A DNA stretch of 64,000 bases, from IMG/VR virus record IMGVR_UViG_3300027971_004105; one strand, given 5' to 3'. The notes beneath the pieces were generated by a model that had not been told where the DNA came from, searched no databases, and saw only the letters and a list, made by a program, of their open reading frames with translations. A program made the translations under genes and the position numbers. The DNA is from a virus (lineage: Duplodnaviria; Caudoviricetes). Below, one piece after another: positions 1 to 64,000 of this stretch (positions within the stretch are counted from its first letter, which is position 1; each line of letters begins with the position of its first letter).

Positions 1-402
1 GAAGCATATTCTGACACAGCATTAAAAAAATTCTTCACGCCTGAATTTAGAAACAGATTGGATGCTGTGGTCACATTCAAAAAATTAGGCAAACCTACCA
101 TGATCAAAATTGTGGGCAAATTCTTGACCGAATTAAAAAAATTCTTAACTGAAAAAAATATTCAAGTAACAGTGTCTGATGAAGCCATTGATTATCTTGT
201 GGACAAAGGATTTGATCCTAAAATGGGTGCTAGACCCATGCAGAGAACCATTGACAGAGAAATTAAAAAACCATTGTCAAGAGAACTGCTGTTTGGTGCT
301 TTAAAAAAGGGTGGAAAACTTGTGATCAATGCCAAAGACAATAAAATAGTATTAGAAGTGTCGAATTCGTCGCAGACCATAGAAATCGCCACAAACATCT
401 AA
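1..402 (+). CDS. clpA: ClpA/ClpB-family AAA+ ATPase, C-terminal part (5'-partial)
   Basis: Frame is open from base 1: FFTPEFRNRLDAVVTF and GFDPKMGARPMQR are D2-domain Clp signatures. Confidence 0.85.
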   Translation, partial: EAYSDTALKKFFTPEFRNRLDAVVTFKKLGKPTMIKIVGKFLTELKKFLTEKNIQVTVSDEAIDYLVDKGFDPKMGARPMQRTIDREIKKPLSRELLFGALKKGGKLVINAKDNKIVLEVSNSSQTIEIATNI

Positions 403-416
403 CAGCATACAAGGAC

Positions 417-422
417 TAAATA
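417..422 (+). promoter_or_regulatory. T4-like late promoter core TAAATA
   Basis: Intergenic TAAATA 5 nt before ATG 428; motif recurs just upstream of many starts. Confidence 0.6.
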
Positions 423-427
423 TACGT

Positions 428-790
428 ATGCCAGCATACAGCGAAACAATATTAACAGCACAAAACCATCCCAATGACAGCACATCCACCACTGTCACAG
501 GACAGCAATACAAAGGCGACGGATACTATGGTCGCAGTGATGGATTTCACACAGTGCAGTTGACTGTGACTGATTTTGTGGGTACCATAGTGATACAAGC
601 CTCATTGGCCACTGAACCCACTGCCACAGATTGGTTTGATGTCACAGGCACTGCACACACCAGCACCAACAATGCTCATGCAAATGCTGATGGTAGTTTT
701 TTTTATAATTTTACCGGTAATTTTGTGTGGATCAGAGCCAAAGTGGTGTACACAGCAGGCGATATAGCATCAATCAAACTGAATCACTAA
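428..790 (+). CDS. hypothetical protein, probably virion-associated
   Basis: 120 aa, Thr/Gly-rich beta-type composition, late promoter. Confidence 0.6.
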   Translation: MPAYSETILTAQNHPNDSTSTTVTGQQYKGDGYYGRSDGFHTVQLTVTDFVGTIVIQASLATEPTATDWFDVTGTAHTSTNNAHANADGSFFYNFTGNFVWIRAKVVYTAGDIASIKLNH

Positions 791-791
791 T

Positions 792-1379
792 ATGCAACAT
801 TTTTTCAGCATCATAGGCAAAGACATCAATCCAGAATCATTGTTGAACACAGCAATGAGCGAGAGCGCTATTGGATTGTTGGAAGACCAAACCACATATG
901 AGATTTTTGAGGATGAAGATGACAATCAGGTATTGCGAGTGGAACTGCACAGATCATTGGATTCGACTGAAGCAGATGAATTGGCAGAAAGTTTAAACGA
1001 AAAACTGAAAGCCATGGGATTGAATGAATTTGACATTGAAATCAGCACTGACGAAACATTGGATGAAGAAACACTGGAAGGTGACGATTTTCATTCAGCC
1101 TATGATGTGATGTGGTTCAATGAAGATGAAAATTTAGATGAAGCAGAATACAGAGGACGCAAAGTGCCTTTGGGTAAACCCATGCAGGGAGACGTAAAAA
1201 AGTTTAAAGTGTATGTGCGAAAACCCAACGGCAATGTGGTCAAAGTGAACTTTGGTGATCCCAACATGAGAATTAGAAAATCCAATCCAGCAAGACGTAG
1301 AAGTTTTAGAGCAAGACACAACTGTGCTAACCCAGGTCCAAGAACAAAGGCCCGTTATTGGAGTTGTCGCAAATGGTAA
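792..1379 (+). CDS. hypothetical modular head-associated protein (acidic N-part, basic C-terminal ...FRARHNC...YWSCRKW module, DUF6321-like)
   Basis: 195 aa; modules separated by LDE motifs; C-terminal module recalled from large phages. Confidence 0.6.
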   Translation: MQHFFSIIGKDINPESLLNTAMSESAIGLLEDQTTYEIFEDEDDNQVLRVELHRSLDSTEADELAESLNEKLKAMGLNEFDIEISTDETLDEETLEGDDFHSAYDVMWFNEDENLDEAEYRGRKVPLGKPMQGDVKKFKVYVRKPNGNVVKVNFGDPNMRIRKSNPARRRSFRARHNCANPGPRTKARYWSCRKW

Positions 1380-1564
1380 AAATTACAGATTACAAAACTC
1401 ATAAAAAAACTATCTCCAAGGAAGATCAAGAAGTATTCGATTGGATTGGACAGCAATTACAAGATGTTTATGATGGCAAGAATGTATATCTTTCAGATGA
1501 GTCAGTGGAGAAAGATAAACAAGCATGGTTAAAAACACAAATCACAACAGAGGAGATCAAATAA
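1373..1564 (+). CDS. hypothetical protein
   Basis: ATG 1373 overlaps the previous stop; start chosen over the track's 1358. Confidence 0.55.
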   Translation: MVKITDYKTHKKTISKEDQEVFDWIGQQLQDVYDGKNVYLSDESVEKDKQAWLKTQITTEEIK

Positions 1565-1565
1565 C

Positions 1566-1841
1566 ATGTGGGAAATGATTGAAAGAATGGTAGGAGATCG
1601 TCTGTGGATATACACAGGCATAATGGGTTCAATATTTGGTGCATTGTTTCTGACCTATATCAAAGACACTCGCATTGGCTTATGGGTGTACAGCAAGTGG
1701 GACGGAGCCATTGATTTCTTGCGTGATAGATATGGTTGGACTTGGTTAAATCAAGATCCAGATGCTTGGAAAAAATCAAATCCTGGTGCGGCCAAAAAGA
1801 TAGACGAATTAGAAGCAAGAATTAAAAGATTGGAAAAATAA
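1566..1841 (+). CDS. hypothetical membrane protein
   Basis: One hydrophobic segment (LWIYTGIMGSIFGALFLTYI) and a C-terminal coiled coil. Confidence 0.65.
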   Translation: MWEMIERMVGDRLWIYTGIMGSIFGALFLTYIKDTRIGLWVYSKWDGAIDFLRDRYGWTWLNQDPDAWKKSNPGAAKKIDELEARIKRLEK

Positions 1842-1843
1842 TC

Positions 1844-2170
1844 ATGGTCAAGATGAAAGATTTCACAGCAATTACCAGAGACAACATGGGATATGATGTG
1901 GTAGAGGACATATATCAATTCATGTTGAATGACAGTGTTTTTTTTAGGAAACATTTCTTTCCAGTGGCCAAACAAGTCACAGACAATCATATGATTGAAA
2001 AAGATGTCAACATGTGGAGCAATTGTGTGGAAAATGCCATCCAAGAATATTTTAAAAAATTTAAAATCAAAGCCAAACCAGAAAAAATAATCAATGCAGA
2101 TGATCGCGTGAATCTTGTGGGCAAGATTACCAAAGGGTTGGCACAACATCCGGTCAAGAATGCACAATGA
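1844..2170 (+). CDS. hypothetical protein
   Basis: 108 aa, tightly packed, ATGA overlap with next gene. Confidence 0.65.
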   Translation: MVKMKDFTAITRDNMGYDVVEDIYQFMLNDSVFFRKHFFPVAKQVTDNHMIEKDVNMWSNCVENAIQEYFKKFKIKAKPEKIINADDRVNLVGKITKGLAQHPVKNAQ

Positions 2171-2733
2171 GACTCATAGAAATAAGTCAGCCAGCGCCTA
2201 AAATTGCCGCATTTGCTTACGGCAGAATGAATCCACCCACCACAGGTCATAAAAAATTAGTGGATACCATTGCGTCTCAGCCAGGAGATCATTTTTTATT
2301 TTTAACACACACTCAAGATGCCAAAACAAATCCTTTGAGTTTTGAAGACAAAGTGCTGTATGCTCAAAAAATGTTCCCCACAGTCACAGTGGGAGATGCA
2401 GGAGTTAAAACCATCATTGATGCCATGAAGAAATTACAAGGCATGGGCTACCGAGATATCATATATGTGGCAGGTTCAGACAGAGTACAACAATTTGATC
2501 AATTGCTGAGCAAATACAATGGCAAAGATTATCAGTTTGACAGTATTAGAACTGTGAATGCTGGCATGAGAGATCCAGATGCCGAAGGTGCTGCAGGTGT
2601 GAGTGCCAGCAAAGCCCGTGAATATGCTGTGCAAGGTGCTAGACGCAGCTTTTTAAGCACCATTCCCGCAGATGAAAAAATTGGCAACGAGATATATCAA
2701 AAAATACGTCAAAACCTAAAGCAAACAGCATAA
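2167..2733 (+). CDS. cytidyltransferase-like (HIGH-family) nucleotidyltransferase
   Basis: YGRMNPPTTGHKKL (HIGH-like), VAGSDR, SASKAR (KMSKS-like). Confidence 0.8.
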   Translation: MRLIEISQPAPKIAAFAYGRMNPPTTGHKKLVDTIASQPGDHFLFLTHTQDAKTNPLSFEDKVLYAQKMFPTVTVGDAGVKTIIDAMKKLQGMGYRDIIYVAGSDRVQQFDQLLSKYNGKDYQFDSIRTVNAGMRDPDAEGAAGVSASKAREYAVQGARRSFLSTIPADEKIGNEIYQKIRQNLKQTA

Positions 2734-2736
2734 ATA
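2731..2736 (+). promoter_or_regulatory. T4-like late promoter core TAAATA
   Basis: 4 nt before ATG 2741, no SD in between. Confidence 0.55.
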
Positions 2737-2740
2737 TTGT

Positions 2741-2959
2741 ATGAACGAGATTGATAAATTAAAAAAACTGGCAGGCATAGACACTCTTTCACACACAATG
2801 CCATCAGTGGAAAATATCAGTCACACAGCACAGGCATTAAAAGACAAAGAAAAAAAATTAGGCTTGAAACCAGGTGATCCAGATTGGTTCAAACTGTGGT
2901 TCAGTCTGCCACACATGACTGGTTCAGTAGACAGTAAATTTAGAGGAAGAAAGAAATGA
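2741..2959 (+). CDS. hypothetical protein (LKKLAGI motif)
   Basis: 72 aa, ATGA overlap with next gene. Confidence 0.65.
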   Translation: MNEIDKLKKLAGIDTLSHTMPSVENISHTAQALKDKEKKLGLKPGDPDWFKLWFSLPHMTGSVDSKFRGRKK

Positions 2960-3825
2960 AGCTAAGACACATCATCAACGAAATGGGTTCTAGAATGCCA
3001 TCATCTATGGTAAAAACTAAATCTAAACTGGACATGATGAATCCAGATGAGATTAGAGCGTTCTTTAAAAATAGAGAAGATTTTGCAGCACAACACAGAG
3101 GCGGAAAGATAGCACCAGGATTTTCAGCCAAAGAATTAGCACAGAGACAGGAGTTCAGCTATGGCAGAGAATTTGCCAAAGGTCGTCCTTACTCTAAACA
3201 TTTTGAAAGCACAGAATTAGACGAAGGTTTAAAAGATTGGTTACAAAAAATGGCTGTGGCTGGAATTATTGTGGGCAGTGTGGCAGGCATAGGTTCCATC
3301 AATAATGCCATCAATAATAATGTGCCAGTGATACAAGCCATGAACAAAGCATTAGATGTTGCTAATCAAAAAGGCGACAAACAATTGATACAGAACATAA
3401 AACAAGATATTGATGTGGCTAAAATAAGTTTGGATTCAGGCAAAGATTTGAATACTGTAAAGCAATTACAAGATAGATATGCAAAATTTATGCCAGCTGA
3501 TTATAAACCTTCTACTCCTAAGACAGTGGGCGAAGAAGTGTCTAAAACAGACACACTGACCATAGACATACCTATGTTTATTAGATTGATGGAATATGCC
3601 AGAGAAGATGCCAAGACTGATATGGATCTACACAATGTTACCACAAATTTATTAAAGATCAAAGACAAAACTATCAGCATGGCTGATTATGATCAAGTGG
3701 TTCAGTCCACAGATGTTGACACTGCTGACGAAAGTTTCAAAGATAAAATTGCTAAAAAAATTGTTCAACCCATAAAAGATTACAACAAAGACAAAGATAA
3801 AGAGCAAGAACCAAAAAAATCTTAA
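2956..3825 (+). CDS. modular hypothetical protein, putative internal head protein
   Basis: MKLRHIINE N-terminus; modules bounded by xxE sites. Confidence 0.6.
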   Translation: MKLRHIINEMGSRMPSSMVKTKSKLDMMNPDEIRAFFKNREDFAAQHRGGKIAPGFSAKELAQRQEFSYGREFAKGRPYSKHFESTELDEGLKDWLQKMAVAGIIVGSVAGIGSINNAINNNVPVIQAMNKALDVANQKGDKQLIQNIKQDIDVAKISLDSGKDLNTVKQLQDRYAKFMPADYKPSTPKTVGEEVSKTDTLTIDIPMFIRLMEYAREDAKTDMDLHNVTTNLLKIKDKTISMADYDQVVQSTDVDTADESFKDKIAKKIVQPIKDYNKDKDKEQEPKKS

Positions 3826-3829
3826 TCAT

Positions 3830-3991
3830 ATGATCAAAGAAAAACCATACTGTGTCAACTGCGGTGGGTCAACTCATTGTGGTAAAACTTTCAAAAGAAA
3901 AGAGAGCGAAACTGTCAATAACAAAGTCACACGTGAATGGACCATAGAAGTATGCCGCAATTGTTGTTGTTCAAAATGTGACAAAGAGTAA
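3830..3991 (+). CDS. small Cys-rich (putative Zn-binding) protein, 53 aa, absent from the ORF track
   Basis: Hand translation MIKEKPYCVNCGGSTHCGK...EVCRNCCCSKCDKE*; TAATG coupling to next gene. Confidence 0.7.
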   Translation: MIKEKPYCVNCGGSTHCGKTFKRKESETVNNKVTREWTIEVCRNCCCSKCDKE

Positions 3992-4710
3992 TGAAAATAG
4001 CCGAAATCACACATACCAAAATAACACTTGATTTGCACAACGAAAAGTTGTATAATAATACTTGCATGACAGAACAAAATCAAGTGAGACCCACTGTGTA
4101 TTTGGACATGGATGGTGTGATTGCTGACTTTTTTGGTGGAGTGGAGAAATTGTACGGTGTGGATCACTGGAAACAATTGACTTCTGACAAAACCAAAGAT
4201 CTCAAACAAGAAGTGATAGACAGAATAGCCGGCACAGATTTCTTTGCTAATCTGCCTAAATTTCCCACAACTGACACACTGATTGAAATGATTAAAAAAT
4301 TCACTGGTGGAAAATACAGCATACTAACATCTCCATTGAGAGGTGACACTGAAAACAGTGGATATTACAAAAAGATTTGGATAGGTAAAAACATAGTCAA
4401 GCCTGATGAGATTATTGTTACAGGCAGCAAAGAAGGTTGGGCCACAAAGAATGGTGTGAGCAACATATTGATTGACGATAGACCTATCAATATTGAAAAG
4501 TGGCGTGCCAAAGGTGGATATGGCATACTGTATCAAGCCAACAAAGATCCATTGAGCAAAGTCACACAAGCATTTGAAAATTATCATAAAAAACAATTGG
4601 AACCTGTGGAAGATGCAGCAGGCGTGGGCATCATTACCAAACAAAATACCACTCGAGATGTCAAACCAGGTGAGATCCGCAGACAAGCAAAAAAATTAAA
4701 ACTGGTTTAA
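3991..4710 (+). CDS. HAD-family 5'(3')-deoxyribonucleotidase with N- and C-terminal extensions
   Basis: YLDMDGVIADF motif I and ILIDD motif IV; possible second start ATG 4066. Confidence 0.85.
   Translation: MKIAEITHTKITLDLHNEKLYNNTCMTEQNQVRPTVYLDMDGVIADFFGGVEKLYGVDHWKQLTSDKTKDLKQEVIDRIAGTDFFANLPKFPTTDTLIEMIKKFTGGKYSILTSPLRGDTENSGYYKKIWIGKNIVKPDEIIVTGSKEGWATKNGVSNILIDDRPINIEKWRAKGGYGILYQANKDPLSKVTQAFENYHKKQLEPVEDAAGVGIITKQNTTRDVKPGEIRRQAKKLKLV
4028..4056 (+). promoter_or_regulatory. sigma70-type promoter internal to the nucleotidase N-terminal extension
   Basis: TTGATT-17 bp-TATAAT, 9 nt before in-frame ATG 4066. Confidence 0.65.
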
Positions 4711-4714
4711 TACC

Positions 4715-4918
4715 ATGAAGATTCGTGAAGTAACAGAAAATTTTGCAGATGGCAAAGGTCCAGGCAAACCAGGTGACAGCAAGCGAGCAGGCATACCCAA
4801 AGGTGCTACCATCACACAATTAAAAAAGATACGCAGTTCTAAAACAGCATCCGCACGCAAGAAACAACTGGCACACTGGCAAATAAACATGCGCCAAGGT
4901 CGCAAACGCACTAAATAA
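4715..4918 (+). CDS. small basic putative internal head protein
   Basis: MKIREVTE N-terminus, Lys/Arg-rich body. Confidence 0.65.
   Translation: MKIREVTENFADGKGPGKPGDSKRAGIPKGATITQLKKIRSSKTASARKKQLAHWQINMRQGRKRTK
4912..4917 (+). promoter_or_regulatory. T4-like late promoter core TAAATA
   Basis: 8 nt before ATG 4926. Confidence 0.5.
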
Positions 4919-4925
4919 TAGTGCT

Positions 4926-5105
4926 ATGAAAATCAACGAAATTTTTAATTGTTCACTGTGTGGTAATCCCAGTTATCTAACACTGTCTGAATCTGAAAAA
5001 CAAAAAGGTGTGGACGGCAAAGTGTGTTGGAAAGGCTACAAACGCATGGGCACCAAAATGAAAGGTGGCAAACGTGTAGATAATTGTGTGCCATCAGGCA
5101 AATAG
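4926..5105 (+). CDS. small putative internal head protein, 59 aa, absent from the ORF track
   Basis: Hand translation MKINEIFNCSLCGNP...CWKGYKRMGTKMKGGKRVDNCVPSGK*; stop abuts ATG 5106. Confidence 0.75.
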   Translation: MKINEIFNCSLCGNPSYLTLSESEKQKGVDGKVCWKGYKRMGTKMKGGKRVDNCVPSGK

Positions 5106-5297
5106 ATGAAAATCAAAGAAATTACCGAATCCCGAGCAGATTATCATTACGGCATTGATCCAGCACAGTTGAGCTACACATTCAAAGTGGGCGATATATA
5201 CGGTCCAAAAAATCTCAAAGTACCACACGCAAGACTGTACAAAGGTGGCAAAGCAGTGAAAAAGCTGGGCATCACTGTGCCCAAAGTTCACAAATAA
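5106..5297 (+). CDS. small putative internal head protein
   Basis: MKIKEITE N-terminus. Confidence 0.65.
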   Translation: MKIKEITESRADYHYGIDPAQLSYTFKVGDIYGPKNLKVPHARLYKGGKAVKKLGITVPKVHK

Positions 5298-5335
5298 TCC
5301 CAAACACCACATAAATACAGCATAGGCGAAACACA

Positions 5336-5536
5336 ATGAAAATAAGAGACATCATAAGAGAAGTGGCATCTGTAGGATCCACATCTGCGGGCAATATTGC
5401 CAGCATAGCCAATCCACACGTGACCAATCCTTATGCTCACAAAAGTGCCAAAGCCAAACCCAAAAAACAAAAACCCACTGATAATGCACTGGACATGAAA
5501 AACGTCAGCATATTCGGCGGCCCATTAAAAAGATAA
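5336..5536 (+). CDS. small putative internal head protein
   Basis: MKIRDIIRE N-terminus; TAAATA at 5312-5317. Confidence 0.65.
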   Translation: MKIRDIIREVASVGSTSAGNIASIANPHVTNPYAHKSAKAKPKKQKPTDNALDMKNVSIFGGPLKR

Positions 5537-5539
5537 ATA
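5534..5539 (+). promoter_or_regulatory. T4-like late promoter core TAAATA
   Basis: 5 nt before ATG 5545. Confidence 0.55.
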
Positions 5540-5544
5540 CTCAT

Positions 5545-5922
5545 ATGAAATACAAACAGATCAAAGAAGGTTTAGGAGATGCAGCTCACAAAGCTGAGTT
5601 GGATCACGAAGTTCAAATGGCTCGTGCTGACCTATACAAGTTGGCCAAATACAGCATCAAACTGCATGAGTTGTTAAAGAACGTTTCGGAAGCAGAAGGT
5701 CTGGAAGGTTGGGTTCAAGCCAAGATCACTAAAGCTGCTGATTACATCAGTTCTGTGTATCATTACATGGATTATGATGAAAAATTTGATCAAGCTGAAA
5801 TTGACAGCATACCTGTGCAAGACATTGCGAAACAATCCGATGGCAAAATAGAAACCTACGAAGAGATTCTTTTTAAAATCTTAAATAAAAAAGTCACAGA
5901 GAAGAAAAATAACAAAAAATAA
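5545..5922 (+). CDS. putative internal head protein
   Basis: MKYKQIKE N-terminus; helical DHEVQMARADLYK...WVQAKITKA module. Confidence 0.65.
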   Translation: MKYKQIKEGLGDAAHKAELDHEVQMARADLYKLAKYSIKLHELLKNVSEAEGLEGWVQAKITKAADYISSVYHYMDYDEKFDQAEIDSIPVQDIAKQSDGKIETYEEILFKILNKKVTEKKNNKK

Positions 5923-5939
5923 AAAATTGGAGTGCTGGA

Positions 5940-6458
5940 ATGAAAATTAATGAAATAGTTTCAGAAGCACCTTTTGTCAAAGCATTAAAAAGTTTCCCTG
6001 CTCAAGCAACCAAAGCCATAAAAAATTTCCCCAATCAAATAAAGCAAGGCGCCAAAGACGTTAAACAAACAGTAAAAAACTTTCCAGGAAGTGTTCAAAA
6101 TTATTTGTCAAAAGACGACAATATGTCTAAAATAGCCACTGATATTTCCACCATAGGTGGTGGCCCAGGTCTTAAAGACTATGGAGCTGGTGACAAATCA
6201 TCAGATGCACAATTTCAGGATCTGTTAAATGTGCTACAGGATAAATCCTTGAGCAAAAAAATTGACAAGCAAAAAATTACCACAGCAATGACAAACATGT
6301 ATCAATCAGATAGACAACTTCCCACTGATAGACAGTATTTTATAAATGCAATCAAGCATTTATCCGCAACACACCCAGAGATCACGCCAGACAAAATATA
6401 CAGCGAGTATAAACCAATATTCAAAAGATATCAAATCAATCCTAACGAAATAAAATAA
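5940..6458 (+). CDS. putative internal head protein
   Basis: MKINEIVSE N-terminus; short internal repeat (KSFP/KNFP x3). Confidence 0.6.
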   Translation: MKINEIVSEAPFVKALKSFPAQATKAIKNFPNQIKQGAKDVKQTVKNFPGSVQNYLSKDDNMSKIATDISTIGGGPGLKDYGAGDKSSDAQFQDLLNVLQDKSLSKKIDKQKITTAMTNMYQSDRQLPTDRQYFINAIKHLSATHPEITPDKIYSEYKPIFKRYQINPNEIK

Positions 6459-6478
6459 TTGATTGATAACTATTGTGT

Positions 6479-7129
6479 ATGAATTTCGTAGTGAACACGC
6501 CATACATTCAAGCCTACATCAAAAAAGAATATCTGTATGACTTTCAAAAAGGTCATGGAGAATTTGTGCCTTGCAATTGGGTCACATTAAAGTCTATTCC
6601 TCGCAGAGCATTCTACATAGAAGCATATCTACCAGAATATGGTGCACTGTATGACAAATTGCCTTTGAGTGCATTTGTTTGGCGCACAGATATCAAACCA
6701 GAAGAACAGTTGCCTTTGGATTACTTGCAACTGTGGGATGGCTTCAGCTATCATATCACCATCATTGAGAAACAATATCTACAGTACAGCCGAGTGGATG
6801 TGATTCTCAAAGATGGCAAAAAGATGTCAGGGGTATATCTGTTCACAGTGGACAGTGCTCATTCAGATCCCAACACTCCCAATGTGACTGAATCAGAAGT
6901 GCCATCTGAACACAAAGGACACAACATAGGCCAATTGGACAATGGTCAATTTTTTGCTCAGCCCAACAATAGAATGATCTGGCATGAATCCAGTGCCAAT
7001 CCAGGCAAGTTAAAAACACCCGATTTCAAAGTGAGTACCAAATATTGGCACTGTGAACAGAATGCCAAATGGGTGTTTGGTGATTCTGATGAATATTTTT
7101 ACAAAGAATCCAAAAAAGAAGACAAATAA
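6479..7129 (+). CDS. conserved hypothetical phage protein
   Basis: KKEYLYDFQKGHGEF and FFAQPNNR motifs; ATG 6479 preferred over GTG 6473. Confidence 0.7.
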   Translation: MNFVVNTPYIQAYIKKEYLYDFQKGHGEFVPCNWVTLKSIPRRAFYIEAYLPEYGALYDKLPLSAFVWRTDIKPEEQLPLDYLQLWDGFSYHITIIEKQYLQYSRVDVILKDGKKMSGVYLFTVDSAHSDPNTPNVTESEVPSEHKGHNIGQLDNGQFFAQPNNRMIWHESSANPGKLKTPDFKVSTKYWHCEQNAKWVFGDSDEYFYKESKKEDK

Positions 7130-7132
7130 ACC

Positions 7133-7161
7133 TTGACAATTGCGTGATAATCGATTACAAT
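7133..7161 (+). promoter_or_regulatory. sigma70-type promoter
   Basis: TTGACA-17 bp-TACAAT; AAGGAG SD before ATG 7191. Confidence 0.8.
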
Positions 7162-7190
7162 ACAACAATCTAAATCAAAGGAGAAATAAA

Positions 7191-7448
7191 ATGGCAAGAA
7201 CATATGGCCCAGAAGAACAAGCCAAACTGAAAAAAATAGTGGATGAAGGTGTTAATGTGCTTTCAGAAATTGAAGATTTAAGCACAGGTTTGAAAGACAC
7301 TATCAAAGCAGTGGCAGAAGAATTAGAAATTAAACCAGCCATCATCAACAGAGCAATCAAAATTGCTCAAAAAGGTGATTGGAACAAAGTTGCTGAAGAG
7401 TTTGACAATTTAGAAAACTTGGTGATAGCAGTAGGCAAAGACAAGTAA
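7191..7448 (+). CDS. small dsDNA-binding protein (T4 DsbA/GapR-like)
   Basis: 85 aa helical, ...LKDTIKAVAEELEIKPAIINRAIKIA pattern; strong SD. Confidence 0.55.
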   Translation: MARTYGPEEQAKLKKIVDEGVNVLSEIEDLSTGLKDTIKAVAEELEIKPAIINRAIKIAQKGDWNKVAEEFDNLENLVIAVGKDK

Positions 7449-7457
7449 TCTATTAAG

Positions 7458-7682
7458 ATGATTAGATGGGTCGCAGCAGGGTTTGGTATCACAGCAGCCA
7501 CCATTCATGCCACGGCCATCATCTCCCTACAATGGTTGGGTTGGCTGATCTGCCTAGCATCCATATCCTTATGGTATTATATTGCCATACTGGACAAAGA
7601 CAGAGCTAGACAAACTCAACAGATATATTTTCTTATCATTGCTGTGATAGCAGTGTACAATTGGTCAAAACACATTTGGTAA
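7458..7682 (+). CDS. small membrane protein
   Basis: Three hydrophobic segments. Confidence 0.65.
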   Translation: MIRWVAAGFGITAATIHATAIISLQWLGWLICLASISLWYYIAILDKDRARQTQQIYFLIIAVIAVYNWSKHIW

Positions 7683-7686
7683 TCCT

Positions 7687-7980
7687 ATGAAGTACATCAT
7701 TGACATTGACAACACAATTTGCTATAATAAAGACAGCGATTATGTCAACAGTACACCTGACATCACACGCATAGCCCGAGTTAATCAGTTGTATGATGAT
7801 GGACACGAGATTCATTATTACACAGCAAGAGGTGGCAACTCCGGCAAAGACTGGAGTGAGTTAACTCGTCAACAGTTGACTGAATGGGGGTGCAAATTCC
7901 ATTCAGTAAATTTGGGCAAACCAGTGTATGATGTTTGGGTGGATGACAGAGCAGTAAACGCAAAGGATTTTTTTAAATGA
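7687..7980 (+). CDS. minimal HAD-superfamily phosphatase
   Basis: IIDIDNTIC, YYTARG and GKPVYDVWVDD motifs. Confidence 0.75.
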   Translation: MKYIIDIDNTICYNKDSDYVNSTPDITRIARVNQLYDDGHEIHYYTARGGNSGKDWSELTRQQLTEWGCKFHSVNLGKPVYDVWVDDRAVNAKDFFK

Positions 7981-9035
7981 GAATAGATTATAACATATAT
8001 TTGGATTACGCAGACGTACTATTAAAACCCAAAAGATCCACACTGAGTTCAAGACGTGATGTGGACATGACTAGAGATTTCACATTTCGTAACAGCAAAC
8101 AGCAGATCTCATTTGTGCCTGTGGTTGCCAGCAACATGGATGGTGTGGGCACATTCAGTATGGCCAGAGTATTACAAGAATATAAACTTTTAACTGTGTT
8201 AAGAAAACATTACACCATTGCGGATTGGGACAGAGCAATAGGCACAGGATTAAAATTACAATATGTGAGTGCGTGTACAGGCACAGGAGCCATGTGGGAC
8301 AACAATTCACCAGACTATCAAACTTTAAAAAAAGTTATGGAGAAATATCCAGATGTGAGCATGATTACCATAGATGTGGCCAATGCTTATCATGAACAGT
8401 TTGTGGACTTTGTTAAGAGAATAAGATCTGAATTTCCCGACAAGACCATCATAGCAGGCAATGTGGTATCACCAGAGATGGTGGAAGAATTAATCATCAA
8501 TGGAGCAGACGTGGTCAAAGTGGGCATAGGTCCAGGATCAGTGTGTACCACTCGTACACAAACAGGAGTGGGAGTGCCACAGTTTTCTGCCATCATAGAA
8601 TGTGCTGATGCTGCCAACGGAGTGGGTGGACACATCATTGCTGATGGTGGTTGCACACAGCCAGGAGACATAGCCAAAGCATTGGCTGCAGGTGCTCACA
8701 TGGTGATGTTGGGTGGCATGCTGGCAGCACATGATGAATCAGAATTAGAATTGAAAGATGGCAAAAGAGTATTCTACGGCATGAGTTCCGAATCAGCATT
8801 TGAAAAACACGGCGCAAGAAAAGATGGCTACAGAGGCACTGAAGGCAAAACAGTAAAATTAGACAACAAAGGTCCTGTGAAAGACACTGTGGAACAGATA
8901 TTGGGCGGAGTCAGAAGCACTTGCACTTATATAGGAGCAAGAAGAATCAAAGACATGCCCAAGTGTGCTCACTTCGTGAGAGTGAACAATGTGATCAACA
9001 GAGTTTTTGACAGATATGAAACAAATAAAAATTGA
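7977..9035 (+). CDS. guaC: GMP reductase
   Basis: LDYADVLLKPKRSTL, ASNMDGVG, GIGPGSVCTTR (catalytic Cys), IIADGG, FYGMSS; no CBS domains. Confidence 0.93.
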   Translation: MRIDYNIYLDYADVLLKPKRSTLSSRRDVDMTRDFTFRNSKQQISFVPVVASNMDGVGTFSMARVLQEYKLLTVLRKHYTIADWDRAIGTGLKLQYVSACTGTGAMWDNNSPDYQTLKKVMEKYPDVSMITIDVANAYHEQFVDFVKRIRSEFPDKTIIAGNVVSPEMVEELIINGADVVKVGIGPGSVCTTRTQTGVGVPQFSAIIECADAANGVGGHIIADGGCTQPGDIAKALAAGAHMVMLGGMLAAHDESELELKDGKRVFYGMSSESAFEKHGARKDGYRGTEGKTVKLDNKGPVKDTVEQILGGVRSTCTYIGARRIKDMPKCAHFVRVNNVINRVFDRYETNKN

Positions 9036-9255
9036 TCTAATTCTCAAATGGATAGCCACAGCCATATTGATTGTGGGCACATTTGTTAATGCTGGATTTC
9101 CAGAACTATATCCCGTGGGACCAATACTGTTGGCCTTGGGTGGAGTATTTTGGTTGGTAGTTTCATTGATTTGGCGAGAACCTGCACTGATTGTGACCAA
9201 CATTGTGTTGACATGTGTGGGCTTTGGTGGTATAATACTATATTACATTAGATAA
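9016..9255 (+). CDS. small membrane protein
   Basis: Three hydrophobic segments; ATG 9016 preferred. Confidence 0.65.
   Translation: MKQIKIDLILKWIATAILIVGTFVNAGFPELYPVGPILLALGGVFWLVVSLIWREPALIVTNIVLTCVGFGGIILYYIR
9208..9236 (+). promoter_or_regulatory. consensus sigma70 promoter with extended -10, upstream of polB
   Basis: TTGACA-17 bp-TATAAT with TGn, inside the 3' end of the membrane-protein gene. Confidence 0.85.
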
Positions 9256-9258
9256 GGC

Positions 9259-9307
9259 ATAATCGGCCATAAGCGATTATTTGGTATGTGTCAGCCTTAA
9301 ATGACAC
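9259..9307 (+). promoter_or_regulatory. twin-hairpin 5' leader element of polB (putative translational operator)
   Basis: ATAATCG-GCCATAAG-CGATTAT and GTGTCA-GCCTTAAA-TGACAC; perfect stems, similar 8-nt loops. Confidence 0.7.
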
Positions 9308-9319
9308 GGATTGGAACAT

Positions 9320-11992
9320 ATGAGTTACATAGACGCATTCTTCGATAGAAATCAAGATTTTATTCGTGTGGTAGAACGCAAAGAAGGCAAAAGAATCTAC
9401 AAAGAATATCCCATTAGATACACATTCTTTTATGAAGATGCCAATGGCAAATTCAAAAGCATATATGGCAATTCTCTCAGCAGAATTGTCAGCAAGAGCA
9501 CCAAAGACTTTCATAAAGAATTAGCCATCAATAGAAACAAAAAATTATTTGAATCCGATATCAATCCCATATTTCAATGTCTCAGTGCCAACTACCTCAA
9601 TCACGATGCTCCCAAACTGAATGTGGCATTTTTTGATATAGAAGCAGACTTTGATCCTGAAAAAGGATTCGCTGATCCCTCAGATCCGTTCATGCCAGTC
9701 ACAGCTATCACTGTGTATCTGCAATGGATAGACAGCATGGTGACTTTTGCACTGATTCCTAAAACCTTAACACTTCAACAAGCCAAGGATCAGACCAAAG
9801 ACACAAAGAATTTATATCTGTATGAGCGTGAAGCAGACATGTTGCAGGCATTTTTAGACATAATAGAAGATGTGGATGTGTTGAGCGGTTGGAACTCAGA
9901 AGGTTATGACATGCCTTATCTAGTGAATAGAGTCAGCAAAGTATTGAGTAAAGATGACACTAGACGTTTTTGTTTATGGTCACAGATGCCTAAAAAAAGA
10001 ACATTTGAAAAGTATGGCAGAGAACAAGAAACTTATGATTTAATAGGCAGAGTACACATAGACAGTTTGGAACTGTATAGAAAATATACCTATGAAGAAC
10101 GCCACACATACAGACTGGATGCCATAGGAGAAATTGAATTGGGAGAAACAAAAACTGTGTATGAAGGCACGTTGGATCAACTGTACAACAATGACTTTAA
10201 AACTTTTATAGAATACAACAGACAAGACGTGCAACTGTTGAACAACTTGGATAAAAAACTTAAATTTTTAGATCTCAGCAATGAACTAGCTCATGCCAAC
10301 ACAGTGCTGATGCAGACCACTATGGGTGCTGTGGCAGTGACCGAACAAGCCATCATCAATGAAGCACACAAAAGAGGATTGCAGGTTCCCAATAGACCAC
10401 ACAGATCCGATGAAGAAAACACCACAGCAGCAGGTGCCTATGTGGCATTTCCCAAAAAAGGACTGCATGATTGGATAGGATCCATGGACTTGAATTCACT
10501 GTATCCAAGTGTGATCAGAGCTCTAAACATGGCTCCTGAATGTGTGGTGGGGCAATTGCGTAACACCTACACAGAATCATTTCTACAGGATCAAATAAAT
10601 CTACAAGGCAAATCATTTGCGGCAGCATGGGAGAATAAGTTTGGCAGTTTGGAGTATGAATATGTGATGACTCAAAGACGAGACATGCCTATCACAATAG
10701 ATTGGGAGAATGGTACCACAGAAGAAAAAAGTGGCGCAGAGATTTACAAGATGATATTTGACAGCCACAAGCCCATCATGATCAGTGCCAATGGCACCAT
10801 GTTTACCACAGAGTTTGAAGGTGTGATTCCTGGATTATTAAAAACATGGTATCAAGAAAGAACTGAGATGCAGGCCATGAAAAAGAAAGCACAAAGTGCC
10901 AGCAATCAAGCAGAGATAGAATTTTGGGACAAAAGACAATTGGTTAAAAAAATTAATTTGAACTCACTGTATGGTGCCATACTTAATCCAGGCTGTAGAT
11001 TCTTTGACAAACGCATAGGACAATCAACCACACTCACAGGTAGAACCATCAGCAAACACATGGCAGCAAAAATAAATGAAGTGATCACAGGCACATACGA
11101 TCATTTGGGAGATGCTGTGATATATGGTGATACAGACTCTGCTTATTTCAGTGCTTATAAAGTTTTAAAGAAAGACATTGATGCTGGATTGATTCCATGG
11201 ACCAAAGAGAGTGTGATCAAACTGTATGATCAAGTGGCTGAAGAAGTCAACAACAGTTTTAAAGCATTCATGGGTGAAGCATTTCATTGTCCCAAAACAA
11301 GAGCAGAAGTGATTCAAGCAGGACGTGAATCCATCAGTGAAACAGGATTGTTTATCACTAAAAAAAGATATGCTGTGTTGATATATGAATTGGAAGGCGA
11401 TCGTATGGATGTGAATGGTAAACCAGGCAAGGTAAAAGCCATGGGATTGGATCTTAAACGTTCAGACACTCCGGTGTTTGTGCAGGATTTTTTAAGTGAA
11501 ATATTACTGATGGTGCTGACCAAATCAGACGAAAAAGCAGTATTGGAAAGAATCAGCACATTTAGAAATGAATTTAAATTGCGTCCAGGTTGGGAAAAAG
11601 GTTCTCCCAAACGTGCCAACAATGTGGCAGATTATCAAAGAAAAGAAAAAGCACAAGGCAAAGCCAACATGCCAGGACACGTGCGAGCTTCAATCAATTG
11701 GAACACATTAAAACGTATGAACAATGATCGTTACAGTTTGGAAATTGTGGATGGCATGAAAGTGATTGTGTGTAAACTCAGAAACAATCCTTTGGAGTAC
11801 ACCAGTGTGGCCTATCCCACAGATCAATTGAGAATACCTCAATGGTTTAAAGAATTACCTTTTGATCACTCAGCCATGGAAACCACAGTGATCGATAGTA
11901 AATTGGGCAACCTGTTGGGAGTGCTGGATTGGGATATTCAAAGCACAGAAACAGGCAACACATTCAACACATTATTTGACTTTGGAGATTAA
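9320..11992 (+). CDS. polB: family B DNA polymerase (T4 gp43-like)
   Basis: Exo motifs FDIEADF, GWNSEGYD, YNRQDV; Pol motifs DLNSLYPS, KINLNSLYG, YGDTDS; no intein. Confidence 0.97.
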   Translation: MSYIDAFFDRNQDFIRVVERKEGKRIYKEYPIRYTFFYEDANGKFKSIYGNSLSRIVSKSTKDFHKELAINRNKKLFESDINPIFQCLSANYLNHDAPKLNVAFFDIEADFDPEKGFADPSDPFMPVTAITVYLQWIDSMVTFALIPKTLTLQQAKDQTKDTKNLYLYEREADMLQAFLDIIEDVDVLSGWNSEGYDMPYLVNRVSKVLSKDDTRRFCLWSQMPKKRTFEKYGREQETYDLIGRVHIDSLELYRKYTYEERHTYRLDAIGEIELGETKTVYEGTLDQLYNNDFKTFIEYNRQDVQLLNNLDKKLKFLDLSNELAHANTVLMQTTMGAVAVTEQAIINEAHKRGLQVPNRPHRSDEENTTAAGAYVAFPKKGLHDWIGSMDLNSLYPSVIRALNMAPECVVGQLRNTYTESFLQDQINLQGKSFAAAWENKFGSLEYEYVMTQRRDMPITIDWENGTTEEKSGAEIYKMIFDSHKPIMISANGTMFTTEFEGVIPGLLKTWYQERTEMQAMKKKAQSASNQAEIEFWDKRQLVKKINLNSLYGAILNPGCRFFDKRIGQSTTLTGRTISKHMAAKINEVITGTYDHLGDAVIYGDTDSAYFSAYKVLKKDIDAGLIPWTKESVIKLYDQVAEEVNNSFKAFMGEAFHCPKTRAEVIQAGRESISETGLFITKKRYAVLIYELEGDRMDVNGKPGKVKAMGLDLKRSDTPVFVQDFLSEILLMVLTKSDEKAVLERISTFRNEFKLRPGWEKGSPKRANNVADYQRKEKAQGKANMPGHVRASINWNTLKRMNNDRYSLEIVDGMKVIVCKLRNNPLEYTSVAYPTDQLRIPQWFKELPFDHSAMETTVIDSKLGNLLGVLDWDIQSTETGNTFNTLFDFGD

Positions 11993-12532
11993 ATGGCAAG
12001 ATACGGCATGGTAGATTTGGAAACATTAGGCACAAGACCAGATGCTGCCATATTGACTGTGGGTGCTATCAAGTTTGATCCACATTCAGACTCAGAACCC
12101 TACGAAGGTAGATATTGGAGATTAAATGTAGATGAACAAACAGCATTGGGTAGAACAGTGGACGAAGGTACCATTGAATGGTGGGGCCGACAGGCACCTG
12201 AGATACGTGATGAGGCATTGGGAGACACAGATCGTGTGATCATAGCAGACTTTGCCAAAGAATTCAACAAATGGTGTGTGGGATTGGATCAGCTGTGGTG
12301 TCAAGGTCCATTGTTTGATTATGCCATCATACAAAATTTATATGACCAAGCTCGCACTCCTGTGCCTTTCAACTATTGGCAAATCAGAGACAGTCGCACA
12401 CTGTTTGATTTGATGCCACAGGATCCTAGAAAGAGCATACAGAGCAGTCTACACAACGCATTGGCTGATTGTTACTATCAAGCCAAATGTGTGCAACAAG
12501 TTTTTAAACATTTAGGAGTAAAGAAAAAATGA
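11993..12532 (+). CDS. DEDDh 3'-5' exonuclease (Rv2179c-like)
   Basis: MVDLETLGT, WCQGPLFD, IRDSRT, HNALADC. Confidence 0.85.
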   Translation: MARYGMVDLETLGTRPDAAILTVGAIKFDPHSDSEPYEGRYWRLNVDEQTALGRTVDEGTIEWWGRQAPEIRDEALGDTDRVIIADFAKEFNKWCVGLDQLWCQGPLFDYAIIQNLYDQARTPVPFNYWQIRDSRTLFDLMPQDPRKSIQSSLHNALADCYYQAKCVQQVFKHLGVKKK

Positions 12533-13260
12533 AAATATTATTGACAGGACATCTAGGGTTTATAGGCAGTGCTTTGTACAATGAACTGATCAAAGAACAC
12601 ACAGTGATAGGCATAGACATCAAAGATGGCAAAGATTTATTAACTTGTGATTTGAATTACACAGTGGATCTTGTGATACATTTGGCAGGATTGGCACAAG
12701 TAAGAGAGAGTTTAAAAAATCCTACCAAGTATTGGGACATAAATGTGATAGCATCTAAAAGATTATTTGATGCATTTCCTCATACAAAAATAATATATGC
12801 CAGTTCTAGTTCAGCATACGAACCAGAAAAAAATCCTTATGCTTTTAGTAAATTTGCCATGGATAAGATTGCTCCAGCACACAGTTTAGGTTTAAGATTT
12901 ACCACTGTATGGTGTGAAGGCGGTAGAGATGGTATGTTTATGACCAAACTATTTGAGAATGACATCAGTTATATCACTGAGCATACTAGAGATTTTGTAC
13001 ATGTGTCTGACATAATATCTGCAATCAAATTATTAATGAACACTTCAATAACAGGAGTGATAGATGTGGGTACCGGAATCAGCAACAATTTGAAAACTTT
13101 GGTAGATTTGGCTGGCATTAAAAATTATAAGTTTGAATCTGGCAATGTATATGAAAGAATGGACAACTGTGCCAATATCAAAGAATTAAGAGATTTAGGT
13201 TGGGAACCAAAAGTTAATGTGATTGATTACATAAAAAACAAATATCACTTGACTTCTTAG
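12529..13260 (+). CDS. NAD-dependent epimerase/dehydratase
   Basis: TGHLGFIG, YASSSSAY, YAFSK (YxxxK). Confidence 0.88.
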   Translation: MKILLTGHLGFIGSALYNELIKEHTVIGIDIKDGKDLLTCDLNYTVDLVIHLAGLAQVRESLKNPTKYWDINVIASKRLFDAFPHTKIIYASSSSAYEPEKNPYAFSKFAMDKIAPAHSLGLRFTTVWCEGGRDGMFMTKLFENDISYITEHTRDFVHVSDIISAIKLLMNTSITGVIDVGTGISNNLKTLVDLAGIKNYKFESGNVYERMDNCANIKELRDLGWEPKVNVIDYIKNKYHLTS

Positions 13261-13277
13261 CCAGGCCTAAATATAAT
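13249..13277 (+). promoter_or_regulatory. sigma70-type promoter overlapping a late TAAATA core
   Basis: TTGACT-17 bp-TATAAT; TAAATA 13268-13273; GGAG SD. Confidence 0.75.
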
Positions 13278-13301
13278 GCATATAACACAACGGAGAACAA
13301 A

Positions 13302-14030
13302 ATGAAAGACATCTTACAAGACGTGGTAGCACACACTCATCAACTGGGGTTTTTGAGTCTAGTGAAAGTTACCAATGAAGAACAAACTAAAATTGAAAGC
13401 ATGGCTGAAGACAGATCAGTTATTCTTTCAGCAACAACCAACAAAAAAGTATCTGAATTTACAGGTACATTTGGTATGCCTAACTTGGACAAACTATCAT
13501 TACACTTGAAATGTCCTGAGTATCAAAAAGACGCCAAATTAAATGTGGTCAAAGCCACACGCAATGGAGTGGAAATTCCCACACACATTCACTTTGAAAA
13601 TGCATCGGGTGATTTCCAAAATGATTACAGATTTATGAACACTGAGATTATCAATGAAAAATTGAAATCAATCAAATTCAAAGGTACATCTTGGAACATT
13701 GAATTTGAACCAGCTCTTGCTAGTATTCAAAGATTAAAACTGCAAGCGGCAGCACACACAGAAGAAACTGTTTTCACAGTTAAAACTGAAAATAAAAATT
13801 TAATGTTTTACTTTGGTGATGCAAACTCTCATGCAGGAAGTTTTACTTTTCAAGCCAATGTGGTAGGTGAATTAAAACAAGGTTGGAGTTGGCCTATTCA
13901 ACAAGTGATTAGTATATTAAATCTTGATGGCAAAATCAAAATGAAGATTAGTGATCAAGGTGCTATGCAAATTTCTGTGGATAGCGGTATTGCTGAATAC
14001 AATTACATATTGCCAGCACAGACCAAATAA
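13302..14030 (+). CDS. probable DNA polymerase sliding clamp (gp45-like)
   Basis: 242 aa with a clamp-like alpha/beta pattern, near polB; no catalytic motif, so inferred. Confidence 0.55.
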   Translation: MKDILQDVVAHTHQLGFLSLVKVTNEEQTKIESMAEDRSVILSATTNKKVSEFTGTFGMPNLDKLSLHLKCPEYQKDAKLNVVKATRNGVEIPTHIHFENASGDFQNDYRFMNTEIINEKLKSIKFKGTSWNIEFEPALASIQRLKLQAAAHTEETVFTVKTENKNLMFYFGDANSHAGSFTFQANVVGELKQGWSWPIQQVISILNLDGKIKMKISDQGAMQISVDSGIAEYNYILPAQTK

Positions 14031-14048
14031 ATTAAGGCAAGTAAAATT

Positions 14049-15512
14049 ATGCACACTGACTTAACAGCACAGCAAAAAGACTATTCAGTATTTCTGCCGG
14101 CGTTGAGCAGTTTCTATGCAAGAGATTTGGGCAAGGCCAGACATGAGAAGGATTATATCCTGCCTCACAGAATTCCGGCTGCTTTTAATCATGGCATAGA
14201 AGGCATGAATTATCTTGTGCCCACCAACACATATTTTCATTACAGATGGCATTTGTACAGTGCAGGTCATGCTGACTTGAACATGGACAAATTTAGTGCC
14301 AGAGATGACATCATAAGAAACCGAGATAGAAAAACCAGTTTTGTACTGGGTGATTCAGGAGGGTTTCAGATTGGTAAAGGAGTATGGGAAGGCAATTGGA
14401 AAGATCCCACTTGTCCTCGAGCCAAGAAGAAGCGAGAACAGGTGCTCACTTGGATGGATGCCAACATGGACTATGGTATGATATTGGATATTCCAGCATG
14501 GGTTTCACGTTCTCCAGAAGGTGCCAAAGCCAGCAATATCAACTCCTATCAGGAAGCAGTGGATGGCACAAGAATCAATAATGATTACTTCATGAAGACT
14601 AGAACAGGTGCTTGTAAGTTTTTAAATGTGCTGCAAGGTGAAAACTTTCAACAAGCAGATGATTGGTATCAGCAGATGAAAGATTACTGCGATCCTAAAA
14701 AATATCCCACAACTCACTTTAATGGTTGGGCAATGGGTGGTCAGAACATGTGTGATGTGCATCTTATATTGAAAAGATTAGTGGCATTAAGATTTGATGG
14801 TTTATTAGAAAAAGGCATTCATGATTGGATGCACTTTTTAGGCACATCCAAACTGGAATGGGCAGTACTATTGACAGACATCCAAAGAGCAGTAAGAAAA
14901 TATCACAATCCAAACTTTACTGTGTCATTTGATTGTGCTTCACCTTTCTTAGCATCAGCCAATGGACAAATTTACACAGAAGTGGATGTCAGAGACAAAC
15001 AAAAATGGTCATATAGAATGGCTGCCAGCATAGATGATAAAAAATATGCCGGTGACACCAGAGCATTTAGAGATGCTGTGTTACAAGAAAAGATATTTGA
15101 CAATTTTCAAGACAGTCCTATCAGTAAAAGATTACAGTTGAAAGATGTCACTTGTTATGCTCCAGGAGATAAAAACAAAGTGGGCGGTGATCCCAAAACA
15201 TCTTGGGATTCATTCAGTTATACCTTACAAATGGCACACAATGTTTGGACACACATCAATGCTGTGCAAGAAGCCAACAGACAGTATGATGCAGGATTAA
15301 CTCCACGCATGTTGGTGGAAGAAAAGTTTGATAAAGTGGCATTCAAAGACATAGTGGAAGCAATATTTGCCACAGACAACAGAGACACAGCAGAAGCAGT
15401 GATTGAGGAATACAGCAGATTTTGGATGAGTATCATAGGTACCAGAGGCGCCACAGGCAAAAAAACAGTGAATGCTTCAACACAGTTTTCTAACTTATTT
15501 GAGGAGGTATAA
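14049..15512 (+). CDS. TGT-fold guanine transglycosylase (DpdA/Tgt-like)
   Basis: GDSGGFQ, MILDIP, NVLQG, AMGG, HFLG, SFDCASP align with TGT active-site motifs. Confidence 0.85.
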   Translation: MHTDLTAQQKDYSVFLPALSSFYARDLGKARHEKDYILPHRIPAAFNHGIEGMNYLVPTNTYFHYRWHLYSAGHADLNMDKFSARDDIIRNRDRKTSFVLGDSGGFQIGKGVWEGNWKDPTCPRAKKKREQVLTWMDANMDYGMILDIPAWVSRSPEGAKASNINSYQEAVDGTRINNDYFMKTRTGACKFLNVLQGENFQQADDWYQQMKDYCDPKKYPTTHFNGWAMGGQNMCDVHLILKRLVALRFDGLLEKGIHDWMHFLGTSKLEWAVLLTDIQRAVRKYHNPNFTVSFDCASPFLASANGQIYTEVDVRDKQKWSYRMAASIDDKKYAGDTRAFRDAVLQEKIFDNFQDSPISKRLQLKDVTCYAPGDKNKVGGDPKTSWDSFSYTLQMAHNVWTHINAVQEANRQYDAGLTPRMLVEEKFDKVAFKDIVEAIFATDNRDTAEAVIEEYSRFWMSIIGTRGATGKKTVNASTQFSNLFEEV

Positions 15513-15513
15513 T

Positions 15514-15708
15514 ATGAGTAAGAAAAATAAAAGTTTAAAGAAATTAGAACATGAGTTTGATTACTATCATAGAAAAACTGAAGAAATGGAACAAGAGCGA
15601 GAACATGATAGAAGTTGGGAGAGTAAAGCATTATTAAAGAATTATAAGAAAATTAAACTGGCAATCAAAACACAGATAGAAGAATACAGAAAACAATTAA
15701 AAGCATGA
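15514..15708 (+). CDS. small coiled-coil hypothetical protein
   Basis: GAGGAGGT SD before ATG 15514. Confidence 0.7.
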   Translation: MSKKNKSLKKLEHEFDYYHRKTEEMEQEREHDRSWESKALLKNYKKIKLAIKTQIEEYRKQLKA

Positions 15709-16592
15709 AAACATTGGTTATAGGATTGGGTATTGGACAATTGTATGTTAGAGTCTTAACACAGTTGGGTCATACAGTATTCACAGTGGATCCTGATCAA
15801 AACAAACAAGCCACATTCACAAATTTAAAAACAGCTCTATTGGCTCATCCCAAATTGGATGCAGTGTTCATATGCACTCCTAATTATACACATGATTCAA
15901 TAGCTCAAACAGTTGCACCACACAGTAGAGTGGTATTTGTAGAAAAACCAGGAGTGCTTAATTCTAAAAGATGGCAGAGTCTTCAACTCACATATCCAAA
16001 CGCTAAATTTATCATGATGAAAAACAATATGTGGCGCACAGTGGAAGAAGAAATGCGTATTAGAATAGATGATGCTGAAGAAGTACACATTAACTGGATC
16101 AATCGCAACAGAGTGCCAGCACCAGGCAGCTGGTTTACTGATAAGAAATTATCATTTGGTGGAGTCAGCAGAGATCTTATGCCACATTTATTGAGTATGT
16201 TCATCTGGTTGAATCCTGATACATATTCTCAATATCAAATAGTTTCTTCCAATCGTAAACAAAATTGGAAATTAAGTGATCTTACTGATACAGAATATGG
16301 TGCAGTAAATTTAGATGGCACATATGATGTGGATGATTGGGCTGAAATGGTGTTCAATAACGGTAAAAAAACATTCAAACTTACTGCTGATTGGCGCAGT
16401 ATGGACAAAGATGACAGAGCACTGCACTGTTATAAAAGAGAAAAATTAATTAAAAGTTTTGAACTAGGATTATGTCCTGAATCAGCTTATGCTGCAATGA
16501 TTCAAGATGTTTTCAATAATATTAACCATGAAGAGTTTTGGAATCAACACAAGCAGTATGATGTGTGGATTCATAATTTAATCAATGACTGA
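15705..16592 (+). CDS. Gfo/Idh/MocA-family oxidoreductase
   Basis: IGLGIG Rossmann motif, ICTPNYTH, VEKP. Confidence 0.85.
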   Translation: MKTLVIGLGIGQLYVRVLTQLGHTVFTVDPDQNKQATFTNLKTALLAHPKLDAVFICTPNYTHDSIAQTVAPHSRVVFVEKPGVLNSKRWQSLQLTYPNAKFIMMKNNMWRTVEEEMRIRIDDAEEVHINWINRNRVPAPGSWFTDKKLSFGGVSRDLMPHLLSMFIWLNPDTYSQYQIVSSNRKQNWKLSDLTDTEYGAVNLDGTYDVDDWAEMVFNNGKKTFKLTADWRSMDKDDRALHCYKREKLIKSFELGLCPESAYAAMIQDVFNNINHEEFWNQHKQYDVWIHNLIND

Positions 16593-17493
16593 AACTAAAC
16601 TGTTATACACCAAAGGAGATGGCATGTTTCATGAAGGAACCATTGACATTCCTGCAGTGAAAGATAATCAGATTCAAGTAAAAAATATCATGACAGGAGT
16701 ATGTCGCAGTGATGTGGACATGATGTTGGGCAAATTCAAAACATTACCATTAAACATGCAAGGTCATGAAGGATTGGCTCAGGTCACACAAGTGGGTGCT
16801 CATGTGCGAGATGTTCAGGTGGGAGATCATGTGGCTACCAGAGGTGAACCTGCTTATGCTGATATTTACAATTGTGATTTTGAAACTTATGTTAAAGTTC
16901 CCACAGCAGATCCCAAATACATTGTGGAACCTGTGGCATGTGGCATTAATGTGATCAAACAATTTGAAACTGCCATTGCTCACAAAGCCAACTACAACAG
17001 CAGACTGCTGCTGATAGGCAGTGGATTTTTATCCTATGTGGTTTACACCTATCTAAAAATAAAAAATTATCATTTTGATATCACTGTGTTGGGCAATCAC
17101 AACAAACAGTTTTGGGGAGATAAACTCACTCACAATGCTGAAGGCGTGTTTGATGTTATTATAGATTTGAACAACAGATCAGAGGTGTTTGACAAGAACA
17201 TGTTCAACACTGAAGCATTGTTGATACTGGCTGCTGAAAAAACAGAATCTATTCGCACTAATTTTGCTGATTTATTATGGAATGCTGTAACAGTAGGCTT
17301 TCCAAGTCCTAGAAATAAAAAATTTATAGAGTGCATGCGTGAAGCAGTGGAATTAATCTCTGCAGGCAAACTAGATGTGTCCAATTTTTGGACCAAAGGT
17401 TACAGCAGAAGCACAGAGTGGAACAATGCATTTGCAGATGCTACAAATAGAAAAAATGGCTATGCCAGAGGGTATATAGATTGGAGAAAATAA
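16585..17493 (+). CDS. Zn-dependent medium-chain dehydrogenase/reductase
   Basis: GVCRSD, GHEG, VEPVACG, IGSGF. Confidence 0.85.
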   Translation: MTETKLLYTKGDGMFHEGTIDIPAVKDNQIQVKNIMTGVCRSDVDMMLGKFKTLPLNMQGHEGLAQVTQVGAHVRDVQVGDHVATRGEPAYADIYNCDFETYVKVPTADPKYIVEPVACGINVIKQFETAIAHKANYNSRLLLIGSGFLSYVVYTYLKIKNYHFDITVLGNHNKQFWGDKLTHNAEGVFDVIIDLNNRSEVFDKNMFNTEALLILAAEKTESIRTNFADLLWNAVTVGFPSPRNKKFIECMREAVELISAGKLDVSNFWTKGYSRSTEWNNAFADATNRKNGYARGYIDWRK

Positions 17494-18014
17494 TGTTGGA
17501 CACACAATCGAGAAAAAAAGTAAAATTTTTCATAGGCAAAGAAGTGGAGAACACTGCTATGAAACATCAAATAACTTTATTTGTGGTGGGTGTACAAAAC
17601 GTGGTGGACATTGTGAGGTATACTCAAAAAACTGCTGTGGCACACGTGTATTTAGGCACCAGTCAAAGTTTTACTCCAGAGACAGAAGAAGATTGGAGAG
17701 ATTGGAACAATATTATTAACAAATTATTAGATTTGGGTCTTTGGGTCACATTGGATTATGATGTGCAATATGCAGAAATGGTATCAAGAATGAATTGGCA
17801 TAAGAACCATCATTTTATCAATATGATATCTGTGAAAATACCCAACATCAAAACATTCAACTCAAACACAGTGATCAAACTGGATGACGTCACGTGGGGT
17901 GCTACCAATACAGGAGTTTGGACACATGATTTGGACAAATTGATGACCAAAAAAACCTATACAGATTGGAGTGAATACAAGGGCGATTATCCTGTGGACA
18001 TTGACAAGCATTGA
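17493..18014 (+). CDS. conserved hypothetical protein
   Basis: TAATG coupling; FFIGKEVENT...TLFVVG and WGATNTGVW motifs. Confidence 0.7.
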   Translation: MLDTQSRKKVKFFIGKEVENTAMKHQITLFVVGVQNVVDIVRYTQKTAVAHVYLGTSQSFTPETEEDWRDWNNIINKLLDLGLWVTLDYDVQYAEMVSRMNWHKNHHFINMISVKIPNIKTFNSNTVIKLDDVTWGATNTGVWTHDLDKLMTKKTYTDWSEYKGDYPVDIDKH

Positions 18015-18029
18015 AAAGGTTGTTATACT
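18001..18029 (+). promoter_or_regulatory. sigma70 promoter with extended -10, followed by late core TAAATA (18037-18042)
   Basis: TTGACA-17 bp-TATACT with TGn. Confidence 0.8.
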
Positions 18030-18051
18030 ATAAACCTAAATACTGAAACAC

Positions 18052-18453
18052 ATGAGCATTATGAAATCTAAAATTTGGGTAACATTTCGCAGAGAAGGCA
18101 CGCACAAATATCCTGCAGCATTAACAGATCCAAAATTAAAAACTGGTGACGAATATGATGTGAGTTTTTTGGGTTATCCTCACAGACACATATTTCATTT
18201 TCGAGTGGCTATTGAAGTATTTCATGATGACCGAGACATTGAGTTTATACAGTTTAAAAGATGGTTGGAAAACTTATATGGCAAAGGCACATTAGAGTTG
18301 GATTATAAAAGTTGTGAAATGATTGGCGCTGATCTTTATCAACAGATCAATTCAAGATATCCCAATAGAGAAGTCACAATAGACGTGAGCGAAGATGGTG
18401 AGAACGGTGCCACAATGACGTGGGCAGCCAATTCATCCATAACAATCAACTAG
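18052..18453 (+). CDS. QueD-like T-fold protein (DpdL-type)
   Basis: LGYPHRHIF = LxxxHRHxF in place of QueD CxxxHGH; DIEFIQFKRWL, SCEMI. Confidence 0.75.
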   Translation: MSIMKSKIWVTFRREGTHKYPAALTDPKLKTGDEYDVSFLGYPHRHIFHFRVAIEVFHDDRDIEFIQFKRWLENLYGKGTLELDYKSCEMIGADLYQQINSRYPNREVTIDVSEDGENGATMTWAANSSITIN

Positions 18454-18461
18454 GGCGGGCC

Positions 18462-19553
18462 ATGAAGATTTACATTGTGGATCTAGAAGAAGTAGAAACT
18501 AGATATACCAAACAATGGAAAAAATATCTACCCATTCAATTAAAAAGACACACCAATAATGAAATCCAAGTGATCAGCGGAGGAGATGCTGTGAAAAGTA
18601 CCACCCCGGGTGCTTTTTTAAACTTTGGATTCACCAACATGTACAAAAGCAGACAATTAGAACAGATTGCTGAAATGTTCTGTGCGGGAGATATCAAAGA
18701 TGGTGATTATTTCTTATACACTGATGCTTGGAATCCCACAGTACTGCAACTCAAGTACATGGCAGAATTATTAAATGTAAAAATTAAAATAGGTGGCATG
18801 TGGCACGCAGGATCATATGATCCACAAGACTTTTTGGGCAGACTGATAGGTGATAAACCTTGGGTGCGTCTGGCTGAACGCAGCATGTTTGAATCATTTG
18901 ATCACAATTACTTTGCCACTGATTTTCATATTGATATGTTCTTACACAATTTGATGGATCTAGGCAGACTGGCTGACAAAGAAACAGTAGCAGAAATGTT
19001 TCACACAGGCAAAATAGTGAGATCGGGATGGCCTATGGAATATTTGGATGCTGACTTGACTGGTTATAAAAATATTGAAAAAAAGAATATTATTCTTTTC
19101 CCGCATAGATTGGCTCCGGAAAAACAACACAACATATTTCAAGATTTGGCAAAAGAAATGCCACAGTATGAATTTGTCACTTGTTTGGATCGTTGCCAGT
19201 CAAAAAATGACTATCACAATCTTTTAGCAGAAGCCAAATTGATTTTCAGTGCTAATTTACAAGAAACATTAGGAATCAGTTGGTATGAAGGTGCAGTATT
19301 AGGAGTTATTCCAATGATTCCTGATCGTTTAAGTTACAAAGAAATGGCTCAAGAAGAATTCAAATATCCTTCGGAATGGACAGAATCTTTTGAACTGTAT
19401 AAGAAACACAAAGATTTGTTAAAAGCAAGAATAGATGACTACATGATCAACTACAAAAAGTATGCTCCATTGGTACACAAACAAAAAATATCATTGGCAG
19501 AAAACTTTTTTAGTGGCAAACAACTTTACCAAAGGATTACAAATGGAAAATAA
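18462..19553 (+). CDS. GT-B fold glycosyltransferase (GT4-like)
   Basis: FPHRLAPEKQ and QETLGISWYEG (EX7E-like); ATG 18462. Confidence 0.8.
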   Translation: MKIYIVDLEEVETRYTKQWKKYLPIQLKRHTNNEIQVISGGDAVKSTTPGAFLNFGFTNMYKSRQLEQIAEMFCAGDIKDGDYFLYTDAWNPTVLQLKYMAELLNVKIKIGGMWHAGSYDPQDFLGRLIGDKPWVRLAERSMFESFDHNYFATDFHIDMFLHNLMDLGRLADKETVAEMFHTGKIVRSGWPMEYLDADLTGYKNIEKKNIILFPHRLAPEKQHNIFQDLAKEMPQYEFVTCLDRCQSKNDYHNLLAEAKLIFSANLQETLGISWYEGAVLGVIPMIPDRLSYKEMAQEEFKYPSEWTESFELYKKHKDLLKARIDDYMINYKKYAPLVHKQKISLAENFFSGKQLYQRITNGK

Positions 19554-19914
19554 AACTTTAGAACAAAATCAACCAGACAGCACAACGTATAAAGTAGATA
19601 TAAACTATCAAGCAAATGTGGGCACAAATAACATTGTGGCCAGCACAGTGAGCGTGCCATATGGATTTGGTGGATCAGGCAATGGTGTTACTACCACAGG
19701 CATAGATTTTGAAGCAGATGCAATGAAAGGTATAAACTTTGAGGATTACAAACTGCCTATTATGTTTGAGGATATCATGCCTGAAATGCACAAAATAAAA
19801 GAAATGTGTGAGTTGTATCCGTCATTGGATATTGCTTTTCAAAAATTTAAAAATGTTTACAATATTGTGATAGATGATTATGACAATAAAATGCAACTGA
19901 AAATGCCTTTTTAA
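19543..19914 (+). CDS. hypothetical protein
   Basis: ATG 19543 overlaps GT end; C-terminal YPSLDIAFQKFKNVY motif. Confidence 0.6.
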   Translation: MENKTLEQNQPDSTTYKVDINYQANVGTNNIVASTVSVPYGFGGSGNGVTTTGIDFEADAMKGINFEDYKLPIMFEDIMPEMHKIKEMCELYPSLDIAFQKFKNVYNIVIDDYDNKMQLKMPF

Positions 19915-19915
19915 T

Positions 19916-20371
19916 ATGGAAACAGCCAATAAAAATTATTTTACCATGATCCAGATGCGTGCAGCTCTGCTGAATATACATCAGCAATTGACTGAACAAC
20001 AATGGCAACCTCAGGTAATATTAGGATTAAACAGAGGAGGATGTATTCCTGCTATCTATTTGTCACACAAATTGGATGTTCCTCATCATGTGTTAAATGT
20101 AAGTTTACGAGATCATGCTGATACTCCTGATTTACACACATTGGAAAAAGTATATGCTTGGCAAAAAAGAGTATTGATAGTGGATGATATCAATGATACA
20201 GGTGCCACATTTAATTATATTATGAATAACTTTGGCAAACCAGAAAGATTAAAGTTTGCTGTGATATTGCACAACACAGTGAGCACCTACAAAGATATAG
20301 ATTACAAAGGTTATGAAATCAACAAACTGGAAGATCCACGTTGGATAGTGTTTCCTTGGGAGCAATGGTAG
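19916..20371 (+). CDS. type I phosphoribosyltransferase (purine PRT-like)
   Basis: LGLNRGG and LIVDDINDTGAT PRPP-binding loop; WIVFPWE. Confidence 0.9.
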   Translation: METANKNYFTMIQMRAALLNIHQQLTEQQWQPQVILGLNRGGCIPAIYLSHKLDVPHHVLNVSLRDHADTPDLHTLEKVYAWQKRVLIVDDINDTGATFNYIMNNFGKPERLKFAVILHNTVSTYKDIDYKGYEINKLEDPRWIVFPWEQW

Positions 20372-20372
20372 T

Positions 20373-20750
20373 ATGGAAAAAATTGACACTTTGAATCAAG
20401 CTCAAAAAGAAGGCAGAACTCCTTGGACCAAAGTGATATATGATTTGAAAGATTGTGTGTGGTATGAGGATGGATATCCTGTGACAGAAGGACATGCATT
20501 GTTGGTACCCAAACAAGCCAGTCAAAATATGATTGTGAAATGTTTTGAATTAGCATTGAAAATTGGCAATGAAAATATTGCCAAAGGGTTGATTGACGGC
20601 TACAACATAGGTATCAACATGGGCGAGGCAGCAGGTCAAACTGTTCCTTATCCGCATGTTCATTTGATTCCAAGACGCAAGGGTGACATGGAAGATCCTA
20701 GGGGTGGTGTGCGTCATGTGATCCCTCACAAAGGAAATTATAAAAAATGA
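20373..20750 (+). CDS. HIT-family hydrolase
   Basis: GHALLVPK, AAGQTVPYPHVHLIPR. Confidence 0.88.
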   Translation: MEKIDTLNQAQKEGRTPWTKVIYDLKDCVWYEDGYPVTEGHALLVPKQASQNMIVKCFELALKIGNENIAKGLIDGYNIGINMGEAAGQTVPYPHVHLIPRRKGDMEDPRGGVRHVIPHKGNYKK

Positions 20751-21574
20751 GCAGAGCACTTTTCATAGGAGACAGTCACACTTGTGGATATGTCACTGTG
20801 CCTAACAAAACAGGTCCAGGCAGTTATACCTATTGGAATGATAACAACTATGCTGAAATTTACAACACAGTGAACGATAAACCCGTGAGTATCTATGCAC
20901 ATGCTGGAACAACTAATAGAATGTACACTGATTGGATGAAACACATGTTTAACACATTTCCAGACACCGATGAAGTTTTTCTTTGTTTGGCTCCATTGAA
21001 TAGATTTGTGTTGGCTTTTGATGAGAAACTCACAGATGAAGCACTGCCTTTGGATTATTTTGTGCATGAATGTGTGGAAAGCACACCCACAGTAAAAAAG
21101 TATATGGATCTATTGGTCAAAGAAGGCAGAGTGCAATTGTACAACAAACCCACAGCAGAAGATTATGAAAAGTTTCCAGGTTTAAAAATTTCTGAAACAG
21201 ATGGATTGCAACAACCAGACGTAAGAAAAAACACATTTATGGAGATAAAATTATTTTTTGAATTGAACACACATTTGGAAAGACGTGATTTTTTATTGAA
21301 TGTGTTTGCTTGGGATAGAATCTGTGCTGAAAACAATGCCAAACTTTATGTGTTTAATTTTATGAATAGATTGAAATGGCCCAAGAGTTTGGAATATTAC
21401 GGTGCATTAAAAAATACCACAGTAGCAGAAAAAACTGTTGAGCAATATATGTTGGACAATGGTATTGATCCTCAAAAATATTTGCTGCATGACAAAGAAC
21501 ATTACAATACAGAATATCACAAAACGATTGTGGAAAAATACATACCATGGATAAAAAATCAAAAAAAATCCTAA
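20747..21574 (+). CDS. SGNH/GDSL-like hypothetical protein
   Basis: FIGDSHT block I and C-terminal DKEH (DxxH). Confidence 0.55.
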   Translation: MSRALFIGDSHTCGYVTVPNKTGPGSYTYWNDNNYAEIYNTVNDKPVSIYAHAGTTNRMYTDWMKHMFNTFPDTDEVFLCLAPLNRFVLAFDEKLTDEALPLDYFVHECVESTPTVKKYMDLLVKEGRVQLYNKPTAEDYEKFPGLKISETDGLQQPDVRKNTFMEIKLFFELNTHLERRDFLLNVFAWDRICAENNAKLYVFNFMNRLKWPKSLEYYGALKNTTVAEKTVEQYMLDNGIDPQKYLLHDKEHYNTEYHKTIVEKYIPWIKNQKKS

Positions 21575-22164
21575 TCATTGGTGATAGTTTTGCTTGTGAG
21601 TGGCCCAATGGCCTTGCTGGATGGCCCGCTCAGTTGGCTCAACAACATGATGTGACCAATTTGGCTCAGGCAGGTGTGGGCGAATATAAAATATTAAGAC
21701 AACTGCTAAACTTTACCAAAGAAAATCCTTGGTGGCAGCATGACTATGATTGTGTGATTGTGTGTCATACCAGTCCCAGCAGAGTACACACTCCCGTTCA
21801 TCCCATACACAAACAAGGACTGCACAAAGATTGTGATCTCATATGGAATGACATTGAATCTCGCAACAGTTGGTTCAATAAAAGTTTAGACACTGCTAAA
21901 AATTGGTTCAAGTATCACTATGATGATCAATACCAAAAAGACATCTACAGATTGATACGCAGAGATATCAACAGAAAACTGGAGCAAATCACCAGTTTAC
22001 ACATAGATAATTTTGGTATCAGTAACCATTTTGTTGAGGAACAGAATCTGTTGGACTTCAGTATGATCTGGCCTAACTACAGAGGAGAAATTAATCATTA
22101 CAATGATGAAGGAAACCAAATTGTTTTGGCACAAATCATTGACAAACTGGAACAAATCTGTTAA
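21547..22164 (+). CDS. SGNH/GDSL-like hypothetical protein
   Basis: IIGDSFA, NLAQAGVG and C-terminal INHY. Confidence 0.55.
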   Translation: MDKKSKKILIIGDSFACEWPNGLAGWPAQLAQQHDVTNLAQAGVGEYKILRQLLNFTKENPWWQHDYDCVIVCHTSPSRVHTPVHPIHKQGLHKDCDLIWNDIESRNSWFNKSLDTAKNWFKYHYDDQYQKDIYRLIRRDINRKLEQITSLHIDNFGISNHFVEEQNLLDFSMIWPNYRGEINHYNDEGNQIVLAQIIDKLEQIC

Positions 22165-22167
22165 AAT
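22139..22167 (+). promoter_or_regulatory. sigma70 promoter with extended -10, upstream of folE
   Basis: TTGACA-17 bp-TAAAAT with TGn; AAGGAG SD. Confidence 0.78.
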
Positions 22168-22187
22168 AATACAATATAAGGAGTATA

Positions 22188-22874
22188 ATGAAAGTATCAG
22201 AAAAGATTAAACAAAGACTGATTGCGGCTGGCGTGAACTATCATGCTGATGACAATATTTCAGCCTACATCGAAAAAGATGAATTGTCTCTGCTGGAACA
22301 AGAATTAACAGAATCATTCCGATCTGTGCTAAACAGTCTTGTGATTGATACTGACAATGATCCTAATAGTAAAAACACAGCACATAGATTGGCCAAAATG
22401 TATTTGACAGAAATCATGAGCGGAAGATATGAATCTAGACCCGATGCCACAGCATTTCCCAATGTGGGAGGAAATGCTTACACAGGCATGTTGGTGGTGC
22501 GTAGTGAATTAAAATCTATCTGCAGTCATCATCATCAACCAGTGAGCGGTGTGGCGTATATTGGAATCATACCCAATGGCAAAGTGATAGGATTGAGCAA
22601 ATACACAAGAATAGCACAATGGTGTGCTAGAAGAGGCACACTGCAAGAGTCTTTGTGCAATGACATAGCACATGAAATTGAAATGGCCACTGGCAGCAGA
22701 AACATAGGTGTTTACATACAAGCCACACATGGCTGTTGTGAAAACCGAGGCATAATGGCACACAGTTCATTGACTCAGACCACTGTGTTAAAAGGTGCTT
22801 TCAAAGATGATGCTGGCACTAAAAAAGAATTTATGGATAATATTAACCTGCAACAACAATTTGCACCAAGATAG
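22188..22874 (+). CDS. folE: GTP cyclohydrolase I
   Basis: SICSHHH, IGLSKYTRI, RGTLQE, HGCCENRG. Confidence 0.95.
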   Translation: MKVSEKIKQRLIAAGVNYHADDNISAYIEKDELSLLEQELTESFRSVLNSLVIDTDNDPNSKNTAHRLAKMYLTEIMSGRYESRPDATAFPNVGGNAYTGMLVVRSELKSICSHHHQPVSGVAYIGIIPNGKVIGLSKYTRIAQWCARRGTLQESLCNDIAHEIEMATGSRNIGVYIQATHGCCENRGIMAHSSLTQTTVLKGAFKDDAGTKKEFMDNINLQQQFAPR

Positions 22875-22883
22875 GAGACACAG

Positions 22884-23087
22884 ATGACCAATAAAGAAGG
22901 ACCATTTTACGCAGCATTCGGAGGTGATACCACAGGTATTATCAAACAAGAATTAATCACTTACAAAGTTAAAGATGGTGTGCTGTACAAAGAAACAGTG
23001 AAGAGAGATTATCACAGCCAAGGAGATTACATTGATTCATGTGAGTCAATTCCTTTGAAAGAAAACAAACATGAACATACAGCCTAA
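22884..23087 (+). CDS. hypothetical protein
   Basis: GGAG SD; 67 aa. Confidence 0.65.
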   Translation: MTNKEGPFYAAFGGDTTGIIKQELITYKVKDGVLYKETVKRDYHSQGDYIDSCESIPLKENKHEHTA

Positions 23088-23238
23088 AGACACCAGTAAA
23101 GGTCATTTCTATGTGTCACTAATCAAGAGTGCATTTAGAATCATTGCAGGCATTAGTTTAATATTTGGTAACTTTATTACTGCTGGATTTTTATTCATAC
23201 TGGCAGAATTATTAGGAGTGGTAGAGGAATTAGTATAA
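23071..23238 (+). CDS. small membrane protein, 55 aa, absent from the ORF track
   Basis: Hand translation MNIQPKDTSKGHFYVSLIKSAFRIIAG...LAELLGVVEELV*; TAATG coupling to queE. Confidence 0.7.
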   Translation: MNIQPKDTSKGHFYVSLIKSAFRIIAGISLIFGNFITAGFLFILAELLGVVEELV

Positions 23239-24098
23239 TGAGCAAAATTAAAATAGCAGAATTATTTTACAGCATACAAGGAGAAGGCAGGTACATGGGT
23301 GTGCCTTCAGTGTTCTTGAGAACATTTGGCTGCAACTTTACTTGTGCTGGCTTTGGTTTGCCTCGAGGCATGCGTAGTGATGAGAATGACAAAGTATTTG
23401 AACAGCACAAACAATTTCCTTTTAAAAGCTATGAAGAATTGCCATTGGTGAACACAGGCTGTGATTCGTATGCATCTTGGGATCCTCGATTCAAAGATTT
23501 ATCTCCCATGCTGACATCAGATGCTATTGTGGAAAGAACAATGGAAATATTGCCACACAAACAATGGGTGGATGAACATTTTATATTCACAGGCGGTGAA
23601 CCATTGCTGGGTTGGCAACGTGCTTATCCAGATGTATTGGAACATGCAAAGATGCAGGCTTTAAAAGAGATCACTTTTGAAACCAATGGCACACAAAAAC
23701 TACACAAAGATTTTAAAGATTATTTGACTCAATGGAATCAGAAGAATGGTAGAACTAAAGAATCCATATCATTCTCTGTGAGTGCAAAATTAAGTGTGAG
23801 CGGAGAAAAACGTGAAGAAGCTATACTGCCTGAAGTGGTGGCAGAATATGGAGATGTAGGGCATGTGTATTTGAAATTTGTGGTGGCCACCAAGGAAGAT
23901 GCTGATGAGGCATTCCAAGCAGTGGCTGATTATCGTAAAGCAGGATTCTCGGGATCAGTTTATTTGATGCCTGTGGGTGGAGTAGAAAGTGTCTATCATA
24001 TGAACAATAGAACAGTGGCAGAACTGGCAATGAAGATGGGATATAGATACAGTGATAGATTACAGGTGCCATTGTTTAAAAACGCATGGGGTACATAA
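23238..24098 (+). CDS. queE: 7-carboxy-7-deazaguanine synthase (radical SAM)
   Basis: ELFYSIQGEG, FLRTFGCNFTC...GCDS, FTGGEPLL, FETNGT, SVSAK, RLQ. Confidence 0.92.
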   Translation: MSKIKIAELFYSIQGEGRYMGVPSVFLRTFGCNFTCAGFGLPRGMRSDENDKVFEQHKQFPFKSYEELPLVNTGCDSYASWDPRFKDLSPMLTSDAIVERTMEILPHKQWVDEHFIFTGGEPLLGWQRAYPDVLEHAKMQALKEITFETNGTQKLHKDFKDYLTQWNQKNGRTKESISFSVSAKLSVSGEKREEAILPEVVAEYGDVGHVYLKFVVATKEDADEAFQAVADYRKAGFSGSVYLMPVGGVESVYHMNNRTVAELAMKMGYRYSDRLQVPLFKNAWGT

Positions 24099-24487
24099 TG
24101 GAGAAAAAAGATATGGGAATATTTGATAAAGTTAAAAAAATATTTAAAAAAGAAGACACAACAGAAAACAAAAGCGAATCACATCAAGCATTGTTGCGTG
24201 AAAAAGAAGCAGCAACCAAAGAAGGCAAGCCTTGGGTGGCAGTGTTGGAGACTCACGTGAACAAAGAAAACATCAGAAATGGATTTTTTGAACTGGATTG
24301 GAACAATGCTTTCATAGAGGATTTATTAGATGCAGGTTACAAAGGTGAAACCAATGAAGAAATAGTGGAAGGTTGGTTTAGAGAAGTCACTAGAAACGTG
24401 CTGAAGGATCAAGGACAGGACGCCACACGTGATGCTGGATACATCAATGTGAACAAATTAGGAAAAGATAGATCGGAAATCAGTTAA
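24098..24487 (+). CDS. conserved hypothetical protein
   Basis: TAATG coupling; GFFELDWN motif. Confidence 0.7.
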   Translation: MEKKDMGIFDKVKKIFKKEDTTENKSESHQALLREKEAATKEGKPWVAVLETHVNKENIRNGFFELDWNNAFIEDLLDAGYKGETNEEIVEGWFREVTRNVLKDQGQDATRDAGYINVNKLGKDRSEIS

Positions 24488-25488
24488 TGACCTACTTGCT
24501 TGTGGATTTAGCCAATGTATTTTTTAGATCACGTCACGTAACTGACGGAAGTCTTAATGATAAGATTGGTATGGCTCTACATATTACTCTTAACGGTGTA
24601 AGAAAAGTATGGAAAGATTTCAAAGGAGACCATGTGGTATTCTGTTTGGAAGGACGCAGTTGGCGCAAAGATTATTATCTTCCATACAAACGCAATAGAT
24701 CTGATGCTCGTGCAGCACTCACAGCCAAAGAAAAAGAAGAAGAAACAATATTTTGGGAAACTTTTGATAATTTTAAAGAATTTATACAAACTAAGACCAA
24801 TTGCACAGTGTTGCAAAATCCAAGATTAGAAGCAGATGATTTAATCTCTGCTTGGATACAAGCTCATCCCAAAGACCAGCACGTGATCATCAGCACAGAC
24901 AGTGATTTTGCACAATTGATTGCTCCCAATGTGAAACAATACAATGGTATTTCAGAAGTGACCATCACTGATAAAGGTTATTTTGATCAAAAAGGTAATC
25001 CTGTAAAAGATAAAAAAACAGGTGAAAACAAAACAGCACCTGAACCAGAATGGCAATTGTTTGAAAAATGTGTGCGTGGAGACAGCACAGACAATATATT
25101 TTCTGCTTTTCCAGGAGTAAGAACCAAAGGAACCAAGACCAAAGTAGGATTGCGTGAAGCATATGAAGATAGAAAAAATAAAGGATTCAACTGGAACAAC
25201 ATGATGTTGCAACGTTGGATGGATCATGAAGGAGTAGAGCACAGAGTATTGGATGATTACAATAGAAATGTTATATTGTGCGATTTACGAGCACAACCAG
25301 ATGAAATAAAACAAATTATGGCTCAAACTGTGGCAGAAGCAGCCAACCCCAAAGCAGTGGAACAAGTGGGAATCAAATTGATTAGATTTTGTGCCAAATG
25401 GGACATGCAAAGAATTGTGGATCAAGCACAGAGTTATGCTGAGCCATTGAATGCCAAATATAAAATAACAGAAGAGGTCACAGCATGA
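24487..25488 (+). CDS. rnh: T4 RNase H-like 5'-3' exonuclease/flap endonuclease
   Basis: LVDLAN, YKRNR, LEADD, ISTDSDFAQL, RGDSTDNI. Confidence 0.9.
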   Translation: MTYLLVDLANVFFRSRHVTDGSLNDKIGMALHITLNGVRKVWKDFKGDHVVFCLEGRSWRKDYYLPYKRNRSDARAALTAKEKEEETIFWETFDNFKEFIQTKTNCTVLQNPRLEADDLISAWIQAHPKDQHVIISTDSDFAQLIAPNVKQYNGISEVTITDKGYFDQKGNPVKDKKTGENKTAPEPEWQLFEKCVRGDSTDNIFSAFPGVRTKGTKTKVGLREAYEDRKNKGFNWNNMMLQRWMDHEGVEHRVLDDYNRNVILCDLRAQPDEIKQIMAQTVAEAANPKAVEQVGIKLIRFCAKWDMQRIVDQAQSYAEPLNAKYKITEEVTA

Positions 25489-25991
25489 CAGTGATTGCCA
25501 AACCCATATTGGATGGTAAGTTTTGGATATTGGAATCTGAAGGTATCAAACTGGGCACACTGTGCCGTCAGGAAGATCACAGATACATGTTCAGTTGTGC
25601 CTCAGGCAGTCGCATGTTTGACAATGAGCAACAATTGAGACAGGAATTCAAAGGAGATTGGCTGTGGGGAAATACCACTGTGACTGTGTCACAAGATCCT
25701 GCTGTGGATGCAAACTCTGTGTATGGATATCCCACTAAATTTGAACCTTGTAATCCTGTGTTTGATGTGCAAAAAAAATTACCATTGTTTACCAAAAGTA
25801 AAAAATCCAAATCATTGTATTGTGCTGGATATTATGTTATTAAATTTGAAAAAGGATGGGTCAAAAGTTTCTGTCCCAAACTGCTCACCATAGACAGGTA
25901 TCCCAACAAAGGACCATTCAGAACATTGCTGGAGATGAAACAGGAACTCAGCAGTGCCAACAAACAAGAAGGACACATAACAAATGAGTAA
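25485..25991 (+). CDS. conserved hypothetical protein
   Basis: ATGA coupling; SLYCAGYY and FCPKLLT motifs. Confidence 0.7.
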   Translation: MTVIAKPILDGKFWILESEGIKLGTLCRQEDHRYMFSCASGSRMFDNEQQLRQEFKGDWLWGNTTVTVSQDPAVDANSVYGYPTKFEPCNPVFDVQKKLPLFTKSKKSKSLYCAGYYVIKFEKGWVKSFCPKLLTIDRYPNKGPFRTLLEMKQELSSANKQEGHITNE

Positions 25992-26214
25992 TGCACCTAT
26001 TAACACAGCACCCATACAGCAATTGATACAACAGATCAAAGTGGCTGATCTGAGCAATCAAAAAGAAGTAAAAATTGATATTGCCACTGCCAAAAATGTG
26101 GCCTACACATTGGGCATTGTGATGAGCAGATTGGCTGGAAATTACGAAGATTTACTCAGCAAGAAAGACAAGGAAGAAGTGATTCAGGTACAAATGGATG
26201 GGGGCAAACTGTGA
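25984..26214 (+). CDS. hypothetical protein
   Basis: 76 aa, overlaps both neighbours. Confidence 0.7.
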   Translation: MSNAPINTAPIQQLIQQIKVADLSNQKEVKIDIATAKNVAYTLGIVMSRLAGNYEDLLSKKDKEEVIQVQMDGGKL

Positions 26215-26423
26215 GCATCACTGACAAAGAAATAGAACAAATAGCCAGTACCAATCTGCCCAACAACCATTTCAATCCCTACATGACTGCTCCTGAATAC
26301 TTCCAACAAGAGGGTGAAAACATGTGGATTAGATTCAAATTAAAGGCGTTTTACCCACTGCTTTGTGTGAGCCTGCTGTCTACACTTGCCCTGCTGTGTG
26401 TGCTGATATATACCCTATTTTAG
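26211..26423 (+). CDS. small protein with C-terminal TM helix
   Basis: GTGA coupling; hydrophobic C-terminus. Confidence 0.6.
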   Translation: MSITDKEIEQIASTNLPNNHFNPYMTAPEYFQQEGENMWIRFKLKAFYPLLCVSLLSTLALLCVLIYTLF

Positions 26424-26488
26424 CACTGATCCATTAGGGTTCCTTTCATTCAACCAAAAAATAAACTTACCAAAAGGCATAAATATAC

Positions 26489-26806
26489 ATGCTTAATCAT
26501 TTTTACAAGGAACACATGAGCAGACCCAAACCCATTATCCTTTTGGAGAATGTTAATAAAAAGGACTACAAATCTGAACAGGTTTTGGATGCAGAAGCCA
26601 TATGGGCCGTATTTTACAAAAATAAACCTTTCAATTTAAAGTCATCCAACATGACCACCAACTATCCAGGACCCAAATACAAGAAAGTTTCTTTCAGCAA
26701 TCCAGGCCATGCTTTTAACCTTGCTAAAAAACTCAACACACTGTTCAACGTTCAAGACTTTGCAGTGGTGAAATTAACTCAGGGCGAAACCGTCACTGAA
26801 AAATAA
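26489..26806 (+). CDS. conserved hypothetical protein
   Basis: TAAATA 26480-26485 just upstream; alternative SD-led start ATG 26516 (MSRPKP). Confidence 0.7.
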   Translation: MLNHFYKEHMSRPKPIILLENVNKKDYKSEQVLDAEAIWAVFYKNKPFNLKSSNMTTNYPGPKYKKVSFSNPGHAFNLAKKLNTLFNVQDFAVVKLTQGETVTEK

Positions 26807-27192
26807 TGGACTGGAAAACTACCTATACTAAAATATTCCTTCAACAGGCAAACATTTCCGTGAACGATAATACCATGAAAGAATATCTACCCATATGGTG
26901 GAAAAATAGTCGTATCAAAACAGAAGGTGGATTGAGACTCACTGAAGAAGGTCTTAAATTTGTTCAAGAAAAATTAGAATTACAGACTTATGATGTGCCA
27001 TTTCCATTGGAATTCACCATAACCACACAGATATTGATATTTTTAGACAAGTTTATAGATTGTCCATATTACTTGGCTGCTGATGGTATTATCGTGACCA
27101 ATGAAAAGAAGGCCATGGAACTTCACTTATTTTCAGGTGATATACGCAAATATGGTTTGACCAAAGCCATGAGTAGACCCTTCGAACAGTAA
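26806..27192 (+). CDS. conserved hypothetical protein
   Basis: TAATG coupling; GGLRLT and CPYY motifs. Confidence 0.7.
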   Translation: MDWKTTYTKIFLQQANISVNDNTMKEYLPIWWKNSRIKTEGGLRLTEEGLKFVQEKLELQTYDVPFPLEFTITTQILIFLDKFIDCPYYLAADGIIVTNEKKAMELHLFSGDIRKYGLTKAMSRPFEQ

Positions 27193-27257
27193 AGATATCC
27201 ACAATTATCAAGCATTTTAAGCCATTGAAATCAACGACTTTTTTGATTCAAAACCAA

Positions 27258-27286
27258 TTGACTTCTTTTTTCACAGATGCTATTAT
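27258..27286 (+). promoter_or_regulatory. sigma70 promoter with extended -10
   Basis: TTGACT-17 bp-TATTAT with TGn; AAGGAG SD before 27332. Confidence 0.75.
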
Positions 27287-27331
27287 GTATATAACACTAA
27301 GGCACTGAAACAAACTTAAAAGGAGTACAAC

Positions 27332-28435
27332 ATGGCCAAAGCAGACAAAGACAGTTTAGCAGTTAGACAGGTCAGTCCTAACAATGCTAAAAGTAGCATA
27401 ACACACGCAATCAACAAAAAACGTCCATTATTTTTATGGGGAGCACCTGGTATTGGTAAATCAGATGTGGTACATCAAATTGCTGCCAGCATTGATGCTC
27501 ATGTGATCGACATAAGATTAAGTCTATGGGAACCCACAGATATCAAAGGTATTCCATACTACAACATGAAAGAAAACAACATGATTTGGGCCGCCCCAAG
27601 TGAACTGCCCAATGAAGAATTTGCTAAAAAACACAAAAAAATTATATTGTTTTTGGATGAAATGAATTCAGCCGCACCATCAGTTCAAGCGGCAGCATAT
27701 CAATTGATCCTAAACAGAAGAGTGGGCACATACAGGCTGCCTGACAATGTGGTTATTATTGCCGCTGGTAATAGAGAAGCGGACAGAGGTATCACATACA
27801 GAATGCCTGCGCCATTGGCCAATAGATTTATCCATATAGAAATGAAAGTGGATTTTGATGATTGGTTTCAGTGGGCTGTACAGAACAACATGCACAAAGA
27901 TGTGGTGGGGTTCTTAACATTCAGCAAGAAAGATTTATACGATTTTGAACCCAAGAGTTCAGGCAGATCGTTCGCAACTCCAAGATCTTGGGCATTTGTC
28001 AGTGAATTATTGTCTGACGAAGTGGATGAGAATACCACAGCCGATCTAGTTAGTGGAGCAGTAGGCGAAGGATTAGCAGTAAAATTCATGGCTCACAGAA
28101 AAGTGGCTAAGGACCTACCAAATCCGTCTGACATTTTGTCAGGGAAGGTAGAAAAAATGAAGACTAAAGAAATCAGTGCCATGTATTCCTTAACAGTCTC
28201 CCTTTGCTACGAACTGAAAGACGCATGTGATAAGAAAGACAAGAAGTTTAATGATAAAGTCAATAAATTTCTTAGATTTTCTATGGATAATTTCGATACT
28301 GAAATTGTTGTGATGGGCATTAAACTTGCTCTTACGCAATATCAATTACCGATTGATCCAGACAGTATCAAATGTTTCGATGAGTTTCATGAAAAGTACG
28401 GCAAGTATGTTATTGCCGCACAAAAGGTTGCTTAA
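27332..28435 (+). CDS. MoxR-like AAA+ ATPase
   Basis: GAPGIGKS Walker A, LFLDE Walker B, AAGN sensor I, PLANRF Arg finger. Confidence 0.9.
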   Translation: MAKADKDSLAVRQVSPNNAKSSITHAINKKRPLFLWGAPGIGKSDVVHQIAASIDAHVIDIRLSLWEPTDIKGIPYYNMKENNMIWAAPSELPNEEFAKKHKKIILFLDEMNSAAPSVQAAAYQLILNRRVGTYRLPDNVVIIAAGNREADRGITYRMPAPLANRFIHIEMKVDFDDWFQWAVQNNMHKDVVGFLTFSKKDLYDFEPKSSGRSFATPRSWAFVSELLSDEVDENTTADLVSGAVGEGLAVKFMAHRKVAKDLPNPSDILSGKVEKMKTKEISAMYSLTVSLCYELKDACDKKDKKFNDKVNKFLRFSMDNFDTEIVVMGIKLALTQYQLPIDPDSIKCFDEFHEKYGKYVIAAQKVA

Positions 28436-28446
28436 CTGTGACCATT

Positions 28447-28472
28447 CACAGGGCATTTTCGAGTGCCCTGTG
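28447..28472 (+). other. intergenic stem-loop with UUCG loop
   Basis: CACAGGGCA-TT-TTCG-AG-TGCCCTGTG; no U-tract after it. Confidence 0.7.
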
Positions 28473-28489
28473 TACAAATAAAGATTCTT

Positions 28490-29728
28490 ATGACTACTAA
28501 AAAACAAGAAAAATTAAACAAATTACAAGAAGAAGTATTGGATAAAATTATTGTGGCAAGAGTAGGATTGTTGTTGAGACATCCTTTCTTTGGCAACATG
28601 GCCACTAGATTGGGCATTCAAGAATGTGATGAATGGTGTCCCACAGCAGCCACTGATGGAAGAAATCTTTATTATAATACAAAATTCTTTAGCAAACTTT
28701 CTGCTAGAGAAATCGAATTTGTGATAGCACATGAAATACTTCATTGTGTGTTTGATCACATTGGCAGAAATGAACAGAGAGATAGACAGATATACAATGT
28801 GGCTTGTGATTACATTGTGAACAACACATTGGTGCGAGACAACATTGGTGAAAAACCCAAAGACATTCCCATATTTCAAGACTTCAAATATGAAGGTTGG
28901 AGTTCTGAAAGAGTGTATGATGAAATTTATAAAAAATATGATGAAAAACAATTGCAAAAATTAGGTCAATTGTTGGATGAACATTTGGATTGGGACAAGG
29001 ACGAAAACGGCGGCGGTAAAGATAAAAAAGACGGCAAAGAAGGTGACCAACAAAAAAGACCAGCATACAGCAAAGAAGAATTGAGAAAAATTAGAGATGA
29101 GATCAAAGATTCCATACTGCAATCAGCACAAGCCACAGGCGCTGGTAATCTTCCCAAAGAAGTGGAAAGAATCATAAAAAATATGACCAATCCTAAAATG
29201 AATTGGAGAGAAATATTACAGACTCAGATACAGAGTACCATCAAAAGTGATTACAGTTTTATGAGACCCAGTCGCAAAGGTTGGCACACAGGCGTGGTAT
29301 TGCCAGGTTCACAGTTTGAACAGACCATTGATTTGGCTGTGGCCATTGATGCCAGTGGATCCATTGATGAAAAAAAATTGAGTATATTCTTAGGCGAAAT
29401 CAAATCCATCATGGATCAATACAAAGATTATAGAATTAAAGTGTGGACTTTTGACACAGAAGTGTACAATGAACAAGACTATGGTCCCACAGATGGTGAC
29501 ATTAGCCAGTATGAAATCACCGGTGGTGGTGGCACAGATTTCATGTGCAACTGGGAGTACATGAAAAAGAATGACATTCAACCAAAAAAATTCATCATGT
29601 TCACAGACGGATACACATTTGACAGCTGGGGAGATCCTCACTACTGTGACACCGTGTTTGTGATACACAACAATCACAACGAAAGAATTGAATCACCGTT
29701 TGGTATCACTACCAAATACGAAGACTAA
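28490..29728 (+). CDS. metallopeptidase-like plus VWA domain protein (DUF2201-type MoxR partner)
   Basis: AATDG, HEILH (HExxH), IDASGSI (MIDAS), GGGTDF, FTDG. Confidence 0.88.
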   Translation: MTTKKQEKLNKLQEEVLDKIIVARVGLLLRHPFFGNMATRLGIQECDEWCPTAATDGRNLYYNTKFFSKLSAREIEFVIAHEILHCVFDHIGRNEQRDRQIYNVACDYIVNNTLVRDNIGEKPKDIPIFQDFKYEGWSSERVYDEIYKKYDEKQLQKLGQLLDEHLDWDKDENGGGKDKKDGKEGDQQKRPAYSKEELRKIRDEIKDSILQSAQATGAGNLPKEVERIIKNMTNPKMNWREILQTQIQSTIKSDYSFMRPSRKGWHTGVVLPGSQFEQTIDLAVAIDASGSIDEKKLSIFLGEIKSIMDQYKDYRIKVWTFDTEVYNEQDYGPTDGDISQYEITGGGGTDFMCNWEYMKKNDIQPKKFIMFTDGYTFDSWGDPHYCDTVFVIHNNHNERIESPFGITTKYED

Positions 29729-30012
29729 TGTTGCAGAAAACTGGAGAACCCAATCCTTTAAACTTTTTTGGTATTAGAAAAGTTCAAAAACCACTGCCGC
29801 ATTTCACATATTTGGAAATCAAATTCGATTATGGCATGGAAGACAAGATCAATAATTGGATTAGAATCAATTTAAAAAGTAGATATTTTTTGGAAAAAAC
29901 AATCAAAAGCTCTCATGAACACAAAGTGGAGTATGTGATAAAAATTGGTTTTGAAGAAGCCAAAGAACTCACCATATTCACTTTGAGTTGTCCTTATGTG
30001 AATCGAAGTTAA
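29728..30012 (+). CDS. hypothetical protein
   Basis: TAATG coupling. Confidence 0.65.
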   Translation: MLQKTGEPNPLNFFGIRKVQKPLPHFTYLEIKFDYGMEDKINNWIRINLKSRYFLEKTIKSSHEHKVEYVIKIGFEEAKELTIFTLSCPYVNRS

Positions 30013-30044
30013 ATAATTTCGTATATACAACAAGGAGAACATAC

Positions 30045-30335
30045 ATGAACGAAGAAACTAAAAAAACTGCCACAGCCAGCACTGCTGCACCAAAAGCTGC
30101 AGCACCAGAAGCTGATTTAAAATCAGGAGATTTAACTGTGCAGGATTTAAACACTATCAAAGCTATCATTGACGTGGCATCACAGAGAGGTGCTTTCAAA
30201 GCCAATGAGATGCAAGCCGTAGGAACAACCTACAACAAACTTGAATCTTTTTTGAATGCCATTCAAGCTCAACAAGCGGCAGCAGCTAAATCTGCTCCAG
30301 CAGCAACAGCAGCACCTGTGGGAGATAAAAAATAA
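30045..30335 (+). CDS. hypothetical protein with Ala-rich termini
   Basis: AAGGAG SD; TAAATA 30010-30015. Confidence 0.7.
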   Translation: MNEETKKTATASTAAPKAAAPEADLKSGDLTVQDLNTIKAIIDVASQRGAFKANEMQAVGTTYNKLESFLNAIQAQQAAAAKSAPAATAAPVGDKK

Positions 30336-30913
30336 TGTCTGAAGTGAAACATTTGGGTAGATTCAAAGACACCAAAGAAGTGGTGGGAGTGGTCTACAGA
30401 GTATTGCCCAGTGATCCAGAACATGCATTGGTGGTACCCACCAGCGGTTTGGATGCAGATGAACATGCAAGACTGATGGATTTAATTCACAGTGCTGCCA
30501 GTCAAACTTCATATGAACTAGCAGAAGCTATGGCCCGTGCCCCGTTGGGTGATGGTTCCATCATGCTGGCTAGATTCCATGTGAAAAAATTGATGAAAAA
30601 AGTCAAGAGCAATCAAATAGAAATGACTCCCAATCAATTCACCACTATCAGTTTGGATGCATTGAATGCTGCCATAGCACAACAAAAAGGTTTAAAAATT
30701 GCTGAACTGGCCATCACTGCCAGCAACGATACACCAGCAAACACACAGGCCAGAAACATAGTGAATCCCATTGTGGAATCTGTGAAAAACGAGTCTGTGT
30801 TGACCGATGAACAATTGGCTGCAAAATTAAGAAGTGATGCAGACAGATTGTACAAAGAAGCAGCACGATTGAGAAAACAAGCAGACGAGTTAAAAACTAA
30901 GTCAGCAGAATAA
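30335..30913 (+). CDS. hypothetical protein with C-terminal coiled coil
   Basis: TAATG coupling. Confidence 0.7.
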   Translation: MSEVKHLGRFKDTKEVVGVVYRVLPSDPEHALVVPTSGLDADEHARLMDLIHSAASQTSYELAEAMARAPLGDGSIMLARFHVKKLMKKVKSNQIEMTPNQFTTISLDALNAAIAQQKGLKIAELAITASNDTPANTQARNIVNPIVESVKNESVLTDEQLAAKLRSDADRLYKEAARLRKQADELKTKSAE

Positions 30914-30919
30914 TCAATT

Positions 30920-31234
30920 ATGGTCATTTTTGGCAAAAAATCACTGCCCAAAAATGTTGTGGATCATTGGCCAGAAGTGTTCAATGATGTCACAGTGAAT
31001 GCCATACCTATTGAGTACCTATTGGCCATAAAAGTAACATTTAATGATGGCAAAAAATGGGAAATCAAAGTCAAAAACAGTCATAAAAAAATGACCAACA
31101 GTAGGCTGGAACAAACACTGAATGAACTGTTCAAAAACTACACCAACAGCATCAAGAATGTGGATTTTAGGCTGGATACTGAAAAGGTCAAAAAGGACAT
31201 TGAAAAACACACCAAAAAGTTCTTTAAAAAATAA
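30920..31234 (+). CDS. hypothetical protein
   Basis: 104 aa ORF in gene-dense context. Confidence 0.65.
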   Translation: MVIFGKKSLPKNVVDHWPEVFNDVTVNAIPIEYLLAIKVTFNDGKKWEIKVKNSHKKMTNSRLEQTLNELFKNYTNSIKNVDFRLDTEKVKKDIEKHTKKFFKK

Positions 31235-31265
31235 AACTTTTAAGTGATGAATACTGTTAATTCAG

Positions 31266-31273
31266 TATAAATA
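31266..31273 (+). promoter_or_regulatory. T4 late promoter, full consensus TATAAATA
   Basis: Exact match in the intergenic gap; AGGAG SD before 31307. Confidence 0.7.
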
Positions 31274-31306
31274 CACAGTAATAAGACATTAGGAGCAACG
31301 CACAAT

Positions 31307-32455
31307 ATGGCATTCAAAATAAGACGTGGCACAAACGCACAAAGATTACTGATAACTCCAGCAGAAGGAGAATTAATCTACACTACAGACACCAAAAAAC
31401 TGTTCACAGGTGATGGTACAACTTTGGGTGGTGTGGCTGTGGACACAGGCACTGTGGCGTTTTCAGGCATTGCATCAGATGTTACTCCAGATGTGGACAG
31501 CACAAGAGACATTGGTGCCACAGGCAACAGATGGGCCGAAGGTTGGTTTGACAATGTGTATGGTGCATTCACAGGTGCTCTTACAGGCAATGTCACAGGA
31601 AATTTAAGTGGTAATGTCACAGGCAATGTCACAGGAAATTTAATAGGCAATGTGTCAGGTGATGTCACAGGAGATCTCAACGGTTCAGTGTTTGCAGATG
31701 ACTCCACAGCAATGTTGGATGCCATACAAAAAAGAATCAAAGCAGATGTGTACAGCACAGCAGGCACATTATTATTGAGCACCAACCCTGCTACCAATGT
31801 GGTCAGCAACGGTGATGTGGTAATCACAGACAACGTGGTGACTCTGTTGAACGGATTAGACAACATACAATTAGGCACCAACACTTCAGCATTAGGAGTA
31901 GGGTTAAGAATTAAATCGCCTGTGCTTACTAACAAATCTATTGAAATTAATTCATTAACAAATGGTATTGTTGGTGACAGTTTTGAAATTCAAGTATCCA
32001 GAGGCTCTTTAAGTATTCCTACTTCAGTACAACAAGGTGATCCATTGTTCACTATAGTGGCCAATGGCTATGATGGCACTGATTACAGATTTTCCAGCGC
32101 TATATCTTTTGACATTGATCCTGACACCAGCAATCCTGTAGGACCAAACGCAGTACCAGGAAAAATTAGTTTTGGAACATCTGCAGATGGTGGAGCAACC
32201 TTACGAGGATTAGTTTTTGATGCAGATGGACAATTGGGTGTGAATATGACCTCTCCCACTGCCACACTGGATGTGAATGGTGCTGCAAAATTTGCAGGTC
32301 CTGTGAGATTGGCCGTCGCTGCCAATGACACAGCAAGAACTGCTTATGGCACAGCATTGAAAGGACAATTAATATTCATGGTGAGTGGTACCTCACCAGC
32401 AGCTACCAACAAAGTACAGGTGTACGATGGTGCAGCCTGGGTCAACCTACACTAA
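31307..32455 (+). CDS. tail-fibre-like virion protein with Mtd_N-type N-terminus
   Basis: IRRGT...PAEGELIYTTDTKKLFTGDG; xTGN repeats; YDGAAW C-terminus. Confidence 0.75.
   Translation: MAFKIRRGTNAQRLLITPAEGELIYTTDTKKLFTGDGTTLGGVAVDTGTVAFSGIASDVTPDVDSTRDIGATGNRWAEGWFDNVYGAFTGALTGNVTGNLSGNVTGNVTGNLIGNVSGDVTGDLNGSVFADDSTAMLDAIQKRIKADVYSTAGTLLLSTNPATNVVSNGDVVITDNVVTLLNGLDNIQLGTNTSALGVGLRIKSPVLTNKSIEINSLTNGIVGDSFEIQVSRGSLSIPTSVQQGDPLFTIVANGYDGTDYRFSSAISFDIDPDTSNPVGPNAVPGKISFGTSADGGATLRGLVFDADGQLGVNMTSPTATLDVNGAAKFAGPVRLAVAANDTARTAYGTALKGQLIFMVSGTSPAATNKVQVYDGAAWVNLH
31583..31643 (+). repeat. 25-bp direct repeat within (L/V)TGN tetrapeptide repeats
   Basis: ACAGGCAATGTCACAGGAAATTTAA at 31583 and 31619. 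Confidence 0.8.
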
Positions 32456-32461
32456 TTAATT

Positions 32462-33610
32462 TTATTTTTGAATTGTTTTGGATTGTTTAATTTTACAGTC
32501 AGCCCAACTGCGATTGGTCCATTGAGAAGGTTTGTAATCTATATTTTTTGATTGAATACCATAACATGCTGGCACAGTATCATACAGTATCATTTTTTTA
32601 TTCACAGCAGCATCACGCAACATAATTTGATGTAAAAAATTAGTGACTGGTTTGCCTGGCACGAAATCACACCAAGGTCCACACTTCAATTGTTCCAAGT
32701 CAATGGTTTTAACATCACTCCATTGTATAATTCTATGAGTTATGCCATTGATATTCACCATGTAATGATAAAGATTATCATCAGCAGGTTGTTTTTCCCA
32801 AGTCCACCCTTTGCGATCACAAATTTGTTTGATCAATTTGACATGATCACTGAGATAAAATCTAGGTTCATCAGGAGATCTACCTATGTCTGATCCGGCT
32901 CTTATTCTGTATTGCCAACTCTTATGTCCTAAAGATTGTATTTCTTCCAGAACATGTTCCATATGATCCAAACTTTCCAATGTATATCCCACATAGTACA
33001 CAAAAATTCCTTCAGCAATACAATTGTCTATGCCTTGCAGTTGTTTTTGATGCACAGTTGCTCCTTGATAGGAATGATGATTCAAACCAATCATCACCAT
33101 GGTGGCTCCAGCAGCAGCGATTTCTTTCACCCATGCTCTGTCAGACAACTTTACTCCATTGGTCAATATGCACACGTCTTCAGGTCTGTTTAATCTTTTC
33201 AATAATGCTTTGATTTGTCTAATTAATTCTGGCAAGTCTTTGCGCACAGTGGGTTCAGCACCAGCCAATATCACAGCACCAGATTCTGCATGAAATCTAT
33301 GTTCAATCTGATCCAATATTTGTTCAATGGGTCTATCAGCTTGTTTATTGTCAGGTTTATGATAACAGTGCGGACAATTTAAATTACATCGGTCAGTGAC
33401 TTCTACCATGATCCCATGAGGAATGGTGTATCCTGAAACATCATAGTGTAATTGCTTATAAAATTCTACGTCTCTTTCTATTCTAATGTTTTGTGTGCCA
33501 TGCTCAGCACAAGTCTTGGTTAGATACACTCCAGAATCTCTTGTTTCTCTCACTGCTTCACAGTGTCTATAACAGATATCACACAAGCTAGTAGTTTTTA
33601 TATCTTCCAT
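32462..33610 (-). CDS. radical SAM enzyme with N-terminal CxxC...CxxHG metal site (MJ0619/Tes-like architecture)
   Basis: TSLCDIC...VYLTKTCAEHG; CNLNCPHC; GAEPT; LTNG. Confidence 0.85.
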   Translation of the reverse strand: MEDIKTTSLCDICYRHCEAVRETRDSGVYLTKTCAEHGTQNIRIERDVEFYKQLHYDVSGYTIPHGIMVEVTDRCNLNCPHCYHKPDNKQADRPIEQILDQIEHRFHAESGAVILAGAEPTVRKDLPELIRQIKALLKRLNRPEDVCILTNGVKLSDRAWVKEIAAAGATMVMIGLNHHSYQGATVHQKQLQGIDNCIAEGIFVYYVGYTLESLDHMEHVLEEIQSLGHKSWQYRIRAGSDIGRSPDEPRFYLSDHVKLIKQICDRKGWTWEKQPADDNLYHYMVNINGITHRIIQWSDVKTIDLEQLKCGPWCDFVPGKPVTNFLHQIMLRDAAVNKKMILYDTVPACYGIQSKNIDYKPSQWTNRSWADCKIKQSKTIQK

Positions 33611-33612
33611 GA

Positions 33613-34302
33613 TTATTTGTACAGTGCTATGGCAGCATCTATAAAATCTTTAGGGTAATTGTTTCTAAAACTTTCCAAACACAATATCTGCAAGCTGGCA
33701 AAGTCTGTGGGAGTGTGCATGTCAATATTTAGTTCATGCATTTTGGGCAGTAAAACTGTTCTCCTGTCTTGGGATATGTGACTGAAATGATCCTGCACAG
33801 TGATAAGTGGTTCGCTTTTGTGATAACAAAAGAAATAGTTAACACTTTTTAATTTGCCTTCCACCACAAAATAACTGCTGGGGTGTAAACTGTATTTGTA
33901 TAATCCTAATGTTTTGTGTGCTTGCAGAATCTCCAACATCTGTTCACGCCAATTGGGCAGCACTGCATCCATGCCCACTGTGTGACTCTGTTCCCAAAAA
34001 TCCACGCCATCAACGCCAAAGATAATTTTTTTATTGTCATAGTCCAGTTCCAATATGTCAGGAATGTGTTCTGGAAAATTGTGATGCATCATCAGCAGCA
34101 TATCCACTTCTCTCTGCCATTTTTGTTCCATTAGGATGGGATCCATCACTTCGTTTTGATCTCTGTGATACTCTGTGTCGTTGTGAAACCATTGCACAAA
34201 TTCTGTTTTATTTTGATTGATAAGACTGGTGTACACAAGATTGTTCCTGCACAATCCTTTGCCTGGCACATTATTGTAATAGTATACGTAGTCAGTTACC
34301 AT
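33613..34302 (-). CDS. protein-kinase-like fold protein
   Basis: QREVDML, PDILELD, KYSLHPSSYF; paralogous to 42619-43254. Confidence 0.5.
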   Translation of the reverse strand: MVTDYVYYYNNVPGKGLCRNNLVYTSLINQNKTEFVQWFHNDTEYHRDQNEVMDPILMEQKWQREVDMLLMMHHNFPEHIPDILELDYDNKKIIFGVDGVDFWEQSHTVGMDAVLPNWREQMLEILQAHKTLGLYKYSLHPSSYFVVEGKLKSVNYFFCYHKSEPLITVQDHFSHISQDRRTVLLPKMHELNIDMHTPTDFASLQILCLESFRNNYPKDFIDAAIALYK

Positions 34303-34850
34303 CTAGGATATCTTTCCAATTGTTTGTAAAATTCTTGAACATTTAATTGCCACACAGTTTGATTTGTGCCTCTGTATTTTATTTGATTGATTTTTTTCAA
34401 ACATTTAGATTCTGCCAACATGGGTGCCCAAATATTATGCACTAGACGTTGAGTGCCTTCACTATTTTCATTGGTGGTCACATAAAGATTATTTTGTGAT
34501 CCAGCCCATTCAATACAAGTGGGAATAAAAAATTGTGGAGTGACGCTTTGATGCGTGAGTATGCCTGTTTTGGTTCTTAATCTTGAGATAGGCAATTGAT
34601 CTGTGAACACACAAGTTCTACACAATATTCTAAAACTATTTTCACCCATTTCAGGAAAAGAATGAGCGCCAGTAGACCCCACTATTTTATTGTTGTATTT
34701 AAGCAACCAAATTTTCCATTTTTTTTCTGTGGAGATGCTGTCCACCAACATTTTTTTATTACTGTTGTTTTTGAATCCTTTGGATTCTGCTTGAAGATAA
34801 AATTCTGTTAAATCAATCGATTCAGAATATGGTACCAATTTATAAGTCAT
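34296..34850 (-). CDS. GNAT-like acetyltransferase
   Basis: WLLKYNNKIVGSTGAH...FRILCRTCV strand pattern. Confidence 0.55.
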   Translation of the reverse strand: MTYKLVPYSESIDLTEFYLQAESKGFKNNSNKKMLVDSISTEKKWKIWLLKYNNKIVGSTGAHSFPEMGENSFRILCRTCVFTDQLPISRLRTKTGILTHQSVTPQFFIPTCIEWAGSQNNLYVTTNENSEGTQRLVHNIWAPMLAESKCLKKINQIKYRGTNQTVWQLNVQEFYKQLERYPRW

Positions 34851-34866
34851 AAATTATTTTGCTCTC

Positions 34867-34886
34867 AATATTTAACACTAAATATT
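34867..34886. promoter_or_regulatory. back-to-back divergent late promoters
   Basis: Perfect inverted repeat AATATTTA-ACAC-TAAATATT in the 39-bp gap between divergent genes. Confidence 0.7.
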
Positions 34887-34889
34887 TGG

Positions 34890-35696
34890 ATGATAAGAGG
34901 AATTGGTGGCCGACCATATATTGATTTAACTCCACATTTGGATATAGAAGGTTTTAGGAAATTACATCCTGAAATTTGCCGAGGATTTGCTTTGGCTAGA
35001 GAATATGCCAAAGAAGGCACATGGATGTCGCCAGGATTTAATCTACAAGACATGAGTTATCAATTGAATTGGAAACCAATTTATCAGGCTGTGAAAGAAT
35101 ATCTTGCACTGCCCATAGATCATCCTATTAGAAAAAACGGTGATGATTTGTATGCCAATATCAAAGATTACCGCACAAGAAATCAATTCACACGCTACCT
35201 CAAAGCAGTGTTGGGTGCCAAAGATCCATACATCTATTATTTTTTATGGAATGAAGGCGATTGGGATAATAGAAATTCTGAAAGACATCTCACAGAGGAA
35301 AGCAAACATTTTCCTGGATTGGTCACATGGGTTAAAAATCTTGTGGATCAAAACATTATCAGTCAAATAGGCAGAGTGATATTTTTTCACTGTGAACATG
35401 ATGGACAACCATTTGAACACAGAGATCTAGATGGCAAACTGGGTGATCAACAAGGATACAGTGATCATCGCAATGAGTTCATACACATACGTTATAACAC
35501 CAAAAGAGGATTTTATATTTGGGATCCTGAAACAAAAAACAAAACCTACATCAATGCCAATGCAGCTTTCTGGAACGATCAAGACTGGCATGGTGGAGAA
35601 ATTAATCGTGAACAAGAGTATGGATTGAGAATTGACTGTGTGTTCACCGATGCATTTAGAAAAAAATTAGGCATCGATCATTTAAAAAATTATTAA
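34890..35696 (+). CDS. cupin/2OG-Fe(II) dioxygenase-like protein
   Basis: EHRD (HxD) and distal DWHGG; paralog of 41321-42076. Confidence 0.6.
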   Translation: MIRGIGGRPYIDLTPHLDIEGFRKLHPEICRGFALAREYAKEGTWMSPGFNLQDMSYQLNWKPIYQAVKEYLALPIDHPIRKNGDDLYANIKDYRTRNQFTRYLKAVLGAKDPYIYYFLWNEGDWDNRNSERHLTEESKHFPGLVTWVKNLVDQNIISQIGRVIFFHCEHDGQPFEHRDLDGKLGDQQGYSDHRNEFIHIRYNTKRGFYIWDPETKNKTYINANAAFWNDQDWHGGEINREQEYGLRIDCVFTDAFRKKLGIDHLKNY

Positions 35697-35697
35697 T

Positions 35698-36321
35698 ATG
35701 AATAACTTTCATCGTTTTATAAATCTACCTTTTACCATAGATAGACCAAAAATTTTTGATACATTAAAAGTGCCTAACTGGTCAAGTGGTGGTATGACTT
35801 TTGAAATAGCTAAACAGCATGTTGATAAAAGAATCCTTGAATGGTTGGATAGTTTTAATATTTCCACATCTCAATTTTTTGAAGGAACTTACACTGCACC
35901 TAATAATGGATCTATTGGCATACACAGCGATACAGATACATTGTCGGACATGACCAAATTACTTTTTATTTGGGGGCCAGACAACAGTTTCACTAGATGG
36001 TGGGAGCCTAAAATTGATGCAGTTTCTTCAAAGATGCGACCAGATCAAGGAGGCCCGCATGCTGAAATTTTCAATCCTGACACGTATGTTTATGAATTTG
36101 ATGATGCGGACAGAGCACTGTGTTATGAAGAAAAAGATTGTAATTTATTGTATGAAAAAGTTTTATCTAAACCAAGCATAATTAACGCAGGCAGATTGCA
36201 TAGTACATTTAATAATGGCAGTGAAGATCGATGGGGTCTTACTCTTACATTAATGAAAAATAATAAAAGATTACAATTTTTTGAAGCATTAGAAATTTTT
36301 AAAGACATAATACATGAATAA
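35698..36321 (+). CDS. cupin/2OG-Fe(II) dioxygenase-like protein
   Basis: IHSD and RLHS; tandem paralog of the next gene. Confidence 0.55.
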   Translation: MNNFHRFINLPFTIDRPKIFDTLKVPNWSSGGMTFEIAKQHVDKRILEWLDSFNISTSQFFEGTYTAPNNGSIGIHSDTDTLSDMTKLLFIWGPDNSFTRWWEPKIDAVSSKMRPDQGGPHAEIFNPDTYVYEFDDADRALCYEEKDCNLLYEKVLSKPSIINAGRLHSTFNNGSEDRWGLTLTLMKNNKRLQFFEALEIFKDIIHE

Positions 36322-36931
36322 AACTATGTCTGATCAAAATTATTATCACAGATACTTAAAATTACCATTTGAATATTTAAAACCAAGATGTTTTAATAAA
36401 AGTTATGATCATCCTAATATGATATATGTTTTGCCAGAATCAATTGACCAAAGTGTGATCAAATGGATCGAGTCCTTCGATTTAAAAGTATCCAATCTTA
36501 TTGAAGGATTTTATACTCCCACAAATGGTGGAAAGATACCTCTGCACAATGATACCTCTACCATAAGCAATGCTGTAAAAATTAATTTTACCTGGGGACC
36601 AGACAACAGTGTGACCAGATGGTGGCATGTGAAACAACCTGAATATTTAAAACCGGTCAAACCAGACAATAGTCATATATTAATTGCGGGTGTGGTGCCC
36701 GATATAGTGGTCACAGATGCTTACTCAGCACGTGAAGAAGATTGTGATTTGGTGCATGAGCAAGTGATCAATAGACCCAGTTTGATGAACATAGGACAAC
36801 TGCACAGCACATTCAATCCCAACATGACTGAAGATCGTTGGACACTGTGTTTTACTCTGTTAAAATTAGATAACACACATCTACAATTTGAAGAAGCTGT
36901 GCAAATATTCAAAGATTATATTCATGAATAG
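36314..36931 (+). CDS. cupin/2OG-Fe(II) dioxygenase-like protein
   Basis: LHND, QLHS and distal DRW. Confidence 0.55.
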   Translation: MNKTMSDQNYYHRYLKLPFEYLKPRCFNKSYDHPNMIYVLPESIDQSVIKWIESFDLKVSNLIEGFYTPTNGGKIPLHNDTSTISNAVKINFTWGPDNSVTRWWHVKQPEYLKPVKPDNSHILIAGVVPDIVVTDAYSAREEDCDLVHEQVINRPSLMNIGQLHSTFNPNMTEDRWTLCFTLLKLDNTHLQFEEAVQIFKDYIHE

Positions 36932-37460
36932 AACAGTGCGTATTACCTGCCCCAAAGAATTTAATAAAAAATACATGTCTCGTCAACATGACAATTATAT
37001 CAACAAGTTGAATGTGTATCACAACGCACAAAAAATATTTGCCAACATTGATGATGCAGAGGAGAATCTTCCTATAATATTAGAAAAATCCATTGTGTTC
37101 GATAATATCAACGTTTTTGAATTCAATTATGATATTAAATTTCACTCAGTGGAAGAGCAGGCCAAAATTATATGGAGTCTTAAACCAATAAATTATCTGT
37201 ATCAAAGTCATGTGCAGTTGATCAGACTCAACAGTGTGCAAGGCAGTGAACATGTGTCAGATGACTATCGTATCACAGTGAAGTGTAATCAATACACTCA
37301 CTCAGTGGGCAAGGAATATCATCAAGGACAACATCAAAACATAAATTTTAAGGATCTCATAGATGCCAACGGATACTGTTGTTTCAGCGTGGAAACCAAA
37401 AAAGTTTTTGATAACACTTCAGCCATCACATACGATCAATTACAATTTGAAATACTATAA
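36924..37460 (+). CDS. hypothetical protein
   Basis: ATG 36924 overlaps the previous gene end. Confidence 0.6.
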   Translation: MNRTVRITCPKEFNKKYMSRQHDNYINKLNVYHNAQKIFANIDDAEENLPIILEKSIVFDNINVFEFNYDIKFHSVEEQAKIIWSLKPINYLYQSHVQLIRLNSVQGSEHVSDDYRITVKCNQYTHSVGKEYHQGQHQNINFKDLIDANGYCCFSVETKKVFDNTSAITYDQLQFEIL

Positions 37461-37468
37461 TTATTGCT

Positions 37469-38584
37469 ATGACTCTCAAAGGACTTATACCTGGCAGACA
37501 GCAGCCCACACATCCAGCAGACAAACATTGGCAATTTGGTACTGTTATGAATGGCGTTAAAAAGGTTGATCCTTTGTTGCATTATAGTTGCTTTACTTTG
37601 GGATTCGATAGAACAGATATCATTCAATATGTGTGTGATGCTATGAAAAATATCAAACCAGAAATAGCAGAATCTATTGTGCATGCTGAAGATTTAAAAT
37701 TAAACCATGCAAGTTATGAACTCAGCAATAAATTGTTTAAGATGAGTGGCGGATATAGAAGCTTCTTCGCATTGTCAGGCAGTGATGCCAACGAAGGAGC
37801 AATAAAGTTATCTTCTGCCTATCATCATGTGAAGAAAAACAATAACAAAAAACAAGTGATAAGTTTTGAGGGCAGTTATCACGGCAGCACTTTCCTTAAC
37901 AATAATCTTGGAGATCTACTGATGATCAATCCCATGTACAACATGGATAGGTATCATGGTGCAACAAGACTTGCCAGAGATTTTGAAATAGATCAAGTGG
38001 ATTGGACCAAAGTGATGAGTGTGATAGTAGAACCATGTTCATACGGTGGGGACATGACTCCAAACTCAAATGAGTTTTGGCAAAAATTAAAACATGTTCA
38101 ACAAACATTTGATGTGTTGATCATTATGGATGATATTTTTATAGGGGGAGGCAAAACAGGTAATTATTTTGGGTGGAAACACTTGCCCATACAACCTGAT
38201 ATCTGCACCATGGGCAAAGCCATCACAGGTGGATATTTTCCTTTGAGCATTACCATGTACAATGAAAAAATACATCAAACACTGCCCACAAACTTTGATT
38301 GGGATCATGGATACACCTATAATTTTTCTCTGTCAGGCATCAACAGTGCTTTAAAATATATGGACATACTGGAAAAAGAACAGGTATTGAACAACCATCA
38401 AACAATTCAAAACACTGCTGTTAAAACTATTCAAAGCACAGGTTTTGAAATACTGAATCGTTTTGGTTGCCTCTATATGATACGCAAAGGCAATTATAAA
38501 AATTTATATATTGTGCCTTTGAATGCTACTGAAGAATATTTTACTGTGCTTAAACAAAATTTAGAATCATATGAAAATAATTGA
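37469..38584 (+). CDS. class III PLP-dependent aminotransferase
   Basis: LSGSDANE, GSYHG, IVEP, DDIFIGGGKTG, MGKAITGGYFPL (PLP Lys), HGYTY. Confidence 0.9.
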   Translation: MTLKGLIPGRQQPTHPADKHWQFGTVMNGVKKVDPLLHYSCFTLGFDRTDIIQYVCDAMKNIKPEIAESIVHAEDLKLNHASYELSNKLFKMSGGYRSFFALSGSDANEGAIKLSSAYHHVKKNNNKKQVISFEGSYHGSTFLNNNLGDLLMINPMYNMDRYHGATRLARDFEIDQVDWTKVMSVIVEPCSYGGDMTPNSNEFWQKLKHVQQTFDVLIIMDDIFIGGGKTGNYFGWKHLPIQPDICTMGKAITGGYFPLSITMYNEKIHQTLPTNFDWDHGYTYNFSLSGINSALKYMDILEKEQVLNNHQTIQNTAVKTIQSTGFEILNRFGCLYMIRKGNYKNLYIVPLNATEEYFTVLKQNLESYENN

Positions 38585-39125
38585 TAATTTTTTTGACTCT
38601 GCAACGCTATCAGAACTAAAAAAAGCCATTCAAAACGAAATAGCTAACGAAATCAGTGCTATTAAAAAATCCGACCTGAGCACAGAAAAAGATCATGTAG
38701 GATTAGAAAATAGCAATTATTATTTTTTAAATGGTCCTGCTAAAATTATTGTATTAAAAAATTTAGTGGCAAATAAGTTGTTGTCTGCTGAAGTGATGGA
38801 TGATAACGACAGTATGCTACGCTATCATGTCAATAGAGCTCCCTACAATGCTAGATGGCATTTGGATGGATTGTATGCTGAAAAAGATGAATTGGATTAC
38901 ATAGGCATAACAATTTTCTTAAATGATGTTTGGCAAACAAATGACGGAGGATTATTTGTTTACAAAGAAAATAAAAATGATACACAGGGCAAGTTTGTTG
39001 AACCCATAGGTAATAGAGTTATAATTAATTCCAAAGATCTTGATCACGCAGTTACAGCAATAACCAACCAAGAAGTGATTCGATATTCTTTACAGATGTT
39101 TATTAATCACAAATACTTAATATGA
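38571..39125 (+). CDS. 2OG-Fe(II) oxygenase (prolyl-hydroxylase-like)
   Basis: WHLD, FLNDVW..NDGG, DHAV, RYSLQ. Confidence 0.85.
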   Translation: MKIIDNFFDSATLSELKKAIQNEIANEISAIKKSDLSTEKDHVGLENSNYYFLNGPAKIIVLKNLVANKLLSAEVMDDNDSMLRYHVNRAPYNARWHLDGLYAEKDELDYIGITIFLNDVWQTNDGGLFVYKENKNDTQGKFVEPIGNRVIINSKDLDHAVTAITNQEVIRYSLQMFINHKYLI

Positions 39126-40195
39126 TACACACAGAATTTGATCCATTACAAGAAGTAATTGTGGGAGATTGTTATGCTCCTGGAGATATGGATCATTTTT
39201 TACCCAAAGAAAGCATATCAAGTTTCAACAGAATACTGGAAGAAACCAAACAAGACCTTAACAATCTTGCAGATTTTATAAAAAACTCTAACATCAAAGT
39301 GCATAGACCAGAAGTACTAAAATACACAAAATCTATAGAGATGCCTAATTTTAAAGTGAATTTTCCCATGTGCCCCATGGTACCTAGAGATCAATATCTG
39401 ATTTTGGATAGACAAATTATACAAACTTACACCAGCTACACAGATAGATATTTTGATTCGTTGAGTTATGTGAAAATTTTTAATGAATTATTCAAAGAAG
39501 GATACAATTGGATTTCACAGCCTCTGCCCAAACTAATCAACACTCAGATAGATGAAAATTGGTACATATCTGACTCTATCTATCAAGAAAAATTATCAGA
39601 TCAATTGCTATGGCACACAGCTGCCATATTCAAAGCAGGAGATTCTTTGCTGTATAACAGTAGAGGTCCTGGTTCTAGCTTTGGTTTGGAATGGTTCAAA
39701 CGTAATTGTAAGGATTATACACTGATTGAAAACACTGGTGATACTGTGTTTAAAAACTACGGACATATTGATCATGGATTTTTATTAATAGACGATGACA
39801 CAGTAATACATGCTGGCATAGAATGGGTGCCTTTGGCATTAAGAAATAAAAAATTAATAGATGTTAAAAACTACGTTGGCAAAGTTGTGATAGACAACTA
39901 TATCAAAGACTACACTGCCACAGATGGCAGATATTCCAATGCTTGGTTGGAGCAATATCTGGCTAATTGGCGAGGATACACACAAGAAGTTTGTTTTGAT
40001 TTAAACGTATTAATTTTAGATTCAAAAAACATATTGTTTGGCAAACATTTACCTGAACTATTTCAATATTTAAAGACTTTCAACATCAATTGTCATGTGG
40101 TGCCACAACGTCACGAAGTATATTGGGAAGGTGGAACTCATTGCTGCACACTAGATGTTAAAAGAAAAGGTTCAAAAAGAAAGATAATAAATTAA
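39122..40195 (+). CDS. amidinotransferase (glycine/inosamine-phosphate amidinotransferase family)
   Basis: TEFDPLQEVIVG, PRD, GHID, GGTHCCTLDVKR (catalytic Cys). Confidence 0.9.
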   Translation: MIHTEFDPLQEVIVGDCYAPGDMDHFLPKESISSFNRILEETKQDLNNLADFIKNSNIKVHRPEVLKYTKSIEMPNFKVNFPMCPMVPRDQYLILDRQIIQTYTSYTDRYFDSLSYVKIFNELFKEGYNWISQPLPKLINTQIDENWYISDSIYQEKLSDQLLWHTAAIFKAGDSLLYNSRGPGSSFGLEWFKRNCKDYTLIENTGDTVFKNYGHIDHGFLLIDDDTVIHAGIEWVPLALRNKKLIDVKNYVGKVVIDNYIKDYTATDGRYSNAWLEQYLANWRGYTQEVCFDLNVLILDSKNILFGKHLPELFQYLKTFNINCHVVPQRHEVYWEGGTHCCTLDVKRKGSKRKIIN

Positions 40196-40746
40196 ATTTT
40201 TCTTACATCAATAGTGCTGACGTACAAAGGCTCATTCAATACAGTATTAAAAATACGAATGATATCTTGAGTATCACAGAAGGGTTCACTCTGTCTAACT
40301 CCGGTTTTTTCACCATAATTTAAAATTCGTATCAGCACACTTTGAGGTTGAGCACCAAATGGTGTTTTAACACTTAAAAACCTATGCACATTTTCCAAAT
40401 GAGTTTTTTGTTTAATATAATTTAAATCAGCGCCCACTTGTTTTAAAATATCTTCTGATAACTCAGTACCCAATGTACCAAAAGTTACTATTTTGCCTGT
40501 TTTATTTGTTTCACTCCATTTTTTATGAACCATCATCAACAGTTGAATCTGTGCATCACCCACGTGTGCTAGATTGACAAAATGGTCATAACTCGCACTT
40601 TGATCAACCACTCGTTGAATATCTTCCAATTTGTTCAAATTGTATCCAGTGTTTCTAGATATGCCCACAACTTCATGATGATGTTTGAGATGTTCAAACA
40701 ACACAGATCCTATGGGAGAAGTATGTCCGGTCATTAATATTTTCAT
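40192..40746 (-). CDS. short-chain dehydrogenase/reductase-like Rossmann protein
   Basis: ILMTGHTSPIG, FVNLAH, YIKQK (YxxxK). Confidence 0.7.
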   Translation of the reverse strand: MKILMTGHTSPIGSVLFEHLKHHHEVVGISRNTGYNLNKLEDIQRVVDQSASYDHFVNLAHVGDAQIQLLMMVHKKWSETNKTGKIVTFGTLGTELSEDILKQVGADLNYIKQKTHLENVHRFLSVKTPFGAQPQSVLIRILNYGEKTGVRQSEPFCDTQDIIRIFNTVLNEPLYVSTIDVRKI

Positions 40747-41324
40747 AATACTGTGAACCTCACTATCTGTATAAATCTACTGTCCATGCTGCTGCCATGT
40801 CCGTATTCTTCAATTTCAAACATGATAGGATTGACTCCTTGCCAAAAAAATTCTTTTTCTGCACTCAAGGTGGTGCCTGCTTGCACGTTTTGATTGTGTA
40901 TCAGTGTTTCGCCATTCAGTTTAAAATGGAAGTATTCTTGACTGATACCAAATTTGTCATTGAAAGATTGCAATGATTGTGCATCACACAGTGATAAGTT
41001 ATAGGTAAATTTACATGACCACCAGTCTACATCTTTATAAATCAACTCAATTTGAGCTGTGAGTTCTATTTGTTTGTCATCATGCCAACTTTGTTTATTT
41101 TGTAGTACCAATGTGTTATTGTTTTTTTGTAAAACAATTTCAGCGCTTCTGCTTATGCTTTTTTTTTCAGCAGTTTCCTTGCTTAATTCTATGGTATCAA
41201 ACAATACAGAGTTGTTCCATTGCAGTATCAATTGATCCTGTAACTTACCTTCAGCAACCAGTTCATTGGCTACATAAGAAGAACGCATCACTGGAAAATA
41301 ATCAAACTGTAATTTTTTTTTCAT
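40743..41324 (-). CDS. hypothetical protein
   Basis: ATGA coupling on both sides. Confidence 0.65.
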   Translation of the reverse strand: MKKKLQFDYFPVMRSSYVANELVAEGKLQDQLILQWNNSVLFDTIELSKETAEKKSISRSAEIVLQKNNNTLVLQNKQSWHDDKQIELTAQIELIYKDVDWWSCKFTYNLSLCDAQSLQSFNDKFGISQEYFHFKLNGETLIHNQNVQAGTTLSAEKEFFWQGVNPIMFEIEEYGHGSSMDSRFIQIVRFTVL

Positions 41325-42076
41325 TGTTTTAATTGAGCCATTAATTCTTTATTAAAGATACCTTCTATTCTCATAGACCAACTCACTTTGTTGGTATTTT
41401 CCACTCCGCCATGCCAATCATGATTGTTCCAATAGAATGAGCTGCCGGGATTCATGTGTATTTTTTCGTCTCCGTTTTCCACATACAAAGATCTAACATT
41501 CATGGGATCAAACCATATAAAATGCTCTTCTTGTTCATAGGGTTCCATCTGTAAAAAGCAATCTCTGTGTTTGACAGTTTTTAATCCAGAATTTTTCAAC
41601 AATAGTATGATTGGTCCCAATGGTTCAAATGGCAGTTTTTTAGCCCAATCCACCAGTGATGGAAAATACTTGGATTCTTCTGTCCATCTACAGTCATACA
41701 TTGGTTTTTTATTTGCATCATAAGGTAGATATGGAGCGTTAATACATCTATCAAATTCTCTTATCACAAGATAATTCAGTGCTTCGTACACAGGATACTG
41801 ATACATTAACCAGTAATGAAAACCCACCATGTCGGTTTTTTCCAACTCTGCACCGTACTGTTTTAATTTAGGATCTGTTTCTTTATCACGCCAATAATTA
41901 TAGGCTCCTTTAATATCATCCACATATTCTTCATGATTTTCTATGCCGTAGTTCAATCTAATATGTGCGTGAGCTTTGCCTATGCCATAGTGAATATCTT
42001 TTGTGATGTCTTTTAATTGTTGTATATTCACATAAGGATCCATACAGATGTATGGTTTGCCGTAAACACCTTTCAT
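41321..42076 (-). CDS. cupin/2OG-Fe(II) dioxygenase-like protein
   Basis: KHRD and WNNHDWHGG; paralog of 34890-35696. Confidence 0.6.
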   Translation of the reverse strand: MKGVYGKPYICMDPYVNIQQLKDITKDIHYGIGKAHAHIRLNYGIENHEEYVDDIKGAYNYWRDKETDPKLKQYGAELEKTDMVGFHYWLMYQYPVYEALNYLVIREFDRCINAPYLPYDANKKPMYDCRWTEESKYFPSLVDWAKKLPFEPLGPIILLLKNSGLKTVKHRDCFLQMEPYEQEEHFIWFDPMNVRSLYVENGDEKIHMNPGSSFYWNNHDWHGGVENTNKVSWSMRIEGIFNKELMAQLKQ

Positions 42077-42077
42077 A

Positions 42078-42626
42078 TTATCCCCATATGTTAAAAATAT
42101 ATTTGGGCACTAATCCTGCATTGGATCCTGCATGCCATGAAGTGCGTTTGGGCCATTTCCAAGTGGCTCCTGTTTCTTGATTGTACAAACAATGATCTTC
42201 CACAATTAAAACATGTCCTGGTGCTGGTGGACTTATGTGGCAATGAAATCGAACTATTTCTTTTTTGTGTTCTAAAGTTTTTTCATCGTCGGTGATATCC
42301 CAATGCCAAGGTGCTACATCTCCAGGTTTTACTCTACTGATCCAAGCATTGATATAGCTGCTCATTCCCACCCATTCACAAAACTTTTCCGCTATCTTTT
42401 TATCAAAATTTGTGCCTGGTAGGTACATGTCCCAACTGGCATTGCCGCCTTCGTGTTTCATTTTATAGCCAGCTTCACGCAATGGTTTGGCCACTTCTTC
42501 CACTCCTGGCACGTGATGCCCCACATCATGTCTTGGTCCTATATAAGCACTCTGTTGATCTTCAATGCTTTTTATAACACTGTGCCAATCAATCAGATCT
42601 TTGCAGTTACCCACATATTCAAGCAT
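42078..42626 (-). CDS. Asp/Asn beta-hydroxylase-like cupin
   Basis: PGDVAPWHWD, RFHCHI, WHAGSNAG. Confidence 0.65.
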   Translation of the reverse strand: MLEYVGNCKDLIDWHSVIKSIEDQQSAYIGPRHDVGHHVPGVEEVAKPLREAGYKMKHEGGNASWDMYLPGTNFDKKIAEKFCEWVGMSSYINAWISRVKPGDVAPWHWDITDDEKTLEHKKEIVRFHCHISPPAPGHVLIVEDHCLYNQETGATWKWPKRTSWHAGSNAGLVPKYIFNIWG

Positions 42627-43254
42627 TTAAAAAATCTCCTGGCCAATTGCCATAATTCATTTCCACAGTTAATTCATACAATTTAAAAGTGTCATACAAT
42701 TCACCCACAAGACTTTGAGCAAATCTAGGATGAGTGGGATCAAATAATATGGATTTTAACAATTCCTTGGACACATATCTATCTTCGTCACAGGTACAAC
42801 CGTAAAGATCCATTATGCGAACTTTGTTTTTATCATCCAAATAAAATGTGTGTGGATACAGATTGGATTTGTGTATGTTCATTGACAATAAGTCTGACAA
42901 AATGTCTTTGACTTGTTGTTGCCAGTTGGGCACTGCGGATATTTCGCCTGTGTGTATAAGTTTGCTTAGACTACGATCATACCATTTGAATTCAATGGTT
43001 CTATTTCTGTGATCAATGTTTAAGATTTCAGGAGCATATGGTTTATTTTTTAATTTTTCTATATAATTGGTTTCTCTAGCAAACCAATTTTGTCTAAAGT
43101 CATCTGTCATATTGGAATTAACAAAATATTGATTGCTGTTAAAATTCATTTTAAATATATCTTTGTCAGGACTAATCAATGGTTCATACACCATGTTGGC
43201 AATGGCTAATGTGCCCAGTTCATGTTTGTAAAAATTATTCCAATATTTCATCAT
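42619..43254 (-). CDS. protein-kinase-like fold protein
   Basis: ARET, APEILNID, HKSNLYP, IMDLYG (DFG-like). Confidence 0.55.
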   Translation of the reverse strand: MMKYWNNFYKHELGTLAIANMVYEPLISPDKDIFKMNFNSNQYFVNSNMTDDFRQNWFARETNYIEKLKNKPYAPEILNIDHRNRTIEFKWYDRSLSKLIHTGEISAVPNWQQQVKDILSDLLSMNIHKSNLYPHTFYLDDKNKVRIMDLYGCTCDEDRYVSKELLKSILFDPTHPRFAQSLVGELYDTFKLYELTVEMNYGNWPGDFLNA

Positions 43255-43918
43255 ACATAACCTTTATGTTAAATCCACAAGTGTCTACCAGTTTGTTCAC
43301 TTGTGGTAGATGAGTGCGTTCTATTTTAAAACTTATTTCAGTTTCAGAAATTTTTTTAAATTTATTCATACATCCTTGTTTGTTTAATCTATTTAAAACT
43401 ATGGAAAAACTATGATCAAACAAATATCTTAGATTGTATGGAGGATCATTAACTATAATTTTGACCGAACACGGATCTTTTAGTTCTACTTTGTTTAATA
43501 ATTTTCTTACCACAAGTTGAATGCGTGATTTATATCCCAAATTAGCAGCAGAATGTATGCGACCAGCATCCATAAGATACACTGTGTTGTCCACTTCAGT
43601 GGGGTACATTTTTAAATTTTTTAAATCATACAGATAACTGTGTTCACCTTGCAGTGTCAAATGGTATCGGTCATCTATGTCAGCATGAGCACAATAACTT
43701 TCACCTGGCTCTAATACAATTATTCTTGCTTCACCCACAGATCCCAGTTGAGCAAACAGATCCACAATGGCGGGCTTTTTGAATTCATCTTTCAACTGCC
43801 AAGCATCATAGAAAAAATCTCCAGTAGGTTTATTCAATTGAGTTTTTGGTAAATCCAAAATTGGTAAACTGTTAAAAATTTCTTTGGCTGAACATGTGAT
43901 ATTAATTTGGTCAAGCAT
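43235..43918 (-). CDS. Asp/Asn beta-hydroxylase-like cupin
   Basis: LEPGESYCAHADIDDRYH, IHSAAN, RIQLV. Confidence 0.65.
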   Translation of the reverse strand: MLDQINITCSAKEIFNSLPILDLPKTQLNKPTGDFFYDAWQLKDEFKKPAIVDLFAQLGSVGEARIIVLEPGESYCAHADIDDRYHLTLQGEHSYLYDLKNLKMYPTEVDNTVYLMDAGRIHSAANLGYKSRIQLVVRKLLNKVELKDPCSVKIIVNDPPYNLRYLFDHSFSIVLNRLNKQGCMNKFKKISETEISFKIERTHLPQVNKLVDTCGFNIKVMYDEILE

Positions 43919-43922
43919 AGCT

Positions 43923-43968
43923 GTACTTATCGTGAAAAATTATGTGGGCAGTTAATTACGATAAATAC
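43923..43968. promoter_or_regulatory. divergent late promoter pair
   Basis: GTACTTATCGT / ACGATAAATAC inverted repeat (10 of 11); TAAGTA on minus, TAAATA on plus. Confidence 0.65.
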
Positions 43969-43980
43969 TCTGTCCATACT

Positions 43981-45024
43981 ATGTCCAATTTCGAGCAGTC
44001 AAATTTCAGTGATGAATCGTCAGTCAATGCTGGCCAATCATCTGAACAGTTAATCAGGATACAGAGCAACCAAAAAAAAGATAGTTTTAGGATAGAATTA
44101 TTCCTCAGCAACAGATGCAACTACAAGTGCTGGTATTGTTTTCCAGGATCCAATGAAGGCACACATGGTTGGCCTGATCTTGAATTGATCAAAAAGAATC
44201 TTTCCCATCTCATTGAACACTACAAAAAAAATATTGGCAAAAAAGATTTCTATCTGCACCTCATAGGAGGTGAACCCACCATATGGAAAGATTTTGGAGA
44301 ATTTACCAAATATTTTAAAGAACAATTCAACTGTTTGATTAGCATGAGCACCAATGGATCACGCACACTGAGATGGTGGGAAGAATATGGTCATTACAAT
44401 GACATTGTGATGCTGAGCTGTCATCATGAAAGAGTGGACGTGCCACATATTGTTGCTGTGGCAGATCTGTTGTACAAAAAAGGAGTCAGCGTGGATGCCA
44501 ACGTGCTGATGGATCCACATGCTTGGGATAAATGTGTGGCCATAGTGGAGCAGTTAAAATCCAGCCGAAAAAAATGGGCCATAAATGTGTTGGAGATTTA
44601 TCACAGCACAGTGAATTACAATGAAGAACAAAAGAAATATCTCAGTGACTGCAACAAAAGAAATCCATCATTTTTTCAACTGTTCAACTGGAAAAAAAGA
44701 AGGTTTGAAAAATTTAATTCCACTCCCACATTACATTTTAACAATAAGAAAAAGAAAAGAGTATTACAAAATTATCTTTCATTGAACAGTATGAACAATT
44801 TTGAAGGATGGCAGTGCAATGTGGGTGTGGACACCATACAGATCGACAAGCATGGATTAATCAAAGGCTCTTGTGGTAATCGTCTTTATAATTTGAATCG
44901 TTCATTCAATCTATTTAACCATGATTTTACTGATAACTTTTACCCTGATATTGTGCCCACAATTTGTGAAAGAAAACGCTGTACTTGTCAACCCGAAATC
45001 AACTGCAATAAAAAAACTTTATGA
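43981..45024 (+). CDS. radical SAM enzyme with C-terminal SPASM/twitch-like Cys cluster
   Basis: CNYKCWYC, GGEPT, STNG; ATG 43981 lies downstream of the late promoter. Confidence 0.9.
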   Translation: MSNFEQSNFSDESSVNAGQSSEQLIRIQSNQKKDSFRIELFLSNRCNYKCWYCFPGSNEGTHGWPDLELIKKNLSHLIEHYKKNIGKKDFYLHLIGGEPTIWKDFGEFTKYFKEQFNCLISMSTNGSRTLRWWEEYGHYNDIVMLSCHHERVDVPHIVAVADLLYKKGVSVDANVLMDPHAWDKCVAIVEQLKSSRKKWAINVLEIYHSTVNYNEEQKKYLSDCNKRNPSFFQLFNWKKRRFEKFNSTPTLHFNNKKKKRVLQNYLSLNSMNNFEGWQCNVGVDTIQIDKHGLIKGSCGNRLYNLNRSFNLFNHDFTDNFYPDIVPTICERKRCTCQPEINCNKKTL

Positions 45025-45842
45025 GTAACACAGAGCAATTAAAAACAATTTACGAAACCAGTGTGTTCAAAAACATATTGCATCTAGTTGATGATGTGTA
45101 TTTTCCTTTGGCCAGCCAGTGGAAAAACATTGGCGTCAGTGTGAGTGGTGGTGCTGACAGTGCTCTAATGGCATATCTGCTGTGTGATTTGATTGACAAA
45201 AATCAGTTGAATATCACTGTGCATATTATTACCAATGTTAGATGTTGGAAAACCAGACCTTGGCAGCGTCACAACAGTATGGAAGTTTATAACTGGTTGA
45301 CTGATGAATTTAAAAGCATAAAATTCAAAAGACACGAAAATTTTATTGCTCCTGAACTGGAATGGGGATCCAAAGGACCCAGCATTGTGGATGAATATGG
45401 TAGATTAAAGAGTGGCAATCAAATAGAACTGAGAGCACATGCTGAATATGTGGCTCACACAAAAAAATTAGATGCTTGGTACTGTGGAGTGACCAAGAAT
45501 CCCGATAAAGAATTTGATCATCGTCTCACTGACAGAGATGTGTTGCTCGACACATTGTCTGACACAGTGCTGGACAGATTAATCAAAGCACACATGGGCG
45601 GCTATGCTTGTCACCCTTTCACTTATGTGCAGAAAGATTGGATAGTTGCCCAATATAAAAAATTAGGCATAATGGACCTATTTGATCTCACTCGCAGTTG
45701 TGAAGGTGACCGCGACACATCACCTAAAATCTTTGGAGACTTGGACTACAGGACTTATGTGCCAGGCCAGCCCGTGCCCGTGTGTGGAGAATGTTTTTGG
45801 TGTCAAGAGCGACAATGGGGAGTAGACAGTGTCAGACCATAA
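45021..45842 (+). CDS. QueC-like PP-loop ATP pyrophosphatase
   Basis: SVSGGADSA; TRSC...CGECFWCQER. Confidence 0.75.
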   Translation: MSNTEQLKTIYETSVFKNILHLVDDVYFPLASQWKNIGVSVSGGADSALMAYLLCDLIDKNQLNITVHIITNVRCWKTRPWQRHNSMEVYNWLTDEFKSIKFKRHENFIAPELEWGSKGPSIVDEYGRLKSGNQIELRAHAEYVAHTKKLDAWYCGVTKNPDKEFDHRLTDRDVLLDTLSDTVLDRLIKAHMGGYACHPFTYVQKDWIVAQYKKLGIMDLFDLTRSCEGDRDTSPKIFGDLDYRTYVPGQPVPVCGECFWCQERQWGVDSVRP

Positions 45843-47247
45843 CGAATATTGGATGAATCCTGAAGATTCACAACTGGGCAAATGGCAGAGAGAAATAGAA
45901 TCTGTCACAGGCACACCCACCTATTGTATATTGCCTTGGATACATTTTGCCACCAGACCCAATGGTGACATGAGGCTGTGTTGTTCAGCCAATGCCAGTG
46001 GTGCTGGATCAGATCACACAGTGGGTATTATTAAAAAAGAAGATGGCACACCTGCCAACTTTGGAGTGGATACTCCTATGAGTGCTTGGAACAATGATTA
46101 TATGAAAAGTGTGCGTACCACCATGCTGAAAGGTCAGATACCTGCCAGTTGTCGCAAGTGTTTTGATGAAGAACGTGTGGGTGTGGTGAGCAAAAGAATA
46201 TGGGAAACTGGCACGTGGCATCGAGATGGTGTGGATGTGCCTGAACTGATACGTCAAACCCAAGAAGATGGCACAGTGCCTGAAAAATTATTGTATTTGG
46301 ATCTGCGTTTGGGACACACTTGCAATATCAAATGTGTGATGTGTTCTCCACATGACAGCAGCAAATGGGTGAATGATTGGCAACAACTGATGCCACAATT
46401 ACAAAACAAAGAAGTCAAAGATCAAATACAATGGGATCGAAAAGAATTCAACAACTTCTGGCATGAAAAAGATACTTTTTGGCAGGAGATGTATCGTCAA
46501 ATACCCAATCTCAAACAGGTGTATTTTGCTGGTGGTGAACCACTAATGATCAAAGAACACAAAACTTTTATAGAGGAAATCATAAGACAGGGTTATCAAG
46601 ATCGTATATTGTTGCGTTATAATTCCAATGGTATATTAGTGGATGAAGATTTAATCCAGTTATGGAGTAAATTTAAAAAAGTTAAATTTGCTGTGAGCAT
46701 GGATGCCACACATCAGCGTGATGAATACATACGTTTTCCCACACAATGGGCCACAGTGGAAAAGAATTTACACATGTTGGACAATACTCCTGACAACATA
46801 CAAGTGAGTTTAGCCACTGCCATACAAATTTTTAATATCAAACACTTACCTGATTTTATGAAATGGAAAATACAGAGCGGATTTAAAAAATTAAATGTGG
46901 GCACAGTGCCTGGTGGGGTACAAATGGGTGGAGGATTGGTCAACATGCATTTATTATACATACCAACTTTTTTAAGCATACAAATATTGCCCAAAGAAGA
47001 CAAACAACAAATAAGAGAACTGTTTATGGACTTTAAAGATTGGCTGAAGCACAATTATAGACAGGACGATGATTTTTGGAAAACCAATCCTTATGGATGG
47101 AGACGTTGGGAAGCAGTATTGATGCACATGGAAGCCAAAGATAATTCTAGATTGTTGCCAGGCTTTAAAGAATATGTGAACAAATTGGATGCTATCAGAG
47201 GATTGAGTGCTGCTAAAGTTTTTCCTGAGTTAGCACATCTTTTATAG
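45829..47247 (+). CDS. radical SAM enzyme with N-terminal SPASM/twitch domain
   Basis: CILPW...GDMRLCC...CRKC; CNIKCVMC; FAGGEPL; YNSNG. Confidence 0.9.
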   Translation: MSDHNEYWMNPEDSQLGKWQREIESVTGTPTYCILPWIHFATRPNGDMRLCCSANASGAGSDHTVGIIKKEDGTPANFGVDTPMSAWNNDYMKSVRTTMLKGQIPASCRKCFDEERVGVVSKRIWETGTWHRDGVDVPELIRQTQEDGTVPEKLLYLDLRLGHTCNIKCVMCSPHDSSKWVNDWQQLMPQLQNKEVKDQIQWDRKEFNNFWHEKDTFWQEMYRQIPNLKQVYFAGGEPLMIKEHKTFIEEIIRQGYQDRILLRYNSNGILVDEDLIQLWSKFKKVKFAVSMDATHQRDEYIRFPTQWATVEKNLHMLDNTPDNIQVSLATAIQIFNIKHLPDFMKWKIQSGFKKLNVGTVPGGVQMGGGLVNMHLLYIPTFLSIQILPKEDKQQIRELFMDFKDWLKHNYRQDDDFWKTNPYGWRRWEAVLMHMEAKDNSRLLPGFKEYVNKLDAIRGLSAAKVFPELAHLL

Positions 47248-47905
47248 CCTTAAACACAGCAGCATCACCTTCCGGTCCCATGTGATTCACTGTGAAATGA
47301 AATATATCATTCAACCAATGATTTTCAAATTTATGTCTAAAAGAATCTGTTCTACAACTGATATAAAACAAAGGTGTACGCATTTCTATTCCATGTTTCC
47401 AATCATGTAAAAATTTAATGTCTTTTAATTCTGCTTTGGGCCAATCATGTATACGTATGTCTCCAAAACTCCAAAGATGTATGATTTTTCCAGATACTTT
47501 ACTGAGATATTCATGATCCAACCAATATGCTGTGGCTGTGAATTCCATTCTTTCTTTGTTCCAATCACGCAAATGTTCTATGTACATCTGTGCTGCTTTA
47601 GATCTAGGATCGTCTTTTTTGTATGCTTTAGGACCTGTAAAATCTCCTTTGTGATGATATATTCTGTAAGGTTCGGTCCAGCAGAACACTGTGTAATCTA
47701 AATTTTTGTATTGATCAAAGTTTTTTGTGTAATCTATCACTGTAGTCCAATAGCTGGAACCTCCCACTCCATTGTGAACAACTTTGCTGTCCAAATGATC
47801 TGCTAATTGTCCCATCCAATTTTGTTTTTCAGCATAGGAACAAAAACTATCTCCAAAAAATCCTATCTGCTTTTGGGCACCTGTACGTCCGCGATACATA
47901 CACAT
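47213..47905 (-). CDS. SGNH/GDSL-like hypothetical protein (start uncertain)
   Basis: FFGDSF, NGVGGSS and C-terminal VNHM. Confidence 0.5.
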   Translation of the reverse strand: MCMYRGRTGAQKQIGFFGDSFCSYAEKQNWMGQLADHLDSKVVHNGVGGSSYWTTVIDYTKNFDQYKNLDYTVFCWTEPYRIYHHKGDFTGPKAYKKDDPRSKAAQMYIEHLRDWNKERMEFTATAYWLDHEYLSKVSGKIIHLWSFGDIRIHDWPKAELKDIKFLHDWKHGIEMRTPLFYISCRTDSFRHKFENHWLNDIFHFTVNHMGPEGDAAVFKAIKDVLTQEKL

Positions 47906-48843
47906 CTCCTTTGATTACAAATGATTGATTTTGTGGGAAATTTAAATTCTTCATTGTATTTTTTTCCAACAAAATTATTTAATTCGACTCTACAGCCTGC
48001 TCCCAAATACATGCGTTTGTCATAATTTATGTATATTCTATTGATGCCTGCGTCACATTTGAACCCACTCCAGTCCACAATGTCATGAGTAACTGCCCAA
48101 TAAGGATCAAAATCTTTGATGCCTTCCTCAGTGACCATGTACATGTCTCTGTTCAATTTGGAATCCACTCTTGGACTGATTCTGTTTTGTGCTCTAATAG
48201 GAGTTTGAAAAATTTGTTTTTGTTCTGCAGTGTAAGGATATAAATCTCTTTCTTCTGCAGTGTCTGATTCCCAAGTGTGATGCAAAGGTTTGGCTTGTAT
48301 GCCCCATTGTTTGTGCTGACTGTTTTTTAACACTTCTACTATTTCCAAACATCTATTCCAATCGTTGGGCTTCATCATCACATGACAGATGCTGTCGATT
48401 TTTTGTTCTATCAGATTATCACACACTGCTACAATGTGATTGGGATCCACAAATTCTGGGTGTATGCTGAAATGCACAGCAAAAAAGTTTTTAGCATGCT
48501 CCTGCCACCAGTGTAATTTTCTACTGCCATTGGTAATGGGTATGATATAATTATTAGGTTTGGAATTTATGTAGGCACACAGCTCGGCAAAATCCTTGTA
48601 TAGTGTAGGTTCACCCCCACCAAATTTCCAAATGTAATCTGTGATACCTAGGTTGCTGTAATGATTGTGAAGTTTGTCTATGAATGTTTTGCTTTCATCT
48701 AGGTTTATCCAAGGAAAGCTATTGTTGTGCAGTATGGGCAGACAGTATGAACAATTGTAATTGCAAGTATTGCCCAATGTCCATTCAATCTGCAGCACAC
48801 GGTTAAATTCTTTAAATTTATAATCTATTTTTTCAATCAACAT
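47863..48843 (-). CDS. radical SAM enzyme with C-terminal Cys cluster
   Basis: CNYNCSYC, GGGEPT, ITNG, CNQRRCVC. Confidence 0.9.
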   Translation of the reverse strand: MLIEKIDYKFKEFNRVLQIEWTLGNTCNYNCSYCLPILHNNSFPWINLDESKTFIDKLHNHYSNLGITDYIWKFGGGEPTLYKDFAELCAYINSKPNNYIIPITNGSRKLHWWQEHAKNFFAVHFSIHPEFVDPNHIVAVCDNLIEQKIDSICHVMMKPNDWNRCLEIVEVLKNSQHKQWGIQAKPLHHTWESDTAEERDLYPYTAEQKQIFQTPIRAQNRISPRVDSKLNRDMYMVTEEGIKDFDPYWAVTHDIVDWSGFKCDAGINRIYINYDKRMYLGAGCRVELNNFVGKKYNEEFKFPTKSIICNQRRCVCIADVQVPKSR

Positions 48844-49735
48844 TGTTCAACTTGGTTATGTTTATGTCTGCAGCACAAGTGCACCATTTGCGAGTACAAT
48901 CAATAGGTGTTGTGGGTTTTGCAAAAGTGCCTTGATAGATGTTGCCCAAACTGCCACCCACTCTACAAGTGGCTCGGTGAACTGCACCATCCCAATTGAT
49001 CATAAGACTTTCCACACCAGCCATACAACTCCATCCTAGAAATTGATTGGTTTTGTTGATCAGTAAATCATTCACATTGCATTCCACTGTGTTGTCTATG
49101 AGAGTATTTTTTGGTGGGGTATGATTGTTTACTGCCAAAAATTCTTTCTCTTCCGCACTGTAATGAATCATGTCTTCAAAATCATCGTGTGTTTTGGTCC
49201 AGCGTATGGGTCTCAGAGCATAGCGTATGCCCGCATCTAAAAGAGCCTCACAAGCGTCTTTAACGTCTTTTAAACGTCCTGGCAGCATCATCATATGCAC
49301 TAGAACATTTTTGTTGGCAGACTGTGCGTAAACCTTGATAATTGTGTTTATCACCTTCAGCCAATCAGATTCCAAATGCACACTGAACACAATATGATTG
49401 ATATAGTTTTCCAAAATATTTTGGTAAAATTCCACAGTTCTGGTACCATTGGTGGTGACATTGATCCAACCAATTTTATTTTTGGCATGTTGTAACAACT
49501 GTTCTATGTGTGGATGCACACAAGGTTCACCGCCAGTCAAACTGATTCTCACATTGGGTATAACGCTCAATGTGTCCACAGTGCGTTTCAGTATTTCTAT
49601 ATCAGTGTGTTCACTGTGATTGTCATGTATTTCTGCTGGACAATAGCTGCAATCCAAATTGCATCGTTTGCCAAGATTCCATTCCACTTTGACACTGTTT
49701 CTGATATGAGGATACAAGTGTTCCACTTTAAACAT
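48833..49735 (-). CDS. radical SAM enzyme with C-terminal Cys cluster
   Basis: CNLDCSYC, TGGEP, TTNG, CTRKWCTC; ATG 49735 preferred. Confidence 0.9.
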   Translation of the reverse strand: MFKVEHLYPHIRNSVKVEWNLGKRCNLDCSYCPAEIHDNHSEHTDIEILKRTVDTLSVIPNVRISLTGGEPCVHPHIEQLLQHAKNKIGWINVTTNGTRTVEFYQNILENYINHIVFSVHLESDWLKVINTIIKVYAQSANKNVLVHMMMLPGRLKDVKDACEALLDAGIRYALRPIRWTKTHDDFEDMIHYSAEEKEFLAVNNHTPPKNTLIDNTVECNVNDLLINKTNQFLGWSCMAGVESLMINWDGAVHRATCRVGGSLGNIYQGTFAKPTTPIDCTRKWCTCAADINITKLNNVD

Positions 49736-50996
49736 AATCAGCAAACTCCGGATTTATTTTTTCAAAAGGTCCTTGATTTCTTGTGATGTCTAATCGGCGA
49801 TTAAAATCCACACAATCCATCCAGTATTGATTAAGATCTTTGGCTTTTAAAAAATTAATGTTGTCCTGTATTTGTTGTAGAGTAATTTTTTCCAATATTG
49901 GATGCTGTTGGACCAATGCATAATCTTTAATTCGAGGTTTCATTGCTTCCAGTTTGTCTATCACTTGATTTTTTAATTTTGCTGGCAACACTTGAGCACT
50001 CAATGCTCGGGGATAGTTTACTCTGTGACTGTAAAACACAATGCCCAAATCATTTAAAAAGTAATCAATCACACGGTCTATTTGCATGATATTGTTGGCT
50101 TGCACTGTGAATGCTCCCACTATTCTACTCACTGTGGGTATTTGTTTTATTATTTTTATGTTGTTGACCACATCCATGAACTTGCCATTGCCTCGGATAT
50201 ATTCATAAGTGTCAAAGATTCCATCAATACTCACATTCACTGCCACACTTTTAAATTTGGGCCAGTATTCCTGTATAGTCCTACCACCTTTGATGCCCAA
50301 CACTGTGCCATTGGTGGCATATTTGATCTCAATGTTGGATCCATTCTCACTCAATAGGTCCAATATTTTATAATGTGTGGGATCCATTAGAGGTTCGCCA
50401 CCAGCAAATTCCACACGTTTAAAATGAGGAATAAGTTTTTTTAAATTGTCCCAAAAATGTGGTTTATCTTCAAACAGATCCACATGCGGAGCCTGTGTCA
50501 AACCCAGATCTTCCACTGCTTTGACCAAGTAATTGTTTTCTTTCTTGTAATGATCCACAATACTGTTCCAGTCTTTCCATTGTGTGCTGTCCAATGGATT
50601 ACACATACGACATTTCAAGTTGCACAAGTTATTAATTTTGATTTCCATAGTGGGCAATTCAAAAGGCATGGTATAATCTTCTTTTAAACTGTCCAAAGCC
50701 GTGGGATATAGATTGATTCTAGATTCAGGAATATTATCACTGATGTGTCTTTGTCTCAAACTCTGCACTCCTTGATCTTCTAGATCAAAACAAGGCGCAC
50801 ACACATCAGGTCGCTCATCATTCAACACCTGACGTCGCACTTCTTTCATCTTTTCATTGTTCCATGCCTGTTCCATGGTTTCATTTTGTATATTACTGAT
50901 GGGTAAACTTCTGCAACACACCTTTATAGCACCATCTTCTCTGGTGGCCAATCCTGTGAATGGATGCATACAAAATGTACAACTTTTATTTTTCAT
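49728..50996 (-). CDS. radical SAM enzyme with N-terminal SPASM/twitch domain
   Basis: CMHPF...GAIKVCC...CAPC; CNLKCRMC; FAGGEPL. Confidence 0.9.
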   Translation of the reverse strand: MKNKSCTFCMHPFTGLATREDGAIKVCCRSLPISNIQNETMEQAWNNEKMKEVRRQVLNDERPDVCAPCFDLEDQGVQSLRQRHISDNIPESRINLYPTALDSLKEDYTMPFELPTMEIKINNLCNLKCRMCNPLDSTQWKDWNSIVDHYKKENNYLVKAVEDLGLTQAPHVDLFEDKPHFWDNLKKLIPHFKRVEFAGGEPLMDPTHYKILDLLSENGSNIEIKYATNGTVLGIKGGRTIQEYWPKFKSVAVNVSIDGIFDTYEYIRGNGKFMDVVNNIKIIKQIPTVSRIVGAFTVQANNIMQIDRVIDYFLNDLGIVFYSHRVNYPRALSAQVLPAKLKNQVIDKLEAMKPRIKDYALVQQHPILEKITLQQIQDNINFLKAKDLNQYWMDCVDFNRRLDITRNQGPFEKINPEFADYV

Positions 50997-51600
50997 TTTT
51001 CTTTCCTACAATCATAAATCTTTTGTATTTTTCTGTTTGTAATTCGCTGGGCTCCACAATAGGATACAGTTTACTATTGCTCACAAACTGATTCAAATCT
51101 TTCACAGGGTTCACATGTTCAGGAATCACAAAATCATTGCTTTGGCACACAATAATTTTGTCCTCAGGTATTAATTTCAACCATTCATTGTATTGTTCTG
51201 GCGTTAAATGTTCACACACTGTGTTAATAATCATGTCATAACGACTGTAATCTTTATAAGTGAGCATGTCTTGAGTAATAGCATGGAATTTGCCAGACAT
51301 TTCATACTGTTTGTTCATGGTGTTGGCTGTGTTTTCACACTTGCTGTCTATATCCATGCTGGTTATTTGGTTCACATACAGATCACTGTTGAACAAAAGT
51401 GTGGCCATCACTCCATACCACCCACCACAAATCAAAATATCCATGCTGTGTGCTCTGGGTAATTTTTTTAATTGTTCAATCAACCATACTTTGCTGTTGA
51501 TTTGACCTTTCCAGAAACTTTCCAATGTGCGATATCTGTCATCAGATTGTCTGATAGCATCCATCCAAAATAAAACGTCTTGTATATTAATTTTCAACAA
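50986..51600 (-). CDS. class I SAM-dependent methyltransferase-like protein
   Basis: ILICGGWYG, SMDID, INTVCEH. Confidence 0.7.
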   Translation of the reverse strand: MLKINIQDVLFWMDAIRQSDDRYRTLESFWKGQINSKVWLIEQLKKLPRAHSMDILICGGWYGVMATLLFNSDLYVNQITSMDIDSKCENTANTMNKQYEMSGKFHAITQDMLTYKDYSRYDMIINTVCEHLTPEQYNEWLKLIPEDKIIVCQSNDFVIPEHVNPVKDLNQFVSNSKLYPIVEPSELQTEKYKRFMIVGKKNEK

Positions 51601-52576
51601 ATTGTGCTCCTAGTTTATCAAATGAACCACACTGCTTGGTGCATTCTTTCAATCCCACTGTGCTCCATTGTGTTTCTATTTTTGAAAAAAATCCATTATC
51701 AAATATTTCTTTCAATGTTTCGCGATGTAAGTTGGGAAATTTAGAAATTTTTTCCATATAATCCACTCTAGATTCTTGCATGGGTGGTATCCATTCCATA
51801 TCCAACCAACAACAAGGCGACACATTACCACAAGCACTCACATACAACTGTTTGTATTTTTGTGCTTTACAAGCAATGTGTGGTTTGACTTCTTTTTGTG
51901 CGGCTTCAGACAACGGAATCATATCCAAACTGGTTTGAGTGGGTTTGATTCTGTGTGTGGGTCTACCCATGTCATCAATCACTTGTAAATAATCCTGTTT
52001 GAATCTAGAAGTGTGTTTGATTGAGAAATCCACAAAGCCCATGTCTTTGGACATTGTTCTACACTGTTCAATTTGATGTTCATTGTGAGCAAACACCAAC
52101 ATGTGCCATTTGGCCACTCCACCTGTTGAGATAAATGCTTGAGCATTTTCAATTATTTTATTGAAATCTGTACTGATTCTATAAAGATGATGGGTATCTG
52201 CCAAACCATCAATACCAAATGTCACTTTTACTTTCAATTGAGCCAATCTTTTCCACCATTCGGTATCTCTAGCACTGCCGTTGGTGTGCATGGCCAATCT
52301 AATGTTGGGATTTAGTTCACGCAAGTATTGATATATTTCCAATGTGTCTTTGGATATGATGGGATCTCCCAAATTACCACACATGAATAAACTTTCCAAT
52401 TGTTTTATGAAATCTGGTTCAAACCATTGTTTGAATACGCCCAAAGTTATTTCGTCCAATTTAATAAATGGATTTATTGGTCCTCCACTGATTCTTCTAG
52501 GACACATGGGGCACTTGGCTTGACACTTGCTGGTGATTTCCAAATGAATATCTCTTATATCTTGATATCTATACAT
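51587..52576 (-). CDS. radical SAM enzyme with C-terminal twitch domain
   Basis: CQAKCPMC, GNLGDP, HTNG, GNVSPCC. Confidence 0.9.
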   Translation of the reverse strand: MYRYQDIRDIHLEITSKCQAKCPMCPRRISGGPINPFIKLDEITLGVFKQWFEPDFIKQLESLFMCGNLGDPIISKDTLEIYQYLRELNPNIRLAMHTNGSARDTEWWKRLAQLKVKVTFGIDGLADTHHLYRISTDFNKIIENAQAFISTGGVAKWHMLVFAHNEHQIEQCRTMSKDMGFVDFSIKHTSRFKQDYLQVIDDMGRPTHRIKPTQTSLDMIPLSEAAQKEVKPHIACKAQKYKQLYVSACGNVSPCCWLDMEWIPPMQESRVDYMEKISKFPNLHRETLKEIFDNGFFSKIETQWSTVGLKECTKQCGSFDKLGAQFVEN

Positions 52577-53570
52577 GTTTGGCCTTGGGTATTTTTGAAT
52601 CTGCTGAACTCACACAAGTGGGAGTCACACAAACTCTTGGTTTATCAAACAATTTAAATCCTTGTTCTATATTGCCCAGTGGTTCATCATGACAACTGTA
52701 ACTTCTTTTGACTTCTCCGTTTGGTTCTCTAATGATACAACTTTGATATCCAGCATTACAGTGCCATCCTTTGAATTTATTGAACCCAAAAGCATTGAAT
52801 CGTTCTGCTTGATCCATATAATACTTATTGCCTTGAACATCTTGCATCTCAATTTGAAACAAGTCTTTGTAATTTTCACCTTCTTGAATGCGTTGAGGGA
52901 AGCCTGTTTGTAAAGTATTCAGTTGATCTCGAGTATAACCTTCAATAATAAAACTTGCTGTGGGATCACTCTGTGGTTTCAGTGTGACATTGATACCTCT
53001 GGAGTGGAGTCTTGCACATCTATCATAGTATTCTGTGAATCTTTCGGGCACCATCACTTGATTGATTGTGACAAACACATTGTGCTTCATCAACAGCAAT
53101 ATTTTATCTCCAAATTTTTGTTCATCAGCGAATTCAGCATGAAAGCTGGCAGTGATACTTCTGCGGTTCAATGTTTTTGTGGCTTCCAACCATCTTTCCC
53201 ACCATTTTTCCGAAGGACTTAGGTTGGTGGTCATGTGAATACTCTGATATTCTGGAGCAGTATCAGCACTGTAATGCTGTATCAATTGTAAAAAATCTTT
53301 GTAGGCAGTGGGTTCTCCACCTGAAAAACTGAAATGATAGTCAGTGAATCCATTCAGTCTAGCCTGACGTTTGATTTCATCCACCACTTGTGTGTAAACT
53401 GACAGTGGTCTGTGATCTTTCTGTTTGCTTTTGGCATAAGGCCAGCAGTAAGAACAATCATAGTTGCAAAAACGAGCCAAGATCCAACTCACAGAAAATA
53501 ATTTGCTGTCCAGCATGGTACGTTGACCAAAGTTTATAATTTTATCAAATGGAATGTTGGAATCTATCAT
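52569..53570 (-). CDS. radical SAM enzyme with C-terminal Cys cluster
   Basis: CNYDCSYC, FSGGEPT, TTN; ATGA coupling supports start 53570. Confidence 0.9.
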   Translation of the reverse strand: MIDSNIPFDKIINFGQRTMLDSKLFSVSWILARFCNYDCSYCWPYAKSKQKDHRPLSVYTQVVDEIKRQARLNGFTDYHFSFSGGEPTAYKDFLQLIQHYSADTAPEYQSIHMTTNLSPSEKWWERWLEATKTLNRRSITASFHAEFADEQKFGDKILLLMKHNVFVTINQVMVPERFTEYYDRCARLHSRGINVTLKPQSDPTASFIIEGYTRDQLNTLQTGFPQRIQEGENYKDLFQIEMQDVQGNKYYMDQAERFNAFGFNKFKGWHCNAGYQSCIIREPNGEVKRSYSCHDEPLGNIEQGFKLFDKPRVCVTPTCVSSADSKIPKAKHV

Positions 53571-54274
53571 AATATTTCTTTCTCCATGTGTGGAAATTGT
53601 CCCACAAACACCAATCGCAACCATTCAAAGTTGTTGATCAATCTCAAAGTGTCTGAATTATCTCGGTTGTCTGAGCCATACACTCTGCCTGCCAGTGCTC
53701 CAGCAACGGCATACTCTCCGTATGGTTTATCATCTCCCACTGTGCACCAAATCAATAATCTTTTTTCAGTTTCCTTGTCTTCTTGACGATCGATTACTTT
53801 GCTGCTGAGCTTGACACACTCTCTAAAAGCACTTTTCCATGTGTTGAATGGATCTGTATTGAACACAGTGGTGTTGGATACTTCATGCATGGCTCTAAAT
53901 CTATTAGATATACTAGTGGTCATGTCTATTCTGTTGGGATCCATGTTCATAGTGAGTCTTTTGGGCAATAATTTCACTCCGCCATAACCATATTCCAGTT
54001 CATTGATAGGATTTCGACTTCTCCACACATGCACAGCATCCATATCTTTATCAGGCACTTCATAATCAAACATAAAGTTGTGTTCAATCACTGCATCACC
54101 ATCCACCACCCAAAACATTTTAGTCAAACTCTGTGTGGCAGCTTTGATATGTGCCTGTTGAATGCCTTTTACTCCGTGAACTCTTTGCGCCAATGGAAAT
54201 CTTTGTTTCAACAGAGCATAATTTTGATCTGCATTGGGTTCATTGTAACTGATAAAAAATATATCGTGCATCAT
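53567..54274 (-). CDS. GT-A-like glycosyltransferase
   Basis: FFISYNEPNAD, AHIKAA, VVDGD (DxD), YGYGGVKL. Confidence 0.6.
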   Translation of the reverse strand: MMHDIFFISYNEPNADQNYALLKQRFPLAQRVHGVKGIQQAHIKAATQSLTKMFWVVDGDAVIEHNFMFDYEVPDKDMDAVHVWRSRNPINELEYGYGGVKLLPKRLTMNMDPNRIDMTTSISNRFRAMHEVSNTTVFNTDPFNTWKSAFRECVKLSSKVIDRQEDKETEKRLLIWCTVGDDKPYGEYAVAGALAGRVYGSDNRDNSDTLRLINNFEWLRLVFVGQFPHMEKEIL

Positions 54275-55187
54275 ACAGTCTTTCTTATGGTTCTGGGTGA
54301 ATTGATATACACCTTTTTGAAAAATTCACTGCTTTCTGCATCGTATGGTTCCGTAGGAAACTCCATTTGGAATCGTTCTTTAATAGTTTTACCCAAAGAG
54401 ATACATTTTTGTTTGGCATCTTGTGCATTCATACTGTTATTGTTGCTGGTGCTGATCCATAATTGTTCTAAAACTTTAAAATCTCTCACTTGTTTGAAAT
54501 CCCATTGGGTGCAAAGTGTTCGATAACAACCTTCTCTGGCTCCTGCAATGGCCCAAATGCCATGTTCCACATCCTGACCCACAGTCATCCAGATTAATAA
54601 TCTGTGATAATTCTGCCACCATAGTTGATCCAACGACTGTATTTTAAAATTTTTATACAAACTCATCTTAACACCTTCTCTAAATCCAGCTCTCCATGCT
54701 TGTTTGGGTGTGCTGTTGATGTAACTGGTGGAATAGTTTTCATTGAATTGAAACAGTTTATCAAAATAACAAAATTCTATCTCATTATTATCCTTACCAG
54801 AAAAATTTTCATGTGTTTTCATCTCATTCACAAAAGTTTTGGTCCATAATTTTAAACTGCCATTGCCATACTTTAATCCATTAATCCATTCACGTTGGTA
54901 TGTCCACACCAGCTGAAAATATATGTGTGATCCATGCCCATGCTGTTTAGATCCAGTTGAATATTGAGAAATTTAGGATCTAGTTGTGTGTCTCCGTCCA
55001 CAGTTAAAAAATATTCTGTGTCAGACACAGCAGCACAGGCTTTGTGTGCAGCATCTGATCCTTCCACGCCGTGAACTCTTTTGGCCCAAGGTATTTTTCT
55101 TTTTAAATCTGCATAATTTTTATCAGCATTGGGCTCATCAAAGCTCAAAAATACCACATCGCAATCTTTGATAGCAATCTTATGCAT
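54271..55187 (-). pseudogene. GT-A-like glycosyltransferase paralog split by an 8-bp duplication frameshift
   Basis: Removing one AATGGATT copy gives a 909-bp, 302-aa frame ...NVNGLKYGNGSLKLW... collinear with 53567-54274. Confidence 0.8.
54875..54890. repeat. 8-bp tandem duplication AATCCATT x2
   Basis: Directly visible; sits exactly at the frame switch. Confidence 0.9.
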
Positions 55188-55758
55188 AAATCCTTTCAAT
55201 AGAATAATCAAAAGTTTTTCTACAGTAAATGTCCATGTTTGTCTCGGCATTCACATCTATCTGCACACTGTCTTGAGTGAGCAGTTCATAAAGATTCAAA
55301 TCTAATATTTTAATCAGTTGTGTGGCATCGTTGGATTTGCAACAATAAAACTTGTGGTTACGATGATTTTCTTTGGAAACTATGGTTTCTAAAGTTTTTT
55401 TAAATGTTTTGTCTGCTGTGAATTCAACTTTGTTTTGATTCAAATGTAATTTTATTTGTATGCCACTGTGATTTTTAATTTTATTGGGAATTTTATAAAC
55501 GTTGTGATTGATTATTTCAGTTTTTTTAGAATGAATCACATTTTCCACTGAGTTTAATACTCCATCTTTTTGAATTTGATATTGACCATTGAGATATATC
55601 ACTTTGTACTTGTGTATAGACTCCATACCTATAATAAATTTTTCACCCAAAGCAGTGTCTATGGCCAGACTGTTGTTGTTTTGGCTGCCTGAACAACCTA
55701 AGATTTTTCCTGATTCTGGGTCAAATGTTACGTACATATGGTTATTGGGTTGATTCAT
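55180..55758 (-). CDS. hypothetical protein
   Basis: ATG 55758 overlaps the end of the upstream gene. Confidence 0.6.
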   Translation of the reverse strand: MNQPNNHMYVTFDPESGKILGCSGSQNNNSLAIDTALGEKFIIGMESIHKYKVIYLNGQYQIQKDGVLNSVENVIHSKKTEIINHNVYKIPNKIKNHSGIQIKLHLNQNKVEFTADKTFKKTLETIVSKENHRNHKFYCCKSNDATQLIKILDLNLYELLTQDSVQIDVNAETNMDIYCRKTFDYSIERIYA

Positions 55759-56590
55759 AATATTTTTTTTTAATGATTGCAAACAGTTCATCAGTTAAGA
55801 ATTCATTTTCCACATAATGCAACACTCCTCGTTGACGAAAATTATCAATTTTTATATGACCTTCCATGTCATGATACACATTTACTTTTTTCATCCAGTG
55901 ATCCGGCACTGTTTTCCAGTCTTGTAGATGAGGTTTCATATGAGTGAACGTGACGTAAGGTGTTCGGCTGGTAATTTTTTCAGTGATGCCTAATAATTTA
56001 CTGGCCAGTGCCACACTCACATCCATACTGCACCATTTTTGAGTGTGTTTGGGAGTGAATCTGTTATAGAATACTGCGTAATTTCTTACTATATCTCGCA
56101 AAAGTTCTACAAACTGATCATTTTCTTTGCATCTTTGATAGTAATGCACACCACAATAAAGGTTGGGCAGACTATTGCTTGTGAAAGTTTTGCGATAGTG
56201 ATCACTGTGACTGAATTCATCTCTATAATTTTTAACTGCACTGGTGAAATACATTTTATAATTTTTTAAAAACTTCCACCAATGACTGATATCACTCAAC
56301 ACCAACATATCTGCATCCAATATTATTGAATGTTTGAAGGGAGTGGCTGTGTAAATTTTATATCTGTTCTGTATTTTCCAATCTTGGTCCACTGCTTCAT
56401 CCATGCCAGGAATATCCACCACATGATCAAACACTGAGGACACAGTTTTTGTGACGTTAACATTTGTGATCAAACACACTTTGCTGTGAGGCATGTGCGT
56501 TTTGATACTCATGGCCAATGCCTGTGCCTGTCTCACATAGTCCACTTGTTCATTTTGCTGTGCAAACACACAGAACCCTTGATCTATCAT
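55742..56590 (-). CDS. GT-A glycosyltransferase-like protein (GT8-like)
   Basis: TPFKHSIILDADML (DxD), LYCGVHY, FTHMK. Confidence 0.7.
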   Translation of the reverse strand: MIDQGFCVFAQQNEQVDYVRQAQALAMSIKTHMPHSKVCLITNVNVTKTVSSVFDHVVDIPGMDEAVDQDWKIQNRYKIYTATPFKHSIILDADMLVLSDISHWWKFLKNYKMYFTSAVKNYRDEFSHSDHYRKTFTSNSLPNLYCGVHYYQRCKENDQFVELLRDIVRNYAVFYNRFTPKHTQKWCSMDVSVALASKLLGITEKITSRTPYVTFTHMKPHLQDWKTVPDHWMKKVNVYHDMEGHIKIDNFRQRGVLHYVENEFLTDELFAIIKKKYYESTQ

Positions 56591-57438
56591 TTGGAAAACT
56601 CCTCATCAATAATGTGGTCCAAACTGAATTTGTTCATCACGTGCAGATTAATATGTTTGGCCAAAGTTTTTGTGTATCCTTGTGTGTTGTACAATGAAAC
56701 AGTCCAGCAGTTCTGATCAAAATTGTCTGCTTTGTCTCTGTCAGTGATATAATACAACGAATCTGGCAAGCGTTGTGGCCATGCACCTTTGCAATATCCA
56801 TTCAACATGTGTATGGCCATGCTGAAAGCAAAATCATTTCTAAAATTTGGTTCATGTATCTGCCATGTGAATCTGTAAAAGTCCCAATGATTTTTAATAT
56901 GTGCAATCAGATCAAACAACTGTTTGACTCTGGGAGTTTTTTTAAAATAAAACACTGTGGCCCAATACATCTCCATGCCGGTTTCACTGATGTATTTGAT
57001 TTTCCATTCAGGTTGATTAAAATAATTGATGTAAATGGACTTTTGATGTATTAAAAAATCTTCTTTGCTGTGAAAACATCGGAGTAAATTATCATTGCCC
57101 ACTATGTAATCAGTGTCCATCACAATAGTTTCGTCATATGGAGTGAGTTCATAAGCAGTGGATCTTAAATGATTTTTCCATACATCTTTGATCTTGTGTT
57201 CCATGCCATTGTAAAAATCTCGAGTCTGAAGAGTTTGATGCTCACTGATATCTATCACTTGATCAAACACCGTGGATTGCTTTTTATATTTGTTATTTAG
57301 ATGTGCTTGATTGGAAGTGATCAGGGTCACTGGCAGACGCAGATGTTTTTTGATCTGCACAGCAGCAAAAATAGCCTGCTTCACATAATCAACTGTTTCA
57401 TTATTGTGAGCAAACATCACAATGCCTTGAGATTTCAT
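56587..57438 (-). CDS. GT-A glycosyltransferase-like protein, paralog of 55742-56590
   Basis: TPYDETIVMDTDYI, YWATVFYF, LHVMNK. Confidence 0.7.
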   Translation of the reverse strand: MKSQGIVMFAHNNETVDYVKQAIFAAVQIKKHLRLPVTLITSNQAHLNNKYKKQSTVFDQVIDISEHQTLQTRDFYNGMEHKIKDVWKNHLRSTAYELTPYDETIVMDTDYIVGNDNLLRCFHSKEDFLIHQKSIYINYFNQPEWKIKYISETGMEMYWATVFYFKKTPRVKQLFDLIAHIKNHWDFYRFTWQIHEPNFRNDFAFSMAIHMLNGYCKGAWPQRLPDSLYYITDRDKADNFDQNCWTVSLYNTQGYTKTLAKHINLHVMNKFSLDHIIDEEFSK

Positions 57439-57441
57439 GGC

Positions 57442-57774
57442 TTAAATGTTTCCTTTGTTTTTTATCAGTGTTTGATATTCTGTGTGATATTGATTGAGAT
57501 TGGTTTGATATGTGTGCCAAGCATTGTCATTGAATTCTGTTAGATCACTTATCAACACTGGTGTTTGATAATCATCCAACAACACCACATCTTTGGTTCT
57601 GTGTAGGTCTATGTATGACTTGCACAAACTCAACAAATCACCTTGGATTGTGAACTGATGTCCTTGATAAAACAAAATATTGCTGTCAACAAATTTGTCT
57701 TTTAATAACTGCAGCTGATTATTAAAATTTTCCATTTGATTGGCTGTGCTGATTCTATCTTCCATGTTTAGCAT
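57442..57774 (-). CDS. hypothetical protein
   Basis: AGGAG SD; first gene of the minus-strand operon. Confidence 0.65.
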   Translation of the reverse strand: MLNMEDRISTANQMENFNNQLQLLKDKFVDSNILFYQGHQFTIQGDLLSLCKSYIDLHRTKDVVLLDDYQTPVLISDLTEFNDNAWHTYQTNLNQYHTEYQTLIKNKGNI

Positions 57775-57797
57775 AATTTATGATTCTCCTAGTTAAA

Positions 57798-57826
57798 ATT
57801 ATATAAGATTTTCAGCCAAAAGTCAA
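57798..57826 (-). promoter_or_regulatory. sigma70-type promoter of the GT/radical SAM operon
   Basis: Minus strand TTGACT-17 bp-TATAAT. Confidence 0.78.
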
Positions 57827-57875
57827 CTGCTGTTGATATTTAGATTGATTAGATTTTGGTGATTGGTGAAATGGT

Positions 57876-58775
57876 TTAGGCAGTCACAGTGCCGCTCATG
57901 GCACCAAAAGTAGGTTCTGCGATGGTGATAGGATCGCTCAATGCTCCGTTGGCTATGCGTCTGTTCACATTGATGTTGAGATTGCCATCTACATCTTCGT
58001 CTATGTTGCCTGCAGCAGCATCATTTAGGGTGATCTGGAATTCTATTGCTAGATTGGAAACGTCAGTGAATCGCACTTGAATATTAAAATTGTTGGAACT
58101 GTATGTGCCTGCAGCACTGGTGGTATACACAGTTTGGAATGTGGTGGTCAGTGTGGTGTAGGCCACAGATGAAGACAGTGTGCCGCCTGATCCTGATCTG
58201 CTGGAAGCAACATTGGCAAAAGTCAGTGTGCCCATGTTAGTGCCAAATAAGGAATTCCAATCGTTCACTTTGGATGTGACGCTGACAGAAATGTTCATGT
58301 CAATCTGCACAGCTCCACCTGTGTTGAAAAAATGTCTGGCAGCAGTGGCAGTGGCAAATGTCACTGTGAAATTGCCCACGCGAGTGGCATTCCAAGAGGC
58401 GGTTCGCACATAACTGGAAGCTGTGTTGCCTGTGGTCAATCTGCTGGCGCTGATGGTGTTTCTATTGGTGTTGATGTTGGTGGCCAATGTTTCAAAAGTT
58501 GCATATGAATTGTTTAGTGTGTTATCAGTCACTGTGTCTGCAGTGCTCACTGTTGTGAGTGTGGGATATGAATTGTTCTGATGCAGATAGGCTTTGCGAA
58601 TGTCCAATCTCAAAGTGTTCATGTGATCATCTTCAATCAATTGATTTTGTGCCACTTGCGAACTCTGCAATGTTTGCCCATAGCCTGAATCACCTGATCC
58701 TGTGCTCAGTACATTGGACACTGTGGATTGAATCACATTGTATCTTGCTGCTGTAATTGGATCGCCTATTGCCAT
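57876..58775 (-). CDS. virion structural protein (baseplate/tail-associated)
   Basis: Ser/Thr/Gly-rich, ARHFFNTGG motif; late TAAATA 58784-58789. Confidence 0.65.
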   Translation of the reverse strand: MAIGDPITAARYNVIQSTVSNVLSTGSGDSGYGQTLQSSQVAQNQLIEDDHMNTLRLDIRKAYLHQNNSYPTLTTVSTADTVTDNTLNNSYATFETLATNINTNRNTISASRLTTGNTASSYVRTASWNATRVGNFTVTFATATAARHFFNTGGAVQIDMNISVSVTSKVNDWNSLFGTNMGTLTFANVASSRSGSGGTLSSSVAYTTLTTTFQTVYTTSAAGTYSSNNFNIQVRFTDVSNLAIEFQITLNDAAAGNIDEDVDGNLNINVNRRIANGALSDPITIAEPTFGAMSGTVTA

Positions 58776-58835
58776 ATTAAAAGTATTTAGTTGGGTAATG
58801 TTGTCCCAGGATTATTTTAGATTGCATAATGGATA

Positions 58836-60272
58836 TTATTTTATGAAACACTCAACCAAAGTGTTGGTTGTTCTTGCGTCTGCTTCCAAAGCCACAGCAA
58901 AATAATCACCTTCTGTGACCACAGCACCAATACCTGCTGTGCTGCTGGTACCAATTTTGTCGCCTTTGGCCACTGCACCTTTGACCAAAACAGGCACTCT
59001 GCCTTTGATAGCCACTGCTGTGCCGCTCTGTAATTCTGCGTTCATTAAAAATGCTGGAGCACCGCTGACCACACCTGCCACAATGGAATTTATGGTGGCT
59101 GCTGTGATTTCTTTTGCGCCGCCGATAGCCATCACTGTGCCTACGGGATATTCAGCATCTGCCAAATATTTTTCTGCCAAATCCGCATATCTTGCTGATG
59201 TGGCCACACCATTGAAAATGTTTGCTGCTAAATTGCCGCTGGCATCTCTCAGTGCTACTGAATTGGTCATTGCAGTTGTGCTGCCTGGATAATTGGTCAC
59301 ACCTGATCTTACATTGTTGGAAGTTTCTGCTATGCCATAAATGTTATCCGCATAAATGTTGGCAAATCTGTTGGCATTGGTTCCTATGTCATAGGTACTG
59401 TCTATTCTAGGTTCAAAACCTGTAGCCGTCACGCTCACTGTGTGAGTATTGCTGGCTCCCATTTTAATAACAGAACCCACTTCATTGATTATTCTTCCTT
59501 CATTGCCGTTGATTATGCTCACTCTTAAATCATTGCCTGCGCCCACTGTGAATCCAGTGTCATCAAAATTGGTATTACCACCCACTTGTAAAAAGTTGGC
59601 AGCAGGAATTCCACCTAGCTTTAATGAGTTGGCAGCCGTGCCCCAGAATCTATGATCGGATGATGTCACACCACCAGTGGCATTCAGTGTGTTCACCATG
59701 GTGATACCTTTTTTTACTCTATCAAATCCTGTGATTAAATTTAATGGATCCACTGTGCCTATGGTAAATTCTTCATTGCTCACAATAAAAATTACTTCAT
59801 CATCCACCACTGCTTCAATGATGGTCTGATTCACGTTGAAACTGTCTTTGACTATTTTGCTGCGTAATTGAGTTACTGTGTTGCCCACACCTTGTGGTCC
59901 AACCAATACAAATCCTGTGCCGTTGTAGGCGTACAATTGATCATTGCCAGTGTCCCACCAAAAATCACCTGTGGTCAAACCAGCAGGTTGAGTGGTGCCT
60001 ATCTCTGCACCTCCAGTGGTTCTGAATTTTACACCGTCATAAAATTTTAATTTGTTGGCAGCTGAATCGAACCATATCTGCCCGCTTAAAGGTCTAGAAG
60101 GAGCATTGGCACTGGCAAAGTTTTCCAGCAAATGCACAAAGTTTTCGTTTTGAATTTCTCCGTAGCCAGCATAGTTTTTACCCACTAATTTTAAATTTGT
60201 GGTCTGGTCTACTGTGCCGTCTTCCACTGTGGCTAGTGTGGTTCCTGCGTATCTGTCTATTTGATATGGCAT
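58836..60272 (-). CDS. tail fibre/baseplate protein with C-terminal YADLAE (peptidase G2/IMC-like) domain
   Basis: LVGKNYAGYGE..NENF..LLENFA N-domain; ARYADLAEKY...VAIKGRVPV. Confidence 0.7.
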   Translation of the reverse strand: MPYQIDRYAGTTLATVEDGTVDQTTNLKLVGKNYAGYGEIQNENFVHLLENFASANAPSRPLSGQIWFDSAANKLKFYDGVKFRTTGGAEIGTTQPAGLTTGDFWWDTGNDQLYAYNGTGFVLVGPQGVGNTVTQLRSKIVKDSFNVNQTIIEAVVDDEVIFIVSNEEFTIGTVDPLNLITGFDRVKKGITMVNTLNATGGVTSSDHRFWGTAANSLKLGGIPAANFLQVGGNTNFDDTGFTVGAGNDLRVSIINGNEGRIINEVGSVIKMGASNTHTVSVTATGFEPRIDSTYDIGTNANRFANIYADNIYGIAETSNNVRSGVTNYPGSTTAMTNSVALRDASGNLAANIFNGVATSARYADLAEKYLADAEYPVGTVMAIGGAKEITAATINSIVAGVVSGAPAFLMNAELQSGTAVAIKGRVPVLVKGAVAKGDKIGTSSTAGIGAVVTEGDYFAVALEADARTTNTLVECFIK

Positions 60273-60293
60273 ATTTTTTTCCTCTTACAAGTT

Positions 60294-60299
60294 TATTTA
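60294..60299 (-). promoter_or_regulatory. T4-like late promoter core TAAATA
   Basis: Intergenic, upstream of 60272, with GAGG SD. Confidence 0.55.
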
Positions 60300-60301
60300 T
60301 C

Positions 60302-62530
60302 TTAAACGGTTGATGTTAAATTGCTGTGGAAAGTCCAAGCTCCACCTGAAACTATGAATTGTTTTAATGCTCTGCTAACAGTGGTGCTAACTGCTCCTGT
60401 AACAGGGCCAAAAGCCACATCTTGCAGCACAGTTTTGTTGGAATTACCTACTGCTGGTGTTCTGGTCACTGCAGCACTGCTGGATGTGTACAATGCACCT
60501 GATACTGCATCAATAGTAGGAATAGTGGCTGAAATGTTGATGTCAAATTGTGTGCTGGGAATGGCGTTTTCAATCACTTTGGCCACAGTGTAAGTGCCAT
60601 CAAATCCTGTGGGAGCAAATACTCCTGTGCCTGAACTTCCAGTGATGGTCACTGTGTTGCCCACTTCATAAAAATGTCCTGATGGTGTGGTGATACGTAT
60701 ATGGCCTGGATCCAACAGAGCAGCACCACTGAGATATGTTTGAATGGTCTGCACTGTGTTGGGAGCAGCACTCAATGTTTGATCCACTGCTGTGAAAGAT
60801 TCATCCAGAGCTGATTCAATGTTGGCTCCTGGAATATTCACTGTTAAAGATCCAAATTCCACTGTGTGTACTCTGGCTATTCTGCCTGCAGCACTGGCTG
60901 GTATGCCCAATCCTGCTCCAGCATATCCTGCAGGTGGATACAAGTCTGATAATAATCTTATAATACTGCCATTCACTCCACCTGACAATACGGAAAATCC
61001 TGTGATGTCTGCCACTAGACTGATAGGCAAGTAACCATCCACATAATCTTTTCTCACTGCATCTGTGGCAGCTGTAGGTGTTCCTAATCCAGTGATTCTA
61101 GCAGAACCTTGAATAGAAATTATATTTGTGGCTGCTTGTAATTGTAAATTTTGTCCACTTTGGCTGCTCAGAGTGATACCTTGCAATCTTAAATTGTCCA
61201 CATTCAAAGGTCCTGTTAAAGTACCCAGCGATGTCAATCCTGGAGCACTGGCAATGGTTGATCCCAATGCAGTGGCTGACAGCACTGTGACGCCATTTAT
61301 TTTGTATTCTTTGCCTGTGGCTAAATTTACGTGTTCTGAACTGCTCCAAGCAGTGGTACCTGATTGCCATAATAGTGTTTTATCAGTCACTGATGATTTT
61401 AATACAATACCCCCACCTGACACATATGAGTCATTGCCCAAAGGTGTTCCAGTGATAGTGGCCAGTTCAATGGTTTTATCTTCCACTCTAAGATCTTCCA
61501 CAATGGCTGACGTGCCTGTGCCTTCAATGTTTAAATTGCCTTGAATTCTCACATCACCTGCAATGTCCAAAGTTCTTGTGGGTGTGGTATTGAATATTCC
61601 CACTCTGCCAGTGCTGGTGGTCAAAGATGTGGTGTATGTGGTGGCATCTATGTACACAGCTGATACCTCTGCTGGATTTGACACATTGATTGATATGTCT
61701 GATTCACTCACATTATTTTTAATAATGCTAGCATTGGGCAAACTCACACTGCCATATTTCAAAGTTAGATTGTCGTTCAATCCTATGGTGAGTCCGCCGT
61801 TGTTTTGAATTTTTAAAGTGCCAGTGGTGATGTCATTGGCATCAGATCTCAGCAATGAATCAGCCATTATGGTATTGCCCAGACCATCTATCAATGATTC
61901 TGCTTTGAGAGCAATGCCTCTGTATTTGTATGCTGTGTTGGTTAAATTAAATCCTTGATAAATTATTCCTGTGGGATTACTGCCTGACACCAATTCTGAA
62001 ATCAATTGACTGATTACTGGAGTAAATTCTACCGCACTCCATACTCCTATCAATGTGTTGCCCACAAAAAATTTCAGTATGGTTCTGGTTTGATTTTGTG
62101 TGTCCAATTTAGATTCTGTAACAAATCCACTCACACCTTGGCTTTCTGTGAAGATAGGACCAACTAAAACCAAGTCTGAACCATCAAAAAATTTCATCTG
62201 GTTGTTCAAACTGTCTATCCATATATCTCCAGCAGCTAGATTGGGCTGTGTGGAACTCACTATGATACCATTGGTGCTGAATTCTGTGCCATTGTAGACT
62301 TTCAATCTATTTTCTGATGTGTCATACCACAACTGTCCACGCAAAGGATTTGCAGGAGCAGAAGAACTGGCAAAATTTTCCAGCATCTTCACAAAGTTTT
62401 CGTTGATCAGTTCTCCAAATCCTTTGTAGTTTCTTCCTATCAGTGTGATGTCCGACGATTCTGTGTTGATTGTACCGTCAATCAAATCCACCAATAAAGT
62501 GCCATCTGTTTTGTTAATTTTATAACTCAT
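60302..62530 (-). CDS. long tail fibre/baseplate protein
   Basis: LIGRNYKGFGELINENF..MLENFA N-domain paralogous to 58836-60272; DAVRKDYVD motif. Confidence 0.7.
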   Translation of the reverse strand: MSYKINKTDGTLLVDLIDGTINTESSDITLIGRNYKGFGELINENFVKMLENFASSSAPANPLRGQLWYDTSENRLKVYNGTEFSTNGIIVSSTQPNLAAGDIWIDSLNNQMKFFDGSDLVLVGPIFTESQGVSGFVTESKLDTQNQTRTILKFFVGNTLIGVWSAVEFTPVISQLISELVSGSNPTGIIYQGFNLTNTAYKYRGIALKAESLIDGLGNTIMADSLLRSDANDITTGTLKIQNNGGLTIGLNDNLTLKYGSVSLPNASIIKNNVSESDISINVSNPAEVSAVYIDATTYTTSLTTSTGRVGIFNTTPTRTLDIAGDVRIQGNLNIEGTGTSAIVEDLRVEDKTIELATITGTPLGNDSYVSGGGIVLKSSVTDKTLLWQSGTTAWSSSEHVNLATGKEYKINGVTVLSATALGSTIASAPGLTSLGTLTGPLNVDNLRLQGITLSSQSGQNLQLQAATNIISIQGSARITGLGTPTAATDAVRKDYVDGYLPISLVADITGFSVLSGGVNGSIIRLLSDLYPPAGYAGAGLGIPASAAGRIARVHTVEFGSLTVNIPGANIESALDESFTAVDQTLSAAPNTVQTIQTYLSGAALLDPGHIRITTPSGHFYEVGNTVTITGSSGTGVFAPTGFDGTYTVAKVIENAIPSTQFDINISATIPTIDAVSGALYTSSSAAVTRTPAVGNSNKTVLQDVAFGPVTGAVSTTVSRALKQFIVSGGAWTFHSNLTSTV

Positions 62531-64000
62531 TAGTTGCTCTGTCCTGTGTAGATAATATAGTTCACTGTGGTGAATGGGTTCATAACATCCTGAGCATTGC
62601 CCAAAGATCCTGACAAAACACCTCCGCTGCTGGGCAGTGCAGATCCTTGACCTGATCCTGTGGGAGCGTCATACGTGATTGCTGTGGTTTCTCCTGCGCC
62701 TATGCCCGGCACATCTCTAACAGCATAGTATTGAGCACCTGCTGCTCCTTGTAAATCGTGTTCGTGATCAGGCAAGTTGGTCACTGGAATCACTTTGCTT
62801 TCATCACCACCAAATCCGCCCACACTGTCTGCTGCTGTGGCAGTGACTCTGTTGGCACTGGTTCCGCCCATGTTGTCTTTGCCCAGAGGCATACGGCCTC
62901 GTAAATCTGGAGTTCGAAAATATCCTGCTGTAGCTACGCCAAACGACGAACCTATCACTGCGTATAATTCTGGATAAGTGCCTATCACATATTCTGTGCC
63001 ATCACACAACAACCAATGTGTGGGTGCTGAGGATCCACCAAACGGTGTGATCATACCTGTGGGTATTTTAGCAATGGCATCAAATAGATTGTCTCTACTG
63101 ATTTTAAAAACGCCTGTGGTACCACTGACTCTGTTTAAAATAAATTCATCGCTGTTTTGACTGGTGCCTGTGGCAGTTTTGCTGGCTATAAATCCATTAC
63201 TGATGCTGGTAGCAAAAGTTTTTACTGTGCCTCCAGTTTGTCCATCAAAAGTAAAACTTGGAGCACTCACATCTCCTGACATTTGAAAAGTGGTCTGACT
63301 GGTAAGTTTATTACTGGTTCCAGCTGCTCCACTCACTGTACCGCTCACGTTACCTACTAGGTTGCCCACAAATGAATTGGCATAAACGTTTAAAAATCTG
63401 TTTGTCACAGTGCCTATGTCATAGGTATTATTGTTCACTGTTATAATATTTCTCACTGTGATATCATCTTCAAAAGTTGCAGTATCACCCACACGCAATT
63501 GTTTGGCAATGCCCACTCCACCTTTTACAATCAACGCTCCTGTGCCCACGCTGACACTGTCTGTCACGGCATCCACATACAATTCGCCACTGGCTTTGAT
63601 ATTGCCTGTGACATCCAATGCTTCACTGGGTGCTAAATTATTGATACCCACGTTGGTGTTGGAATCCAATCTCAATACTGTTTTGGTTGTGCCAGCATCA
63701 TTCACTCTAAAATCAATGTTGGCTCCTGAAGTTCTATGACTGAATACTGCTGCTTGACTTTCCACTCCCAGATTGAATATGGCAGTGTTACCCACATCCA
63801 AACCTGCATTGTTGTTAATTTTCAATGAAAAATCAGCAATGTTGGCTTTGTCTTTTCTTAAAAAATTCGATCCTGCTACCACTTCACTGTTGGCTGCTAT
63901 CAAAGATTCTGCTTTTTGTGATGTGCCATAAAATTTTCCCACTCCTGATCCTTCAATGTCAGCCGAACTGAGATTGAATCCTGGCAGTATGCTGCTGAAT
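62530..64000 (-). CDS. tail fibre protein with tail-collar domain (5'-partial)
   Basis: PTGMITPFGGSSAPTHWLLCDG...PDLRGR collar motif; frame stays open to the window end. Confidence 0.85.
   Translation of the reverse strand, partial: FSSILPGFNLSSADIEGSGVGKFYGTSQKAESLIAANSEVVAGSNFLRKDKANIADFSLKINNNAGLDVGNTAIFNLGVESQAAVFSHRTSGANIDFRVNDAGTTKTVLRLDSNTNVGINNLAPSEALDVTGNIKASGELYVDAVTDSVSVGTGALIVKGGVGIAKQLRVGDTATFEDDITVRNIITVNNNTYDIGTVTNRFLNVYANSFVGNLVGNVSGTVSGAAGTSNKLTSQTTFQMSGDVSAPSFTFDGQTGGTVKTFATSISNGFIASKTATGTSQNSDEFILNRVSGTTGVFKISRDNLFDAIAKIPTGMITPFGGSSAPTHWLLCDGTEYVIGTYPELYAVIGSSFGVATAGYFRTPDLRGRMPLGKDNMGGTSANRVTATAADSVGGFGGDESKVIPVTNLPDHEHDLQGAAGAQYYAVRDVPGIGAGETTAITYDAPTGSGQGSALPSSGGVLSGSLGNAQDVMNPFTTVNYIIYTGQSN

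Follow-up and report, generated by a model that had tools for sequence, protein, structure and literature searches.

Virus-encoded glycosylation of virions in the cytoplasm is established for the chlorovirus PBCV-1 (A64R), for the fibril glycans of Megavirinae and for mycobacteriophages. To our knowledge, none of these systems uses radical SAM enzymes. Sugar-tailoring genes are reported to be virus-borne in such systems as well (PMC9614988, PMC10117803). In phages, the host-recognition cluster (HRC) of pelagimyophages and cyanomyophages is a hypervariable region in which tail-fibre genes are mixed with glycosyltransferases (GTs), GT8 prominent among them, and its radical SAM gene cassettes vary between otherwise similar phages (Zaragoza-Solas et al. 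2020, PMC7029224). The freshwater pelagimyophages of that study are without radical SAM genes (PMC7029224). Additionally, the marine T4-like viral genome TARA_ERS488813_N000010 carries 12 radical SAM genes, an exceptional number, but its authors considered it solely for its demand for Fe-S clusters and described no cassette structure, GT or fibre link (Nishimura et al. 2017, PMC5332604). Judged by that description, it probably holds the same kind of cassette as the one reported here.

The window analysed is a stretch of 64,000 nt (IMG/VR record IMGVR_UViG_3300027971_004105) from an uncultured freshwater giant phage, in which an island of about 25 kb lies within the tail-fibre block. Like the HRC, it is a large variable island among fibre genes with GT8-like genes and a radical SAM cassette. 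However, HRC carriers are T4-like phages of roughly 150-200 kb, whereas the carriers here are estimated at ~360 kb, and the HRC work names no function or conserved core (PMC7029224), whereas a defined five-gene core, also present in Bdellovibrionota, can be recognized here. With the chlorovirus-type systems the island shares soluble virus-encoded GT-A enzymes beside structural genes, and PBCV-1 A64R is found among the fold matches of g27 (rank 36, Foldseek). Unlike in those systems, 8 of its 32 genes encode radical SAM enzymes.

As seen in Table 1, 33 ORFs are tightly packed at 32462-57774, with intergenic gaps of 101 nt or less. They represent 32 genes, because an 8-bp tandem duplication divides a single GT gene into the ORFs at 54271-54909 and 54873-55250. 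A sequence-only reading made before this analysis had described a dense cluster of around 29 contiguous genes; the density stands and the count is corrected. Most of the gene content it named is present, far above chance, and fibre genes do lie on either side of the block. No membrane protein is predicted among the 32 genes. The island is a dense, phage-borne biosynthetic locus embedded in a fibre module. The sequence TATAAATA, at 31266 upstream of g38, occurs only once in the window.

Table 1. Features of the island and its flanks, with positions in the window.
Feature	Position	Strand	Basis
g38, left flank fibre gene, Mtd_N domain	31307..32455	+	Pfam PF18454 1.3e-9
g01, radical SAM, N-terminal HMPTM-type zinc ribbon	32462..33610	-	PF04055 2.1e-19, PF23545 5e-12; CNLNCPHC
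g02, protein-kinase-like fold, g15 paralogue	33613..34302	-	blastp g02/g15 5.9e-9; profile A9 vs TTK kinase 1e-5
g03, conserved protein, earlier read as GNAT	34296..34850	-	no family match; kept in relatives
g04, probable Asp/Asn-beta-hydroxylase-type cupin	34890..35696	+	Atlas lead PF05118 0.96
g05 + g06, paralogues, 40% identical	35698..36931	+	blastp
g07	36888..37460	+	no family match
g08, class III (omega) aminotransferase	37469..38584	+	PF00202 5.4e-43
g09, 2OG-Fe(II) oxygenase, P4H-like	38571..39125	+	PF13640 1.5e-7; HLD motif
g10, amidinotransferase	39122..40195	+	PDB HsvA 2.9e-22, SxtG 1.5e-19, StrB1 2.5e-19; GGTHC at 337
g11, short SDR/epimerase-like Rossmann protein	40192..40746	-	PF01370 9.5e-5; NF005754 3.9e-5
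g12, faint HopBF1-kinase match	40743..41324	-	NF035942 0.0022
g13, g04 paralogue, probable cupin hydroxylase	41321..42076	-	blastp 2e-10; Cupin_2 0.032
g14, probable cupin-type oxygenase, HWD...H	42078..42626	-	hhalign A4 vs A2 E 8e-4
g15, protein-kinase-like fold	42619..43254	-	blastp g02/g15; profile vs TTK
g16, Fe/2OG beta-hydroxylase, Cpz10 type	43235..43918	-	profile A2 vs PDB 7v4f 5.3e-14; PMC9814697
g17, radical SAM, nearest model STM4011	43942..45024	+	Pfam, NCBIfam, blastp, motif
g18, PP-loop ATPase, QueC-like	45021..45842	+	SGGADS + C-terminal CxxCxxC invariants; phrog_1550 2e-5
g19, N-terminal-twitch radical SAM	45829..47247	+	NF033640 389.5 bits, cut-off 170
g20, GDS motif only	47213..47905	-	SGNH unconfirmed in family searches
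g21 + g22, radical SAM paralogues	47863..49744	-	PF04055
g23, second N-terminal-twitch radical SAM	49728..50996	-	NF033640 323.3 bits, cut-off 170
g24, class I SAM-dependent methyltransferase fold, core gene	50986..51600	-	AF2 pLDDT 88.7; Foldseek PDB 1.4e-10, TM 0.64
g25, radical SAM with C-terminal SPASM, core gene	51587..52576	-	PF04055; PF13186 24.3 bits
g26, radical SAM, core gene	52569..53624	-	PF04055; 49-56% identity in Bdellovibrionota
g27, soluble GT-A (GT2-like) glycosyltransferase, core gene	53567..54274	-	AF2 model, Foldseek, invariant DxD
g28 + g29, split paralogue of g27	54271..55187	-	blastp; 8-bp tandem duplication at 54873-54890
g30	55180..55791	-	no family match
g31 + g32, GT8-like (glycogenin-type) GT-A glycosyltransferases	55742..57438	-	profile A10 vs glycogenin-1 1.5e-6; Atlas lead
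g33, small protein, first gene of 14-gene unit	57442..57774	-	
Sigma-70-type promoter-like site TTGACT-17-TATAAT	57798..57826	-	in 101-nt gap upstream of g33
g34-g37, right flank fibre genes	57876..63942	-	paralogy, N-termini in common; Collar domain in g37 (62530-63942, PF07484 3.6e-18)

Exactly eight proteins score above the Pfam PF04055 cut-off, each with one CxxxCxxC, in agreement with the earlier count. The nearest NCBIfam models of g01 (TrsS, Tes and MJ0619) score far under their cut-offs, and g17, g21, g22 and g26 form one paralogue family. Both g19 and g23 exceed the cut-off of NF033640 (N_Twi_rSAM), which is a computationally defined family only; g23 also matches SPASM at its N-terminus (32.1 bits). 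Conservation within the cassette is highest for g19, found at 80% identity or more in 260 viral contigs. It is matched by ~9,100 clusters (50% identity) at E up to 0.001, and its homologues at 35-37% identity whose neighbourhoods were read all lie in phage-like contigs. We know of no characterised member of the NF033640 and STM4011-like families, and sugar chemistry is therefore assigned to these enzymes only by analogy with BtrN, DesII and BlsE.

All four GT-A-type genes named earlier are upheld, two GT2-like (g27, g28+g29) and two GT8-like (g31, g32). The AF2 model of g27 has a pLDDT of 89, and its top Foldseek matches are all GT-A enzymes. D58xD60 is invariant across the g27 family, as is D92xD94 in g31/g32. 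In marine phages, members of the g27 family accompany the radical SAM core. A 302-aa intact allele of g28/g29 is present in the population alongside the split one. The 8-bp slippage duplication thus represents an ON/OFF polymorphism of a glycosyltransferase, with the split allele off.

Given real glycosyltransferases in the island, its gene content is best explained by a pathway for a glycan or decoration. We tentatively propose, at somewhat less than an even chance, that an unusual glycan is synthesised in the cytoplasm, edited by radical SAM enzymes and transferred, with virion or fibre proteins as the likeliest target. The substrate class, chemistry and acceptor that we infer are as follows. 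In the cytoplasm of the infected cell, the starting material would be nucleotide sugars of the host or a growing glycan, which the enzymes would edit through a series of radical reactions, for example oxidation, epimerisation, deoxygenation or C-C chemistry. The intermediate would next be hydroxylated, methylated and amidated and, in this phage, also aminated and guanidinylated. The four GT-A-type transferases would then assemble the product or attach it to a cytoplasm-made acceptor, for which a virion protein, for instance one of the adjoining fibres, is the likeliest candidate. Neither a nucleotidyltransferase nor any other gene for sugar activation was recognised in the window.

Peptides are common substrates of SPASM/twitch radical SAM enzymes and of PF05118-type hydroxylases, and the island has the first class and probably the second. 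Fibre or other virion proteins could be modified directly, in the manner of RiPPs or proteusins, with radical SAM/SPASM enzymes, Asp/Asn-type hydroxylases, the methyltransferase and the kinase-fold proteins acting on side chains and glycosylation as one step among others. Linkage to fibre genes agrees with this, as do the protein N-terminal methyltransferases among the top fold matches of g24, the profile matches of g02/g15 to protein kinases and the resemblance of g31/g32 to glycogenin, a protein-glycosylating GT8. These fold matches are generic, however, and the island contains no precursor peptide, for which its short gaps leave no room. No RRE or PqqD domain was detected in any of the eight radical SAMs (Pfam, NCBIfam), and the cassettes of relatives hold sugar-nucleotide enzymes. 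Direct modification is considered quite unlikely. Mycofactocin biosynthesis combines the same enzyme trio on one product (MftC radical SAM-SPASM, MftF GT2, MftM methyltransferase), but an MftA-like peptide, an RRE protein, MftD and MftE are all missing from the island, and NCBIfam mycofactocin models score far under their cut-offs on its proteins.

Among the tailoring enzymes, the aminotransferase (g08), the amidinotransferase (g10, GGTHC retained), the QueC-like enzyme (g18, including its C-terminal Cys motif), the methyltransferase (g24, identified by fold) and both kinase-like proteins (g02, g15) were confirmed. An APH/choline-kinase-like homologue of g15 occurs in a distant cassette (L095). 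About seven cupin/2OG-Fe(II)-like proteins had been proposed, of which three are supported and 2-4 suspected. An invariant H-R-D...H (H177-R-D179...H234 in g04) makes g04 and g13 probable cupin hydroxylases at the level of leads. The metal motifs of g14 and the weakly related g16 align in hhalign A4/A2, and the g05/g06 family reaches up to 4 copies in relatives. For the SDR (g11), an N-terminal Rossmann match was found and nothing beyond it. The GNAT assignment (g03) obtained no match in Pfam, PHROG, NCBIfam or PDB profile searches, and that of SGNH (g20) found no support in family searches.

Several of these enzymes recall a streptidine or aminoglycoside logic. The StrB1-like g10 shares an operon with the aminotransferase, and kinase-fold proteins, an SDR-like protein and twitch radical SAMs (compare BtrN, a twitch radical SAM dehydrogenase) are encoded nearby. 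The Cpz10-like hydroxylase, with a TauD-family enzyme in one relative, follows the logic of nucleoside antibiotics, and some of the bacterial cassettes also include the amidinotransferase. The product might be a free, diffusible small molecule with a guanidino group, for example similar to aminocyclitols, aminoglycosides or nucleoside antibiotics, which would be produced in the course of infection and would manipulate the host or competitors. The chance of this appears small. Inositol-phosphate synthase, 2-deoxy-scyllo-inosose synthase and any other recognisable cyclitol synthase are absent from the island, as are an exporter and a resistance gene, and the position in the fibre module would be unexplained. 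Moreover, the operon from aminotransferase to amidinotransferase is restricted to close freshwater relatives, and it is therefore an accessory module rather than part of the core.

The sequence-only reading treated the island as a singular cluster; instead, it represents one form of a modular cassette that is widespread and common to marine jumbo phages and Bdellovibrionota. At least 260 contigs of aquatic jumbo phages in IMG/VR carry the core (a GT-A, 2-3 radical SAMs, a methyltransferase and an N-twitch radical SAM), and no isolated phage has a close copy of the cassette. Five genes constitute this ancient core: g27, g26, g25 with SPASM, g19 and g24. The fibre link is retained in the larger relatives, all five of which have a Collar-domain fibre gene within 13 kb of the cassette; in three, an Mtd_N fibre lies on the opposite side, giving the same bracket as in the window. 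Around the core, modules are exchanged between backbones that are ~90% identical. These modules comprise extra radical SAM paralogues, Fe/2OG oxygenases of Cpz10 and Asp/Asn-hydroxylase type, the QueC-like PP-loop amidating enzyme, small kinase-fold proteins, the aminotransferase/2OG-hydroxylase/amidinotransferase operon and GT8 transferases. In marine relatives, a UDP-glucose/GDP-mannose dehydrogenase and a full-length NDP-sugar epimerase/dehydratase are gained. Surface-glycan loci under diversifying selection typically show such module swapping and slippage on/off alleles.

The conserved core is also carried by predatory Bdellovibrio-type bacteria, the cassette being found in dozens of Bdellovibrionota genomes at 44-56% identity and the g27 family in many of their loci at 31-45%. 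In 2 of the 5 bacterial contexts read, 4-5 Pfam GT2 genes are interleaved with radical SAMs. In one cultured Bdellovibrio the cassette adjoins a 1959-aa Peptidase_S74 fibre-like protein, a neighbour seen in just 4 of ~70 bacterial loci, and two other contexts contain no fibre gene. This presence in bacterial chromosomes, in two of the contexts among GT2 genes, argues against a role in DNA modification, the alternative raised earlier. Base hypermodification, possibly with glycosylation, would be of the thymidine type, whose pathways include radical SAM, PLP and kinase enzymes (PMC8989533), classes that the island shares, or of the 7-deazaguanine type, in which a radical SAM would take the part of QueE beside the QueC-like enzyme. 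The searches revealed no hallmark gene of DNA modification: FolE, QueD, 5-hmdU kinase, aGPT-Pplase and DNA-binding or other nucleic-acid-related domains are absent from the island, which belongs to the fibre module and is separated from the polymerase by 20 kb. DpdA/TGT and a ThyA-type hydroxymethylase are absent from five partial relatives, which is weak evidence because these are at most 44% complete. Although the early-type promoter of the main unit would suit a DNA-directed pathway, such a function is considered highly improbable.

Late-type promoters had been proposed before four of the five units, and this claim is weakened. (C/A)TAAATA motifs occur upstream of the fibre genes and the g04 operon, with one exact CTAAATA 5 nt upstream of the g04 ATG; ATAAGTA or TTAAATA variants precede g16 and g03, and nothing of that kind precedes g17. 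In relatives, GRTAARTA motifs are conserved ~5 nt upstream of both ATGs of divergent units. The largest unit, 14 genes from g33 to g20 with five radical SAMs and all GTs, is headed by the TTGACT-17-TATAAT site, and sigma-70-type sites are also found upstream of the g27 homologue in four marine relatives (L056, L070, L071, L073). By its sequence, this promoter is probably of early rather than late type. At least 12 island genes are matched at 95-99% identity by short contigs of two metatranscriptome studies. Carry-over DNA could account for island contigs in RNA libraries.

An early promoter is no less suited to remodelling of the host or accumulation of precursors than to decoration of virions. 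LPS cores are the classical target of GT8 enzymes, which g31/g32 resemble. The island may thus alter the LPS, O-antigen or another surface glycan of the infected cell, using the host lipid carrier and export machinery, and block superinfection or adsorption of progeny. Such a role has been proposed for GT8-rich host-recognition clusters, where radical SAM cassettes were noted (PMC7029224). Two bacterial versions, which encode GT2 proteins similar to GtrB that carry hydrophobic, TM-like segments, together with proteins of 4-8 segments, point to an envelope destination there, counting against virion decoration. However, in Pfam and other searches the island is without a membrane protein, flippase, polymerase, ligase or initiating phosphoglycosyl transferase, and envelope remodelling would not need a conserved position between fibre genes. 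It is considered rather unlikely.

Decoration of virion proteins by a glycan or small molecule had been the main proposal of the sequence-only reading. Its biosynthetic island and glycosyltransferases are borne out; a virion protein as acceptor and late expression are not. The all-soluble phage version, compared to bacterial versions with TM-like proteins, fits a cytoplasmic acceptor in the phage. If glycan transfer to virion or fibre proteins is true, the decoration would diversify the surface of the particle.

The island consists of 33 ORFs (g01-g33), the ends of which overlap or nearly abut, arranged in five transcription units with two short divergent junctions. The sole larger gap lies ahead of g33. 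The island is not a polysaccharide locus of the O-antigen or capsule type: no hydrophobic segment of transmembrane strength was found in its 33 products (maximum KD19 1.44), and no Pfam family for the membrane genes of such loci (initiating phosphoglycosyl transferase, flippase or ABC exporter, polymerase) was found in it.

Coordinates of features in the window and in related loci
Feature	Sequence	Position	Strand	Description
Island	Window	32462-57774		33 ORFs
Unit g03-g01	Window		minus	
Unit g04-g10	Window		plus	
Unit g16-g11	Window		minus	
Unit g17-g19	Window		plus	
Unit g33-g20	Window		minus	14 genes; all glycosyltransferases and five radical SAM enzymes
Divergent junction	Window	34851-34889		39 nt
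Divergent junction	Window	43919-43941		23 nt
Tandem duplication	Window	54873-54890	minus	ATGGATTA x2
Sigma-70-type site	Window	57798-57826	minus	TTGACT-17-TATAAT, in the 101-nt gap ahead of unit g33-g20
Radical-SAM-like ORF	Window	23238-24098		Outside the island; PF04055 6.5e-6, below cut-off
ATPase and partner	Window	27332-29728		MoxR-type AAA ATPase, then DUF2201 metallopeptidase-like/VWA protein; conserved as a pair; adjoins the fibre module on its upstream side
Intact allele of the split gene	L008	5818-6726		302-aa protein
Extra gene	L016	9378-9998		Between g18 and g19 homologues; also in L017, L023 and L029
Membrane-type genes	L177	12735-13829, 15293-16873		GtrB-like GT2 with hydrophobic TM-like segments; unannotated 4-8-segment proteins
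Membrane-type genes	L178	1439-2884, 14274-15323		As for L177

Exactly 8 radical SAM enzymes were recovered by Pfam PF04055 (39-71 bits, cut-off 29.5), each with one CxxxCxxC motif, in agreement with the number and motif given by a sequence-only reading of this DNA. They can be sorted into four groups. An HMPTM-type zinc ribbon is carried by g01, and g17, g21, g22, and g26 are paralogues with STM4011 as their closest model. Both g19 and g23 fall within NCBIfam NF033640 (N_Twi_rSAM; 389.5 and 323.3 bits vs a cut-off of 170), and their twitch/SPASM-like domain precedes the core, with SPASM matches at residues 33-111 and 9-69, respectively. The SPASM domain of g25 is C-terminal, the normal arrangement. 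To our knowledge, no characterised member exists in any of these families. Fusions among the g19 relatives, namely tandem radical SAM duplications and one TPR fusion, were uninformative. A ninth, weak radical-SAM-like ORF was noticed outside the island through G001, the viral record nearest the window, which spans window positions 1-29783 only. Direct RiPP-like modification of the fibres is quite improbable: no precursor peptide gene was found in the island, where unassigned gaps are all at most 101 nt and the smallest ORF is 110 aa, and no island protein matched PqqD or RRE models in Pfam or NCBIfam.

All 50 of the top 50 PDB matches to the g27 model (pLDDT 89) were nucleotide-diphospho-sugar enzymes of the GT-A fold, nearly all of them glycosyltransferases, and D58xD60 is invariant in g27. 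The glycogenin-like GT8 enzymes g31/g32 match glycogenin at 1.5e-6 and keep an invariant D92xD94. By fold and DxD motif, g27 and g31/g32 are therefore GT-A enzymes. A paralogue of g27 is split into two ORFs (g28 and g29) by a tandem duplication. A contig from DNA run X2, otherwise identical, lacks the 8 bp, and the related lake contig L008 encodes an intact protein. These intact alleles indicate that ON and OFF forms of the glycosyltransferase coexist in nature.

Several other enzymes were assigned. According to Pfam, g08 is a class III aminotransferase and g09 a 2OG oxygenase. The next gene, g10, matches HsvA at 2.9e-22 over residues 2-354, and also SxtG and StrB1; GGTHC at 337 corresponds to the GGxHC with the C-terminal catalytic Cys of the AGAT/StrB1/HsvA family. 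From this full-length homology and the catalytic Cys, g10 is predicted to be an amidinotransferase. Although the StrB1-like operon would fit a free guanidinylated metabolite as the product, it is an accessory module, and such a product is decidedly improbable. A profile match to 7v4f (5e-14; PMC9814697) identifies g16 as a Cpz10-type Fe/2OG beta-hydroxylase, to which g14 is weakly related, with aligned metal motifs. Both g04 and g13 are probably PF05118-type cupins, judging from an Atlas lead and an invariant HRD...H; a relation between the g04 and g16 families was rejected, as none was found by hhalign. Kinase folds were assigned to g02 and g15, and a class I methyltransferase fold to g24. 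PDB profile searches were empty for the g27, g04, g14, g24, g18, and g03 families, and among families with no such match structure prediction resolved g27 and g24 only. No match in PHROG, Pfam, or NCBIfam, permissive thresholds included, was obtained for g03, g05-g07, g12, g20, g30, and g33; the assignments of g03 to GNAT and of g20 to SGNH, made earlier from the sequence, found support in no library.

Modification of DNA with 7-deazaguanine involves a DpdA/TGT transglycosylase together with FolE, QueD, QueE, and QueC. The PP-loop/QueC-like enzyme g18 is the sole hallmark of DNA hypermodification that was found; FolE and QueD had no match in the island, and PF01702 was absent from five partial relatives. 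Thymidine hypermodification in phages needs a ThyA-like dUMP hydroxymethylase (5-hmdU), a 5-hmdU DNA kinase, and aGPT-Pplase-type transferases (Lee et al.; PMC8989533). None of these was recognised in the island, and PF00303 was absent from the records of the five relatives, each only 23-44% complete. With all hallmarks but the QueC-like enzyme missing from the island, and PF01702 and PF00303 missing from these partial records, DNA hypermodification is very improbable.

The cassette of which this island is a variant is widespread. The T4-type DNA polymerase of the window is at most 48% identical to those of 350-490-kb jumbo phages, and the contigs of relatives, 84-160 kb in length and 23-44% complete (CheckV), indicate genomes of about 360 kb. 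Near-identical contigs were found in several freshwater lake metagenomes, and half or more of the stretch is present in 17 DNA runs belonging to 15 studies. Among isolated phages, a nucleotide search with the island gave no match, and a protein search with g19 gave only 23-25% matches (Ralstonia phage RsoM2USA, Vibrio phages K566/K567). Relatives of g19 at 80% identity or more occur on at least 260 IMG/VR contigs, 2,765 proteins match at E values up to 1e-10, and homologues with only 35-37% identity also lie in phage multi-radical-SAM cassettes. Two short MAG contigs encode g19 relatives, L097 (PUNK01000001.1, 'Thermoplasmata archaeon', 3.5 kb) at 74% identity and L098 (Crocinitomicaceae, 4.9 kb) at 59%. 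Both proteins are far nearer to the phage protein than any Bdellovibrionota copy is, and both contigs are probably mis-binned phage DNA. The only mentions found in the literature are brief ones, of radical SAM cassettes within the host-recognition clusters of pelagimyophages (PMC7029224) and of 12 radical SAM genes in a T4-like Tara genome (PMC5332604).

In a tblastn matrix of 80 loci, g14-g19 and g22-g27 form a conserved set that g02-g04 frequently accompany. The aminotransferase-hydroxylase-amidinotransferase operon, g20/g21, and g31/g32 recur in close freshwater relatives only. In relatives whose backbone shares about 90% identity with that of the window, entire modules have been replaced, inserted, or lost; in some relatives a 2-kb insert, encoding a 463-aa protein and a PF05118 hydroxylase, lies between g23 and g24. 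A length difference of about 386 nt in some g19 matches is less likely to reflect an intron or intein than an extra gene of 210-223 aa between g18 and g19, as observed in four loci. Marine relatives carry UDP-glucose/GDP-mannose dehydrogenase and a full-length NDP-sugar epimerase/dehydratase within the cassette, as well as additional PF05118 and TauD-family oxygenases.

The fibre flanks reported by the sequence-only reading were confirmed, the island being bracketed by an Mtd_N fibre (g38) and a Collar-domain fibre set (g34-g37). Each of the five larger relatives has a single Collar-domain gene on its record, within 13 kb of the cassette locus, and three also have an Mtd_N fibre that bounds the opposite side. 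Given fibres on both sides, their conservation in relatives, and module swaps between near-identical backbones, the island belongs to the descriptive class of host-recognition clusters of aquatic myophages.

Late-type promoters had also been proposed, and this stands only in part. CTAAATA lies 5 nt 5' of the g04 ATG and likewise precedes g34 and g35, both of them fibre genes. The window as a whole shows no excess of this motif (10 observed vs 8.6 expected), so that only its positions ahead of start codons are suggestive. TATAAATA occurs as a single copy in the window, ahead of fibre gene g38. At divergent junctions of 23-65 nt, in the window and in relatives (L017, L048, L054, L059, L086, and others), GRTAARTA is situated about 5 nt before both starts, and a Shine-Dalgarno sequence would not fit. 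This suggests compact, T4-late-like bidirectional promoters, which would give near-leaderless mRNAs. The 14-gene unit is headed by one of the two top-ranking sites of the sigma-70 type within 20 kb, and TTGACA-17-TATAAT precedes the g27 homologue in marine relatives L056, L070, L071, and L073. These sites suggest that the radical SAM core may be transcribed early by host polymerase; taken together, the signals point to mixed rather than uniformly late timing. In two metatranscriptome studies, short contigs were found with 95-99% identity to at least 12 island genes, which is compatible with transcription of the island, DNA carry-over being another possible source; island stretches with no RNA-library contigs are uninformative on expression.

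Bacterial counterparts were surveyed with one genome per species, using a scan with a 6-sequence alignment. Orthologues of g19 at 44-49% identity were found in dozens of Bdellovibrionota, among them the isolate Bdellovibrio sp. HCB2-146 and genomes assembled to complete chromosomes. The genes in common with the phages are g19, g26 (49-56%), g25, g24, and often g27, which defines a five-gene core of GT-A, radical SAM, radical SAM-SPASM, methyltransferase, and N-twitch radical SAM. Of the five bacterial contexts inspected, two have four or five GT2 genes recognised by Pfam interspersed among the radical SAMs, one of the two also holding a QueC-like gene; the fifth (OZ241840.1) is a small three-radical-SAM version amid housekeeping genes. 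The HCB2-146 cassette (JBLEQP010000001.1, about 1.88-1.90 Mb) adjoins a 1959-aa fibre-like Peptidase_S74 protein, but such a neighbour was rejected as a general bacterial feature (4 of about 70 loci, neither of two further contexts). The two Bdellovibrionota versions with interspersed GT2 genes (L177 and L178) also encode GtrB-like GT2 enzymes with TM-like segments and 4-8-segment proteins, which are absent from the phage island. These membrane steps, the GT8 enzymes, and the early-type promoter would fit remodelling of the host envelope, which we consider unlikely.

The reading tentatively preferred here is a pathway that builds an unusual glycan, edits it radically, and transfers it; in phages the most likely target would be a virion protein that serves as acceptor in the cytoplasm. 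The island enzymes would assemble the glycan, alter it by radical steps, and attach it to the acceptor. A glycan pathway is favoured by the constant company of glycosyltransferases, the sugar-nucleotide enzymes of relatives, the modular turnover, and the ON/OFF glycosyltransferase allele, and a cytoplasmic virion protein by the all-soluble make-up and the conserved fibre-module position. It is conceivable, if rather doubtful, that the core represents a new route in which multiple radical SAMs rebuild a sugar, a glycan, or a fibre protein and so give receptor-binding fibres a decoration relevant to recognition, in both jumbo phages and Bdellovibrionota.

Roughly one quarter of the island genes are radical SAMs from families with no characterised member, and the cassette is abundant, being carried by jumbo phages of fresh and marine waters and by predatory bacteria. 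Identifying its product would allow roles to be assigned to thousands of Fe-S enzymes that now lack annotation, would reveal whether it is their own fibres or their hosts that large phages decorate chemically, and could account for part of the hypervariability in host-recognition regions. The existence of a cultured Bdellovibrio with the core makes the question open to experiment. If the proposed route is true, jumbo phages and Bdellovibrionota, both predators of bacteria, would have radical-SAM decoration in common.
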